A stretch of 64,000 nucleotides of DNA, taken from NCBI RefSeq assembly GCF_004010195.1, contig NC_057751.1:18259325-18323324 (forward strand), given 5' to 3'. Source of the DNA: Chiloscyllium plagiosum (taxonomy: Eukaryota). Below the pieces are notes generated by a model that did not search any database, had not been told where the DNA came from, and was given only the letters and a program-made list of their open reading frames with translations. Every line of letters starts with the position of its first letter. Positions within the stretch are counted from its first letter, which is position 1. The translations under genes were made by a program, and so were the position numbers. Of this stretch, positions 1 through 64,000 are shown piece by piece.

Positions 1-1446
1 CTGGGATTCACTTTGTTTTCAAGGTTTGGATGAATCAGAATGTGTAAGGGGTATCCAGGAGGGCTTTTCAGTGCAATACGTAAAGAATCCAACTCAGGAA
101 GCCGCCATTTTGGACCTGGTGTTGGTAAGTGTGCTCGGCCAGGTGGTTGAAGTTTCAGTAGTAGATTACTTTGGGAATAGTGAGCACAATTCCATAGGTC
201 TTAAAATACTAATAGACAAAGACAAAAGTGGTCTGAATGGAAGAGTGCTAATTTGATGGTGGGCCAACTGTACCGACATTAGGTGGGAGCTGGGGAACGC
301 AGATTTGGAGCAGCTGTTTGTAGGTAAATGCACATTCGACATATGGGAAGCTTTTAAACAGAGGTTGATTAGTGTTCAGGAGAGATATGAAATGTGTAAA
401 TGAGGGATGGAAATGGCCAGATTAAGGAACCATGGATGAGAGGTGAAAGAGTGAGATTAGCCAAAATGAAGAATGATGTTTACATAAAGCCGAGCCAATC
501 GAAGACAGACGAAGTTTTGGAAAAAAAGGGAATGTTTTATCAATCTGAAACGAGGAATTAAGAGGGCTAAAAGGGGTCATGTGATATTCTTAGAAAACAT
601 GATTAATGAAAGTCCCAAAGACTTCTATTCATATATAAGAAGCAAGATGGTAACTAGAGAAAGGGTTGGCCCACTCAAGGACAAAGGAGGAAAGCTATGC
701 CTGGAGTCAGAGGATATGGGTGAGATTCTTAATGAGTACTTCGCATCTGTATTCACCAAGAAGAGGAACATGGCGGATGTTAAAGTGAGAGATAGACCAT
801 TGATTACTCTGGGTCAAATCGACATAAGGAGGGAGGAAGTCTTAGGTATTCTAAAGGCATTAAGTTATCAAGTCCCCAGGTCCGGATGGGAAATATCCCA
901 GGTTACAGAGGGAAGCGAGAGAGGAAGTAGCTGGGGTTTTAACGGATATCTATGCAGCATCCTTGAACACAGGACTGGAGGACTGGAGAGTTGCTAATGT
1001 TGTCTCCTTGGTTAAGAAAATTGGCAGGGATAATCCAGATAATTGCAGCCCTGTGAGCCTGGTAGGGAAGCTGCTGCAGAAGGTAGTGAGCGATAGGATA
1101 TGTTCCCAATTTGGAAGGAAATGGACTTATCAGTGATCAGCAACATGGTATTGTGCAGGGAAGGGCAAGTCTTACAAACATAATAGAATTATTTAAGGAG
1201 TTGATAAAATTGATTGATGGAGATAGGGATGCAGATGTCACATACATAGACTTTCATAAGGCTTTTTACGAGATGCCCCATGGTTGGCTAATGGGAAAGG
1301 TAAAATCAACTGGGCTCCATGGTGTTTAGCTCAAAGGATAGAGAACTGGCTGGGCAACAGGTGACAGAGAGTAGTAGTGGAAGTGAGTTTCTCAAAGTGG
1401 AGTCCTGTGACAAGTGGTGTTCCACAAGGATCCATGCAGGGACCAC
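1..1446 (+). mobile_element. CR1 LINE ORF2 fragment (endonuclease C-term to N-terminal RT), frameshifted
   Basis: Peptides AILDLVL, SEHNSI, EILNEYFASVFT, QHGIVQGRASLTNIIELF, YIDFHKAFYEMPH, SGVPQGS spread over several frames. Confidence 0.9.
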
Positions 1447-2494
1447 GTAAATGTGAGGACAATGCGTGACAGACGCATTCAGAAACGAATTATACTGTTT
1501 TGAAAATTATTTAACGAAAAATAAGCAATTTGTTTTAACCCCATCAGTCGTGAATATTTGGATTTAACCTTCTTAAGATATGGTGATTCCGGATTCCTTA
1601 ATTATTTTCAAGGTAAACGTGGATAAATTCTAGTCAAGCACATAGATTTGGGAACTTGGATTGGAGTTGCAATCAGATCAGCTACGTCTTGAATGAATTC
1701 CAAAGGAGTTTTTAAGATGTGAATGTGATACTCTGATCCTAATTCACGTATCTATAAATTCCAAGATTTACTTTGAAACATACATCTTGGGATCAAAGTA
1801 AAATTTAGCAGAATATTATATGTTCAAATTTAATTGCCTTTTTAATCTCTCCATGTGAAAAATGATTGACAACACAGAGAGTTTGTTTCATTTTCTCTCT
1901 GTTATGAGCATAACTTCAATTTGTATGCGTCTGTCAAATTTGATAACGTGTCTCTGCTTTTCAATTAGATACACTTTATGGAAATTGCAAAGGACAATGG
2001 GCTCATCGTAATTACTTGCAGAATAGAATTTCCTATCTTCCGTCAAGCTTTTTGGGTTCTTGAAAACCCACTTCACTGTGTTTTGTTTTCGTGTTAACTA
2101 TCAATCCATTTGTAATTTATTCCCTCTCTTGCAATGCTTTTTGCAACTTATGAGATTTACGAAAATCATACTAAACTCCATTGCTTGTATCTACCAATTT
2201 TGATGATCAATTAAATGATTTAATGTGAACTGCCCCTTCTGCAAGCTCTGAAAATAACACCAAAATTGTCTCTGGCCATGAGTGACTCAGCTTTTACCGT
2301 CTGTGATTTGTAAATTATAAAATCATCATTTGAAATTATTTTTCTTTATTTTGTTCATCCTGCTGGTACCCTTCTACACCGGAGATTTTTAAGTATGTAA
2401 GTTCTGATTAACGAACGACAAGTGATAGCGCTGCATTGTTGTCACAGTGAATGTTTTATCAGTTATTGCTCTCGTTAATCTCTCCCCTTTGCAG

Positions 2495-3380
2495 TTAATT
2501 TAGTGACGATATTGTTCCTTTCTCATGGAAAATGTGGTATTTCCTCTTCGATCACTCACTACCTTCTGGCTATGGCAATGGCAGATCTGCTCTACATTAT
2601 TACAGCGGTCATACTGTGCTGGATCGCGTTTTATTATTTCTCAACATCATTCTTTCTCATTGCACTTGTGTGTAGTGTTATCAATGCTTGGTTTCGGGCG
2701 ACCACAGAATTTACAGTCGGCTTCACGCTTGCTTACACCTTTTATCGATTTTCTCGATTTGTTATCAAAATCTAAGGGCAAAATATTGCTTTGAGGGAAC
2801 CGCAGGTGTAGTTCTAGCAACAGCCAGTGTTCTCATCTGTTTAAAAAACATATCTCACTACATTATATAGGAACTGAGATATGTAATTGACAATGTGCCA
2901 TGATTCTGTTATGCTCTCTTATACTAATATTGGATGGGTTGTATTTATTAGTTTGCTATGGTTACAGCCCCGTTTGTCCCATTTGTTTTAATTTTATTGT
3001 TGAATGCTCTGACGATTAGACGCATTTTAGTAAGTAGTGACATCTGTAACAGACTCAGAATTCAGAACATAAGAGATACTTTTAATGACACAGAAAAGGA
3101 GAGTAGGAGACGGTCTGTGATTTTATATCAGAACATCCGGCAGCTTCATTCTTCTGTGGTTGGTGCATGTCATAGATTTCTTATAGCATTACAGGAGAAA
3201 ATGCAAGGGACTACAACAATTCGGAAGTAACATTACTAAGATTTAGATTCATGCTGCACAATCTGAGTTGTTGCACAGTCACATTGATTTATAGACCGAT
3301 TCAGTCCATGTTTAGAGGGCAACTCAAGAGTCCAGTCAAGCCAATGCTTTGTCTGGTTAAGAAACAGAACAACTTAGAGC
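2495..3380 (+). pseudogene. GPR139/142-like class A GPCR exon 2 pseudogene
   Basis: Acceptor tctcccctttgcag|TTAAT; peptides NLVTILFLSHGKCGISSSITHYLLAMAMADLL, PFVPFVLILLLNALTIRRILV, ESRRRSV, LSCCT..FRGQLK are colinear with the intact copy but broken by frameshifts and stops; 3' end approximate. Confidence 0.9.
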
Positions 3381-5116
3381 AGCCTAGAGGCTTCTCGTCC
3401 ATTACTGCCAAATAATTCACATTCAAAATTAAATGCATTACAAAAAGCTATGGAAATGCACCGAAACATGATTGTCTACTCGTCAACACTCATCCAACTA
3501 TTGTGTTATCTCTTCTAAAAACTCCATTAACTTTGAAGACACCAATTTCATTTTGAAAATTGATGCTCTGTCTTTCTGATGGGACTGGCACTTTCCATGT
3601 GAATAACAATTCTGTCCTTAACCGTCTTTTCCGGAAATTTTTACAGTTTGTAACCTACCCGGCGTTTAATTTCTGGTCTTGCACTTGCAACCTTGCTTGG
3701 AAAAACAGTTGCGATATTTCAGTCTTCTGGCACCTAGCCCCACATCTGGAGAATATCAGAGGATTGCCTGCAGGACTCCCTTCACGCTACTTCTTTTTTT
3801 CAAAGTTATTGAATGAATCTTATCTGGAACAATTTTTTGTCAACTTTGATCTCTTTCTATTCAACACTTCTTTATCATCAGATTTTAGCCCCTCATGATT
3901 CAGTCACAATGGCTTCGCTGGCACCTCCATCTTTCGTTATTCATCACCTTACACCTCAGGCGAAATGAAAAAATGATGTCCTTCCTTACAATTAAACACA
4001 ACAACTCAAAAAAGACAAACACTGAATAACACACAAAAGTGTAAATCTGTTCTTAACCGAAATCCAGCAGTAAATTGAACCAACGCTCTTATTGTAATTG
4101 GAAATCCAAGTTGATCTTCATATCAGCCTTAATACGAATTGATATCCTGTCCATTAATCCAATGCTGAATCTGATGATGAAACAAAGTGAAAGACAAATC
4201 CATTTTTGATATTATCCAAATTCCAAAATATAGAAGCTCATCAAACTCGTTTTGACACTCAAATTAATGGTTATGCTTATATAACTGGCAATTTCAAATC
4301 CATATCAAATGAGTGATCAAATTTGGACAGAACTCAATCCTTAACTATTCCCGTCAACCTAGGTATTTCTTTGTGAATGCTCACTGGAACGTATCATGGA
4401 GTGCTAAACGTAAACATTAGACTACTTTCATCAAATGTGCGCTCATCCCTTCAGCCAGCGACCTTTTAAGGCTTGATGCTGAACAGCAAAACTAGATTTT
4501 AGCACAACATACACTCTGACAAGGTGTTGAGTCACTGCCATTCAGGTTAAAACTGAGAATCTTTCTCATTGGGCTGCCCTTTGTTTTCTAATTTGGAGTG
4601 GAAAAGGGTGACGGCTGGTAGGGCTGCGGTGATTCAGCTGGAAAACGTACACGCTGTTTGTGTTTCACGTCTGAAAGTGAAAGTGTACATCCTGCTCCCC
4701 TTACTGCCACCACAGAAACCTGATTGCTACGCTCTCTCAAAGAATGAGAGCAGTTTGCATGTTTTGCTACGTGGATCCTTTGACAGCTGAAGCAACTGTC
4801 CCTAACTTCTGGAGCGCCGCTCCTTCATTCACAACCACCTGATAAAGGACCAACGCCCCGAAAGTTCGTCCTCCCAAATCGGTCTGTTGATCTAAAACTT
4901 GGTGTTGCATAATTGTTTTTAACTTTCTGTAGAACAGTCTAACACCATCACCTCGAAAGAAAGAGATTAAGTCCATGTGTGTGGAGCAACGATAAGGGCT
5001 TAATGGAGTGACAAATCTAATGTAAAATAGAATAGCTGTGGGAATTTAGAGAATGGAACAGCCAGAGAGATTGAAGATGATTGAAAGATGTTTAGATTAG
5101 CCGCCGAATTAGTTCT

Positions 5117-5475
5117 AGTTTAAGATTATGAAAGGATTGGACACTCTGGCAGTAGGAAACATATTTCCACTGATGGGTGAGTGCTGAACCAGAGGACACA
5201 GCTTAAAAATACGGGGTAGACCATTTAGGAAAGAGCTCAGGAGAAACTTCTTCACCCAGAGACTGGTGGCTGTGTGGAATGCTCTGCCACAGGGGGATTC
5301 ATTTAAGAAGGAGTTGGATAGAGCTCTCAAAGATAGTGGAATAAAGGGTTATGGAGATAAGGCAGGAACAGGATACTGATTAGGAATGATCAGCCATGAT
5401 TATATGGAATGGCGGTGCAGGCTCGAAGGGTTGAATGGCCTATTCCTGCACCTATTGTCTTTTGTCTATTGTCTA
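5117..5475 (+). mobile_element. CR1 LINE 3' end, 5'-truncated
   Basis: RGHSLK / RNFFTQRLVAVWNALP-type 3' region, then gggttgaatggcctattcctgc and a (CTATTGT)-like tail. Confidence 0.85.
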
Positions 5476-5725
5476 GCTTTAACTTGAATGCCCGACAGTC
5501 TGCTGTTCAAGCAATATGTTTACTTCTCTGGCAAGTGTATTTGCAATGGGAGAGAGATGAGTGAAACTCTAACGGTTCCCTGTTTTTGCTCTGGCCATGT
5601 GATCATACCGGATGGACTTGCCTGATTACCTTGCCTGAGGATGTCAGACAGTCAATTCCGTGAAATAAGTATCTCACAAGACGTAAGCCACAGTTTGGTG
5701 TAACAAGGGTGATCTATGTCTCTAA

Positions 5726-6087
5726 GGCACGATTGCTCAGTGGTGAGCGGCACGGTGGCTCTGTGGGCAGCATTGTTGCCTCACAGCGTCAGGGACCCGG
5801 ATGCGATTCCAGCCTCGTGTGACTGTCTACATGGAGTTTACTCATTCTCATCGCGTCTGCGTGGGTTTTCTCTGAGTGTGCCGGTTTCCTCCCACAGTCC
5901 AGAATATGCAGTTAAAATGAATCTACAATGTTAATTTCCCCATAGAGTTCAGGGATGTGTAAGTTATGTGCATTAGTCAAGGTAGAGGAATGGGTCAGGG
6001 TGGGATATTCTTCGGATGGTCGGTACAGACTTGCTGGATTGAAGGGCCTCTTTCCAGACTGAAGTGATTCCATTCTCTTCTATGATT
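5726..6087 (+). mobile_element. HE1-type tRNA-derived SINE
   Basis: Head ggcacggtggct..gcattgttgcctcacagcgtcagggacccggatgcgattcc, core gtctgcgtgggttttctc, CR1-like tail gaagggcctctttcc. Confidence 0.8.
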
Positions 6088-7479
6088 CAGTGAAACACAG
6101 CGCTCAGAAGTTTCACAAGTCCCTTTGCAAAGTGAGTCTAGCTTTCATGCCATACATTTTATCTCTCAAATCCATCGACTGTTCCCAGTTTTTGTTTTGC
6201 TGAGGAAAGAATGGGGCTTGAAAATTCGGAGTTTCAGACTCACCTGAAGTCTAGATTGGCTCCCACGTTTTCTGCGTAGGGTGGATGCTTTTGTTCAATC
6301 CCGGATATCAGTGAGTGAGGTCCACTGGTCTGGGAGATGTGTGAGTGCTTTTGATGTGGTCCTGGGCACAGGCCTTGAAAACACTGAAAACTCTTGGCTC
6401 GGAGAGGTCGGTTGCTACTACAGAACGAAAGTGAATACATCTGACGGGTTCCTGGGCATAAATCGTCAGCTTTACCGTTCTGCGTGGTGATATTGACGAC
6501 CTAGTCGTACCTCCTCGATGGCTTGTCACAGCGGTGTCACTTCTAGTTCCTCTGCTAGTTGGGCCTTGATTCCAGGATTGCAAGAGGAGGTCACACATTC
6601 GGTTCTAGTGTCACTAATTACCATTGTCGATCAGAGCATCTTCAGAGCAGTCAATTGATTCAAGATATGGCAAAATAAATTCCACAGTAGGCAGCTCTCA
6701 AAGAGTCAAGATGTCCTGGCGCTATCTTGGATAACTGAGGATTACTTCTCCAAAGTATCAAATTGTTTAAAACTTGTTAAACTCCAGACTTGACACCCTC
6801 AACATATTTCAAGAAGAAAGTCTAGGCACTAACATTTTTCTTATTTGAAAGAATATTACGAAATGGATATTCGAGGTGAAATGAAACTGATCAAACCACT
6901 CAGCTTTATGCAAAACAGAATTAATTTACATACTGCAGCTTTGAGACGAACAGAAGAAAATGGAATGAATAATATTTTGGAAAACTTAACCAATCCGACA
7001 CATCACCTTTTATGAGGGGTCGTCCCAATCCAGTGGCATCATATATGTACACCTCTTGGCAAAAACGTAAATTGAAAGATTCTTACAGGCATGAGGGAAG
7101 AACTTCTAAAGAGATTTCAGAGAGGAAAGTCCATCAGGAATCATGTGCTGATGCTTCGAATCTTGCCTGGCCTCCCGAATCTTGTGACTGACACAGCTGA
7201 GCCAAACTACAAAAAAAACCTTAATTGGGCGAAATGGCCACTCGCTTTGCATTGATAACTGCTAAAATTCCTAGAATGCTCAATGCCTCTGCCTCGCTCG
7301 CAAGAAAATAAGGATAAAATAACTGTTTTAATGTGACAAAATCTTCACAACAGATTTCAATATGATGGAAGCAATTCCGAAACGTTCACTAAACAAATAC
7401 CTGAAACGAATGGACCAACTGGTCAAGAAAGACTAAAGATTCGAATGTCTAGTCTACCCTTAATGGGTGGAAGAGTCAG

Positions 7480-9780
7480 AGTTAACATATTTAAAGTTTT
7501 CTAAGGTGAATATGGAACAGATCTTACCGCTCGTGAGAAATTCCAAAACTAGTAACAATAGTTTAAAAATAAATCAGCGCCAATGGAACATAATTAGGAA
7601 GTGTGTCCTTCTCTCAGAGGGTAGTGAGTCTTTGGAATTTCCTTCTTCAAACGCAGTAGGTAAGGACTGCTTAAATGTATTTAAGGGGAAGGTAAATAGA
7701 TTCTTGATTCTCAAGAGGAATATAGAGTTGACCTGAAAATCAGATCAAAAGTGATATTGTTGAGTGGCAGAGCAGGCTTGTTGCGCGGAATCGCCTGTTC
7801 TTGAACATTACTTGTAGATAGATGGTCATCTGCAATCTTCCTGATCGAAAGGACCACGAAAGGAATCAGTCTCTCCATTGTCTTTGTTTTCCATTACGTA
7901 GAACAATCTACTGAGTGAAAGTAGCAAAAATGGGCAATTATCATTGCGGACAAATTGCATTGTAAGGGGAATCCTCACTTCTGTCCATTGTGTCGGACTG
8001 AGCAACCATGCAATCTGCTGCCAACGCCCTATTTCTTGGTCTAAATCGACGGGGCAAATTTAAAATGTGAAAAAAAAAATCTGCTCCACAAGTTACGTGA
8101 TTGCAACTGATGGGTTTCTGGGCACTAGTCGTGACCTTGAACGTTCTAAGTCTTTTAGTTGGGCCTCTTCGAAGTTTCGTCATCACAGTATCAGTTCTTG
8201 TTCCCGTGCTGGTTGGTGGGAAAGTATAAAGCTGTTCAGTTTGGAAGGGAGAACAACAGAACATTATTTTATAAATGGAAAAAAGGTGCAGAAAGTAGCC
8301 ACATCGGTTGAGGTAGTAAACTTGAGCACAAACACAGAAAGATGGCAGGAAATAATAAAACAAAAAGAATGTTGGGCCTTAAGTCAAGGTCGATGGCGCA
8401 TAAGAGGGGGGAAATTATTTTTCCATAAATGTCAAAGGATCTGCTGAGCCAACATCTTACTTTTGGACAGATCTCAGAGCCTTTTCAGAAAAAATTCATT
8501 CGGATGATACCTGATATGGAGAAATTGGCTTATTGACAATAGCTAAAGAGTTTGGCACTCACCTCGCTGGAGTTCGATGAGAGTCGATCTCATTGAAACA
8601 TTTTAAGGGGCTTGACCGGTTGAATGGCGAGAGGATGCTTCCCCTCATGGGAAAATCTAGGACAAGAGGACACACTCTCGGGACAAAGGAGTGCGAATTG
8701 AAAACTGAGATGAAGAGGAATTTCTTCTCATAGAGAACTGTGTGTCAATCGAACGTCTTGCTAAAGACAGCTGAACTGGTGTGTCCTTGCTTATCTTTGA
8801 CACTGAATTAGATATTAATAAATATTAAAATCAAGGCATCAGCGTAAAATCAGAGAAGTTTATGTGAGCAATGTTGGATCAGCAACTGTCGTATTAAAGG
8901 CAGATCGAGCTCAGGTGGAAAATTGTTTATTCCCATTATAGTCTTGTGTTTCATCGATATTGAGGTAAGCTTTCTTTTCCTATTTTAATATTTTATGTCA
9001 TAAGCTTTTGTATTGCATTTCAGTAAAATCTGCATCTCATATGTTTTTTTTTGTGAATAACCATTGTGTTATGCAATCAAGCACAAACAAAAGAGACATC
9101 AATGTCTGTGGAGAGAAATCAGAAGTAACTTTTTCGGGTCGAGTGGCACTTCCTCGGAATTGTTCTGCAGCAATTGTTATATTTCTTTCTGGTTTACAGC
9201 CTCTACGGTTTTTTTGGTTTTGTATATGATCCATGATGCCAGCTCTCATTTCGGGATCTGACAGAACAAGTCATTACAGAAACAGGAATCAAACAAAAGT
9301 AGTGTTAATTTCCAAAGATACCCGGCCTTCCTTGTTCGTAAGTCAGCGAAAGTTGATGTACAGGCAAAGCAAGGAGTTCAGAAGGTAGACGTCATTTTAG
9401 ACTCTAATACAATGGGATTGGAGTACAGGCGGAACGATTTCTTTTTTCAAGCAAATAGAGTGTTATGTTCTGTTCTCCTTGCCGAATGATGAGAGAAACT
9501 GGACTCTCTCGAATCATTACTTGATAGGATCCAAGAAAATTCCGAATTTATAAAAACTGATTGATAGTATTTGCAAGAAGAATGGTTCACAGAACGACAG
9601 AGCACTTTCTCAGAATAAAGGAAAAACATTTCGTGAGATGAGGTGGAACCTCTTCACTCAGAGGTTGATGAATCATTGAAATTCTCGCTCCGGAGATCTG
9701 TGCAAGTTCTATTATCAAGACACAGATTGATAGATCAGTAATTATTAATGGCATCAAGGTACGTGGAAACATAATGACAG
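7480..9780 (+). mobile_element. Cluster of old CR1 3' fragments (~7480-7810, ~8230-8950, ~9340-9780)
   Basis: Degenerate aggaatttcttctca..gagggt..tggaat motifs and CR1 3' tails; spans intervening non-CR1 DNA. Confidence 0.55.
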
Positions 9781-10365
9781 ACCTTGATTTATAACTGCGG
9801 TGATGGTTTGATAGAGCTATCAGCTAAACACACCATACATGACGTTGCGATCTGAACAACTGCTCACTACTTCTTTTGTTTCAGCAGCTCACCCATTTTG
9901 TCATGCCTAAGGTACCTGGCAAAATAAGCGTTGACTTTTAATTTATACACGGACCTGTGTTTACATGGCATATTCAGTCCCTTTCTTAAACACTTATCAA
10001 CATTTGTAACGCCCTGGTCAGACTTATTTTTTCCAGTCAGTACATTAACTGATCACATCATTCTTTTCTCAGCCGAAATCCAACGTCACCTGAGTAAATA
10101 CATCATTTTATTCTGGCACAGAGGGAGTTGGGCTGAACACTCCTGGATTAATTTGTTTGTTTACTAACTACCACTAATTTCAGCCTCCATGAATCCCAGT
10201 TGTGTCGCTGGGGGTGTATTGCATCTAGTAATAAGAGGGATCATTCGATTTGTTATCTCATCGTGTCAGTCTGTGCATAGTTCCCGATATTGACACAGAT
10301 CATGGCACCAGAGAGCGAGAGAGTGAGAAAGAGTGAAGGAGACATGTCAAGTTTGTAGCTGGCAC

Positions 10366-10616
10366 ATAATAGATTTAAATGATATGACAATATACAAGAA
10401 TTTGGCAACGATAGATTGGACTGGTAGAACATTAGATTCGAATCCAAGACCAATAGAATTAAAAGTACTACAACGTATTGGACTGTCAAAAAAATAGACT
10501 GGAATTGTACAAAAATAAATTGGAACGATATAACAGATCGGAATGGTGTGAGAACACTTCAAACTGTGAGAAGAATAATCTCGAATGGTACAACAATGGG
10601 AAGGGGTTTCTTTGAG
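10366..10616 (+). repeat. Degenerate 21-bp tandem repeat (~11-12 units, consensus ~ACA ATA GAT TGG AAT NNN ANA)
   Basis: Units include ACGATAGATTGGACTGGTAGA, ACATTAGATTCGAATCCAAGA, AAAATAGACTGGAATTGTACA, AAAATAAATTGGAACGATATA, AGAATAATCTCGAATGGTACA. Confidence 0.75.
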
Positions 10617-10734
10617 ATGATGAGTTTATTTTCTAATCATATTGATCGTATCTCACTGAAAAACCGCATCCTAGCCATCATTCGGATTACTCAATTCATT
10701 TACTATCCAATTCTCGCTTTTTTTGCAGTACCCG
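10596..10734 (+). CDS. Exon 1 of intact GPR139/142-like GPCR (N-terminus and first half of TM1)
   Basis: acaATGG start; MGRGFFEMM...IYYPILAFFAVP; phase-1 donor CCCG|GTAAGT at 10734/10735 joins in frame to exon 2. True start may lie further upstream. Confidence 0.85.
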
Positions 10735-11953
10735 GTAAGTCCTTTGTACTTCGATTAACTTTGCTATTTATGGTGCGCCCCTTATTGCCGTGGTTGTCTT
10801 TCTTGCCAGTTGCTCACTCTGCAAGTATTTCAAGAGTTTGGCAGCGCTTGAAATTTATTGTCTTACTTTTGCTGCTTGCAGTATCCCTCGATATTGGTCG
10901 GTTTCGCCAGTAACCCTCGCTATCTTGCAGTCTTAGTGAGTAGTCACTGATTAGGTACGATATGTGCACTATTTTCATATCCAAGTTGACCAATTTACTC
11001 TATAATCTTTGTTTTCATTGCAATCATCACTGTTTAACTATTGACCCAATCATGTACTTACATTAGGGTAAGATCTTTTACATTCTATCCATTTCTAAAA
11101 TGCTTTGGCTCAAAAATCTGGCTTGACATGCCTCATCGGTCAGCCATTGCCATATGCTCCTGCTGTCTCATTTCACTCTTGTCAATCGCAAGCACAAAGC
11201 ATTGCAGCACCCAATAGCTCTGATAACAGTTCCAGCAAAGAACAAATTCATATTTTCATTCACATATCACATTTTCATTCCGATGTGATCACTGCTCCAG
11301 ATCTTGACAATGCCTCTTCTGTTACGTGCATAAATTTTGACACACTGGCTTGAACACGGAAGTCAACACTTATACTAAAAGGTGATCGTAATATAAAGGA
11401 GGACAAGAATTAAGAGCCGGTGTGAGCCATTCATCCTTGGACACTTGCTGAATTGCAACTTGTAAATGGCTGACAGAGCGAATGTTTTATGTTTTATGTG
11501 TGTTTCATTTATGTGTATCAATTCATTCTGAATTTAGCCCATATTAATCCAGGAGTGTTTAGTAATTATCACGGAAAATTTATCCCTATCAACCCCACAC
11601 TGACCAGGAGATGAGTGCATGCCAAATCTCGGGCACAAAACTATACTAACCAACCTCTATGTGAGTTTCCAAAATATCAAGCTGAGCCACGGTGATTTAT
11701 ACGGTGGTGCAAACTTCATTGAAACAACAAGAAACATTTCAGTGAACAGCAATGTTTATCTCAATATAAATTTTTATTCCATGCTCGATTTACAGAATGG
11801 TAACAGTTGGAAACAGCCAATAAAATAGGCATTGATACAATCTCTTGCAACATTGATGAATGTGCAATGCCATTTCCAGGTTCAATCAATGCTCAGTAAA
11901 TCTGATTTTATTTTGCTCAGAAACTTTTACTTTATTGTTTCTTTTCCTCACAG

Positions 11954-12909
11954 CTAATGTAGTAACAATTCTGATATTGTCCCGGAAAAAGTGTGGTCTC
12001 GCCCAGTGTGTCAGTCACTACCTGATGGCCATGGCCATGGCAGATCTGCTGGTTATAATCATTGACCTCACATTGAGACACATTCCATTTGTGTATTATG
12101 AAGAACATCATTTCTTAGAAGGCATACCTGTATGTAATGTACACGCTGTCCTGATTTATGCAGCCACAGACTGTTCTGTCTGGTTCACTACCATTTTCAC
12201 CTTTAATCGATTTGTGGCCATTTGTTGCCCAATACTGAAAATTAAATATTGCAAAGTGAAAACAACGTCTGTGGTTCTGGGAACAGTTCTTGGATTGAGC
12301 TGTTTGAAAAATATTTTCTGGTATTTTATGTTTACAGGCAAGTATTACAGGAGGAACAGACCCTGGTTTTGTTGGCTGAGAGGAAATGTCAGGTTTTCTC
12401 CGGTTTGGGGAGCAATTGAGTTAGTTCATTATATACTAACCCCGGGACTTGCCTTCACTGTCGTTCTGTTTCTCAATGTTTTCACGGTCAGACACATAAT
12501 AGTGACTAGCAAAGCCCGAACAAGACTCCACTTTCAGGACAATAAAAAGAGCAGCAGAGATCCTTTGCTGAAGAATCGAAGGAATTCCATTGTTTTGTTG
12601 TTTCTTGTCTCAGGGAATTTTCTACTGCTGTGGTCTGTATCAACAGTGTATTCCATAAATTGGAGAATCAAAGCTTTGGGATATCGAACTCGAAATCTAC
12701 CTCAATACGTCATGGAACTGGGTTACATGCTCCAGATGCTCAGTTGCTGCACAAACACTGTGATCTATGCTGTCACGCAACCTAAGTTCAGAGGGCAGTT
12801 GAAGAATATAGTGGAATATCCCATCACACTATTTATTAAACTGAGGACCTGCACCATTGTCAATCAATGCTGCAGAAGTTTCTGTGCAATCCACAAACCC
12901 GGTGTCTAA
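11954..12909 (+). CDS. Exon 2 of intact GPR139/142-like class A GPCR (TM1 end to C-terminus); spliced product 364 aa
   Basis: Acceptor cttttcctcacag|CTAAT; uninterrupted ORF with ANVVT (N1.50), AMADL (D2.50), PVCN (C3.25), FNRFVAICCP, PWFCW (ECL2 Cys), LLLW, SCCTNTVIY, KFRGQL helix 8. Confidence 0.92.
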
Positions 12910-13938
12910 TTTCCAGACACACTTGAAACAAGCTTATTTGTCCAGGACTTTTAATCAGTGATTTTTACTCTCTAATCCGATAGCCTGTATCGGTACACTT
13001 TTTTATGTGTTTCTATTTGTGTGTGTGTATGTGTACATGAGTGTAACCACAAGATAGAGGGGTAGGGAGAGGAATATGTTTTAGTCACCGATCTGCTACT
13101 CAGAAGTGATGACATTATGAAATGTCGTCCAGTTTGAAGTTGATAAACACGGCCATTGAACCTAATTAAAAGAAATCCAAACGCGTGAAAAGTTATAGTA
13201 CCCTGCAAACAAAAAAAATCCAAATTTGAAATGATAGCACGGTAAGTAGGCAGTGTTAGACTTTTAAGGAGACATTTAATAAATCTCAAACACGGCAGTG
13301 TTCACTCAAACACACTTTAGTGAGAAGGGCGTAGCATTCGTGAATAACCTCGATTTCAATGTGAATGAAACCGATTATGGCTGTGAACTTGACTTGCAAA
13401 GAATGCTTTGTTTAAACCAGCAACGGATGATTTTCAAAAAAGGAACAAGGTAGAATGAAAATATAAGTTAGCGAGAAGTGCTTCGAATAGCTAATAGTAA
13501 CAACACCTATAAGGAACATAAAGAGATGGCAGCAGCGAAAGGAAGTATTCATCCCTGCGTGGATGGATCTCTGGAATTAACAATGTCAAAGTAACAAGTA
13601 ATATGGATTGAACAAACAATTTGCATATCTTTTTATACATGAAGGCATTAAAAATGATCAAAATAATAGAAAATCAGGCACTAAGTCATAAGGATGGAGA
13701 AAAATATTGAAAACTACCTTTGTATCATCTGGGAAGAACATGTGTTATTCTGCATTGTAATAAGGAGCACGTACTGCAACATTTTGGAGAAAGCAGAAAG
13801 GTAATGATACTCTCCTGAACAATAAATGCAGTTCCAATGGTCCAATTAGCCTCCGTCTGTACTGTATCAATTTAGTAATTCGATCAGGAAAACAAAGCCA
13901 TCTAATACGTATATTAGTTCCCTAGACTTTAGGTTACT

Positions 13939-14207
13939 TACAGTGTGGAAACAGACCCTTCAGCCCAACACTCCACACCAACCCACCCAGACCCATTTCC
14001 CTACATTTACCCCTTCACCTAACACTGTGGGCAATTTAGCATGGCCAATTCACCTAACCTGCGCATTTTTAGATTGTGGGAGGAAACAGGAGCACCCAGA
14101 GGAAACCCACGCAGACACGGGGAGAATGTGCAAACTCCACATAAGAGTCGCCTGAGTTGAACCCAAATCTCTGGCGCTGTGAGGCAGCAGTGCTAACCAC
14201 TGTGCCA
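13939..14207 (-). mobile_element. HE1-type SINE
   Basis: Reverse complement of SINE head (gaggcagcagtgctaaccactgtgcca), core (ggaaacccacgcagacacggggagaatg) and tail (cagtgtggaaacagaccc). Confidence 0.85.
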
Positions 14208-14379
14208 ACATGAACATTGGCATTGCCGATTTCGTAAAGACGTGACAGCTAAAGTCTTGAAAGATTGTTTACCATTTTCCTAAATTGCTTTATTCTTGGA
14301 ACGTCCCATGGATCACAAAATCAGAGCATTAGACAATATTTATCTTCCAAAATATTTAATTTAAAGTAATATGTCAGTG

Positions 14380-17300
14380 CAGGTGAGATCAAAGTCGTGG
14401 TATGTTAGTTTTGATCACTTTGGGAAGCTGAACAATGCCCAAGTCCTGGATGTGAGCAAGAAATGTCTCCAGTTCCAAATCCTGGAGCCTAGCGTTTGGA
14501 CCAGGACTGGTGCCTGGGAACATTGCGGATTATCCGTGAAGCCGAGGAAATTTTGGATAGTACAAATGGAAGGTCGGCACATTATAGCACAAGACAGTCC
14601 AGGCAGGAAGAGAATGGATGGCATCCGCCCAGATTAAGAGGACTCAGAAGGCAATTCAGCAATCCCCTGTCGCCATTCCCTTAGAAATCGCCATAACAGT
14701 TGGATACTGCTGAGGTCTATGGTGTCTGAGGGTAAAACAGCAATGGACAATTTTGAGTCTTCTGCATTGACTCTGCTAGACAGGGGAACAGCAAAGCCTA
14801 TGGAAATGCAATCTTAATTCAGTTGTAAGAAGAACACATAGGCATTTCCCTGACACAAAGAATACTCCAGGATGGTCGGATGCCTCTGTGGTTTTAGGAT
14901 CACAGAATTCTCAGAATGGCTAAAGGACATACTGGAAGGGGACCAAGAACAGCCAGTGATCATGGGACACGTTGCTACTAAAGGACATCAGTATTAAAAA
15001 ATGAGATGACGTCTTAAATATAAACAATTGACTGTTTGGAAGCAAGTTCAAATGTAGTGCTTCAATAGCAGAGATTTCAGAATTGCTACGAGTGCAATGT
15101 TCTATTCAACAAGGAAATAACAACGAGGATATATCAACTGAAAACGTGTCTAGAGAGATGGTGTGAATGGAGGGTTTTCAGATTCCTCCAGCATTGGGAG
15201 TTCTGGTCTAGGACGGAAAAGCAAGGTTAGTTCAACCTGGTCTGCCAGGACTAAATCCCATGGGGGAGTATTAGTGAGAGGGGCTCTGGAATATTTAAAA
15301 GCCTGAAGACTATGCACATGAACACATGGTACATTTAAAACAACGTGAATAAATTAGTCACGCAAATAATTATAAGCGTAGATGAGATAACTGGGATTAG
15401 AGACACGACTGCAGGTTTTCGAGTATGGGAACCGACCATCCAAGGCTGTTCAGTATATCAGAAGGACATTGAAAAAGGAATAAGTGGTTTAGTTGTATTG
15501 GTTAAAGAGGATATAAGCATAATAATTATCAACGACATTAGCTCAAGAAATGTAGAGTCTACGTGTGCAGAATAGAAAAAATTCCAAGAGGAATTTTATG
15601 CGTTGTTATACAGACCACCAAATAGTGATGATATTTGGGAATGAGATTAAATGGGAAATTGAAAAGGAACAGTGATAATTTTGGGTGACATCGATCTGCA
15701 CATACATTGGGCAAGTAAAATTTTGCGCATTTTTGTATTTCTTCTGATTTTGTGGATCAATATATTGATGGAACAACTGGAGGACAGGGTACGTTAACCT
15801 GGGCATTGCTGACTCAGAAAGGAATTTCGTTCTGAGATGTCCCTGAGGGATGAGTGCACATAATATGATAGAACCTTCTATGAGCATGAGAGTGAGTAGT
15901 TCATTCTGAGTCTAGGATCCTGAATCTCAAGAAGGGAAACGACGATAGTTTGCGGTTTGAATTAGCTATGATCCATTGGGAGGCGAATGGGATGACCATG
16001 GATAATCAAAGACAAACATTTACGACTGAACAGGTGAACAATAAAAATGTTGTGTTCCTATGTGGAACAAGAGTGCAAGGAAAGTTGAGACTAAACCTTG
16101 TCTTATCAGGGAATTTCTTGACAGCATTCTATGACAGAAGTGAGTATTCAAATTTGTAATAAAGGCTGTAGACCTGAGGTTTGGGAACTGATTAGAAGTC
16201 AGCAAAGGTGGAGCTGGGAATAATCAATAAAGGGGAGATATAGTATGAGATTAAGATTGCAGGGAACCTAAAAACATAAAAGTTTATATCAACATGTAAA
16301 GAGAAAATGTTTAGTAAAACAATACTAATGGACTTCGCTTATGATCTTTGCGGTTATAATTGAAGGATAACAGGGACATATTTTAAGGATGAGACGAGAA
16401 GAAATTCCTTCACCCAGACACTGGTGGGCTTGGGGGATTCCATAAGATAGATAACGGTTGAGGACAAAGTATTATATCTATTGAAGATAGATATGCCATC
16501 CATTAGCGGTAGGACATTAGCGTAATAATTATAAAATCAAGGACAGTGTACAAGATTGTTGAAAGAGACATCGTGCTCCATATCTTCATTGGGATAATCA
16601 CACAACTGTTTCATTAAAGGGGGCGGGGTGGACAGTAAATTAGATTAATAACTAAAAAGTTTCCAAAAAATTGCCAAAGAAAATGGCTCTGCTTAAATTA
16701 AGAATTCGTGGTTCTGGGTCGACAGAATGACGATTCACAGAGATTTGACCAAATAACAGGAAACTCTCGGAACAAATAGGTGGTCTTGTGATTGCCATAC
16801 TCTAACCAGCGGAGTGTCTATCTACCTTAAATAGGAGATATCTACCTTAAATATTGAGAAAGTGGACGGAGGGGAGCACATGTGGAAAGTACCTTTAGAT
16901 ACAAAGATAACTCTCATAATGCTGAGACGTAGGGATAACACAGAGAGAGAGCTGAGCGCAATTTTGGGTTCTTTAATCACAACAAATCTTCATTAAGCCA
17001 GAGAATGAATAGTTGATTCTGAGACTATGATTCTGAATGTTAAGATGGAAAACTGCGTTGCTTTGTGGTTGAATTGCCTGTGATACGTTGGGAAATGAAA
17101 GTGATGACCATGGATCGGCAGCGACAACAATTCTAAGACTCAATAGGTGAACAACAAAAATGGCATGTTCCTATGTGGAACAAGAGTGCAAGGTTACTTG
17201 CATTTGATGTTATTCAGGAAAGGTTCATGAGGGTCATTGCTGAGACAAAAGGAATTTAATAAGAGAATGGCAAAAAATGAGATGTGATCTTAAAGAAATA
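14380..17300 (+). mobile_element. Heavily decayed CR1 (ORF1 zinc-finger/esterase, ORF2 endonuclease, 3' piece) plus a second endonuclease fragment ~16700-17300
   Basis: SKKCLQFQILE; tccaggatggtc.gatgcctc; TLYRPPNS; MRFELAMIHW; gttcctatgtggaacaagagtgcaagg occurs at both ~16055 and ~17167. Confidence 0.65.
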
Positions 17301-19306
17301 TATTAAAAAATCAATAAAGAGATTGAAGTGTCGACGCTGTTTATTTTTTCTTGCGGGAGAAGCTGCCAATCAGAGTTAAATTTCAAAATAAGTGTTCATC
17401 CATTCAACAGGCAAACGAAAAGGGGTCTCCTTCTTTGAGGTGGTCGTCAGACACTGACATTGTTTCTCCAGAGGGCAGAGGACACTCGGGTATTAGATAT
17501 ACTGGATGCTCAAACAAAGCTATCAACGACAAGGAACTGAGGCTTATGAATGATCAGTTAGGAACGTGTGTTGAGGCTACAAACAGGTCGAGCACTATCA
17601 CATCAAATATCACAGGCTCAAGAGAAATATGCCCCAATTTTTTGAGTTTTTCTGTTGTCCGCTGTTTGCCAAAGTTCCCACCCCTAGTACCTCGTATCTC
17701 CTTCTTTGTAGTCACCTGTCAATTAACTCTTGCCTCTTCTTGCTTTTCGACTTCGCTTCATTAATATCCCTCTTGTAATTGTATCAATTTCCGTCTCTCA
17801 TTCTCGCAGTGAGCTGCAATCCTTTGCCACCAGAGTACCAGCAAGGTTCGTGAGCACGCAAGGAGGTGCTCAGATGTTGCAAATCAGTCAGCAAAAGCCG
17901 AACATCTCGCGCAATAAGTGAGTTACAAAGGAATTCTCCAGCGATTCGATACTAATTAAGAGCAGCTTTCCAGAGCCCTGCAGATATTCCCATTTCTGAT
18001 TTAGAACACTACGTATAAAATGGTAAGTCAGGAAAGCTGAGGGTGATTTCAAACATTTTGTAACATTTGGATGACAACAAGCTCATTGCCTTGTACGAGC
18101 ATCTTCTCTATTGCCAGAACCAGTGCCACTGCCAGTTCATTGGTGAATGAAGATTGACAGCTAAAAGTAAAATCTGCACTCCCGTTGTGCCTGGACTAGA
18201 AGCATTCTCAGCTAAAACTGGAAGAATTCTGTCGCCACCTCACTGGATTGCTGGATTTCTTGTATTTCAGTCCTGATGAGGGAATGACAAGAAGCCATGC
18301 TTTTACATCTCCTTATGTTTATGCAGATTGACATAACTCTCCAAACATAAAGAACCGTTTAACCTCAGGGAAGCAGTTATGTTTGGGTGGAGTCATTAAG
18401 GGAGTAGTTATTGCAGGATAGATTTATTTCAGGAGAAACGTTAAGCTAGGCTAGTTGATGTGTTAGGGACTCTTTGAATCAGGGACGTCATCATGTTCAT
18501 GTTAACGGTATCAGAGGGTTAGACATATCAGAGTCTTTGCCATGTCATGGATCGTCATGTTAGGGGGTCATCATGTCAGGGTGTGGTTGTGTCTGTAATA
18601 TTCACTTCGGGAGGTTGTTCATGTCCTGGGCATGTTTGCTTGGAGTAGACGTGTCAGTGGTCAGTGCTGTCAGGGGTAATTCATAATTTTTGGTAGAAGG
18701 TAGTCGTCTCAGTAGGTAATCAGATCTGAAGGATAATCATTTCAAAGGATAGACATGTTGGGGTTAGTTCGGGCGGGATATAGTCATGTAGCAAAAATTG
18801 CATTGGAAGCAGACATATTCATTAACTAAGCAGTAGCTGTGTTCGGTGCCTCAGATCACAATCACATCTTGGCTATTTATGGTGTGTTAGATGTATTAGG
18901 CAGTTCTGTCTGTGGACAGACGTGTCAGCTGCAGTCATGTCAGCGACAGTCTAGAGAGGAGTACTCTTATAGTGGGTGGCTATAATATGGGACAGTCGTG
19001 TAGTGGGGTTAGGTGATAGCTACGTCGGGCTATTTCGCACGGGAGTCGTCCTGTCGAGAGATATTCAGATCATGGAGCTGTCAGGTCGCAGGACAATCAT
19101 GTTGGGAGGTTGCGACATCAGGGCCAGTAGGGTCGTGGGTAAGCATGTCAGGGTTGCTGTTTAAGGGGACTTTTGTGTTGAGGTACAAACATGTCAGCGT
19201 GGCAGTCAAGTCGGGTGTGTAGCTGTGTCAGTTGCAAACATGTCAGAGTGTAATCATGCTGGGTTTTATTCATGCCAGGAAAAGTTGTGGATGAGTTCAG
19301 TCATAT

Positions 19307-19568
19307 CCCACCTCAGGCGACTGACTGTGTGGAGTTTGGACGTTCTCCCCGTGTCTGCGTGGGTTTCCTCCGGGTGCTCCGGTTTCCACCCACAGTCCAA
19401 AGATGTGCAGGTCAGGTGATTTGGCCATACTAAATTACCCGTAGTGTTAGGTACTGGGTAAATTTAGGGGTATGGGTGGGTTGCGCTTCGGCGGGGCGGT
19501 GTGGACTTGTTGGGCCGAAGGGCCTGTTTCCACACTGTAAGTAATCTAATCTAATCTAATCTAATCTT
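19307..19568 (+). mobile_element. HE1-type SINE, 5'-truncated, young, with (CTAAT)n tail
   Basis: ctcaggcgactgactgtgtggagtttg..gtgtctgcgtgggtttcctccggg..gggccgaagggcctgtttccacactgtaagtaatctaatctaat. Confidence 0.9.
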
Positions 19569-19813
19569 AAAAAAAAATCATTGGGTAATTAAGTTGTAAG
19601 GTTAGTCATGTCTCTGAATGAACATGTTCAAGAATAGTCATGTCAGGCACCCCACTCTCACTGCCCCCCACCCACCATTTATCTCTTTATCCTGGAGACC
19701 TGTAAGTAATCTAATATAATCTAATCTAATCTTAAAAAAAATCATTGGGTAATTAAGTTGTGAGGTTAGTCATGTCTCTGAATGAACATGTTAAAGAATA
19801 GTCATGTCAGGCA

Positions 19814-20007
19814 CCCCACTCTCACTGCCCCGCACCCACCATTTATCTCTTTATCCTGGAGACTTCCTGCCTCTATTCGTGATGAAGGGCTTCTGCCCAA
19901 AACGTCGAATTTCCTGCTCCTCGGATATTGCCTGACTTGCTGTCCTCTTCCAGCACCACTCTGATCTAAACATTGGTTTCCAGCATCTGCAGTCCTCACT
20001 TTTGCCT
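19814..20007 (+). mobile_element. Penelope-like element 3' terminal fragment with a hammerhead-like motif
   Basis: attcgtgatgaagggcttctgcccaaaacgtcgaat, end ccagcatctgcagtcctcacttttgcct; flanked by ATGTCAGGCA (19804-19813, 20008-20017). Confidence 0.75.
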
Positions 20008-20959
20008 ATGTCAGGCAGTAGTCGTGTCAGGGTAATCTTCTTGGTTGGATCTCAGGTTCGTTGTGTTAGCAAGTATCCTTGTCCAGGATCCATCAAATGT
20101 ACAAAAATTACATTTCAGAATTGTCACATCTGGGGATAACTGTGATGGTTCAAGTGTTTTGGGTTTGACGAGTTCATGCGGGAGACATGTGGGCAGTTAG
20201 AGTGTCAGAGGGGAGTCATGTCAGGAGCAGTCGATTTGAGGTGTAGACATGCCAGGGGAAGCGACGGTAGTTGGTAAGTGCGTGAATCATTCAGTCCGAT
20301 TCCTTGGAGCTTAGCAAGTATTCAGATCGTGAGGGGACTTCCAATCATTTCTGGGTGAGTGATATTTGACTGAAGTCAGAGAGAGGGAGTTCTCCATATC
20401 TTGCTTCTGCAAGACAAATTAACAATTTGGAATGTAGGAAAGAAAACAGCATTTCACACATTTCTGCCTCTTCTGTGCTGACAGAATTCCACACCCAAAC
20501 TGAGGACTTCTCTGTTCCTGCATCCAGGTTAATAATGTACTTTTTAGTTTTTGTTGTCCCTGTTCAGTCGAACATCCAAAAAACAGCAGTTCAAAACTCG
20601 CTGCATTTCATCAGCACCATGCTGAAAGATGACCATGTACAAAGTCCGTAGTGTGTTTTAATCTTAATCTTCAAATCCCAGTCCAATGATTTCGATGGTG
20701 TCAGTCAAACAGCAATTCTTGGGTTGTTCACGGCAACCATTTCGTTTAGCACAGCAGTTGCAATAATTTCACAAATTTAGAAAGCCAAAAAAGGCGGTAG
20801 ACTTGGAATTCTATTTGTTTTTGAGTGCAGCGTAGATACATCCAAATGATCGCTGGACAGCAAGTGGTGAATGGCAGAGTTGTGAAATAACATAGGCCGT
20901 GTCCCGGGGAATTTAGAAAATTTGAACTGATCTAAGTATGTAAGAGATTAATGCAGCCT

Positions 20960-21820
20960 GTTGGAATAGGAAAAGGAATAAGTTACACGTGGAGTCAGAG
21001 AAAAAGGTTGAGTTTCTTCACGAGACCGTTGCATAGTATTCACTGAGGAGAGGGACATGACAGATGTTGAGGGTAGGGATAGATCTTTTGATCACTCCAG
21101 ATTAAGTCGATATAAGGAGGGAGAACGTGTCGAATATTCCAACAGGCAATAAGTTAGTCAGGTCGACAAGGTCCGGATGCATCAAACCCAGGATACTGAG
21201 GGAAACGAGACCAGAAGTAGTTGGGTCCTTAACAGACATATCATTGAACACAGGTGATTTTCCCAGAGGACTGGAGAATTGCTAATGTTGTCCCCTTGTT
21301 AAAGAAGGTTATCAAGGATAATCCAGGTTATTATAAAACGGAGAGCCTGACGTCAGTGTGAGGGAAGCTACCGGAGAAGATACTGAGGGAAAGGATCTAT
21401 TCCCAATTGGAAGAAAATTGGCTTAACAATGATAAGCATCATGCTTTTGAGCAGGCAAGATCATGTCTTACCAACTTAAAAACCTATTTTGCGGAAGTCG
21501 CAAAGTTGATTGATGAAGAAACGGCTGTAGGTATTATTTACGTGATCTTCTGTAAGGCATTTGATCAGTTTCCCCATAATAAGCTGACAGAAAAAGTAAG
21601 TTCGCAAGCGGTTCATTCCGTACTGGCGAGATGGATAAAGAACTGGCTGTGCAACAGGAGACAGCGAGTAGTAGTGGAAGGGAGTTTCTCAAAATGGAAA
21701 ACTGTGACCAGTGGTGTTCCGCAGGGATCTGTGCTGGGACCACTACTGTTTGTAATATATATAATTTATATGGAATAAGGTATAGATGGTTTCATTACCG
21801 AGTTTGCAGATGGCACTACG
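20960..21820 (+). mobile_element. CR1 ORF2 RT fragment
   Basis: SCLTNL, FCKAFDQFPH, WIKNWLCNRRQRVVV, SGVPQGSVLGPLLFVIYI. Confidence 0.9.
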
Positions 21821-22080
21821 AGTTTAACGCTCAAATTTAACAATATTCTTCCTGTAGAAGGGCAAGCTGAATTGCACGCAGCATTCTAAAAGTGGACTCA
21901 GCAATGTCCTGTATAGTCGCAGTGAGATGTCTCAACTCCGATACTCAATGTTTTGACGAATAAAGGCAAGAGTCCGAAACGCCTTCTCCCCCACGCACAT
22001 CTCTGTGTTGCTCATGAGAATGCTGCGTTTTATGTCGAAATATGAGTGATACAAGGGAAATCGGGGGACGGTGGTGGTGA

Positions 22081-22410
22081 GGTGGAACGGTGGGTCAGTG
22101 GTTAGCACTGCCACATCACAGCAACAGGGTGCCGGCTTCGATTTCCACCTCAGGCAAATGTCTGTGTGGAGTTTGCTCATTCTCCCTGTGTCAGCGTGAG
22201 TTTCCTACGACTGCTCTGGTTTCCTCCCACAATTCAATGATGAATTGGTCAGGTGAATTGGGTCATGCCCAATTTTTCATAATCTTAACTGCATTAGTCA
22301 CGACAAATATAGGGTAGAGGAATGGGTCTGGTTGGGTTACCCTTCGGAGAGGTGGTGTGGACTGGTTAGGCTGAAGAGCTTGTTTCCATGCTGAAGATAA
22401 TCTAACCTTA
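22081..22410 (+). mobile_element. HE1-type SINE; a second, older SINE follows at ~22428-22680
   Basis: cagtggttagcactgccacatcacagc..ggcttcgatt head, core, ggctgaagagcttgtttcca tail. Confidence 0.8.
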
Positions 22411-22920
22411 TCAAGCAGAGTGGAGATTGGGTGGCAGGTTTGCTCGTTGGTTAGCACTGCTGCTTCATAGCGTCAGGAGCTCAGTTCGATTGCAAACTTG
22501 GCTATCAGTCGGTATGGATATTTCACGTTCTACTCTGTCTGCTTGGGTTTCTGGTTGATGCTCCACTTTCCGTTGACTGCCCAAAGACATTCAATTTTGC
22601 TGGATTAATCATGGTAAATGGCCAGTACAGACTCACTGGGGAGAATGAAATCTAACTGCACTGTAGTGATTCTATAATTGGCCTTCATGACAAGAGTATT
22701 GGAGTCCAGAAGGAGGTACCCCTTACTTCAGATTGCGGACATGCTCAGACCCACCTGGAGTACCACATGCAGTTTTGCTTTCCCCACTGAAGAAAGGATA
22801 TGAATGCCATAAGGGCAGTGCATTTTGTTGATAACAGGAAGACTAAGAATATTCCAGAAGGAGATGGTGGTTCGATTGGACCTATAATCTCTGGAGTTCA
22901 TTACGACAAGAGTGTGATAA

Positions 22921-23871
22921 AACATAGAACATAGAACACAGAACAATACAGCACAGAACAGGCCCTTCGGCCCACGATGTTTTGCCGAACATTTGTCCTA
23001 GCTTAAGCACCCATCCATGTACCTATCCAATTGCCAATTAAAGTTCGCCAATGATTCTGACTCTGCCACTCCCACAGGCAGCGCATTCCATGCCCCACCA
23101 CTCACTGGGTAAAGAACCTACCCCTGACATCTCCCCTATACCTTCCACCCTTCACCTTAAATTTATGTCCCCTTGTAACACTCTGTTGTACCCGGGGAAA
23201 AAGTTTCTGAACATCACTTCATGACTCTTGAATTCAATCCCTCTGCTAATGAACGCTAATATACCATAGGCCTTCTTACAAGCTCTATCCACCTGAGTGG
23301 CAACTTTCAAAGATCTATGAACATAGACGCCAAGATCCCTCTGCTCCTCCACCTTACTAAGAACCCTACTGTTAACCCTGTATTCCGCATTCTTATTTGT
23401 CCTTCCAAAATGGACAACCTCACACTTGGCAGGGTTGAACTCCATCTGCCACTCCTCAGCCCAGCTCTGCATCATATCTAAGTCCCTTTGCAGCCGACAA
23501 CAGCCCTCCTCACTATCCACAACTCCACCAATCTTTGTATCATCTGCAAATGTACTGACCCACCCTTCGATTCCCTCTTCCAAGTCATTTATAACAATTA
23601 CATACAGCAGAGGACCCAGAACTGATCCCGGTGGAACTCCACTTGTAACTGGGCTCCAGGCTGAATATTTACCATCTACCACCACTCTCTGACTTCGACC
23701 GGTTAGCCAGTTTTCTATCCAACTGGCCAAATTTCCCTCTATCCAATGCCTCCTGACTTTCCGCATAAGCCTACCATGGGAACCCTTATCAAATGCCTTA
23801 CTAAAATCCATGCATACTACATCTACTGCTCTACCCTCAACCACATGCTTGGTCACCTCCTCAAAGAATTC
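22921..23871 (-). mobile_element. Young CR1 (RT to 3' end, internally deleted) nested in an older + strand CR1 (~22690-22915 and ~23872-24070)
   Basis: 248-aa ORF with DFSKAFDK, GVPPGSVLGP, FADDTK, FNPAKC, RDLGV; (AACATAG)n tail at 22921. Confidence 0.95.
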
Positions 23872-24539
23872 TGGTTGAAAAGTGTAAAATTCTAACAACA
23901 GCGGATATCATAAATCCAAGAAAGTTCTTTCGTCGAGCAGAAGAGCCTCGGCAAAGGAGGAACGCATTTGGAACTGGGATGCGGTGAAACATCAACACTC
24001 AGTGCCACGAAACTGTGGAACTCTTCATCAGCAAAATAGTGAAGGCCGCGCACATGTACCTACTTCTTCAAAATGATGAATGCTTTCACCTCCCCCTCAC
24101 TTAAAGGCAGGGAGTTCCAGACTCCCACTTCCTATTGGTTGAAAAACCAGTACTTTCAATTCCACCAAATCTGTGTCTTGCTTCATATAATCGATGCCCC
24201 GGTCATTGACACCTCCAGCAGTGTACAATATTCTGTCCTGTCTACGTTATCTTTGCCCCTACAGCTTTAAACAGACACAAGTATACCCGCGCCTCACCCC
24301 ACACAAGTGCCTCCAGATTTAACAGAATAACAGGATCAGCCTTAGTGTGAACTGAGCCTGTGTCCCCAGAACATTTGCCTGGTGTTCTGAGCCCATTAGC
24401 ATTAACCACTATATTCCTGAATCACCTAAACAGTGAAAGAAAGTTGCACAATGTACAATGGTGTCGTTAGAATTCACCTCCCCAGTCTGTGACACTGAAA
24501 TAAAATAGCAGTCAATTACGATACTATGTTATTCCAGGA

Positions 24540-26500
24540 GCATAGAAAATAGGAAAATGACTAGCTGATTCAATTCCTAACTTCAACGGCGCCATTCAGT
24601 AGGATCGTGACTGATCAGAGATTCGTTGCATCTAATTTCCTGCCCTTTCCCTGCAAGACTTGATTCGCAACTGGTCAAGAATTCAAATATTGTTTTCGGC
24701 TTTAAATAAGCAAAAACACTGCACTCCCACAGGTGTCGGTGGCAAAGAGTTCACTCAAAGAGAAGAAATTCCTCCTTATCTCATGTTGCAATTAGTGCCA
24801 TTTTATTCTGGGCCAATGCCCCCAAATCTCAGATTCTCCAATGAGGAGTTATATAGTCTCAATTTATTCTGTCAAGCCTCCTAAGAATCCTGTCTGTTTC
24901 AAAGAGTTCACCTCTCATTCTTCTTGTCTCTGGTGAGTGGAATCCCAATCTGTTTTGCCTTTGTCTAAGAGACAATCGCTCCATACCAGAGACTATCTTA
25001 ATGAATGTTGCACCAACTACCTTCAGTGATACGATATACTTTCTTAAATAATTGACCAAAACTGCTCACAGTACTTCAAATAGTATCTTAGCATTAAGGC
25101 TTCCCTACACCCATACTCGACGCCCTTGAAATCAGGAATAAACTTTTTTGCTGTCTTCTCTGTGCGTCATCCAAAATCCCTTTGTTTGCAGCTTTCCGAA
25201 GATGTTCTCCATTTCAATAACACACTGCAAATTTTGGTTTTCGTTCCAAGAACTTCACATTGTTCCACATCATACATTACTCGACAAACGTTTGTTCAAT
25301 TACTTCACCTATCGTTATCTCCCTGTAAACAATTTATATCCCTATTGCAATTCCCTTTCCATCGATGTTTGTATCATTTACAAATCTGTTTGCAGTGCAA
25401 TGGCTTCGTTAATCTATGTCGATAGAATATGTTGTAAACATTTGCGGTGCCAGAACTGATCTCTGTGGAACCCTCCTGATAACCACATTGAACCTGAAAA
25501 ACAATCTATCACCCACTCTCACCGTTTCCTGCCCATTAATCAATTATTTATCCACACGAAACTACTACCTCAACAACATTAGCTCTTAATACTTAATCTT
25601 CTGGGAGGTACCATGTGGAATGCCTTCTCGAAGTCCAAATAAAATCATATACATTTTCCCCTCTATCCACTTCCGTGAACATCTCCAAGAAAGTCGTCAG
25701 TCATACTCTCACTGTCATGCAACCATGCTGTATCTACTTGATTAGATTGCAACTTTACAAAAGTACTGCGATTACCTCCTTAATAGTCGGTTCAAGCATT
25801 ATTTTCTGACAATAGATGTCAGACCAATGGGCCTAGGAATTCCATGTTATTGCTTCCCTTCCTTTTTCAATGGGAGCTTCACCTTGGCAGTTTTCAATTC
25901 ATCTGGTACTTCTTCAGTCAATTGTTGAAAAATTACAAACAATGCATCCGCTATCTGCGTACAGATTTGTTTTAAGGAACTTTGATACATTCCACCAAGA
26001 AAAGGAATCTGCCTTTTACTTCATTATTTTGGATAATGCCCGTTCTTTATGAATGTTGATGGCATTTAATTCCTTTCCTGTATTATTTATAAATAATGGA
26101 TTATCCGAAGTTTCTTCCAAAGTCGGGCAAACAGTCTGTTTTCCTCATCTGCCATTTCCTTCTTCCCCATAAATTCTTCCCCGAATTTCGTTTCCTCTGT
26201 TCAATTTGGCCTTTTTATTCCTATCGTATATATTTGAAGAAGTGTTTTCATTGTCGGTTTTTAAATTCTTCATTAGTTTGTCCTCTAGTTTGCTTTCTCT
26301 TTATTATGTTTTCAGTCTTCCGTTGGAAGAACATGAATTTGTCCCAGTCTGCCGGATTGTCACTGTTTTGCCTTCTTATGACTTTCAATTTCAAATTTAT
26401 ATTTGCCTTTTCTTCTCTGGTTGTCCATGATTCGTCTATTCTCCAATGCGGTACTTTCCATCACACTGAGATATATTTCTGCTATATTACACCACAGCTG
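24540..26500 (-). mobile_element. Old CR1 ORF2 to 3' end
   Basis: RRMRGELFETDRILRRLDR on minus strand; agaagaaattcctccttatctc and gaatgccttctcgaagtccaaata motifs. Confidence 0.7.
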
Positions 26501-27199
26501 TCCCTTTAGTCTTTATGTCCACACGCATTTATCGTTCAAATCACCATTTCTGGTTGAAGTGGAGTTGGTCGAAATAGAGTTAGGTTAGAAGGATGTAGGG
26601 AGTGATAGACATATTGAAGAAATTATCTGGTGCACATCAATATGATCTCGAAGGATCGTCAACTGAGAGTATAAAAGACGAATTAATGCCACGTAAAAAG
26701 ACAAACATTCTTTGTTGTGTCCCATATGCCCCAAAACAATCAAAGAGAGGTAAAGAATTGAATTGGTTACCAAATCTGACAGTGGTACAAGCGTCATGGG
26801 ACAGTAGTGGCGAGGCATTTGAAACAATCAGGTTTTAAATAAGTTAGCTTTATTGTGCAATGTAGAGAGGTAACAGAACTCCCCAAATGCAAGCAAAATA
26901 CTTTTTCTTAGCCTGTAAGTGAGAGACCCAACAATGCAGGAGTCATTTCTGAACTAAAAATTCGGAAATGATCTTGAACTGGTGAATGTCCAATCAGTGG
27001 TGTACATTTTGGAGACAGTAATCGTAACACAGTTAGGTTTAGAACAGTTATAGAAAAAGACAAGAATAGGGGAGCAATAAATGTGCTAAACTAGGGGAAG
27101 GCTATTTTTCAAAACTCATTCGTACACTGTGGGCGTCGCTTGTGCGCCAGAATTTATTACCCGTCCCTTATTACATTGCAAAATCCCATGTGATTCAGG

Positions 27200-30100
27200 A
27201 TAATATTGCAGCACGAATGCAAGGTTAACTCAGTAACATGAAACAACGGGTACTAGTCAATTGCTGCAATTGCTAGTGGTGTTCTACAGTATTCTGTGCT
27301 GGATTCCTTGCCGCTTGTTTTGAGCATTAAAACATTGGATTTAAATTTGGACTTGGGGACACAATTGCAAAATATGCTGATGACAAGAAGAAATCTAGCA
27401 GTACAGTGAATGGTATAGAGAACCGTTTTGCGTTCATTTTAGATGGGTTAGTGGAGTGGGCAGGAAAGTTTCATATGGAGTTTAACTTTAATACGTGAGA
27501 GTTAATCAATGTAGGCAAATCTATCAGCGAAAAAGAATGAACAATAGATGAGAATGTAGTGAGATAGGTAAATGAAGTGAGCTATCTTATTGTGCAAGCG
27601 CACAGGTCCCGAAAGGTCGTGGTGCAGATAGGTAACGTTGTGAAGAAAGCATATGGAATGTTCTCCTTCATTGACACAAGTATAGATTACAAAACAAGAG
27701 ACATATGTTTCGCTGAAGTAAGTGATGGTAGGATGAAGAAGGGATGTGGAACATCGAGAGAAGAGGAACAAAGTAGCTTAATTAGTTTGGCAAGGCAAGG
27801 ATCAGGCAGGGCTCAGAAAGGTTACAGGGTAGCCAGAAAGAAGTTAAAGAACGCAATTTGGAGAGCGAGAAGGGGGAATTAAAAAACTATACGGGTAGGA
27901 TTCAGAAAAACCTTAAGATATTGTACACTTATCTGAGGAAAGAGAGGATGGTCAGAGCGAGTGCAGTGTCTATTAGTGATAGTGAAGGGAACACGTCCTT
28001 GGAGTCGGAGGAGGTAGAGGATGACCCTCATGAATAATTTGCTTCAGTATTCATGACTGAGTGGGTACTTGACGTTTGAGAGGACAGTGTGAAACAGGCT
28101 GATATGCTCGAACAGGTTGATGTTAAGAAGGAGAATTTGCTGTAAGTTTCCTGTAGATAAGTTCACCGGCCCAGTTGGAATATAGCCAAGGTTATTTGAG
28201 GAAGCGAGGCAAGAATTTGCTGCGCCTTTGGCGATGATCTTTGCATCCTCACTGCACAACAGATTGGCGCCAGGTGAGTGGAGTGTGTCAAATACTATTT
28301 CTTTCTTCAGGAAAGTAAATATGGATAATTCTGGGAATTAGAGACGTGTCCATCTTACGTTTGTAGTGGGCAAATTATTGGAGAGGTTTCTGAAGTATGC
28401 GATTTATGATGACTTGCAAAACCATAGATTCATTCGAGATACTCAGAATTGCTTTGTGAGAAGTAGTAAATGCCTTACAAGGTTTATTTAATTAGTTGAG
28501 GATGTGACAAACCACATTAATGAAGATAGAGCAGTGGATGTGCTGCACCTCGATTTTTGAAAGGCGTTTAATGAAGTTTCCCATGGACGGCTTATTCAGA
28601 AATTAAGGAGTTATGTGTTACATGGAAATAGATTAGATACAGAACTGGCTTGCCCAGAGAAGAGAGATGGTGTTAGTGAATGAATTGTATTCAGCCTAGA
28701 GCTCGGTGACCATTAGTTTTGCTCAGTGATGTGTTCTGGAGTCTCTACTCTTCGTGAATTTTATAAAAGCTTTGGATGAGAGCGTGGAAGGGTGTGTTAG
28801 TAATTATGCCAGTGACACGAAGGTTGGTGAGTGGTGGAAAGTGTAGAGCGCTGTTGTAGGGCGCAATGGCACATTGACAGTATGCAGAACTGTGCTGATA
28901 AGTAACAGTTGGAGGTCAACCTGGAGAAGATTGAAGTAAATAATTATGTAGGTTGAATTTGAATCCAGATTACAGGATCATCAGCAGGATTGTTGGCACT
29001 GTGGATGTTTACAGGGATCCTGTGTTCCATGCCAATTGATCCCACAAAATTCTCTCCCAATTTATTTGAGTTGTTAAGAAGGCGTACAGTGAGTGGCATT
29101 TCCGTGATGGAGAATAGTGTTTCAGATCCACGAGGTTTGACTGTAGCTCGATAGAGTCCTGGTTCGATCACACATGGACTATTGTGTTCAGTTCTGAAAG
29201 CTACATTATAGGAAGGATATGGAAGCTTTAGAGAGAGCGCAGAGAATATTTACTAGGGTGCTACCTGTGGGGGAGGGCATGCCTTATGAGGAAAGCTTGA
29301 GGGAGCAAGGGTGTTTCTCAATGGAGCGAAGAAGGATGAGAAGTGACTTTACAGCTGTGTACAAGATAATGAGACACATGGATTCATTGAATAGTCAGAG
29401 ACATTTTCCCAGGGTTGAAATGACTTTCATAAGGGTGACATAATTTTATGGTGAAAGAAGACAAGTTCAATGGAGAGGTCAATGTGGGCTGTGTATGCAG
29501 TGGATCGTGGGTGCGTGGAATGAATTGCCAGCGATGTTGGTAGAGTCATATTCATTGAGGGACATTCAAATGATTCTTCAATAAGCGGTTAGTTTTATCT
29601 TAGAGTAGGATACAAAAAAAAGTAGGCACAATATCGAGGGCCCCGGGGTCTGTACTCTGCTGTACTGTTCTACCTTTAGTTTTATGTTAACTGATGAGAC
29701 AATGTGTGGACTATCGTGCGCAGTTCCAGTAATCATATCATTGGAAGGACGTAACTGCAGCGGAGAGTGCAGATATGATTGACAGGACTTGTGTCAGAAC
29801 TGGAGAATTGTAGCCACCAGGAAAGATTCGCCAGGTTGCGGCTGTTAACTTTAGAGCAGAGAATGCTGACACACGACATGACTGATATATACAAAATTCG
29901 GAGATGTAGAAATTGAGTGAACAGGGTGAATATGTTTCCTTGGCAAAGAGTTGAAAAACTAGGGGAACACACTCATTCTAGTGAGTGAAGAATCAGAGGG
30001 GATGTCAGAAAAAGGTTTTGACGCACAGCGTGATGAGTATCTGAAATTCACTGACTTAATTCTTGATGAAGGCAGGAAAGATTAAACCTTTTAAAAATGA

Positions 30101-30230
30101 CTTCGATCTGCTCCACAAGACCTGCAAACTATGGGGCTATGGGGAGGAATGTGGGACTGGAAATGATTGGCATGGACAAGCTCGGTAAAATAGCCCCCTT
30201 TTGTGTTGCATATTTTCAGACGTTCTATGA
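27200..30230 (+). mobile_element. Nested CR1s: element ~27720-29690 inserted in another CR1 (~27200-27720 and ~29690-30230)
   Basis: VVKKAYGMFSFI..DYK breaks at ~27710 and resumes at ~29690; the insert has KKLKNAIWRARR, RT motifs, MEALERAQRIFTR and a ttctac/ttttatg tail. Confidence 0.8.
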
Positions 30231-31199
30231 TTATCCTTGGGAAGGTGGTTTTGAGCTTACTTCTTATTTTTCTGGAGTCTATGTTTTGCAAGCAGCTTTG
30301 CAATATCACGAGCGAGAAAATCTCCAGTGTTTTGTCCCAACAACACGGAGGACACGGTTAATTAATTGCAGGGGATGGTGAATGGCTTGTGAGCGACGTG
30401 CAGTTTGTGGTGAACATGTCGCTCTAGATGGACGTGGTCACCTGTTTGGAATATGTTATGGATTGTACATGGTGTACACTGCTGCTACTGAGCGTAGGTC
30501 ATGGAGGAGGTGGACGTTTCTGCATATGATGGCAATGATGCAAGCAGATTTGTGTTGTATATTTTCGATCATCTTGAGTGTTAGGAGAGCTGTCCTCATT
30601 CAGGCAAGTATGGAGTATTCCATCAGATGCATGGATTGTGCCTTGGAGATGGCAGGTTCCCTCGCTGAGCCACTCACCATCCTGACTTGGAATGATATCG
30701 CCATTTCTTCAGTGCACCGCGTCAAAGTACTTGAACTTCCTCCCTAACAGCATTGTGGTGCTACCTACAAGGAATACAGAGCCCTCGAAATCAGCTCATC
30801 TCCTACTTCTCCAGTGACAATCAGGAACAGGCAGTAAATACTGGTCCAACCAGTGACAAACAAGAACCATGAGTGAAATTTAAAAAAAAAAGGATTGTGG
30901 ATAGGCTTTGGGACTCAGGAATCAGTTACTCACTTCGGAATTCGCAGCCACTCAATTTGACGCCTCACTATTTAGATGGCACATCCAATTCAATTTCTGG
31001 TCAATGATTAAAACCCAGGATGTCAATGGTGTGGAATGCTGAGATGGGAGTTCCATTTAATATAATGGGAGTAATGGCTTTATTTTGACTCAATTGTAAA
31101 CTCCAGATGGGTGATAGTCTGATGATTCATTCATGGTAATGAATGGTTAGACAATGGTAAGATGTTGTACAGGAGGTAATCATTACTTGGCCTATTTCG

Positions 31200-33560
31200 A
31201 ATTTAGCTCAACTGGGAGATCAAATTGTGTCGCAGTAGTGGGAGGCATTGCAAAAGGAACTGGCAAGAGTGCAGGGCAAATTGTTTCCCATAAACACTTG
31301 GAGAACTTGAGCATAACTTTTAAAGGTTTCTTCAGGCAGGAGTACACCTGAAAAGCGGGAAAAAATGCGCATTCCTTCGAAAAATAAAGTGAGGTTGTTT
31401 AAACCAGCCTCCGCTCTCATGTCTCCACCAGAGCAAAGGTATTTCCTTGAGTTGGTGAATTATTACAAAATGTTCACAAGTAAACTAGCCTCCATCTCTG
31501 CACCCGAACAGCGGCTATTGGTAAAAGGGTTAGCCTTGAAAATGACGTCAAACCAATATGTAGCCTTTAAGGAACTGATAATGCAATTATCATCACTCAA
31601 GATGCTGGCCCACTGCAATCCCAAACGCGATGTGGTGCTGACATATGATGACACCTAATACAGTATCACGATTTGTTGTTTCCTTGGAGGCCCAAACCTT
31701 AGAATCGCCTGAGAGCCTATGCTTCCCAAAAGTTTTAGCCGATGTCCAAAACAGATCATCCCAAAGAGAGAAGCAAGTCTTGATTGTCATGTTTGTGCGT
31801 GAAAGTTCCGGAGAAAAACCTTTTAGGATGTGAATTAGCATTAGAAATCGACCACAAGCTCCTACGGTAATAACTAAGGAACAAGGCGATATATACCCAT
31901 AGCTTCTTTTCGAAATAAGCAGGGCCCCTTTCTCTCAGATTGTAAAATTGCATTCGGTGCATTCGAGTAGCCAAGTAGCAGATGGGGATTTCTCTCTTGC
32001 CCCACGCTGACAGATACACCAACCGTGGTGCATCCCGTGGAAGAGTCCATTCTGGTTTTCATCTTTCTGGTCATCGTTTCCATCACTTCTGACAAAGCCC
32101 ACTTTTGCAAACAAAAATGATCTTTACTGGCAAAACTTGAACAGTTTCTGATTATGATTGGCGAAAGTAAAGCGCCATCACAACCAGAACTAATCTCTTT
32201 CTCGACCTAGCGGGATGAGATTACTGTAGACGATGGCATAATGTTATGGGGTAGAAGAGTGATTGCCCTGACAATTATCGTCACCAGTTACTGGCTGAAA
32301 TCTACAAGGATAATCGCGAGAAGGCTATTCCAAAATGAAAATATTGGCAAAAGTTCTTTTTTGGTAGCCATAATTGGATGCTGACATAGCAGAATTGGTG
32401 GGAGGACCAACACGGAAGTAAACTACCGCGAGCAGATCTCCCAAATACGTGCAAATGGCTGGATAATCGCTGGACTCGGTTGCAGTTCAACTATATTGGT
32501 CCTTCCATGAGCTCAATATTCTTGGTCAATGTAGATTACCTTCGATATGATTGAATGTGCACAGAATTCAGTCGCAAAACTCGGGGATGACAATAACAAT
32601 ACATGGACTCCAGGAAGTATTGGGCACGGGCAGCGGCACGTCGTTTACCAGTAGTGATTTCGAGTTTTGCAGAAAGTCAAATGCCGTTTGGTATGTCTGC
32701 ATAGATTCATTCAAAGCCTTGTACAATGGTTCGGTTGAAACGGCAGTTCTAAGGTTGAATGAAAGCTTAAAAAGCAGCATACAGTCTCACTCGATACTAA
32801 ATGGCTCAAGTTTCTGTTTGATTACAAAAGTTCTATCAGAGTTGCTGATGGGGGTGAACCCTCTGCACTAGGTCAAATCCGATATTCCTGCACCTGGGGG
32901 GAAGGGTGAAAACGCATCAGGAGCGCCAATGTCATCTACTGACGCCTGTATGCGAGAGACAGCTTTCTTCAGGTGATGACGTTTCGTATTCAAAACACTA
33001 AAATGATTATCTGTGGTCAATGGTAAAGTCAATGCAAAGTCATGTCCCGTGACAATCTTGTCTATCACATGAAAGAAGTTACTTCCAAAAACCAGGCAGG
33101 AGGAAAACATCGAGGAGAAAGTGAGGACTGCAGATGCTGGAGATCAGAGCTGAAAATGTGTTGCTGGANNNNNNNNNNNNNNNNNNNNNNNNNNGGGCTT
33201 ATGCCCGAAACGTCGATTCTCCTGTTCCTTGGATGCTGTCTGACCTGCTGCGTTTTTCCAGCAACACATTTTCAGCAGGAGAAAAACATACCTCGTCCGT
33301 TCAGTACAGCCGTAAGTGGCGTCAAACACCGTGGTTTCTCCTTCTCCAGCTCATGAGAAAGAAACCTCCTCATCTGCGGTGGATGCATGTCACAGCATCC
33401 ATACGTGTTGCATCTAAGGCTGAGGAGGAACGTCTATTCAGACGCTCCAGGTACAAGAGACAGTTTATAGACCGATAAAATGCTCCCTGTGCTCAATTCC
33501 AAACTGAAGTAATCGGATCTCGTACAAAAGCTCAAGAAAAATGAACAGGTTTTTACACTC
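31200..33560 (+). mobile_element. Ty3/Gypsy LTR retrotransposon pol remnant (RT end, RNase H, integrase), multiply frameshifted
   Basis: FLELVNYYKMF..LASISAP..LL, LAHCNPKRDVVLT, SSQREKQVL, DHKLL, WGRRVI, WTRLQFNYIGP, GLQEVL, GTSFTS, NGSVETAV. Confidence 0.85.
33111..33274. mobile_element. PLE-derived fold-back insert within the Gypsy remnant (26-N gap at centre)
   Basis: Arms gctgaaaatgtgttgctgga / tccagcaacacattttcagc; gggcttatgcccgaaacgtc; flanks GCAGGAGGAAAACAT / GCAGGAGAAAAACAT. Confidence 0.8.
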
Positions 33561-33585
33561 GAACTTGGAGATGGGTTCGGGAGAT

Positions 33586-33917
33586 TGACGATGGTGATTA
33601 GAAAGTGGTGAGCCATTGATTCCCATTGTGTGTAAGTTCAAATTTTGGGTGATGTTAAGCTGGGCCGATGAAATATAAGTAGGAGAAAGTGAGTACTGCG
33701 GATGCTGGAGATCAGGAAAAATCCTGATGAATGGCTAATGCCCAAAACGTCGATTCTCCTGTCCCTCAAACGCTGCGTTTGGTATAAGTAGATGCCTCAC
33801 GGATTGTCCTCATACTCGTGACTGGCTCTGAGCGGGCTGTGTACTGTCAACATATTTTGCACATGCAAAAGAAAACGTGACTTGGTGACGGTTTACTGGC
33901 TAGCATGGAGTTATTTC
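33586..33917 (+). mobile_element. Probable 3' LTR of the Gypsy element, interrupted by a PLE mini-insert at 33683-33782
   Basis: Follows pol and a purine-rich tract; ends gtgacttggtgacgg..gagttatttca; boundaries approximate. Confidence 0.45.
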
Positions 33918-35639
33918 ACGACTCGAAAAGGGTTTCAATGTGTTCAAGCAGAGTTTAGTAAGTATGGAAAACATTGCCTGGAAATGTGATGTGGGCAGTT
34001 TCATTTGAGACATTCAAGAGGATGTTAAAGAGTTCTGTGGTTAGAAATGGTGCCCAGAGATATGCGACAATGTCAGGAGATTTGGGATGATGAAGCAGAA
34101 CCAGGGTACACGCACGATATGCCTTCTGCATTGTAATAACGTTTTTTTTTCTCTGTGAAATGAGAATGGCATGGTTAGAAATATCGCAGTTCTGTGTTTG
34201 CCATGGATATGGGCCTTAAAATTATGGAAGATTTATTAACAACAATAAACTTCCAACCCAGGCCTGAATAAGTTGAACCTGCCCGAAATCTTAACAAAGC
34301 AATTGTGCGACCATGTTTTGTGGAAGCCTCGTCTTCAAGTATAAGAAAGGTTATTTTTGACGAGAAGTTCAATTTCACAAGAATTAGCAGGAATAATGGG
34401 ATATAGTCAGCATTATCAATGAGATAATTTATTGGTTATCAAGCATTTTATTTTGAGGAAGATTTCTACTGCGGAGGGAGGTAAATTTCTTAATGATGAT
34501 GACGAACACATATCATTAGGATTGTGCAGTTCTGTGGGGTTATGATGGAAATTAGATTAACCACGATCATATTGAATTCTGGAGCGGGCTTTCGGGTTAC
34601 AGGGAGCTCCTTGTGTTTATTTTTGTGTAGTTGTGAAACCATTTGAAAGCATTACTGCATAGAGTTAAATGTTTTTGTTTTAAATGGTATAATGTTGATT
34701 GATATTCATTTATGTAAATTCATTCACAGCCCACTGTGAATATGATCGTTGATTCATCATTGCAGAAACAAAACTGCAAACGAGAAATATGAGGCCTATC
34801 ATGTTCGCAACTGTTTTACTGACAATGACTTCCCTTAAGGAGTGGGCAGGTTTCTTTCAGAGAGACAAGCAAATGAATTAATTGTAGGAGATAGTAGGGG
34901 TTGAATAGGCCTGTCAAAGTAGTAGTTCAGTTCAGGGGTCTTCGAAAGAGTCAGGACAGAAGTCCTCTCGCCTCACCACTCCACCCCATCCGCCTCTAAC
35001 ATCTCTCTCCTTGTGATAATCTCTCATTGTAAGTATTGTCTGCTTCTGAATACGTATCTGGTAAATGGTTTTTCATAGCAATGCAACTATGATCAAGCTC
35101 AAGACAGACATTGAAGAAATTGACACATTTCCTGCTGCATTCAATCAGGGACAGGAATAATACCTAATAATTGAAGTAGTTTCACTTAAATGTGTTTAAT
35201 GCCAAATTATGACAGCAATTTTCCATGCACAGCATACCGTTCATTCGAAGAGAGACGAGACAGAGAGACAGAAGAACAGAAACAGAGGCGAAAAATCTCG
35301 TTAAGAAATATCTTCATATCCACTGTTTGTTTTGCACTGGTCGGTGTTGACTACCAGGTGGCCTGAATGGTCACCGAGCATGCTGTGAAAGTCGATGAAA
35401 TTCTGAGTAGAACCTGTCATGTCTTTTGATGCAAATAAGGGTCTACGTTGTTAAGTTGTGATTCCAAACTTCGAGGATTCAGTGATTAATGTCAGAGTAT
35501 ATGGTTACTAATTGTGCCCTTGGAGGGTTTTCTTCTTATATTAATTAGGGAATATTTCCAAAGTGTTATGCCATAGATTCAGTTGGAAACCACACCTCTG
35601 ACACAAACAGTGTTCAGCACCTTACGAGAGCGGGAGCGG

Positions 35640-35803
35640 AAAGATCCAAATCTGAGAACAAGATATTGGAATGTTCTAAAAGTGGATCAGAATCTGTGAA
35701 CAAGAGATTGAAATGTTACAACAATGGCTAGGGATTTATCCGATATCTTCACTTTCATTATCTATTCAGTATATTTCCTATCTCATCCTGGCTTGCACGC
35801 CTG
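35640..35803 (+). pseudogene. Degenerate orphan GPCR exon 1 with 21-bp repeats
   Basis: aatgttacaacaatggctagggat resembles aatggtacaacaatgggaagggg (10584); IQYISYLILACTP resembles TQFIYYPILAFFAVP; donor CCTG|GTAGGT; stops in the repeat frame. Confidence 0.7.
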
Positions 35804-37369
35804 GTAGGTCTCCCAGTCTAAGAATCTTGTCTAACAGTAAGATTGATCTGGCTATTCATTCAGTCAATATCTGTACTGGTGCTGTTCTTACTGAGCATCG
35901 TTGAGATATAAATTTCTACTTTTGAGCGTCAGATTGAACCCATTATAAGATCGTGGGAGGTCTTTACCTCATCCTCAGCTGGTTAGAGAGCAAGTAGCTC
36001 AAGCAACAAATAACGCAAGAATAAAAGTATTTTCCAGCCCGCCTTTCACCTGAAATGCATCCTCAATACTTTCCAATTATCCCATCGAATTGTTGCATTT
36101 CAACATTAATTAACACTAACCCTCATCCCCCAACCCCTGCCACAATTTTAAATGTTTGTAAAGTATTCTACAGATTATGTGTCTGTGTTCTGTTCACAGA
36201 AACTTATAATAAGAGGTGCTTTCTGTTAACCTATCCTCCATTTTGAAAGGTGGCCAACTCTTCAGCCTCTGCTGCTGCAAGGCCAAACAAGTCCAGTCTA
36301 CGAAATCTCTCTTCAATTCAAAACCTCTCCATTCCAGTCAGTTTCCTGATAAATCTCTTCTGCACTCTCTCCGGTCAAGTGCATCGTCCTGCAATGTGTT
36401 TACAGACAATGCCCGAGATGTGGTCTAACCAAACATTCATATAGATGCATAAAAACTGCTTTATGAGATCCAACAAGACTGTTCATTGCAGCAGGGGAGT
36501 CCAGTTATCTAAGTTTATCCAAACTATGTAGAGATGAATACATGGCTTTAATGATCAGCAATAATCGCATATTAAATCTCGGTCGCTCTGCCGAGAAACA
36601 AGAAAGCTGTTTGGACAGGAGGGTGTCGAATTAAATTGGAGGTTAGGTTTCACTGAATGGGACATGATATGAACACAGTGATCTATTTTGAGCACACCCG
36701 TATCCTTGTTGTATTCTTACTGAAAATCCTATTCAATCAAACCTCATCAACACTCCCATTCCGTTCACACGTCGCAATGTCCACCGTCACTGTCCACATC
36801 GTATCCTTAAATCTCATCAACCTTTCCAGTCTCCACATCCATCATTACTCTCCTCTCCCTCTGCACCATCTCCCATAGCCCATGGTCCAGTCTCGTTGCA
36901 TCTTTTTACGCCCTCCTTCTGCTCGATCATCTCTCACACAAAATGGGCCATTTACTTTCCATCATCACTCTCCCCTCTCACGCCGCCATCTCTCACAAAA
37001 TATGGGGCAATCTTCCCGTCTGTTATCAATCTTCCCTCCTGCTCCACCATTCCTCAGACACGGTAAGCTGTTGACCATGTACATCATGCTTCTCCCTTGC
37101 CCCTTCACCATCTCTCATGCTCAATGGGCCGGTCTTCCAGTCTATTGTCACTCTCCCCACTTACTGCACTATCCTTCAGACCCCAAGGGACAGTAACCAT
37201 GGCCAGCATCACTTTTTCGAACATGACCCTTAGCACTACCATCCTATCGATTAGTCGCTCTGTCCCTCATTGTTGTCCCTCACATTCTACCATGCATAAC
37301 CTCCCATTGGCCAGACAACTGATTTGTCATTGCCCATCATCTCTCTTCTCACCCACAAACACTGCAGAA

Positions 37370-37770
37370 GGTGGTATCATTAGAACAGATGTGATGTATG
37401 CAGAAAAGCTTGAATAAGGAAAGGAGTCTGTTCGAAGAAGTAGGGTCCGTGGATATATATTCTCGGGAACTGTGTGATTTTATGGATTTCTTCATATCTT
37501 GGAGGCCAGGCAAGCTCCAGAAATTAAAACGGTGATGTCGAGGAAGGGACGAGAGGAGTAAGAAATGGACCAGGTCAATGTGATGGTAGTGTGAAAAGTA
37601 GAAGGAGAATTGATATACTTTCCATTTCCAGATCAGCCAAGCAGCAGGACCGTTGATGTCATCGATACACTAGAGAAATATTTGCGCTTGGGGCCCCAAG
37701 TCGGACGGGAATCACAAAGCTTTCTCGTGTTCCACAACAGACAGTCATAACTGGGGCACAGACAGTGTCA
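37370..37770 (-). mobile_element. Penelope-like RT fragment
   Basis: Minus strand reads ..cccagttatgactgtctg.. and tgtatcgatgacatc (degenerate YIDDI), then cccttcctcgacatc (PFLDI). Confidence 0.6.
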
Positions 37771-37774
37771 TATA

Positions 37775-39970
37775 TAGATTTAACGAGATGTAAAGCAAGG
37801 AAACCGACTCTTCAGTTCAACTTGTCCATGCGACAAGATATCCTCAACTCATCTCGCGCCTTTTGCCAGCACTTGGTCCACATCCCTCTTAAACCTTTCT
37901 ATTCATACACCCATATCGATGATTTTTAAATGTTGTAACTGTACCAGCCTCTACAATTCCCTCTGGCAGCTCATTCCATACACGCACAACCATCTGTGTG
38001 AAAAGGTTGCCCCTCATGTCCTTTTTAAAGTTCTCCCATCTCACCCTGAATTTATTTTTCATTAACATTTGACCTCCCAAAGTATTCACCTCACACTTAC
38101 TCAAAAGAAACGCCATCTTCTGTCTCCCTGTCCGTACATGCCACTGCTCTATATTTAGCTGTAGCCTTTCATAACATTCTACAATACCGCCAACTTCAGA
38201 AATCTTTGTATTGTCTGTCAACTTAGCAGCTCAGCCATCTGCCTTTTTCATCTAAATCATTGATATGCATCACAAGCAGCAGAGGTCACAATCGGGATCC
38301 CGGGAGAACACCACTATTCACGGATCTCAAGTCAGAAAAACAACATACTTCCACCACTTCATTCTATCTTCTAGGGGCAAGCTAATCCTAAATTCACATG
38401 TCCAAGTCGCAGTGGACGCCATACATCTTAATCTTTTGGATGATCCTAATACGAGTAACCCTGTTGAAAGCCTTAATAAAAGGCATGTTTTCAACATTCA
38501 CCCTCATCAATCACCTTTGTCACGTTCACAAAAAAATCCATCAATGCATGAGCTGTCCTTCACAAAGCCATGGTACTGTCCCTAATTAGGTCTTGCTTCT
38601 CCAAATGCACATAAATTCTGTTTCTAAAAATTCTCTATAATAGCTTCCTATGCACGAATATAAGAACAACTTGTCTCCCTATTTCTGGGATTATTCCTAT
38701 TTCTCTTCTTGAACAGTGGAACAGCTTTTGCTGCTCGCCAGTCGTCCAAACTTTTCCTAGTGGCTAGTGATAATACAAACATATTAATCAAGTCACCAGC
38801 AATCGCCTCACTTGCTTCTCTGAATTATTTGGCTTAGATACCATCGTGCACTGGGAACTAATGCACCAGAATATTTTTCTACAATATGAACTCCACTTCT
38901 GTCTTCATCCCTGAATGCCTTGGCATATTAGCATTCTTCACACAAATCTCATTATTTTCCGTATCTTTCACCTGGTTCCAGTACTCACTTAGGGCTTCTG
39001 TCACATTGCTACCGCCAAACACACGTTCCCTCCTATACTCTTGACCTTTTTATTCACAGAGATCCTGTTATTTTAAATGTACATATAGAATGCTTTGACG
39101 TTCCCTTGCTAAGATCGTTTCATGGCTACTTCTTACTTTCCTAATTCCCAGCTTGAGTTTTTTCCTGATTTCTTTATATTCCTGACAGGATCTATCAGAT
39201 TTTAGCATCCAAAATCTTATATGAGCTTCTTTTCCCTATTGACTAAATTCACAACCTCCCTCTTTATCAAAGGGTGTCTTACCAGTCCAATATTTTCTTT
39301 CCTCTTTCCTGGAAAGTTCTGCTCCTGAACTCTGATCAGCAGGTCCCACATGTCAAATATGGACTTGCCCGCTAACAGCTCTTCCTTAATAACACTCACT
39401 CGCTCCTGTCTAGTACTGATATAATTTTCCTTCCGCAAATTTTGGCCCATACTGCTAGGTCCTGAATTATCCTTCTTTCTCGCTTTCTTAAAACTTGAGG
39501 CGTTGTGATGATTACTTCAAAAATAGTCTCTCAGTCTGATAGGTCAGTAACTTTGCCAGGAGTATTAGCCAATATAGGATCCCGTATGGCCTGTCTTCTC
39601 CTTGCATGTGCATACTGTTTTACGAGAACCTTTTGGCTGCACTTCAATTTTCTAAGGGAGTCCTAGTCAATATTGGAGAAGTTAATATCTCACACTGTGA
39701 CAGCCCTCCAATTATTGTATCTTTTCATCATCTGCCTTCAAAGTTGTTCATCGAAATCTCCGTGGCTATTGAGTGATAATCAGCATAATCGTATCAGATT
39801 GATTTCACCCACTCTATTTCTGAGATCTTCGCATATCACCTCAGTGGTCGAGTCCTCCAGCATGTCCTCTCTGAGTGAAAATGCAAAATTCTCACTGATT
39901 ATTAATGTAACATTTCTGCTTCTTTGACCATTTTGCCTGTCTTGTCTACCAAAAAGAACCCTGCAATATT
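37775..39970 (-). mobile_element. CR1 ORF2 (endonuclease to RT) joined to a CR1 3' end
   Basis: MRGNLFTQMVVRVWNELP, TDNTKI, EVICEDLRNRVG on minus strand. Confidence 0.8.
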
Positions 39971-40956
39971 GAGCAGCCAGTTTTCTTAGCATTTGGAATG
40001 CACTACCTAGGAGAGTGGTGGTTGCAGACTCCATGAGGAATTTTATATGAGAGCTGGATGTACACTTCAAAGCGATGACTTTCCAGGGCCACAGATATAG
40101 AGTTGGAGAATGGGACTAACTGGTCATTTCATTGGGAGACAATACAGACATAATTGATCGTTCGCTCTCCTTCTGTACTTCAACATTTTTTGAGTCGATG
40201 AATGCGTGTAGCTTCCCTGCCTTTTCTCGCTGTCTGTCACTTTGTATCCTCAGCCACAGATACGAGGCTGATGTTGCTACTGTCATGCTGTTCGACTCAG
40301 AAAAAAAAACACAAGCCAAGGAGCTGGTCACAGTTATTCACAACCTCCAGTCGAGTGAAGGGAATCATATACTTCAGTCACAGTTTCCTGACAAGCGAAG
40401 TCAGGGTTAAACTTTCATATCCGTCCAGTCCTGTTCAGGACAGCCAAAGTCAGGAAGATCCCCGGTAAGGGGTGAGCAACATAAAGCCACCCAGTATACC
40501 ACCCGTCCTAACACTTCCTTCCCGTCTGTGGTTTGCTTTCCTCCTTGAAGTGGAGCTTAACCACTATTGCACATGATTTAAAATGAAAGGTCCAGCCCTT
40601 ACATGTGACTTAGGCGGATTGGTTTCACATATGATCGAGTGATCCGTACAGATGTCATAGAGAGTTAGTGGGTGAGTGGGGTTGATAATTTCTACATTGG
40701 AAGCGTTTTAGTCCCTGGTCTTGGAGGCCGGTGGGTATAGAAGTAGATAGACACTGAGTGTAAGACATTAGAAAGTTGGTGCTTACGTTATTAAAGCGAG
40801 AAGGATCATTTGTCATTTTTTTCACATTGCTGATCCATCTATCTGAGACTCCTTTGAAATAGGTGTCACAGAACTATTTTTGCAGTGGTATCCTCTGTAG
40901 CTGATCTTAACAAGAAAACCTAACTGTACATCACTTATGAAACAAAAGCTCCAGGA

Positions 40957-41205
40957 TCAGATTACATTACCTACAGTGTGGAAACATGCCCTTCGGCCCA
41001 AGAAGTCCACGCTGACGCCACCCAGACCCATTTCACTCTGACTAATGCAGCTGGCACTATGTCTTTAGACTGTGGGAGGAAACCAGAGCAAACCCACACG
41101 GACACAGGGAGAATGCGTAAACTCCACACACACAAGCACCAAAGTTTGGAATCGAACCTGGGACCGTGAGGCAGCAGTGCTAACCACTGAGCCACCGTGC
41201 CACCC
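40957..41205 (-). mobile_element. HE1-type SINE
   Basis: gaggcagcagtgctaaccactgagccaccgtgcc = reverse complement of head; tail tacagtgtggaaacatgcccttcggccc. Confidence 0.85.
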
Positions 41206-41214
41206 CTGCATTCA

Positions 41215-41286
41215 TTCCCTAAGTGGAAATCGAACCTGGGCTGTGGTGACTAGAACGCTGAATCCTAACCACTAGGCCACCAGCGA
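41215..41286 (-). pseudogene. tRNA-Glu-derived pseudogene (72 nt)
   Basis: Minus strand TCGCTGGTGGCCTAGTGGTTAGGATTCAGCGTTCTAGTCACCACAGCCCAGGTTCGATTTCCACTTAGGGAA aligns without gaps to vertebrate tRNA-Glu(CTC) as recalled; anticodon and T stems mispaired. Confidence 0.8.
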
Positions 41287-42711
41287 GCTTACTTATGCAG
41301 TAGGGTTCCGAGTTCTCAATCTGCCATGTCCAAGGTAAATGCCAAGAACAAGGCAACGCCAGACTATCAATGATAATCCAATGAACAATCTCTATCTCTT
41401 GCGTTGGGGCAAGGGATGTTTGGAATGCTAGAAGGCGTGGGGAGTTGTTGTAGGAAAGTTGTTTGATAAGATGAGGTAGAAACGTGATAATAGTTTGTAA
41501 GCATTGAAATGGTATTTAGAAGAGCGAGATTCATAAATCACGGTGAGAATCAACTCACGCTGGCACGTGGCAATGATTGCAGCAAACTGAATACAACCTG
41601 TGCTTATCTAAAAAAAAAGACACTTTTCCACCTTAAGGATCTATTAATTGTGCTCAATTAACCATTTCTATTAGCTTCATAGGTCATTTGGTTTAATAGG
41701 CCAAACAAACAAGCAGCACGAATCTGAGATAGTATTTTGGTTTGTGTTGTGATATTAAATTGTAATATTGTCGAACGCCTATTTTGTGGATGGTCTTAGC
41801 TTTAGTTGTTGAATTACTATCACTTGGTATATCAGTTTGACATTTTCAGTTTTCATGGTAGGGTTTTTTAAATACTTATAATTAGCTGAATGCGAGCGTT
41901 TGTGTCAATTTCGTGACCAGGATTGTTTAAAGTGCGAGTTTGTTTCACTGACTATATTCGTGCTTTGAGTTCTACTTTCTGTAGAGCTTATTTCATTTTG
42001 AAACGCATATTACATCGTGGTGTAGCAGTACAATTTATGGAGTTTTCTTTCATTTCGAAAAGATTTTGGAAATCACTGGTAATACTCCAGTCCGTATGTC
42101 CTATTCATAGAAATTGAGCTGAGTATATTTGGAAACCTAATTCATACAAAGCAAAATGATATGAGTAATGTCGTACCTGGAATGGCCCAGTGTTCGTCAA
42201 TTTGTTAAAATGCTTAATTCTTTGACGTATAAACATATCTAAAACCTATCATGTGCTTACCTCAGTGGAAATTGCAGCTTCATCCCATAATGCAAGGATT
42301 TGTTCTTGTTTTGAGATTCCAAAAATGCAAACATTTGCTTTCAGAAAGTATGAAAAACAATCTCAAATCAGAAACTAATTCGATAGCGTTTGAAACAACA
42401 ACAAAAATTGCAGAAAATGTAGGTTCGATTCTAATTTATTTTCCATGATGAGAATTGCCCATTCTTGGACATTTCCAAAGCATAATGTTTTTTTCAACAG
42501 AATTTTCACTGGGATACCGACATCTACTTTGTTTTTGAAATGTAAAACAAATGCAATAATAATTAACTTGAAGGATGTTGCAACTTTAATATCCTCCTGG
42601 AGATTGCACCCTTTATTATTACAGGATTCTGGCATGCATGATTCAGAGATTAATATGAAGATATTGTCCCCAGCACTGACCAACAAAACAGTACGCAAGA
42701 CAAAAATAAAA

Positions 42712-42761
42712 ATGAGAGAAATGTTTCATAGTATCCGAAAAACATGGCACACGGGGGCCTG
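42712..42761 (+). pseudogene. Probable degenerate short exon 1 of the downstream GPCR pseudogene
   Basis: aaaATGAGAGAAATGTTTCATAGTATCCGAAAA (MREMFHSIRK) then GGGCCTG|GTAAGT, the same Pro + phase-1 donor as the intact gene, but out of frame with the ATG. Confidence 0.55.
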
Positions 42762-43579
42762 GTAAGTCATTTTCCATATTGCCCACCTCCTCAACCTTGC
42801 ACCCTCGCTGATCTGTGGTCACGCCTTGGTTTTGATCGTCACCAATGTCTCTCACAGATGACAGAGCAGGAATATAGGATTCTAGAACGAGGTCAACTTT
42901 CCATGTAAACGAATTTCTGACTTCTTCATTGTTTTCATACTTTTATTGGCAATGTGACGTGCTGACCTGGCGCTGATCATTTCAACGAGAGCTGATGCTT
43001 CATCGTCGATGCTAAAATTATCAGATTTCAGGGCTTTTATACTGATTCAAATGTGAAAATGTCTCCTTTTTTGAATTTAAACGATTAGGAACCTATCCAT
43101 TCATTATTTGCCAGAATATCCTGCATCGTCAAATCAGACTTCATGACTAACACTTCGCTGAGGGAAGGCCCAAACTACGGGTCATTGTAGAATTGTGTTG
43201 ACTATGTAAACCAGAGTGACCATATGCTTGTGGCTTTATGCCAAATGCCGGCCACCAATCGAATTGGAATCTCAATGACCTCCCTCTGTATGATATTACT
43301 TAGTGTGCCTGCAATGAAAAGATTCAGTTGAACTTCAAATGATTATTTCAGGAAAGTGAGTCATCAACTCTATTTCTTTTCGTTCTTAAGAAAGAAAAAA
43401 GAAAAGTGCTTTCAAAGTGGAAGAGCTTTTTTTGTCAGTCCTGAAGATATTTGACAGTAGGTGTAGTGTGATATTGTTCAGTTCAGAGTGCATTGAACCA
43501 AGCAGAGTCCAACATTGACAATTCATGTGTTGTGCAGCAGAATTGAATGGTTACATATGAAACAACAAATTAAAGCTGG

Positions 43580-44110
43580 CATTAAAAATAAAATTTAAAA
43601 ATGCCGTATAATCTGAACAGGCTTGGCACCATTGGAAAAGGAAAAAACAAAGTTAATATTTTGAGTCTAATATGATTCGATTGTGTTACATCTCTCTGAC
43701 TTTGAAATCAGTTTGCAGCCATTGGGACTTCATGTTCAATGCCGCATTTTCAAAGAATAACGTTTGTCCTTCATCACCTTCACCCTGCCATCTTTTCCCA
43801 TTTATCCTTTGTGTCTGTTTGAATTTTTCCTTAGCATAGATACAATTACTTATTTTCATATCCATCTTACAAGTCTGTAACACCTTTTATTCATTTTTCT
43901 CTTTTCTTTGCACCCTCCCATCTCTTCCACCCCTTCCTGTTTGGCATCGTGAAAAATAACAGTCTGCTTCATACCTGGGTGATATCTGAATGTGAAATCT
44001 GTTTCTTTTCTCACAGACGCAGCGCAAAATGCTGCATACTTAATTTGCATTTTCCGTTCTTGATTCAGGTTTCAAGCATCTGAAGCAGTTTATTTTATAT
44101 TTTTTCCTTT
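43580..44110. mobile_element. Old PLE-derived fragment with inverted termini
   Basis: aaaatgccgtataatctgaacaggcttggcacc..ggaaaaaacaaagttaa is loosely inverted to tctgtttcttttctcacagacgcagc..gcattttccgtt. Confidence 0.4.
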
Positions 44111-44469
44111 GTGTGAATCATTGCAAGAATGACAACACGAAAGCATTTTTCAAACGGTAACAATGTTTTCATGAAGGGAAAGGAGAGGAATATTTAGATG
44201 TTACCTGACAGCAATGTATGAAATAAAGAAGTTATTTTTAATGGATTGTAATATGTAATATTGCATCCATATTACACATTTCCCACGATATTATCATTTT
44301 TTTAACAACTCTTTGATGTACGGATTCACCACTTGCTTTAGCTCTCGAACTCATTCGCTGTGATTACACTTCAATGCGTTCATCACCAGATTGTTGTTAT
44401 TAATGATCTGCGAGGGTGCATAACTGAAACGTTGCTTTGACATATCAAAATATTTATGATGCTAAGACT

Positions 44470-45440
44470 TTTGTTATTTGTTATTTAGATAAATGATCTG
44501 GATGTGAATGTGCAAAGCAGGTTTAGTAGGTTTGTGTATGATAAAAAAAATCGAGTTATCGTTGATAGCGAGGAATATTATTAAAAATTTACAGAGGAAA
44601 CTTGACCAGATAGAGAAATGCGTTGAGGATTAGCAAATGGAATTCAATGCAGAGACGTGTGAGATGATTTTTTTTTACAAAGTCAAACGACGGTAGGACT
44701 TGTCTCGTAAGTGGTAACGTCTGAGGTGTGTTGTGGAACTGAGGGAACGAGGGGTTCAAGCACATAGCTCGTTGAAAGTGGCGTCACAGGCCGATAGGGT
44801 GGTGAAGAAGCCATTTATCATGCTGGCATCATCAGTCGAGATATCGACGATGTCGAAGAGTTGGGATATCACCTTCAAGTCGTCTAAGTCGTTGTTGAGA
44901 CTGCACTTGGACTATTGTGTACAGTTTTAGCCACACTGTTATAAGAAAGAAATAGTTAAACTGGAAAGAGAATAAAGAAGATTTACAAGAATTTTGCCAG
45001 GACGAGTAGGCCTCAGTTGTCGAGAGAACGTGGCCATTATAGGACTCTATTCCATGGAACCTAGGAGAATGAGGGGTGACCACACTGAGGTGCATAAAAA
45101 TCATGGCGGGCATTGATGGGATGAATGTAAGTTGTCTTTGTTTTGCCTGAGATGGGAAATGAAATCTAGAAAACACAGTTTAAAGTGTCTTCTAGAGGAA
45201 GATCTAGGGAGGGCGACGGGCAGTTATTCATGTGGAGACTGCTGCGTAAATGGAATATGCTGTCAGGGAAATTGGTTGAGGCAGGAACAATATTATTATT
45301 TGTTTAAATTGGATACGTTCATGGATGGGAAGGTTTTATGGATCAATGCGAGCAATTGGATCTAGCTGAGTTGGCACCATGGCCAGCATAGAGCAGTTGG
45401 GGTGAGGGGCCCGTTTCAATGTTTTGCTACTCTCCAAATC
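44470..45440 (+). mobile_element. CR1 RT C-terminus to 3' end
   Basis: INDLDVN, GVQAHSSLKVASQADRVVKK, LHLDYCVQF. Confidence 0.85.
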
Positions 45441-46216
45441 TATGATTGCAATTTTCCCTTCAGTGTTCCTAACGTAAGTCATAATGGCGTGGTTTGCTTT
45501 GCTTTAATCCATGTTTCTCAGTAATTTCTTTTCTGAAATCCCGCTTGCATTTTGTGTTTCACCTATGCTTTAACTGCAGTCACAAATTGTTCACATCTCT
45601 AAATGTTGAAGTCGTGCATCTTCTAGTTGTCTATGGCTTACTTTTCAAGATCCCATCAAGATTTCCACAGTCCTATGCGATAGTTACTTATAATGTCATT
45701 TCAATTCTTGGTATTATGTCAGTTGTTCGATTGTCTGTTGGCATTCTTCATCTTCTATTATCCCTGTTTATCAGTATCTCGTGATGGTTCTAGTACCTCC
45801 TTCGACTTTGTTGTGCAGGAATGTAATCTTTCTGGTTTAGAGCTCTTGTCATTTTTGATTTTTTCAATCAATTATCTGCCAATTCCACATAAACTGTTTC
45901 AACGGTTTTTGGTGAACGTAAGCAAGTATTATTGGCGGTTTATCTTTGTCTCCCAGCATTTTTTTCACACTCAGTTATTATCCATCCTTCGCTTCAAACA
46001 TTACTTTTAAACAGCTGGCTGAGCTCACTTTCTTCGGCTCGCTAAAGCTCACTTGCAATTCTACCTACATCAGTAGAGTTTATCATATTTCTTGTCGAAT
46101 AAACGAGTCCTTAAAATTAAAACGGATAGAACCATTCCTGAACACAAGAAGGGCATTCAGAATGGAATTTAGCCTGGAGTACGTTTGACTAGCATTATTT
46201 CACTCGGGTTTTGCAA

Positions 46217-47124
46217 CTAATTTTATGGCCTTTGTCATTCTTTCCCGTGGTAAGTGCGGACTCTCTACCTGTACCTCTTGATCCCTAGTGGCCATGGCAG
46301 TGGCAGAACTATTGATTATGATATTTGATATCATGATAAGGGAAATCAATTTTTTACTATTTCCCAGGATTTTATGAATAACACTTACGTCGGTACTGGC
46401 TTTACTGTATGTACTCATGTGTCCACAGTCTGGTTAGTCTGATTCAATGTGACTTTCAGTTTTGATCGATTTATTGCGTTTTTTTTTTGTCAGAAGCTTA
46501 AAAGTAAATACAGCACTGAGAAAACCGCAGCCATCATGCTTTCAAAAATTGGCGCCGTGCTCTGTTAAAGGACTGGTCTAATCTACTTTTTAATTGATCC
46601 AGGAGGAAAGAAGAAATCAACAGCGTACCATCGCTCTGTAAGATGAAACCAAGCTTTTACACGAAGCACTTATGGGTGCAATCTGACTGGTTTGAAGCTT
46701 TAAAACCATTGCTACTATTCGTATTAGTTCCGTTGTTGAATGTTCTGACAGTCAACAATATTTTATTAGCCCGTCGAATTCGTAAGGGTCTTGAACATCA
46801 GAGTATTGGATCAAATCGCAGCGACTCAGAAATGAAGACAAGAAGGAAGGCCATCGTGTAACTCTTACTATGTCCTGCAACTTCAAAGTTTTATGTTTGA
46901 TGCATGTCCTGCACTTCTTATATTATACAATTACATGAATTACTCTGAGTTACTAAACCAGCAACGTCTTTATTTTTAAAGGAGTTGGTATTATGTGACG
47001 ACTTTATTGCACAAACGTATTTTTTTCTACAGTGACTCAGTCCAAATTCAGGGAGCAACTTATAAAAGCAATGGTGTATCCATTTAAACAAATTATTTTG
47101 TGCATTGAAGATAAAAATAAATAA
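46217..47124 (+). pseudogene. GPR139/142-like GPCR exon 2 pseudogene
   Basis: Acceptor position reads ttttgcaa|CTAAT (no AG); NFMAFVILSRGKCGLSTCTS*SLVAMAVAELL, FSFDRFIA, PLLLFVLVPLLNVLTVNNILLA, SEMKTRRKAIV, TQSKFREQLIKA; stops and frameshifts. Confidence 0.9.
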
Positions 47125-48419
47125 ACATTTTCCATATCGTGTCTGCATATGTCCAGTTGTTGGATCTAATATTTGGGCTATTCTTCAAACAAATAAACAG
47201 TGTGGCATGTGGAACGGCTAAACGAATGATGTCACAAACTCTGTAAATGCAACATGGCATTATTTTCAAATTAGAGTTCTGACAGAGATACTCCGTGCAG
47301 GTTCAGTTCAACTGTTTAAGGCAAAACACATGTTTTTGCTGCAAAGAAGTATCCTTGCCATGAGACAACAAATAGAGGTGGCTTAGAATTGATTGCACCA
47401 TACATTATATGAAGAAATTGGTCATTCGAATGGATTTCAGAACCTTCCTGTGGTGCAAAATCCACATTTTAATTACATACTGAGAAAAGCATATTCCTGC
47501 ATCGAGACTCTGAGGAGTACATCTTATCATCCAAACCCCAGCTTTGGCTGTTGCCTCATTCAGAATACCTCATCCATGTACAATCCACTCTAAAACTTGA
47601 AGGAAATCTCTTAGTTTGACTCTAGTTGTATCATTACGGAGTTTTTAACAAAAACAAACACTTTCCATTTTCCTGACTGTCGAGTTCTCTAATTTCTGAT
47701 AAAATCCATCCAACAGTAACATCAAAAATATTGAATGCTTTTTACTACTCGGAACTCAGTTTTTCACTTAATGGCATAAATCCACTTCCCTGATAAATTT
47801 CAAGAGGTTGAATGATGACTGTTCACAACGCTGTATTTGGATTGTGTTACTGGCAGCAGACATGACACACAACGAATGTGACCTCAGTTCAAATCTGCAG
47901 GCCAATGAGTTTGAACCGATATGCGTGATGGTTCTGTGCCTTTCAGATTTGTGTGGTGTCCTGTTTCTCTTTCAGATGTGCATTGTGACAATAGTGCAAA
48001 AATTTCGAATCCAGGCAAGCAGTTGCGAACACTTCTCTTCATAAAAGGGTGGACTCAAGATCAGCCAGATTCCTTCAGTTTTGGCTTTCAGTTCCGTTGA
48101 GTTGGAGTTTGTTGACTGGATGATGAAGCTAAAAGGTTAAGCTCTCTGTTGCTTTTGAAAAGTCTGACTCGGAAAGGCTTACTGTTTGGAATCAAAATGG
48201 GCAAATGTTGGTCCCGTCTTTTGGCATTTAGTACAATAGCACGTGAGACCAAAGCTGTTCTCTTGAATTGCCTTTGCCAAAGGTTTGGTTATTGGGTGAT
48301 GCTATAATGGAACAGTTGAATATGGTTAAATATTACATTACCTTGTTCAGTAAGAAATGAGTTATGAGAAAGCAAGTGAACATATGACAAGTGAGCCTGT
48401 CATCAGTGATGAGTAATGT

Positions 48420-49440
48420 ATTGGATATCGTTCTGTTGGGTAGGACTTACATGCATTTGGACAGGGAATGATTGATTAGGGAGAGGCAACATTGCACCGC
48501 TCATGGAAAATCATGCCTTCAACAAAGGTCAGCGCGGTAGACTGGTTAGTAAGGTTAGATCACATAGACTACAGGGCAAACTATCCAATTTGCATGTACA
48601 ATTGGCTCGAAGATAGGAGATAGAGAGCGATGGTGGAGGATTGCGTTTCAGACTGCAAGTCTGTACACAGCAGTGTGTCAGGAGTGATGCTGGGTCCAAT
48701 GCGTTTTGTTATCTGTATAAATGTTTTGAATGCAAATTTAGGAGGTATCATTCCGTAAGTTTGCAGATGACAACAGAACTGGTGGTGCGGTGGACAAGAA
48801 AGAAGGCTACTGCCGAGTACATTGCGATCTTGACTGGATGGGACAATGGACCAAAGAATGGCAACTGGCATTTAATTTAGATAAATGTGAAGTGCTGCAT
48901 TTTACCAAGGCAAATCAGGGCAGGGCTTATGTAATAAATGGCAAATAAATGCGGAGTGTTGACGAACAGAGATCTTGGTGTTGATGCTCATATTTCCTTG
49001 AAAGTGAACTCATTTGTAGACATGTTACTGAAGGAGGCATTGGATACCCTTGCATTTATTTGTAATTGCATTGAGCATAAGTACTGGGAAGTCATATTAC
49101 AGCTTTACAGGACATTTGTGAAGCCACTTTTAAAATACTGCGAGCAGATGCGACCTCCCCTTCTATAAGAAAGATGTTGTGAAACCTGAAAGGACTCAGA
49201 GAAGATGTACAAGTTTGTTGCCAGGGTTGGAGGATTTGAGCAATAGGGCAGACTGGGGATGTTTTCGCTGGTGGGTCTGAGAATGTGGAGTTGAACTTCT
49301 TAAAGTTTGTAAAATCATGAGGGGCATTGTTAGAGTGAATGGTCAAGGTCTATTCCCGAGGACAGGAGATACCAAAACTAAATGGCATAGGTTGAAGGTG
49401 AGAGGAGAATGATTTAAAAGGTATCTGAGGGATAATATTT
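48420..49440 (+). mobile_element. CR1 RT to 3' region
   Basis: aagtttgcagatgacaac (FADD), RDLGVDAHISLKV, LQLYRTFVKPLLKYC. Confidence 0.85.
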
Positions 49441-49502
49441 CATGCATGTTCTTCAAGTTGGGCATGCTTAGAAGAGGATTTGACGTCAGGTTATAATGAA
49501 CC

Positions 49503-49878
49503 AGGAGGAAGTGAGGACTGCAGATGCAGTAGACGAGAGTCAAAAATTGTTGCACTTGAAAGGCACAGCCGCTCTCGCAGCATGAGTGGAGCAAGAGCAT
49601 TGACGCTTCGAGCATAAGCTCTTCATCGTCCAAGGATGCCCAAGACGTTCTCCTCCTCCCACAAAAAGGATCTCAGTGAGTCTCACTCTCTCACTGCCCC
49701 CAGCCTCACTCCCCTGCCATTTATTTCTCAGTCCCCTTGCCACCCACTCCCTCACATTCCTGATGAATAGGTGATGCTCTGAACGCCGATGCTCCTGCTC
49801 ATCGGATGCTGTCTGAAGGACTGTGCTTTTCCAGCAGCCACATTTTGATTCTGACCTCCAACATCTGCAGTCCTCACT
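49503..49878. mobile_element. PLE-derived inverted-repeat element with ~125-bp spacer
   Basis: gtgaggactgcagatg...cttcatc / attcctgatgaa...catctgcagtcctcact. Confidence 0.75.
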
Positions 49879-49948
49879 ACATCAGACGAAGGGGCTGCAG
49901 CAAGTGCAACTCTTTAACCGTGCGATGGCGAGAGTTCAATGATCACAT

Positions 49949-50165
49949 CGAGTCAGTGAGGTCTGCAGATGCTGGAGATCATAGATGAGCGCGTGTTTCT
50001 GGAAAAGCATAACAGGTCAAGCAGCATACGAGAATCAGGAAAATTGACGTTTCAGGCGGGAGCTCTTCATCAGGAATCTTGAATGGGTCCTGCTTGAGAC
50101 GTCGATTTTCCTGCTCCTCGAATGCTGCCTGACCTGCTGTGCTTTTCTGGCAACACACTCTCAAC
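49949..50165. mobile_element. PLE-derived fold-back insert
   Basis: Arms around ctcttcatcaggaatc; flanks TTCAATGATCACAT (49935-49948) / TTCAATGTCCACAT (50166-50179). Confidence 0.75.
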
Positions 50166-51019
50166 TTCAATGTCCACATGTTCATGTGTGGGTGACGGGA
50201 AATTTCGGTCAGAAAAGGGAAAGCTGGGTGGCAAGTGAAATTAAGCGTTCAAGCAGACAAGAAGAGGAATGGCTCACATACAGGCAGCTGGGAATACGGG
50301 AAACCTGGTGGTACATGGAGATACGGAGTTAACTGGAAAAAGAAAGTTTGGCGAAAACGGGGCGTGCCATGACTCAAGGGTTCAACTTACAGGCAGAGTT
50401 TGGATAATCTGGGACAGTTAGTTTTTCAAATCATAGGTGACATCAGGGGAATATTTTAGCAGTGTATATAATCATGAGAGGCAAGGATAGGGTGAATGCA
50501 CTCAGTCATTTTCCTTGGCTTGGGAAATCGAGGATGAGAGGGCATCAGATTAATTTTAGAGGTGGAAGAATAAAAGGGAACCTGAGTGATAAAGTCCTTT
50601 TCACAGACGGCGATACACGTCTGAAATAGAAATAAGTCGCCAAAGTAATTGGTTGAGGTGGGTAGATTAACAACATTTAAAAGGCATTTATACCAATTAA
50701 TGGACAAGGGCGTTTTAGACAGTTATGGGCCAGGAACAGATAAATGGGGCTAAACACATCACTTTGGAAATTGCTCCGAAGACATCCTATCAATTATACT
50801 CTTCCACTCCGAAGTTTATTTCCAGATGTCTTCCAAATCCTTCCTATCGCTTTGTGAATTACCCCTTTTTTGCGCGATCAATCACTCCCTGTCATATTGA
50901 AAATTATCCAATGTCAGTCTGTCAATGGCTGCCTTACACTCTATTACGCCAGTGACGTTCCCTGAATCACTCTGTATCATTCTTTGCTTTGCCCCCGTGC
51001 TTTCCTACTACTTATCGGG

Positions 51020-53150
51020 TGGGAGAGTTGTGTTACTGATTAGGGATCACATCATAGCTGTGTTGACAGAGGTCACATCAGAGGGATCTTGTGAGGCTTT
51101 ATGGGTGCAGCTCATAAATAGGAATGGTGAACTCACAATGTTGAGTGTGGTCTGTGCACGTCCCAGCAGCTCATGGGACAGAAAGGAGCAGATATGTGAT
51201 GAGATGGGAGAAAGTTGTGAAGAGAACAGGGTGGATGTGTTGGGAGACTTCAAGTTTTCTCTTAATGACTTGAACTCGGATGAAGAGAAATTTGTTACGT
51301 GCGCCTAGGAGGGCTTTTTGAGACCATATATTCATAATCCAACCACGGAGGATTCCATAGCAAACTTGATATTAGACAATGAGCCAGGTGATCAACGGTT
51401 TCAATGCAAGAGTAGGTTTAGGCTTCGTGAGCAAATATCCATAATAGACAATTACCAGAGTGATCCTCGGGTGAGGATGCTTAGTTGTGCAAGGGCCAAT
51501 TACACCCTAATTTAACAGGAACTGGAGAATATGGTTTTGGAACATTTACTTGAGAGAAAGTCTACATTTGGCATGTGGGAGGTTTTCAAAACCAATTGAT
51601 TAAAGTGCAGGGCAAAGCTGAAGAAAAAAGATGGCAGTGTTGAAGAACTATTGATGACAAGTGAAATTGTAAAATTAGTCAAATGAAGAAAGACGCATAC
51701 CAAAGATCCAAGCAGCTACAAACTGACGAGTCCTTTGGGGAGTACAGAGAAATTAGGAAGGAAATTAAGCGCAGAATTAGGAAGGCTGAGAGGGGGCATG
51801 AAATGCCTTTGGCAAGCAAGGTCAAGGTGAATTTCAAGGCATTTTATGTGTAAATTAGAAGAAAGAGTATAGCAAAGGGAAAAAAAGGCCTAATTAAAGA
51901 GAAAGGAAGGAAGCTATGCGTGGCGCCTCAGACTGGGGAGACGTTGTTACTGAATACTTTATATTGGGATTCAGTCAGGAGACGGATATGACTGATGTTA
52001 AAATCAAGATTGCTTTTGTTCATGCTCTAGTGGATATCAAAATGTTGAAGAAGGAAGTTTTCGGCATCATAAATTGTATTAATGTGGAAAAGTTTAAAGG
52101 ACTAGATGGTATCTATGCCTTTTTCATGCGTGAGGCAAGGTAAGAAATAGTTTGGGCATTAGCAGATATCTTCAAACTCTCTTTGAACACAGGCGAGTTT
52201 CCAGAGGACTGGAAATTGACCAAAGTTGTTTCCTGGTTGAAGACAGGAAATAGAGATAATCCAGGAAATTACAGGCAAGTGAGCCTGAGCGTGGAATTGA
52301 TGGTAGTTCTGATGACTGTGAAAGGATGCAATACAATAAGAATGCAGATTGGCTACCTGGTCTCAGAAATTAAAGATGAATTTAGAGAATGTAGAGGTGA
52401 TGCATTTTTTGAGGAACAAATTTAGATGTGAATTATACTGTGAATGGCACTGCCCTTATGAACATAAATTTGGAGTTGGATCTGAGCGTGCAGGTCCACA
52501 GTGCCTAAAAGTGGCAATGCAATTGACCAAGGTGATGTAGACGGGATATGGTATATTTGCCTTCATGAACTGAGGCATGGACTACAAGTGTTGGGAAACC
52601 ACGTTGCCGCTACACAAAACCCTTGTAAGGCCATATTTGGATTTTTGAGTGCCGTTTTGGTCTCGACACTACCAGAAGCACGTAGAAAATTTGGAGAGAG
52701 TGAACAGAGGATTTACCAGGATGTAGCCTGGTATTGAGGGCATCGCCTACGAGTGAAGCTTAAAATGACTGAGATTGTTTTCACGGGAAAAGCGACAGCT
52801 GGGAGGAGACTTGACAGAGGTCTACAAACATTATGAGACCCCTACAGAGTGTTGACGTTTTAACTGCAAGGGGGCACACGTTCAAGTTAAGAAGGGAAAG
52901 TTTAAGGGAGATGTGCACGGCAAGATTTTCCTGTAAAGTGTGGCAAGAGCCTGGAACGCACTGCCAGAGTAGCCGGTACAAGCAGGCAAGGTGGCGGTAT
53001 TTAAGAGGCATCTGGATGTTTACATGAGGAGGAAGGTATAGAGAGATATGGATCGAGCAAAAACAGAATTTATGATTTCTTTTAGCTTATGTAGGGCACA
53101 ATGATCGGTCTAGGTTTGGAGGGCCAAACTGTACTTATACTTTGTTCTTG
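51020..53150 (+). mobile_element. CR1 ORF2 (endonuclease, internally deleted RT) to 3' end
   Basis: GGRVVLLIR, EALWVQL, VLGDFKF, EDWKLTKVV..GNRDNPGNYRQVSL, RGHTFKLRR. Confidence 0.85.
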
Positions 53151-53459
53151 TTTTCCATTTTTTTTGCCTCTCACTGACAAATGTCACCATGACGCCAAAT
53201 CACACATTCCCCTACCTATGAAAATTATTGCCATGACGTTCTATCTTACACTGTGCAAATTATTCATGTGACATCGTCCAATGACTAATTAATAGTTTGA
53301 ACCTGCCACATGACATAAATCTGTAAATTACCTCCATCACATCCCGTAATTCACTCCTTAACACTCCATAAGTCCTAATTTCTATCGTGTAAGACTTTTT
53401 AAAATTTCATTCATAAGAATGCTGTGTATATTCAGGAGTAATGCAGCTAGTCAACCCAC

Positions 53460-53778
53460 TCGGCTTTAAGCAAAACAGAACCAGGACAGAACCCCACTGG
53501 TCCTCACCTACCACCCCACCAACCTCCAGATACATCGTATCATCCTTCGTCATTTCCACCACCTCCAAACAGATCCCACCACCAAGGATATATTTCCCTC
53601 CCCACCCCTATCAGCATTCTGGAAAGACCACTCCCTCCGTGACTCCCTCGTCAGGTCCACACCCCGCACCAACACAACCTCCACTCCCGGCACTTTCCTC
53701 TGCAACCGCAAGAAATGCAAAACTTGCACCCACACCTCCCCCTCACTTCCTTCCAAGGCCCCAAGGGATCATTCCATA
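53460..53778 (+). mobile_element. Penelope-like element ORF fragment (linker before GIY-YIG, Cys motif)
   Basis: One frame reads PLVLTYHPTNLQIHRIILRHFHHLQTDPTTKDIFPSPPLSAFWKDHSLRDSLVRS..PGTFLCNRKKCKTCTH. Confidence 0.85.
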
Positions 53779-53801
53779 AAAACAACAATGCCAGTAATGA
53801 A

Positions 53802-54028
53802 GCTGAAAAATGTGTTGCTGGAAAAGTGCAGCAGGTCAGGCAGCATCCAAGGAGCAGGAGAATCGACGTTTCGGGCATAAGCCCTTCTTCAGGAATGATT
53901 CCTGAAGAAGGGCTTATACCCAAAACGTCGATACTCCTGCTCCTTGGATGGTGCCTGACCTGCTGCGCTTTTCCAGCAACACATTTTTCAGCTCTGATCT
54001 CCAGCATCTGCAGTCCTCACTTCCTCCT
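53802..54028. mobile_element. PLE-derived palindromic insert with a hammerhead-like core in each arm and a perfect 15-bp TSD
   Basis: ~95-bp arms centred on 53897 (AGGAAT G ATTCCT); AATGCCAGTAATGAA at 53787-53801 and 54029-54043. Confidence 0.9.
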
Positions 54029-54139
54029 AATGCCAGTAATGAAACCAAACAATGACAATAACTTCTCATAGGACTAATAAAGTCCTTATATTTTAAGTAT
54101 CAATATCGAGTGATCTGTGGTAGACTAAGTAGTCTCATA

Positions 54140-56630
54140 GGGTCACATAGAATGGAAACAGACCCTTTGGTCCAACCAGTCCATGCTGACCATAATCCCA
54201 AACTAAACTACTCCCACCTGCATGTGCTTTGCCCATATCCCTCAAATGTTTCTCATTCAAGTACTTGTCCAAATGTCTTTTAAACATTGTAACTGTGAAC
54301 TCATCCATCACTTCCTCTGGAAGCTTATTCCAGATAGAATTCGTGTTTAAAGAAAACCTTTTGCTGTCTTTTCAAAATCTTTCACCTCTCACCTTAAAAA
54401 TATGCCTCCTAAAGTTTGAGATCCCCCACGTGAGAGAAAAGATATCTGATATTGACCTTATTTATATTCCTCATTAATTTATCAACCCCAATCAGGTCAC
54501 CTCTCAAACTCGTATGCTCAAGTGAAACCTGTCTCAGCCAACCAGCGTCTAGTTACAACTCAAATCCTCCATTCTCAGTAACATTCCAGCGAATCTCTTC
54601 GGAACCCTCTCCTGTTTGATAATATCTTTCCTGGAACACGATGACAGGAGCTAGATGTAGAACCCCTGATGTTGCCTCAACAAAATGCTGCACATCCTTA
54701 ACAAGGCATCCCAACTCTCATATTCAAAGATCTGAATAATGAAGGCAAATATGCTAAATCGCCTCTTTACACGGTGTCCATACGCAATGCAAATTTGAAA
54801 GGATTATATATCTGAACCCTTGGTGTACCTGTTTGAAAACATTGCCCAATGCACTACGTTTGATAGTATAAGTCCTGTCTTGGCTTGTTTTTACGAAACG
54901 TAATGCCATTTATTTGTTCAAGTTAACCTCTCTTTGCCACTATTCAGCCCATTGATCCAATTTATTAAGACATCTTTGTAATCTTAGAAAACATTATTCA
55001 CTATCCACTCTACCAACAATCTTTGTGTAATGACGCAAACCTGCTAAACATGCTTTATATGTTGTCACATAAGTAAGCTATACATCGAAATACTACCCCC
55101 AAAAATTTCTTTGTTCTCACCTCTCCGATCATTGACTTCAAACAGAAAGCAGGTGAACACAGGAAATGCACATGAATGGAGCTGAGATCGAGAAGGTTGA
55201 AACCATCACTTCCCTGGAGTGATAGTAACGGTCCTGGACTTCCTACATTGGATGCGATGTTCAAGAAAGCACAACAGTGCCTCTTCTTCCTCTGGCTTAG
55301 ATATTTCGGCATGCCTATAAGGAGCCTCATGACCTTCTATAGACGCATCATTGAAAGCAAACCAAATGGCAACTGCTGGTGCCAGGACAGTAAAAAACAT
55401 CACAAGGTTATGTGCACAGCCCAGACCATCATGAAAACTAACTTTCCACCTATAGACTCATTTTACACTTCCCGTTGCCGCAGAATGGCTACTAACATCA
55501 GCAAAGTCAATTCCATCCCGATAGTGCTGCCCCGCAACCTCTTCCGTCAGGCACAAGATAGAGAATTTTAAACAAACGCACCAAAGCTTCAAAAACGGGT
55601 TCGTCGTTGTTATATTTGGATGACGAATGGACTCGATAATCACAAATAATGTTGACCTTGATAATGTTCATTTTGCGTCATACACATCCTTTACAGTGTA
55701 ATCTGTGTGACTCGCTCTGTCTAAACAGTCTACCATCTGTATATTCTTGTTTATTATGATCTGTCTGTACTCCTTGCAACCAACGTTTTTCACTGTACTT
55801 GAGTAACTATGAGAATAAATCAGATCAAAGCAATCATTCGTATGAATGACAATAAAAAAAAGTGGACCCAGCACTGAAAGATGTGAGTAACCATTGGTCA
55901 CAGGTCTCCAGTCCAACAAACCACCCTCTTCAAGCACTCTCTGTATACTGTTGTTAAGACAATTTTGGATCCAATTGGCAAACTGATTTCTGAATCCCAT
56001 GTGATCTCAGTTTACTAATTAGTTTACCATCTGGAACCGTGTATAAGGCTTTACCAAATTCTATTGCTATGCTCTCGTCAATCCCTTTCGCTCCTTCCTC
56101 AAAAAGCTCAGTCAAGTTTGTGAAATACGACTTTCCTCACAGAAACCCATGCTGACTATCCCGAATTATCCTATGCTTGTCCAAATGCATATGAATACTA
56201 TCTTTCAGAATCACTTCCAGCAACTTACTTATCACCGACGTCAAACTCACAGGATTATTATTCCGAGAATTCTGCTAACATTTCTTCTTTAACAAAGGCA
56301 CATTTACCAATCTTCAGTCACCTGGCACTTCATTCATAGTTATAGGTGACACTAACATTTCTGCCAGGGGCCCGGCAATTTCCTCCCTGACCTCCCACAA
56401 GCTCTTGGAATATACGAGAATAAGTCTGGGAGATATATCTACCTTCCTTTTTCTGATATATTCAGCACTTCCTCTTCTGTAATTTTCTTTTCAAATAATC
56501 AATATTTATTTTCATTATGTTTTTAGCCTCCATTTATTTTTCCATAGCAAAAACCGATACAAAATATTAATTTAATACCTCTCCCATCTCCTCCGTCTCA
56601 GTTCAAAAATGACATCTTTGATCATTGAGC
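54140..56630 (-). mobile_element. CR1 ORF2 to 3' end, interrupted by a Rex1-like insert
   Basis: Tail at ~54140 (catagaatggaaacagaccc); WIQNCLNNSIQRV..WRPVTNG..SVLGPL resumes after ~55830. Confidence 0.8.
55090..55830 (+). mobile_element. Rex1/Babar-type LINE 3' fragment
   Basis: KKAQQCLFFLWLRYFGMPIRSLMTFYRRIIES, TAQTI..P.IDSFYTSRCRR; 3' tail with aataaatcagatcaaa. Confidence 0.7.
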
Positions 56631-56714
56631 GAGGAATGTACCTGTGGCATTTTTCACTGTGTGGGGGAACCTGCTGTGCACCAGTGGAAGTGTAAAATGC
56701 GTGTTGAATACCAT

Positions 56715-59045
56715 AGAACTCATCCATACTGACCAGAAATTCAGAAATAATCTAGTCCATTTGTATGTAAGCCAAATCTCCCTAAACCCTTATTATTCAT
56801 TGACACATCCAGATGACTAATAATTGTTGTAACTGAACCAGTCCCCACCACTTCCTCAACCTTCTGCGTGAAGAAAAACTGCCTCCTACGTCCCTTTAAA
56901 ACCTTTTCCCGCTCAGCTTAAACTTAAGCCCTGTTGTTTTCGACCCGACCCCCCACCCTGGGGAAAAATGCTTTGGTTATTACCGTTATCCATGCCATTC
57001 GTGATTTTACAGTCTTCTGTCAGGTACTTGAAGGTACTTGAATGAAAGTGGTTCCTTCAAGTACCTTCCTCAGTCTCCAATGCTCTGAGGAAAATAGATC
57101 CAGCCTTGTCAGCAGCCTTTCAAAATTAGCAACATTTTCTTAAAGCAGGAAGACGAAAGTAAACGCAGTGTACCAAAACTGGCCGAACCAATGATCTTTA
57201 AGTCACAATATAACATCCCAACTCCAGTCCTCAATGTACTGACCAATAAAGACAAGTACAGCAAATGCCTTCTTCAGTACTGTTTTTATCCGTGAACTTC
57301 AAGTACCTATGAACCTGTACCACAATGTCTCTTTGCTCGGCAACAGTCTCCAGGTCCTGACCATTAAGTGTAGAAGTACTGTTCTGATTTGCTTTGGCAA
57401 AATTCAACACCTTCCACGTACCTGAATTAAACTGCACATGCCATTCCTCACCTTATCGGCCATTTGAACAATGTCCGTCTGTAGTAACGTTCTTCACTGT
57501 ACACTATATTATATTTTTTCGTCTGAAAAATTACTAACTGTTACCCAGTATTTACATTTAAAGCATAGACTCATCGAGTCTTAGAAACCTCCAGCATGAA
57601 AACGAGCCCTTTAGCTCAACTTGGACAGTTCCCCCAGTTTTTTTGGGGAACCACTTTCATTTGTCTGGATTTGGTTGAGATTTCTTCTATCCACAAAGCT
57701 GTCTAAATGTTTCTTAAATGACGAAGTTGCATTTACTTAAGCACCACCTGAAATGCCCATATGGACTCTTTTGTATCTCTCCCTCTCACCTTAAATCTAT
57801 GCACTCTCATTTTAGACTCCCCTTCCATGTGGAAAATCTATTGGATATCTACCTTATCTATGCCTCTCATGATTTTTCAGACCTCTGGAAGGTCATCCCT
57901 CAGACTCTTACGTGCCAGGGAAAGGAGTCACAACCGATGCAATCTTTCCTCATAATTCACCCCTTCCAGTACAGCTAACATCCTAGCTATTGTTTCGTGC
58001 ACACTTTCCAGTTTGATAATTTCCTCCACAGCAAGGCGACCAGAAGAGCATGCAGTATTCCAAATGTGGCCTCACCATCGTCTTGTACTCCTGCATCAAG
58101 TCGTCCCAATTTCAATACGCAGTGCTCTGACTGATGAAAGCAAGAATGTTGAAGCCTTTTTCACCACACTGTCTTCCCGTTACACCACGTCCAAAGAGCT
58201 GAGAACCTGTCTATGACACTCCACAGGACTTCACCATTCACTGTGTAATCCCGCCCTGCTTTGACCCATCAAAATGCAGCAGCTTGTATTTATATAAATG
58301 ACCTCCTTCCGCCATTCCTGAGACCACTGGCCCAACTGATCAAGTTCTCGCTGCATTCGCAGACAACCTTCTTCACTGCCCTTTGCATCATCAATCTTGA
58401 TTTCATTGGAAGACTTATCATAATATCTCCGAAATACTTGTCCAAATCGTTTACGTAAATGACGAATAACAGTGGACCCAGCACCGAACCCTATCACAGA
58501 CCACTCAGTCACAGGATTCCAGTCTGTAAAACAACTATCTATCAGCACCTTCTGTCCTCTATCGTCCTCCAAATTTTGTTTCCACTTGGCTAGTTCTCCC
58601 TGGATCCCGTGAAATTTAACATTACGTATCAGCCTAAGACATGATACATTGGCTGAAGGCCATTTGGACAATAACTACCAAATTGTCATAATCTAACTTT
58701 ATTGCTCAATCCTAAAAAAATTCAAACAAATTCGTAAGACATAATTTCCCACGCACAAAGCAATGTTGACAATTACAACGAAGTCCCTGCCTATCTCTCA
58801 GAATCCCCTCTAACAACTCACACATCACAATCGTTAAACTCCCTGGCCTTGTCATTTGTCAGCATTGCCCTACAGCCTTTCTTAAATGATGTTACAGTAT
58901 TCGTCACTCTCCAATTTTCAGGAATTTCATGCCTAGTTGCTGATTATACAAATACATCTGCAAAGGGCCCTGCAATTTCCTCCCTGGTCTCCCACAAAGT
59001 CCTGGACTACACTTTATGTCATCCCGGGGATTTAGCGACCTTAAA
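56715..59045 (-). mobile_element. Two tandem CR1 3'/RT fragments (~56715-57560, ~57565-59045)
   Basis: MQFNSGTWKVLNF, QRDIVVQVHRYLK, LGPLLFVIYVNDLD, HGIQGELAKW. Confidence 0.85.
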
Positions 59046-59145
59046 ACCATAAGGCCATGCAGAAAAGAAGTCATTCAGCATAAGTAGACTGCTCTGTCAT
59101 TAAGTCATGGTTGATAAGTTTATCAACCACATTGTCCTGTTTGCC

Positions 59146-62100
59146 CAGAGGAGAGAGGGAGGAGCGAACGACTTCCGGGAAGGTGAGTTTAACGGTTTAA
59201 AAACCTTAGATCAGTTGTCTGGGCCTCCAATTGCCGAGAGGTGTGAGGAACGAGCGAAGGACTGGGAAGTTGAGCCTAACAGTTTAAAAACATTAGGTCA
59301 GTCATCAGGGCCTCCATTTGCGGAGAGATGCGAGGGAGGAACGAAGGACTTCTGCGGAGTTTTTAAGTGGGTGGGATCCAGGACAGTTGCATGTTCCTCC
59401 TGCAGAACGTGGCAGGTGAGAGACACTTCACATGTCTCTGGCGACTACATCTGCAGAAAGTGCACCCAACTCCAGCTCCTCGAAAACCGAGTTAGGGTAC
59501 TGGAGCTGGAGCTGGATGAACTGGGATCATCCGGGAGGCTGAGGGGGAAATTGAGAGAGTGTACAAGGAGGTGGTCACTCCCTAGATACAGGATAAGAAC
59601 AGCAGGGTTACTGTCGGGGGAGGAAAAGGGAACCAATGGTCAGAGCACGGATCCCCTGTGGCCGTTCCCCTCAACAATAAGTATACCGTTTTGGACACTG
59701 CTGGTGGGGGCAGCCTACCAGGCGAAAGCCATAATTGTCAGGTCTCTGGCACTGTGGAAAGAAGGGAAGTGTGGGGGTGGGGTGGGGAATAGAAAAACAC
59801 TAATGTTAGGGGACTCAATATTTAGATGGATTGACAGGAGATTTTGTGGTCAGTAACGGGACTCCCCGAAGGTATGTTGCCTCCCTCGTGCCAGGGTCCA
59901 GGATGTCGCTGATCGGGCTTACAAGATTCTGAAGGGATTCTGAAGGGATTCTGAAAACGTGGTATATATTGGCACCAATAATACAGGCAGGAAAAGGATT
60001 GAGGATCTGAAAAGTGACTATAGAGAGTTAGGTTGGAAGCTGAAGAACAGAACGAGTAGAGATGGGATCTCATGTTTGCTGCTGGTGCCACGAGATAGTG
60101 AGATGAGGAACGGTCAGCGAATGGAGCTTAACACGTGGCTGCGAGGCTGGTGCAGGAGGCTGGTCAGATACCTAGACCATTAGGATACCTTCTGGAGAAG
60201 GTGGGACGTGTAAATGAAGGACGGGTTGCATCTGAACTGGAGGGGTACAAATGTCCTCTGTGGAAGATTTGCTCGTGCGATTAGGGAGGGTTTAAACTAG
60301 TTTGGCACGGGGGTGGGAATCGGAGTCACATGTCTGAGAGGGGGTCAGTTGTAGAAAGGACAACATAGTGACAGAATATATTGAATCTATCGGGAAGGTT
60401 TCTCACTCGATGAAACAAAGGGATCTGCTTTAAGTGTGTCTGTTTTAATGCCAGGAGTGTCTGGAATAAGAGTGACGAACTTAGAACATGGATCAGTACT
60501 TGTGGCTACGATTTTGTGGCCATAACAGAGAAATGGGTTTCACTGGGGTAGAGATGGTTGCTTGATGTTCCAGGGGTTAGAACGTTTAAAAAGAACAAGG
60601 AAGTTCGAAAAACAGGAGGGAGGTGTAGCATTGCTAATCAGAGAGTGCATTACAGCTACAGGAACGAAGATGGTTGCGAAGGTTTTATCTACTGAGTCAG
60701 TGTTGGTGTAAGTTAGGAACAGCAAGGGAACAACAACCTCATTCGGGGTTTACTACAGACCACCAAATACCAGTAGAGAGTTTGAAGATCTCATAGGCGG
60801 ACAGGTTCTGGAGAAATGCAAAAGTAGCAGGGTTGTTGTTATGGGTGATTTCAACATTTCCAATGTCAACTGGAACCTCCTAAGTGCAAATGGTTTGGAT
60901 GGAGCCGTTTTTGTCAGGTGTGTTCAGTAGGGATTCCTTACTCAGTGTGCAGACAGACCGACGAGGGGAGAGGCCATTCTGAATTTAGTGCTCAGCCAGG
61001 ACTGGTGTCAGATCTCACAGTGGGAGAGCACTTTGATGAAAGTGATCACAACTGCCTCACACTTAGCATAACCTTAAAGAGGGAATGGAGCAGTTACCGA
61101 GTGAAGATTCTTAATTGGGGAAAAGGAAATTATGACGCTATCAGACAGGAGTTGGGAAGTACAGACTGGGAGCAATTGTTCCATAGAAAGGGCACAGCAG
61201 ACACGTGGAGACTATTTAAGGAGCACTTGTTGCGAGTGATGGAAAATGTGTTCGTCTGAGAGAGGTAAGAAGGCGTAAGATCAAGGAACCTTGGATGATG
61301 AGAACAGAGGAGCTTCTTGTCAAAAGGAAAAAGGCAGCTTGCGTAAGGTGAAGGCAGCAACGATCGAGCACAACTTTACAGGATTACAAGCTTGCTAGAA
61401 AGGAGCTCAGAAATGGACTGAGGAGAGCGATGAGGGAGCACGAAAAAGGCTTTGCAAGAAGGATTAGGGAGAACCTAATACGTGAGGAATAAGAGAATGA
61501 TCAGGGAGAAGGTAGTGGCGATTAGGGATAGCAGAGGGAACTTGTGCGTGGAGTCTGAGCAGTTAGGCGAAGCCCTCAATGAGTTATTTGAGTCGGTTTT
61601 CACCAAGGAAAGGGATATTGCTGTAAATGAAAACTTAGAGGAGCTGGGATACAGTATTGACCAGTTCTAGATTGATGAAGATGATGTGTAAGAAAATTTG
61701 GAACACATTAAGTTTGACAAGTCCCCAGGGGCAGACCAGGTTTATTCTAGGCTGCTGCGGGAAGCGAGAAAAGAAGTTGCTAAGCCGCTGGTGCGGATGT
61801 TTGCATCCTTACTCTCCACGGGAGTCGTACCAGAAGATTGGAAGGAGGCGAATGTTGTTCCATATTTCAAGAAGGGTAATAGGGAAATCTCTGGCAATTA
61901 AAGACCAGTCAGTCTCACGTCTGTGGTCAGCAAAGTTGTGTAAAGTATTCTGAGGGATAGGATTTATGTGTATTTGACAAAGCATAGTGTGATTAAAAAC
62001 AATCAGCATGGCTATGTGAGGGGCAAGTCATGCCTCACAGATGTTGTTGAGTTCTTTGAAGAGGTGTCAAGACTGGTAGACGACGGACGACTGGTAGACG

Positions 62101-63220
62101 ACGGACGAGCAGTGGATGTGGTGTAAATGGAATTAGCAAGACATTTGATAGGGTTCCCCATGGTAGACTCATTCATAAAGCCAGGAAGCATGGGTTACAG
62201 GGAAATTTGGCGAACTGGATTCAGAATTGGGTGGCTGACAGAAGGCAGAGAGTGGCTCTAGATGGAAAGTATACTGCCTGGAAGACAGTGATCAGTGGGG
62301 TTCCGCACTCGGCGCTTTGCAGTTTTTATAAATGACTTGGATGAGGAAGTTGAGGGGTGGGTTAGTAAATTTGCACATGACAAAGGTTCGAGGTGTTGTC
62401 GATAGTATAGAGGGCTACTACAGGCTGCAGCACGACATAGACAGGATGCAGAGCTGTGCTGAGAAATGGCAGATGGACTTCAACCTGGCTAAATGCGAAG
62501 TGATGCATTTTGGAAGGTCGAACTCGATTGCTGAATATAGGATTAAAGACAGGATTCTTGGCAGTGTGGAGGAACACAGGGATCTGGGTGTGCAAGTACA
62601 TAGATCTCTCAAAGTTGCCACCCAAGTGGATAGGATTGTTAAGAAAGCATATAGTGTTTTGGCTTTCATTAAATGGGGTATAGAGTTTAATAGCCACGAC
62701 GTTTTGCTGCAGCTCTACAAGTCCCTCATGAGATCACACTTAGAATATTGTGTCCAGTTCTGGCCGCCCTACTATAGGAAAGATACAGAGGCTTTGGAAA
62801 GGGTGCAAAGAAGGTTTACCAAGATGCTGCCTGGAGTGGAGGGTTGCCTTAAGAAGAAAGTTTGAATAGGCTCAGACTTTTCTCTCGAGAGAGAGAAGGA
62901 GGAAGAAAGGAGACCTGTTCGAGGAGTACAAAATAAAAGCCAGAGACCTTTCCCCAGGGCAGGATTGACTGGTACTAGGGGTCATAGTTTGAAGATATTA
63001 GGAGGAAGCTATAAAGGAGACATCAGAGGTAAGTTCTTTACGCAGAGAATTGTGAATGCACGGAATGAGTTGCCAGTTGAGGCGGTAGAAGCGAGGTCAT
63101 TGGGTAATTTAAGCGACTAATGGGCATGCACATGGATAGCAGTGAGTTGAGGGATTAAATCTTGGCACAACATCGTGGACCTAAGGGCCTGTTCTGTGCT
63201 GTACGTTTCTACGTTCTATT
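59146..63220 (+). mobile_element. Near-full-length CR1 LINE (5' UTR repeats, ORF1 Zn-finger/leucine zipper/SGNH esterase, ORF2 APE-RT), inactivated
   Basis: CSSC..CRKC, LENRVRVLELELDEL, LGDS, IGTNN, DGLHLN; FNARSV, YYRPP, MGDFN, SDHN, KSPGADQV, HLEYCVQFW; tail ttctacgttctat. Confidence 0.95.
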
Positions 63221-64000
63221 CCGTGACCCTCGATACCCTTGACAATCAAGTATGTATCTATCTCCGTTTTAAATATCCTCAATGACTTGGCCTCCACAGC
63301 ATCCTGTGCCACTGAATTCCATAAATCACAATACGTTTTTAGATTTCCAACACGTCCTCTTCTGGAATGTGGACTCTCGTCAAGATTTCATCATTTGATT
63401 CCATAAGTTCCCTCACGTCCATTTTTCAGCTTCCATGTTCACAGCTGCCCCTGCGATGGCTCTCCCTAAATCACCATCACCCCATAACTTCAAGTCTCCA
63501 TGCTGTTCACATTGCCCGTTATGTTCCTTACTCTTATTCTCTGTGACCTCACCGAGTAATTGTTCAATCTTTCCAGTCCTAACCTCTCTGGCCGCCAATC
63601 TTCACGTCCATCTGAGCCATCCGGGATCTTGCTGTTTCTTTCGAAACATCATTCTGTCTGCACAACAGCATCAGGTCCGTCTCAACGTCAGTAGTACATG
63701 CATCTGTCTAAATATCCTTGTCTCTCCGTGTTCCATACTTCCTTATGTTTGTTTGTCTCTACATGTTTTGCAATTTTTCTCCCCTTTTTCCAACTCTTCT
63801 TTCCCTCTATGTTTCTCTCCATCAGTTGTCTCTAAATCTGTTTGGCCGGTATTGCTCCCGAGGTATTTGTTCCCGTGGTCTCCTTGACTTTGGTTCTCTG
63901 CTTTGTCGAAGCATTCTGTATCTCCTTCCTTGTTTCTGTGTTTCTCCCTCTTGTACCGTTGTGTATTTCTTTCTCTTTCCATCCCCCTTCTTTTCCCAGT

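Follow-up and report, generated by a model that had tools for sequence, protein, structure and literature searches.

Mammalian GPR139 and GPR142 are single-copy receptors that sense aromatic amino acids. The chemoreceptor families OR, TAAR, V1R/ORA, V2R/OlfC and T2R form clustered birth-and-death arrays with many pseudogenes and a variable ligand-facing surface, as does the family considered here; TAARs, like aminergic receptors, carry Asp at position 3.32. The FPR and MRGPR arrays of mammals perform innate-immune peptide sensing.

The known repertoires of sharks are small, with 6-13 OR, 3-5 TAAR, 2-4 V1R and 8-43 V2R according to PMC10116579. Large variable arrays have arisen from peptide-receptor lineages in the nematode Srw and lophotrochozoan class A expansions (PMC11886862). 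The Trp/Phe pocket of GPR139 comprises F109, H187, W241, R244 and N271, of which R244 and N271 were proposed to hold the charged backbone of the ligand (PMC5430874). Non-mammalian orphans related to GPR139 and GPR142 have been reported as GPR210A, GPR210B and a third set (PMC6504862, which contains no mention of shark) and as "Orphan 139-like" (PMC5207463). They belong to the same wider clade as the family described below, a clade containing SPR/FMRFa-type peptide receptors (PMC8514136).

Layout of the locus and its intact gene

The window, that is, the whole analysed stretch of 64,000 nucleotides of Chiloscyllium plagiosum contig NC_057751.1, contains three homologous class A GPCR exon-2 segments, all on the plus strand (2495-~3370, 11954-12909 and 46217-47124). 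This agrees with a sequence-only reading of the same DNA and was confirmed by tblastn within the window, the two decayed copies giving sum E-values of 6e-33 and 4e-13. The following features were assigned:

2495..3370, + strand: pseudogene exon 2, copy 1; AG acceptor retained, 4 stops, 3 frameshifts
10384..10497, + strand: ATG upstream of exon 1 with a frame of 37 codons; homologous to the beginning of the N-terminus, itself built of repeats, in zebra-shark relatives
10596..10734, + strand: coding part of exon 1 of the intact gene, with a short N-terminus and the first half of TM1
10735..11953, + strand: phase-1 GT..AG intron inside TM1, 1219 bases
11954..12909, + strand: second exon of the intact gene, running from TM1b through TM7 and helix 8 to the stop; 7tm_1 E 1.6e-15
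33169..33194, no strand: assembly gap of 26 N inside the cluster, with dispersed-repeat ends on both sides
35625..35803, + strand: decayed exon 1, with a phase-1 GT donor at 35804
46217..47124, + strand: pseudogene exon 2, copy 3; acceptor AA, 6-7 stops and 3-5 frameshifts relative to the best relatives

The claim that a single copy is intact holds: its two exons form an open CDS of 1095 nt encoding 364 aa, whereas copies 1 and 3 carry stops and frameshifts. Its exon 1 (10596-10734) scored 53.8 bits in an HMM scan, against a maximum of 7.5 for shuffled sequences, and AATAAA sites lie 3' of the gene at 13278 and 13821. Three exon-1-like segments had been proposed, but only this one and that at ~35625-35803 stand out. 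Neither the HMM scan (highest other score 5.6 bits, shuffles reaching 7.5) nor a PSSM scan (3.6, shuffles reaching 10.3) revealed a third exon 1 in the window, and tblastn and DNA alignment scans gave nothing above shuffles; the candidates near 27140 and 45780 score no better than chance. No exon 1 of copy 1 was found in the window. Of 72 homologue N-termini, 54 match the decayed exon 1 (lowest E 4e-9), which comprises two 14-residue N-terminal repeat units, one of them with a stop, an ATG at 35724 and a frameshift. Its partner exon 2 is uncertain; copy 3 is located 10.4 kb downstream. The proposed shared phase-1 intron stands by homology, except that in copy 3 the acceptor is mutated to AA from AG. 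Similarly, the motif blocks KCGL/HYLxAMAxADL and SCCT/FRxQL are retained in copies 1 and 2 but partly decayed in copy 3.

The N-terminus of the intact protein lacks an N-glycosylation sequon. The frame starting at the ATG at 10384 ends after 37 codons, owing to a 1-base break near 10466-10481 beyond which it is out of phase with exon 1; the break is visible in two of four alignments, while the other two begin beyond it. The long N-terminal frame present in zebra-shark relatives is lost in this gene.

The intact protein is a class A (rhodopsin-like) GPCR. It matches Pfam 7tm_1 with 57.8 bits (curated cut-off 30.5) and carries the class A motif residues, namely the C3.25-ECL2 cysteine pair, R3.50, W6.48, N7.49 and Y7.53, along with the substitutions D3.49 to N, P5.50 to A, P6.50 to V and P7.50 to T. 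Position 3.49 is D in 114 of 115 subfamily members. The protein deviates, mostly conservatively, at 12 of 104 conserved columns, compared with 7-12 in 16 Stegostoma relatives; these counts lend no support to early decay, although the substitution at 3.49 and the broken N-terminal frame still stand. The gene is probably a working member of its family.

The two broken copies appear to be dead members most similar to another subfamily. Copy 1 shares 143 of 288 residues with relative P0138 and 118 of 285 with the intact copy; copy 3 shares 143 of 292 with relative P0137 and 96 of 286 with the intact copy. Both pseudogenes are thus 34-41% identical to the intact gene and nearer to a different, old subfamily, whose divergence from that of the intact gene predates the split of sharks and rays. 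The three copies are therefore of mixed origin and do not represent a recent tandem burst. Recent duplication within the window was also rejected from exon-2 DNA identities of 56-59%, against 50-55% for shuffles, and from flanks having nothing in common but dispersed repeats, which make up the self-matching ~18% of the window. Strong divergence among the copies, cited earlier as a sign of rapid turnover, is weak evidence by itself in decayed copies; the signal comes from intact relatives. The window represents a small, old, mixed array, an ordinary member locus whose interest resides in the family.

Relation to GPR139 and to other receptor families

The family belongs to the GPR139/142-related clade, with GPR139 the nearest characterised receptor and non-mammalian relatives in between. 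In a careful tree of 46 of 79 rows (33 dropped, including the long-branch row P0261), the family together with a gene of amphibians and sturgeon is supported at 100/100 and the family alone at 94/89; the window gene groups with a Stegostoma cluster at 100/100. True GPR139 and GPR142 were returned by none of the protein searches and are absent from the trees. The amphibian and sturgeon gene, apparently single-copy, is the sister lineage of the family. A second related orphan extends from sharks to reptiles and is fused with TMEM183A in two annotations. Both these orphans are represented by about one cluster per species, and their pockets are conserved; the shark family differs from them in both respects. 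The genes found here may correspond to one or another of GPR210A, GPR210B and the third set of PMC6504862; the Ensembl ids named in that paper are absent from its supplement.

Human GPR139 is the best sequence match among solved structures (PDB 7vug and 9m42; profile E 2.4e-13 and 1.1e-31), although profile A2 takes in 33 relatives outside the expanded family, which raised the score. The window protein itself matches human GPR139 with a phmmer E of 2.7e-5, behind the PAF receptor, while a coelacanth paralogue is far closer to GPR139 (E 1.8e-18). A close relative of the window protein shares 22% identity with human GPR139 in structural alignment. The similarity lies in TM1-TM3 and TM7, and H5.43 and W6.48 are retained in the subfamily of the intact gene. 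In contrast, the TM3 and ECL2 cysteines are present in 115 of 115 family members and missing from GPR139 in the alignments, and GPR139 occurs as one copy per genome while the family has dozens. At the places of F109, H187, W241, R244 and N271 the intact gene has Y, H, W, S and Y, with R6.51 and N7.38 replaced; across 115 subfamily members the R244 position is F in 60, L in 36, S in 17 and Y in 2, with no R or K. The identity of about 22% found for the close relative and the two replaced polar residues speak against a GPR139 orthologue. The description of the locus as GPR139/142-like is thus appropriate as to best sequence match but probably not as to orthology, for which the comparison was with GPR139. 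A role in sensing aromatic amino acids cannot be transferred from GPR139 and GPR142, because the polar pocket pair is replaced.

These comparisons bear on the possibility that the members are internal metabolite or peptide receptors, like GPR139 and GPR142, whose copies increased in number to raise dosage or to divide the task among tissues. It agrees with GPR139 being the closest PDB sequence and with the partly echoed aromatic pocket (Y for F109, H for H187, W for W241), but the S and Y at the R244 and N271 places, the lack of R or K at the former in all 115 members and the widely different pocket residues between subfamilies make it improbable.

Fold searches with predicted models do not discriminate among class A receptors. 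The model of relative P0009 has a class A fold (pLDDT 91.7) and superimposes on peptide receptors with VIA Z of 27-29 and rmsd of 2.2-4.0 A over 260-304 residues. With this good model GPR139 ranked 17th in Foldseek and was not among the 50 matches listed for the other fold search; it was likewise not among the matches listed for a poor exon-2-only model (pLDDT 65.9).

The origin of the family is independent of the vertebrate chemoreceptor families. None of 131 members matched the Pfam models of OR, V1R/ORA, V2R/OlfC or T2R at E<=0.01, the hits falling in seven Pfam families, and position 3.32 is I in the intact gene (L in 107, I in 6 and V in 2 of 115 members), not the aminergic Asp of TAARs. 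Srw-bearing clusters scored 0.96 in the Atlas feature search, with a nematode Srw-type cluster among the neighbours; the Pfam Srw model matched only one of 131 members, a teleost relative. Unlike Srw, the shark expansion is of vertebrate origin, its source being a gene that has a sister in bony vertebrates.

Family size and distribution of variation

At E<=1e-3, 948 of 1926 candidates are family hits, and the best 120 of these 948 are all from sharks or rays, including 43 clusters (90% identity) named Heterodontus, 40 Heptranchias and 19 Stegostoma. At 50% identity, 134 clusters reach E<=1e-30, and all 20 mid-scoring clusters looked up are chondrichthyan, one being from a chimaera. These counts are lower bounds from species other than Chiloscyllium plagiosum and rest on automatic gene models, some of which are isoforms, fragments, or models that are fused or contaminated with repeats. 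The RefSeq name for the family, "probable GPR139", is misleading. The suggested lineage-expanded birth-and-death family is supported by the large clustered copy number, the pseudogenes and a distribution of variability like that of sensory or immune repertoires. Neither a small number of copies nor one-to-one orthology with a known receptor was found, the copy numbers being those of other species. The proposed elasmobranch repertoire is correct insofar as sharks and rays dominate, but the family is not restricted to elasmobranchs because a chimaera has a member, and its sister gene occurs in amphibians and sturgeon. No description of the expansion was found in the openly searchable literature, and a term search of whale-shark supplements (one in part) and of a catshark cartilage supplement gave no "receptor 139" rows.

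Variation, analysed after hand exclusion of 17 long, fused-looking or repeat-contaminated models, is concentrated at ligand-facing sites at the protein level. Among 14 Stegostoma paralogues (mean identity 85.6%), ECL2 is 56.7% and ECL3 71.1% identical, compared with 86-92% for intracellular loops; a single-copy amphibian group has the reverse pattern (ECL3 87.7, ICL3 57.8). Site entropy is 0.80 outside and 0.27 inside (permutation p 5e-5). For 36 representatives across subfamilies, entropy is 2.58 at 21 pocket positions, estimated by offsets from helix anchors rather than read from a structure, and 1.41 at other TM sites, whereas two single-copy groups give 0.0 versus 0.43 and 0.65 versus 0.96. 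The signalling residues are kept (R3.50 in 36/36, N7.49 in 35/36, Y7.53 in 34/36). TM3 is 94.5% identical within the subfamily of the intact gene, and many of its members may therefore share a ligand class. An outer surface of this variability is also typical of immune and gamete-recognition receptors.

The expansion could be largely neutral, reflecting relaxed constraint in repeat-rich genomes rather than selection for diversity. Two of the three copies here are dead and dispersed repeats are frequent, but relaxation would not spare intracellular loops while ECL2 and ECL3 vary, and the intact gene departs from conserved columns no more than its Stegostoma relatives; this explanation is very unlikely. 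Least probable of all is reproductive or social recognition, with receptors on sperm, oviduct or skin reading conspecific peptides. Species-level blooms such as the Stegostoma cluster would suit it, and PMC8514136 places insect sex-peptide/MIP receptors in the clade; however, the subfamilies are common to sharks and rays, which suggests conserved ligand classes.

The pattern is consistent with a set of receptors for diverse external ligands. With a probability of roughly 0.55, this large class A family of cartilaginous fishes encodes surface receptors for varied ligands, likely chemosensory. The family descends from an orphan gene related to GPR139/142 that remained apparently single-copy in amphibians and sturgeon and gave rise to many subfamilies among sharks, rays and chimaeras. 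Each member would be a surface receptor with a constant G-protein-coupling face and a varying pocket and outer loops, and jointly they may respond to a wide range of ligands that originate outside the signalling system of the animal itself. The likeliest candidate ligands are peptides or amino-acid derivatives present in the water or in a lumen, and the likeliest site is chemosensory cells of the nose, mouth, skin or gut. No GPCR is among the 50 top genes of a catshark brain-and-olfactory library (PMC11979771); this is weak counter-evidence because V2Rs are also missing there.

The same outer-face variation and birth and death would be expected of an innate-immune sensor array on leukocytes, mast-like cells or mucosal epithelium, detecting microbial or damage-derived peptides. 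MAS1 and its relatives are reportedly missing from cartilaginous fishes (PMC8455134), and another family might therefore fill that role. This alternative is nevertheless unlikely, as GPR139 and receptors of neuropeptide type are the closest characterised relatives, chemoattractant receptors being more distant (profile E 1e-18 to 5e-19 for CCR1/CCR5, compared with 1e-31 for GPR139).

Implications for cartilaginous fishes

PMC8455134 describes cartilaginous fishes as GPCR-poor, and PMC10116579 credits them with about 10-50 olfactory receptors. The expansion is apparently undescribed and hidden under the RefSeq GPR139 label. A slice of one subfamily holds at least 40-43 distinct clusters in each of two shark species, equalling the largest reported V2R repertoire. 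The sister gene, apparently single-copy in Xenopus and axolotl, provides a laboratory handle on the ancestral ligand. If the immune role were true, the family would be a sensor array of the oldest jawed lineage that has so far gone unrecognised. Tentatively, and at less than even odds, cartilaginous fishes may own a large chemosensory family derived from a GPR139-related orphan, unrelated to the OR, TAAR, V1R, V2R and taste receptors and outnumbering the known olfactory receptors in some species, which would explain the large olfactory organs of sharks in the face of only ~10-50 recognised receptor genes. Should the receptors act in smell, taste or the sensing of stimuli at the skin, the picture of shark olfaction as one of "small repertoire, high sensitivity" would have to be revised.

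Anatomy of the receptor cluster

The cluster is genuine: three co-oriented exon-2 copies are present in the window, one of them intact and the other two carrying stops and frameshifts (counted by frameshift-aware alignment). The sole long non-repeat ORF of the window is located at 11860–12906, and exon 2 of the intact gene matches Pfam 7tm_1. The two-exon receptor of 364 residues described in the sequence-only reading was confirmed, with its exon 1 and intron, as were the three exon 2s, but of the three exon-1-like segments claimed only two were found in the window by four kinds of scan.

Receptor-related features of the window
2495–~3370, same strand as the intact gene: copy 1, exon-2 homologue with four stops and three frameshifts
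10596–10734, + strand: exon 1 of the intact gene, followed by a 1219-base GT..AG phase-1 intron inside TM1; product of 364 residues
~35625–35803: second exon-1-like segment, decayed, with a phase-1 donor
46217–47124, same strand as the intact gene: copy 3, exon-2 homologue with 6–7 stops and 3–5 frameshifts

The splice acceptor of copy 3 is AA. Spacing across the cluster rests on the assembly, because a 26-N gap is located at 33169–33194.

In 14 of 15 zebra shark (Stegostoma) models examined, 75–84 residues with 2–4 N-glycosylation sequons precede the TM1 motif, forming a series of degenerate 14-residue units. Homologous DNA in the window starts at the ATG at 10384, from which the frame stops after 37 codons; its break near 10466–10481 may be either real or a sequencing error. 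The 364-residue form uses a later ATG, and its exon 1 lacks a sequon. In family proteins P0021, P0028, P0211 and P0248, the N-termini comprise a variable number of the 14-residue units (up to nine in P0248), each starting near Met and ending in a sequon. The receptor core of the intact gene shows no excess decay: it differs at 12 of 104 conserved columns, and 16 Stegostoma relatives differ at 7–12. N stands in place of D3.49; in class A receptors this substitution frequently increases basal activity.

The window also holds several repeats. At 53801–53993, two ends of a dispersed repeat meet head to head in a near-perfect palindrome; self-complementarity holds at 182 of 193 positions, with an energy of −113.6 kcal/mol as DNA. 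In RefSeq, several receptor-family models have a false start inside reverse-transcriptase-like repeats; the fragments in the window are presumably of the CR1/L2 LINE type, judging by motifs.

Repeats of the window
19875–20001, 33113–33276 (across the N gap), 33680–33761, 49503–50157: other copies of the palindrome's dispersed repeat
488–1446, 20990–21775, 23155–23907 (minus strand), 52042–52422, 61362–62862: decayed reverse-transcriptase-like fragments
19535–19863: two tandem copies, 96% alike, of a 164-base unit
59104–59853: stop-free frame of 250 codons with 2.4 copies of an 87-base unit, resembling a LINE ORF1 remnant

Family membership and age of the array

The proposal of a lineage-expanded receptor family was upheld. 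Of 1926 candidates in a homologue search, 948 proteins reached E<=1e-3. Sharks and rays of ten species account for all 120 matches listed; 116 of these are named probable or putative GPR139, and the closest are Stegostoma proteins with 67–73% identity. When 50%-identity representatives were searched with a profile, 134 passed E<=1e-30, many of them fragments. Among 30 looked up, all 22 scoring above 230 bits are chondrichthyan, Callorhinchus included, while the eight weaker ones include a salamander, a coelacanth, two teleosts and two amphioxus. These genes are already annotated in RefSeq, but under an automatic name. No published account of this expansion was found in the literature searched, including the available portions of PMC8455134, PMC10116579, PMC11979771, PMC5207463, PMC8514136, PMC11886862, PMC13188829 and bioRxiv 10.1101/2025.02.19.638963.

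Both pseudogenes are nearest to another subfamily, represented by P0137/P0138 (48–50% identity), versus 41% (copy 1) and 34% (copy 3) to the intact gene; a recent tandem burst inside the window was therefore rejected. An HSP-only tally again assigned copy 1 to the P0137/P0138 subfamily and left copy 3 without clear placement. The P0137/P0138 subfamily includes Heterodontus, Mustelus, Chiloscyllium and the ray Narcine, and the skate Rhinoraja falls inside the subfamily of the intact gene, indicating that the split is older than sharks and rays. One Heptranchias gene model fuses pieces of both subfamilies (81% and 74% to the respective references), which suggests an old origin for such arrays of mixed, co-oriented members. 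Turnover is indeed rapid, but elsewhere: the sister group of the intact gene comprises a burst of 14 or more Stegostoma paralogues.

Relation to GPR139 and sister genes

Among PDB entries, family profiles match GPR139 best, but for the window protein itself the similarity is weak. The available text of PMC5430874 links GPR139 residues, including the polar pair R244/N271, to Trp/Phe binding. The aromatic residues are echoed in the intact gene (Y, H, W), whereas the polar pair is replaced by S and Y; in the amphibian gene, all 19 members retain K and N at these positions. The close relative P0009 gave a good model, whose fold resembles that of peptide receptors and includes a beta-hairpin in ECL2; in fold searches class A peptide receptors tied, GPR139 not being singled out. 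The intact gene is thus a member of a GPR139-related clade, not GPR139, and would function in the manner of a class A receptor for peptides or metabolites.

Of 1675 candidates, 25 matched the salamander protein. Amphibians account for 20 of these, all clusters that carry different species names; the others are one sturgeon protein and four chondrichthyan proteins at 32–33%. The coelacanth protein led to a second gene, present as roughly a single cluster in each species over a range that runs from sharks to squamates and turtles; no mammal or bird names appear among the 120 matches listed of 145. A careful tree rooted on amphioxus, built without true GPR139 and GPR142 sequences, joined the shark family and the amphibian/sturgeon gene at 100/100, supported the family alone at 94/89 and separated the second gene; in a quick tree of all 79 rows, also without those two, the SH-aLRT values were 99 for the joint group and only 60 for the family alone. 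As far as its available text goes, PMC6504862 recognises three sets from non-mammals next to GPR139/142, of which two bear the names GPR210A and GPR210B; sharks are not among its species.

The amphibian/sturgeon gene (P0233 group, P0396–P0415) encodes a receptor that carries no name; every species represented, among frogs, salamanders, a caecilian and sturgeon, has a single cluster. Its estimated pocket is invariant in 19 of 19 members, and it may bind a conserved endogenous ligand. The second gene, a conserved GPR139-like receptor (P0281 of Stegostoma, P0379 of Hyla), is annotated as a TMEM183A isoform in a shark and a frog, which suggests a location in or beside the TMEM183A gene.

Distribution of variation and possible function

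Variation, measured at the protein level, falls mainly on the outer side in the 14 Stegostoma paralogues. At a mean identity of 85.6%, ECL2 retains 56.7%, ECL3 71.1%, ECL1 78.6% and the intracellular loops 86–92%; entropy is 0.80 outside (60 sites) versus 0.27 inside (68 sites; p 5e-5). The single-copy amphibian/sturgeon group (19 full-length members) is reversed (ECL3 87.7, ICL3 57.8, helix 8 56.5). Coupling residues are fixed across the family, and neutral drift as the source of this pattern appears very improbable. Immune sensing is unlikely, and a role in reproductive recognition is the least probable use of all.

At 21 estimated pocket positions, entropy among 36 representatives is 2.58 versus 1.41 at other TM sites, and inside the subfamily of the intact gene 0.81 versus 0.57. 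In both single-copy groups the pocket positions are instead less variable than other TM sites. Sensing of internal metabolites by the expanded family is improbable, though somewhat less remote than drift. Chemosensory use in the broad sense, as judged from sequence, has a probability of about 0.55; use specifically in an olfactory or taste organ is a tentative suggestion. Anatomy, fold, family, tree and variation have been demonstrated; in the likeliest reading, the family would be a repertoire that combines a fixed G-protein face with varied pockets and so detects many outside ligands.
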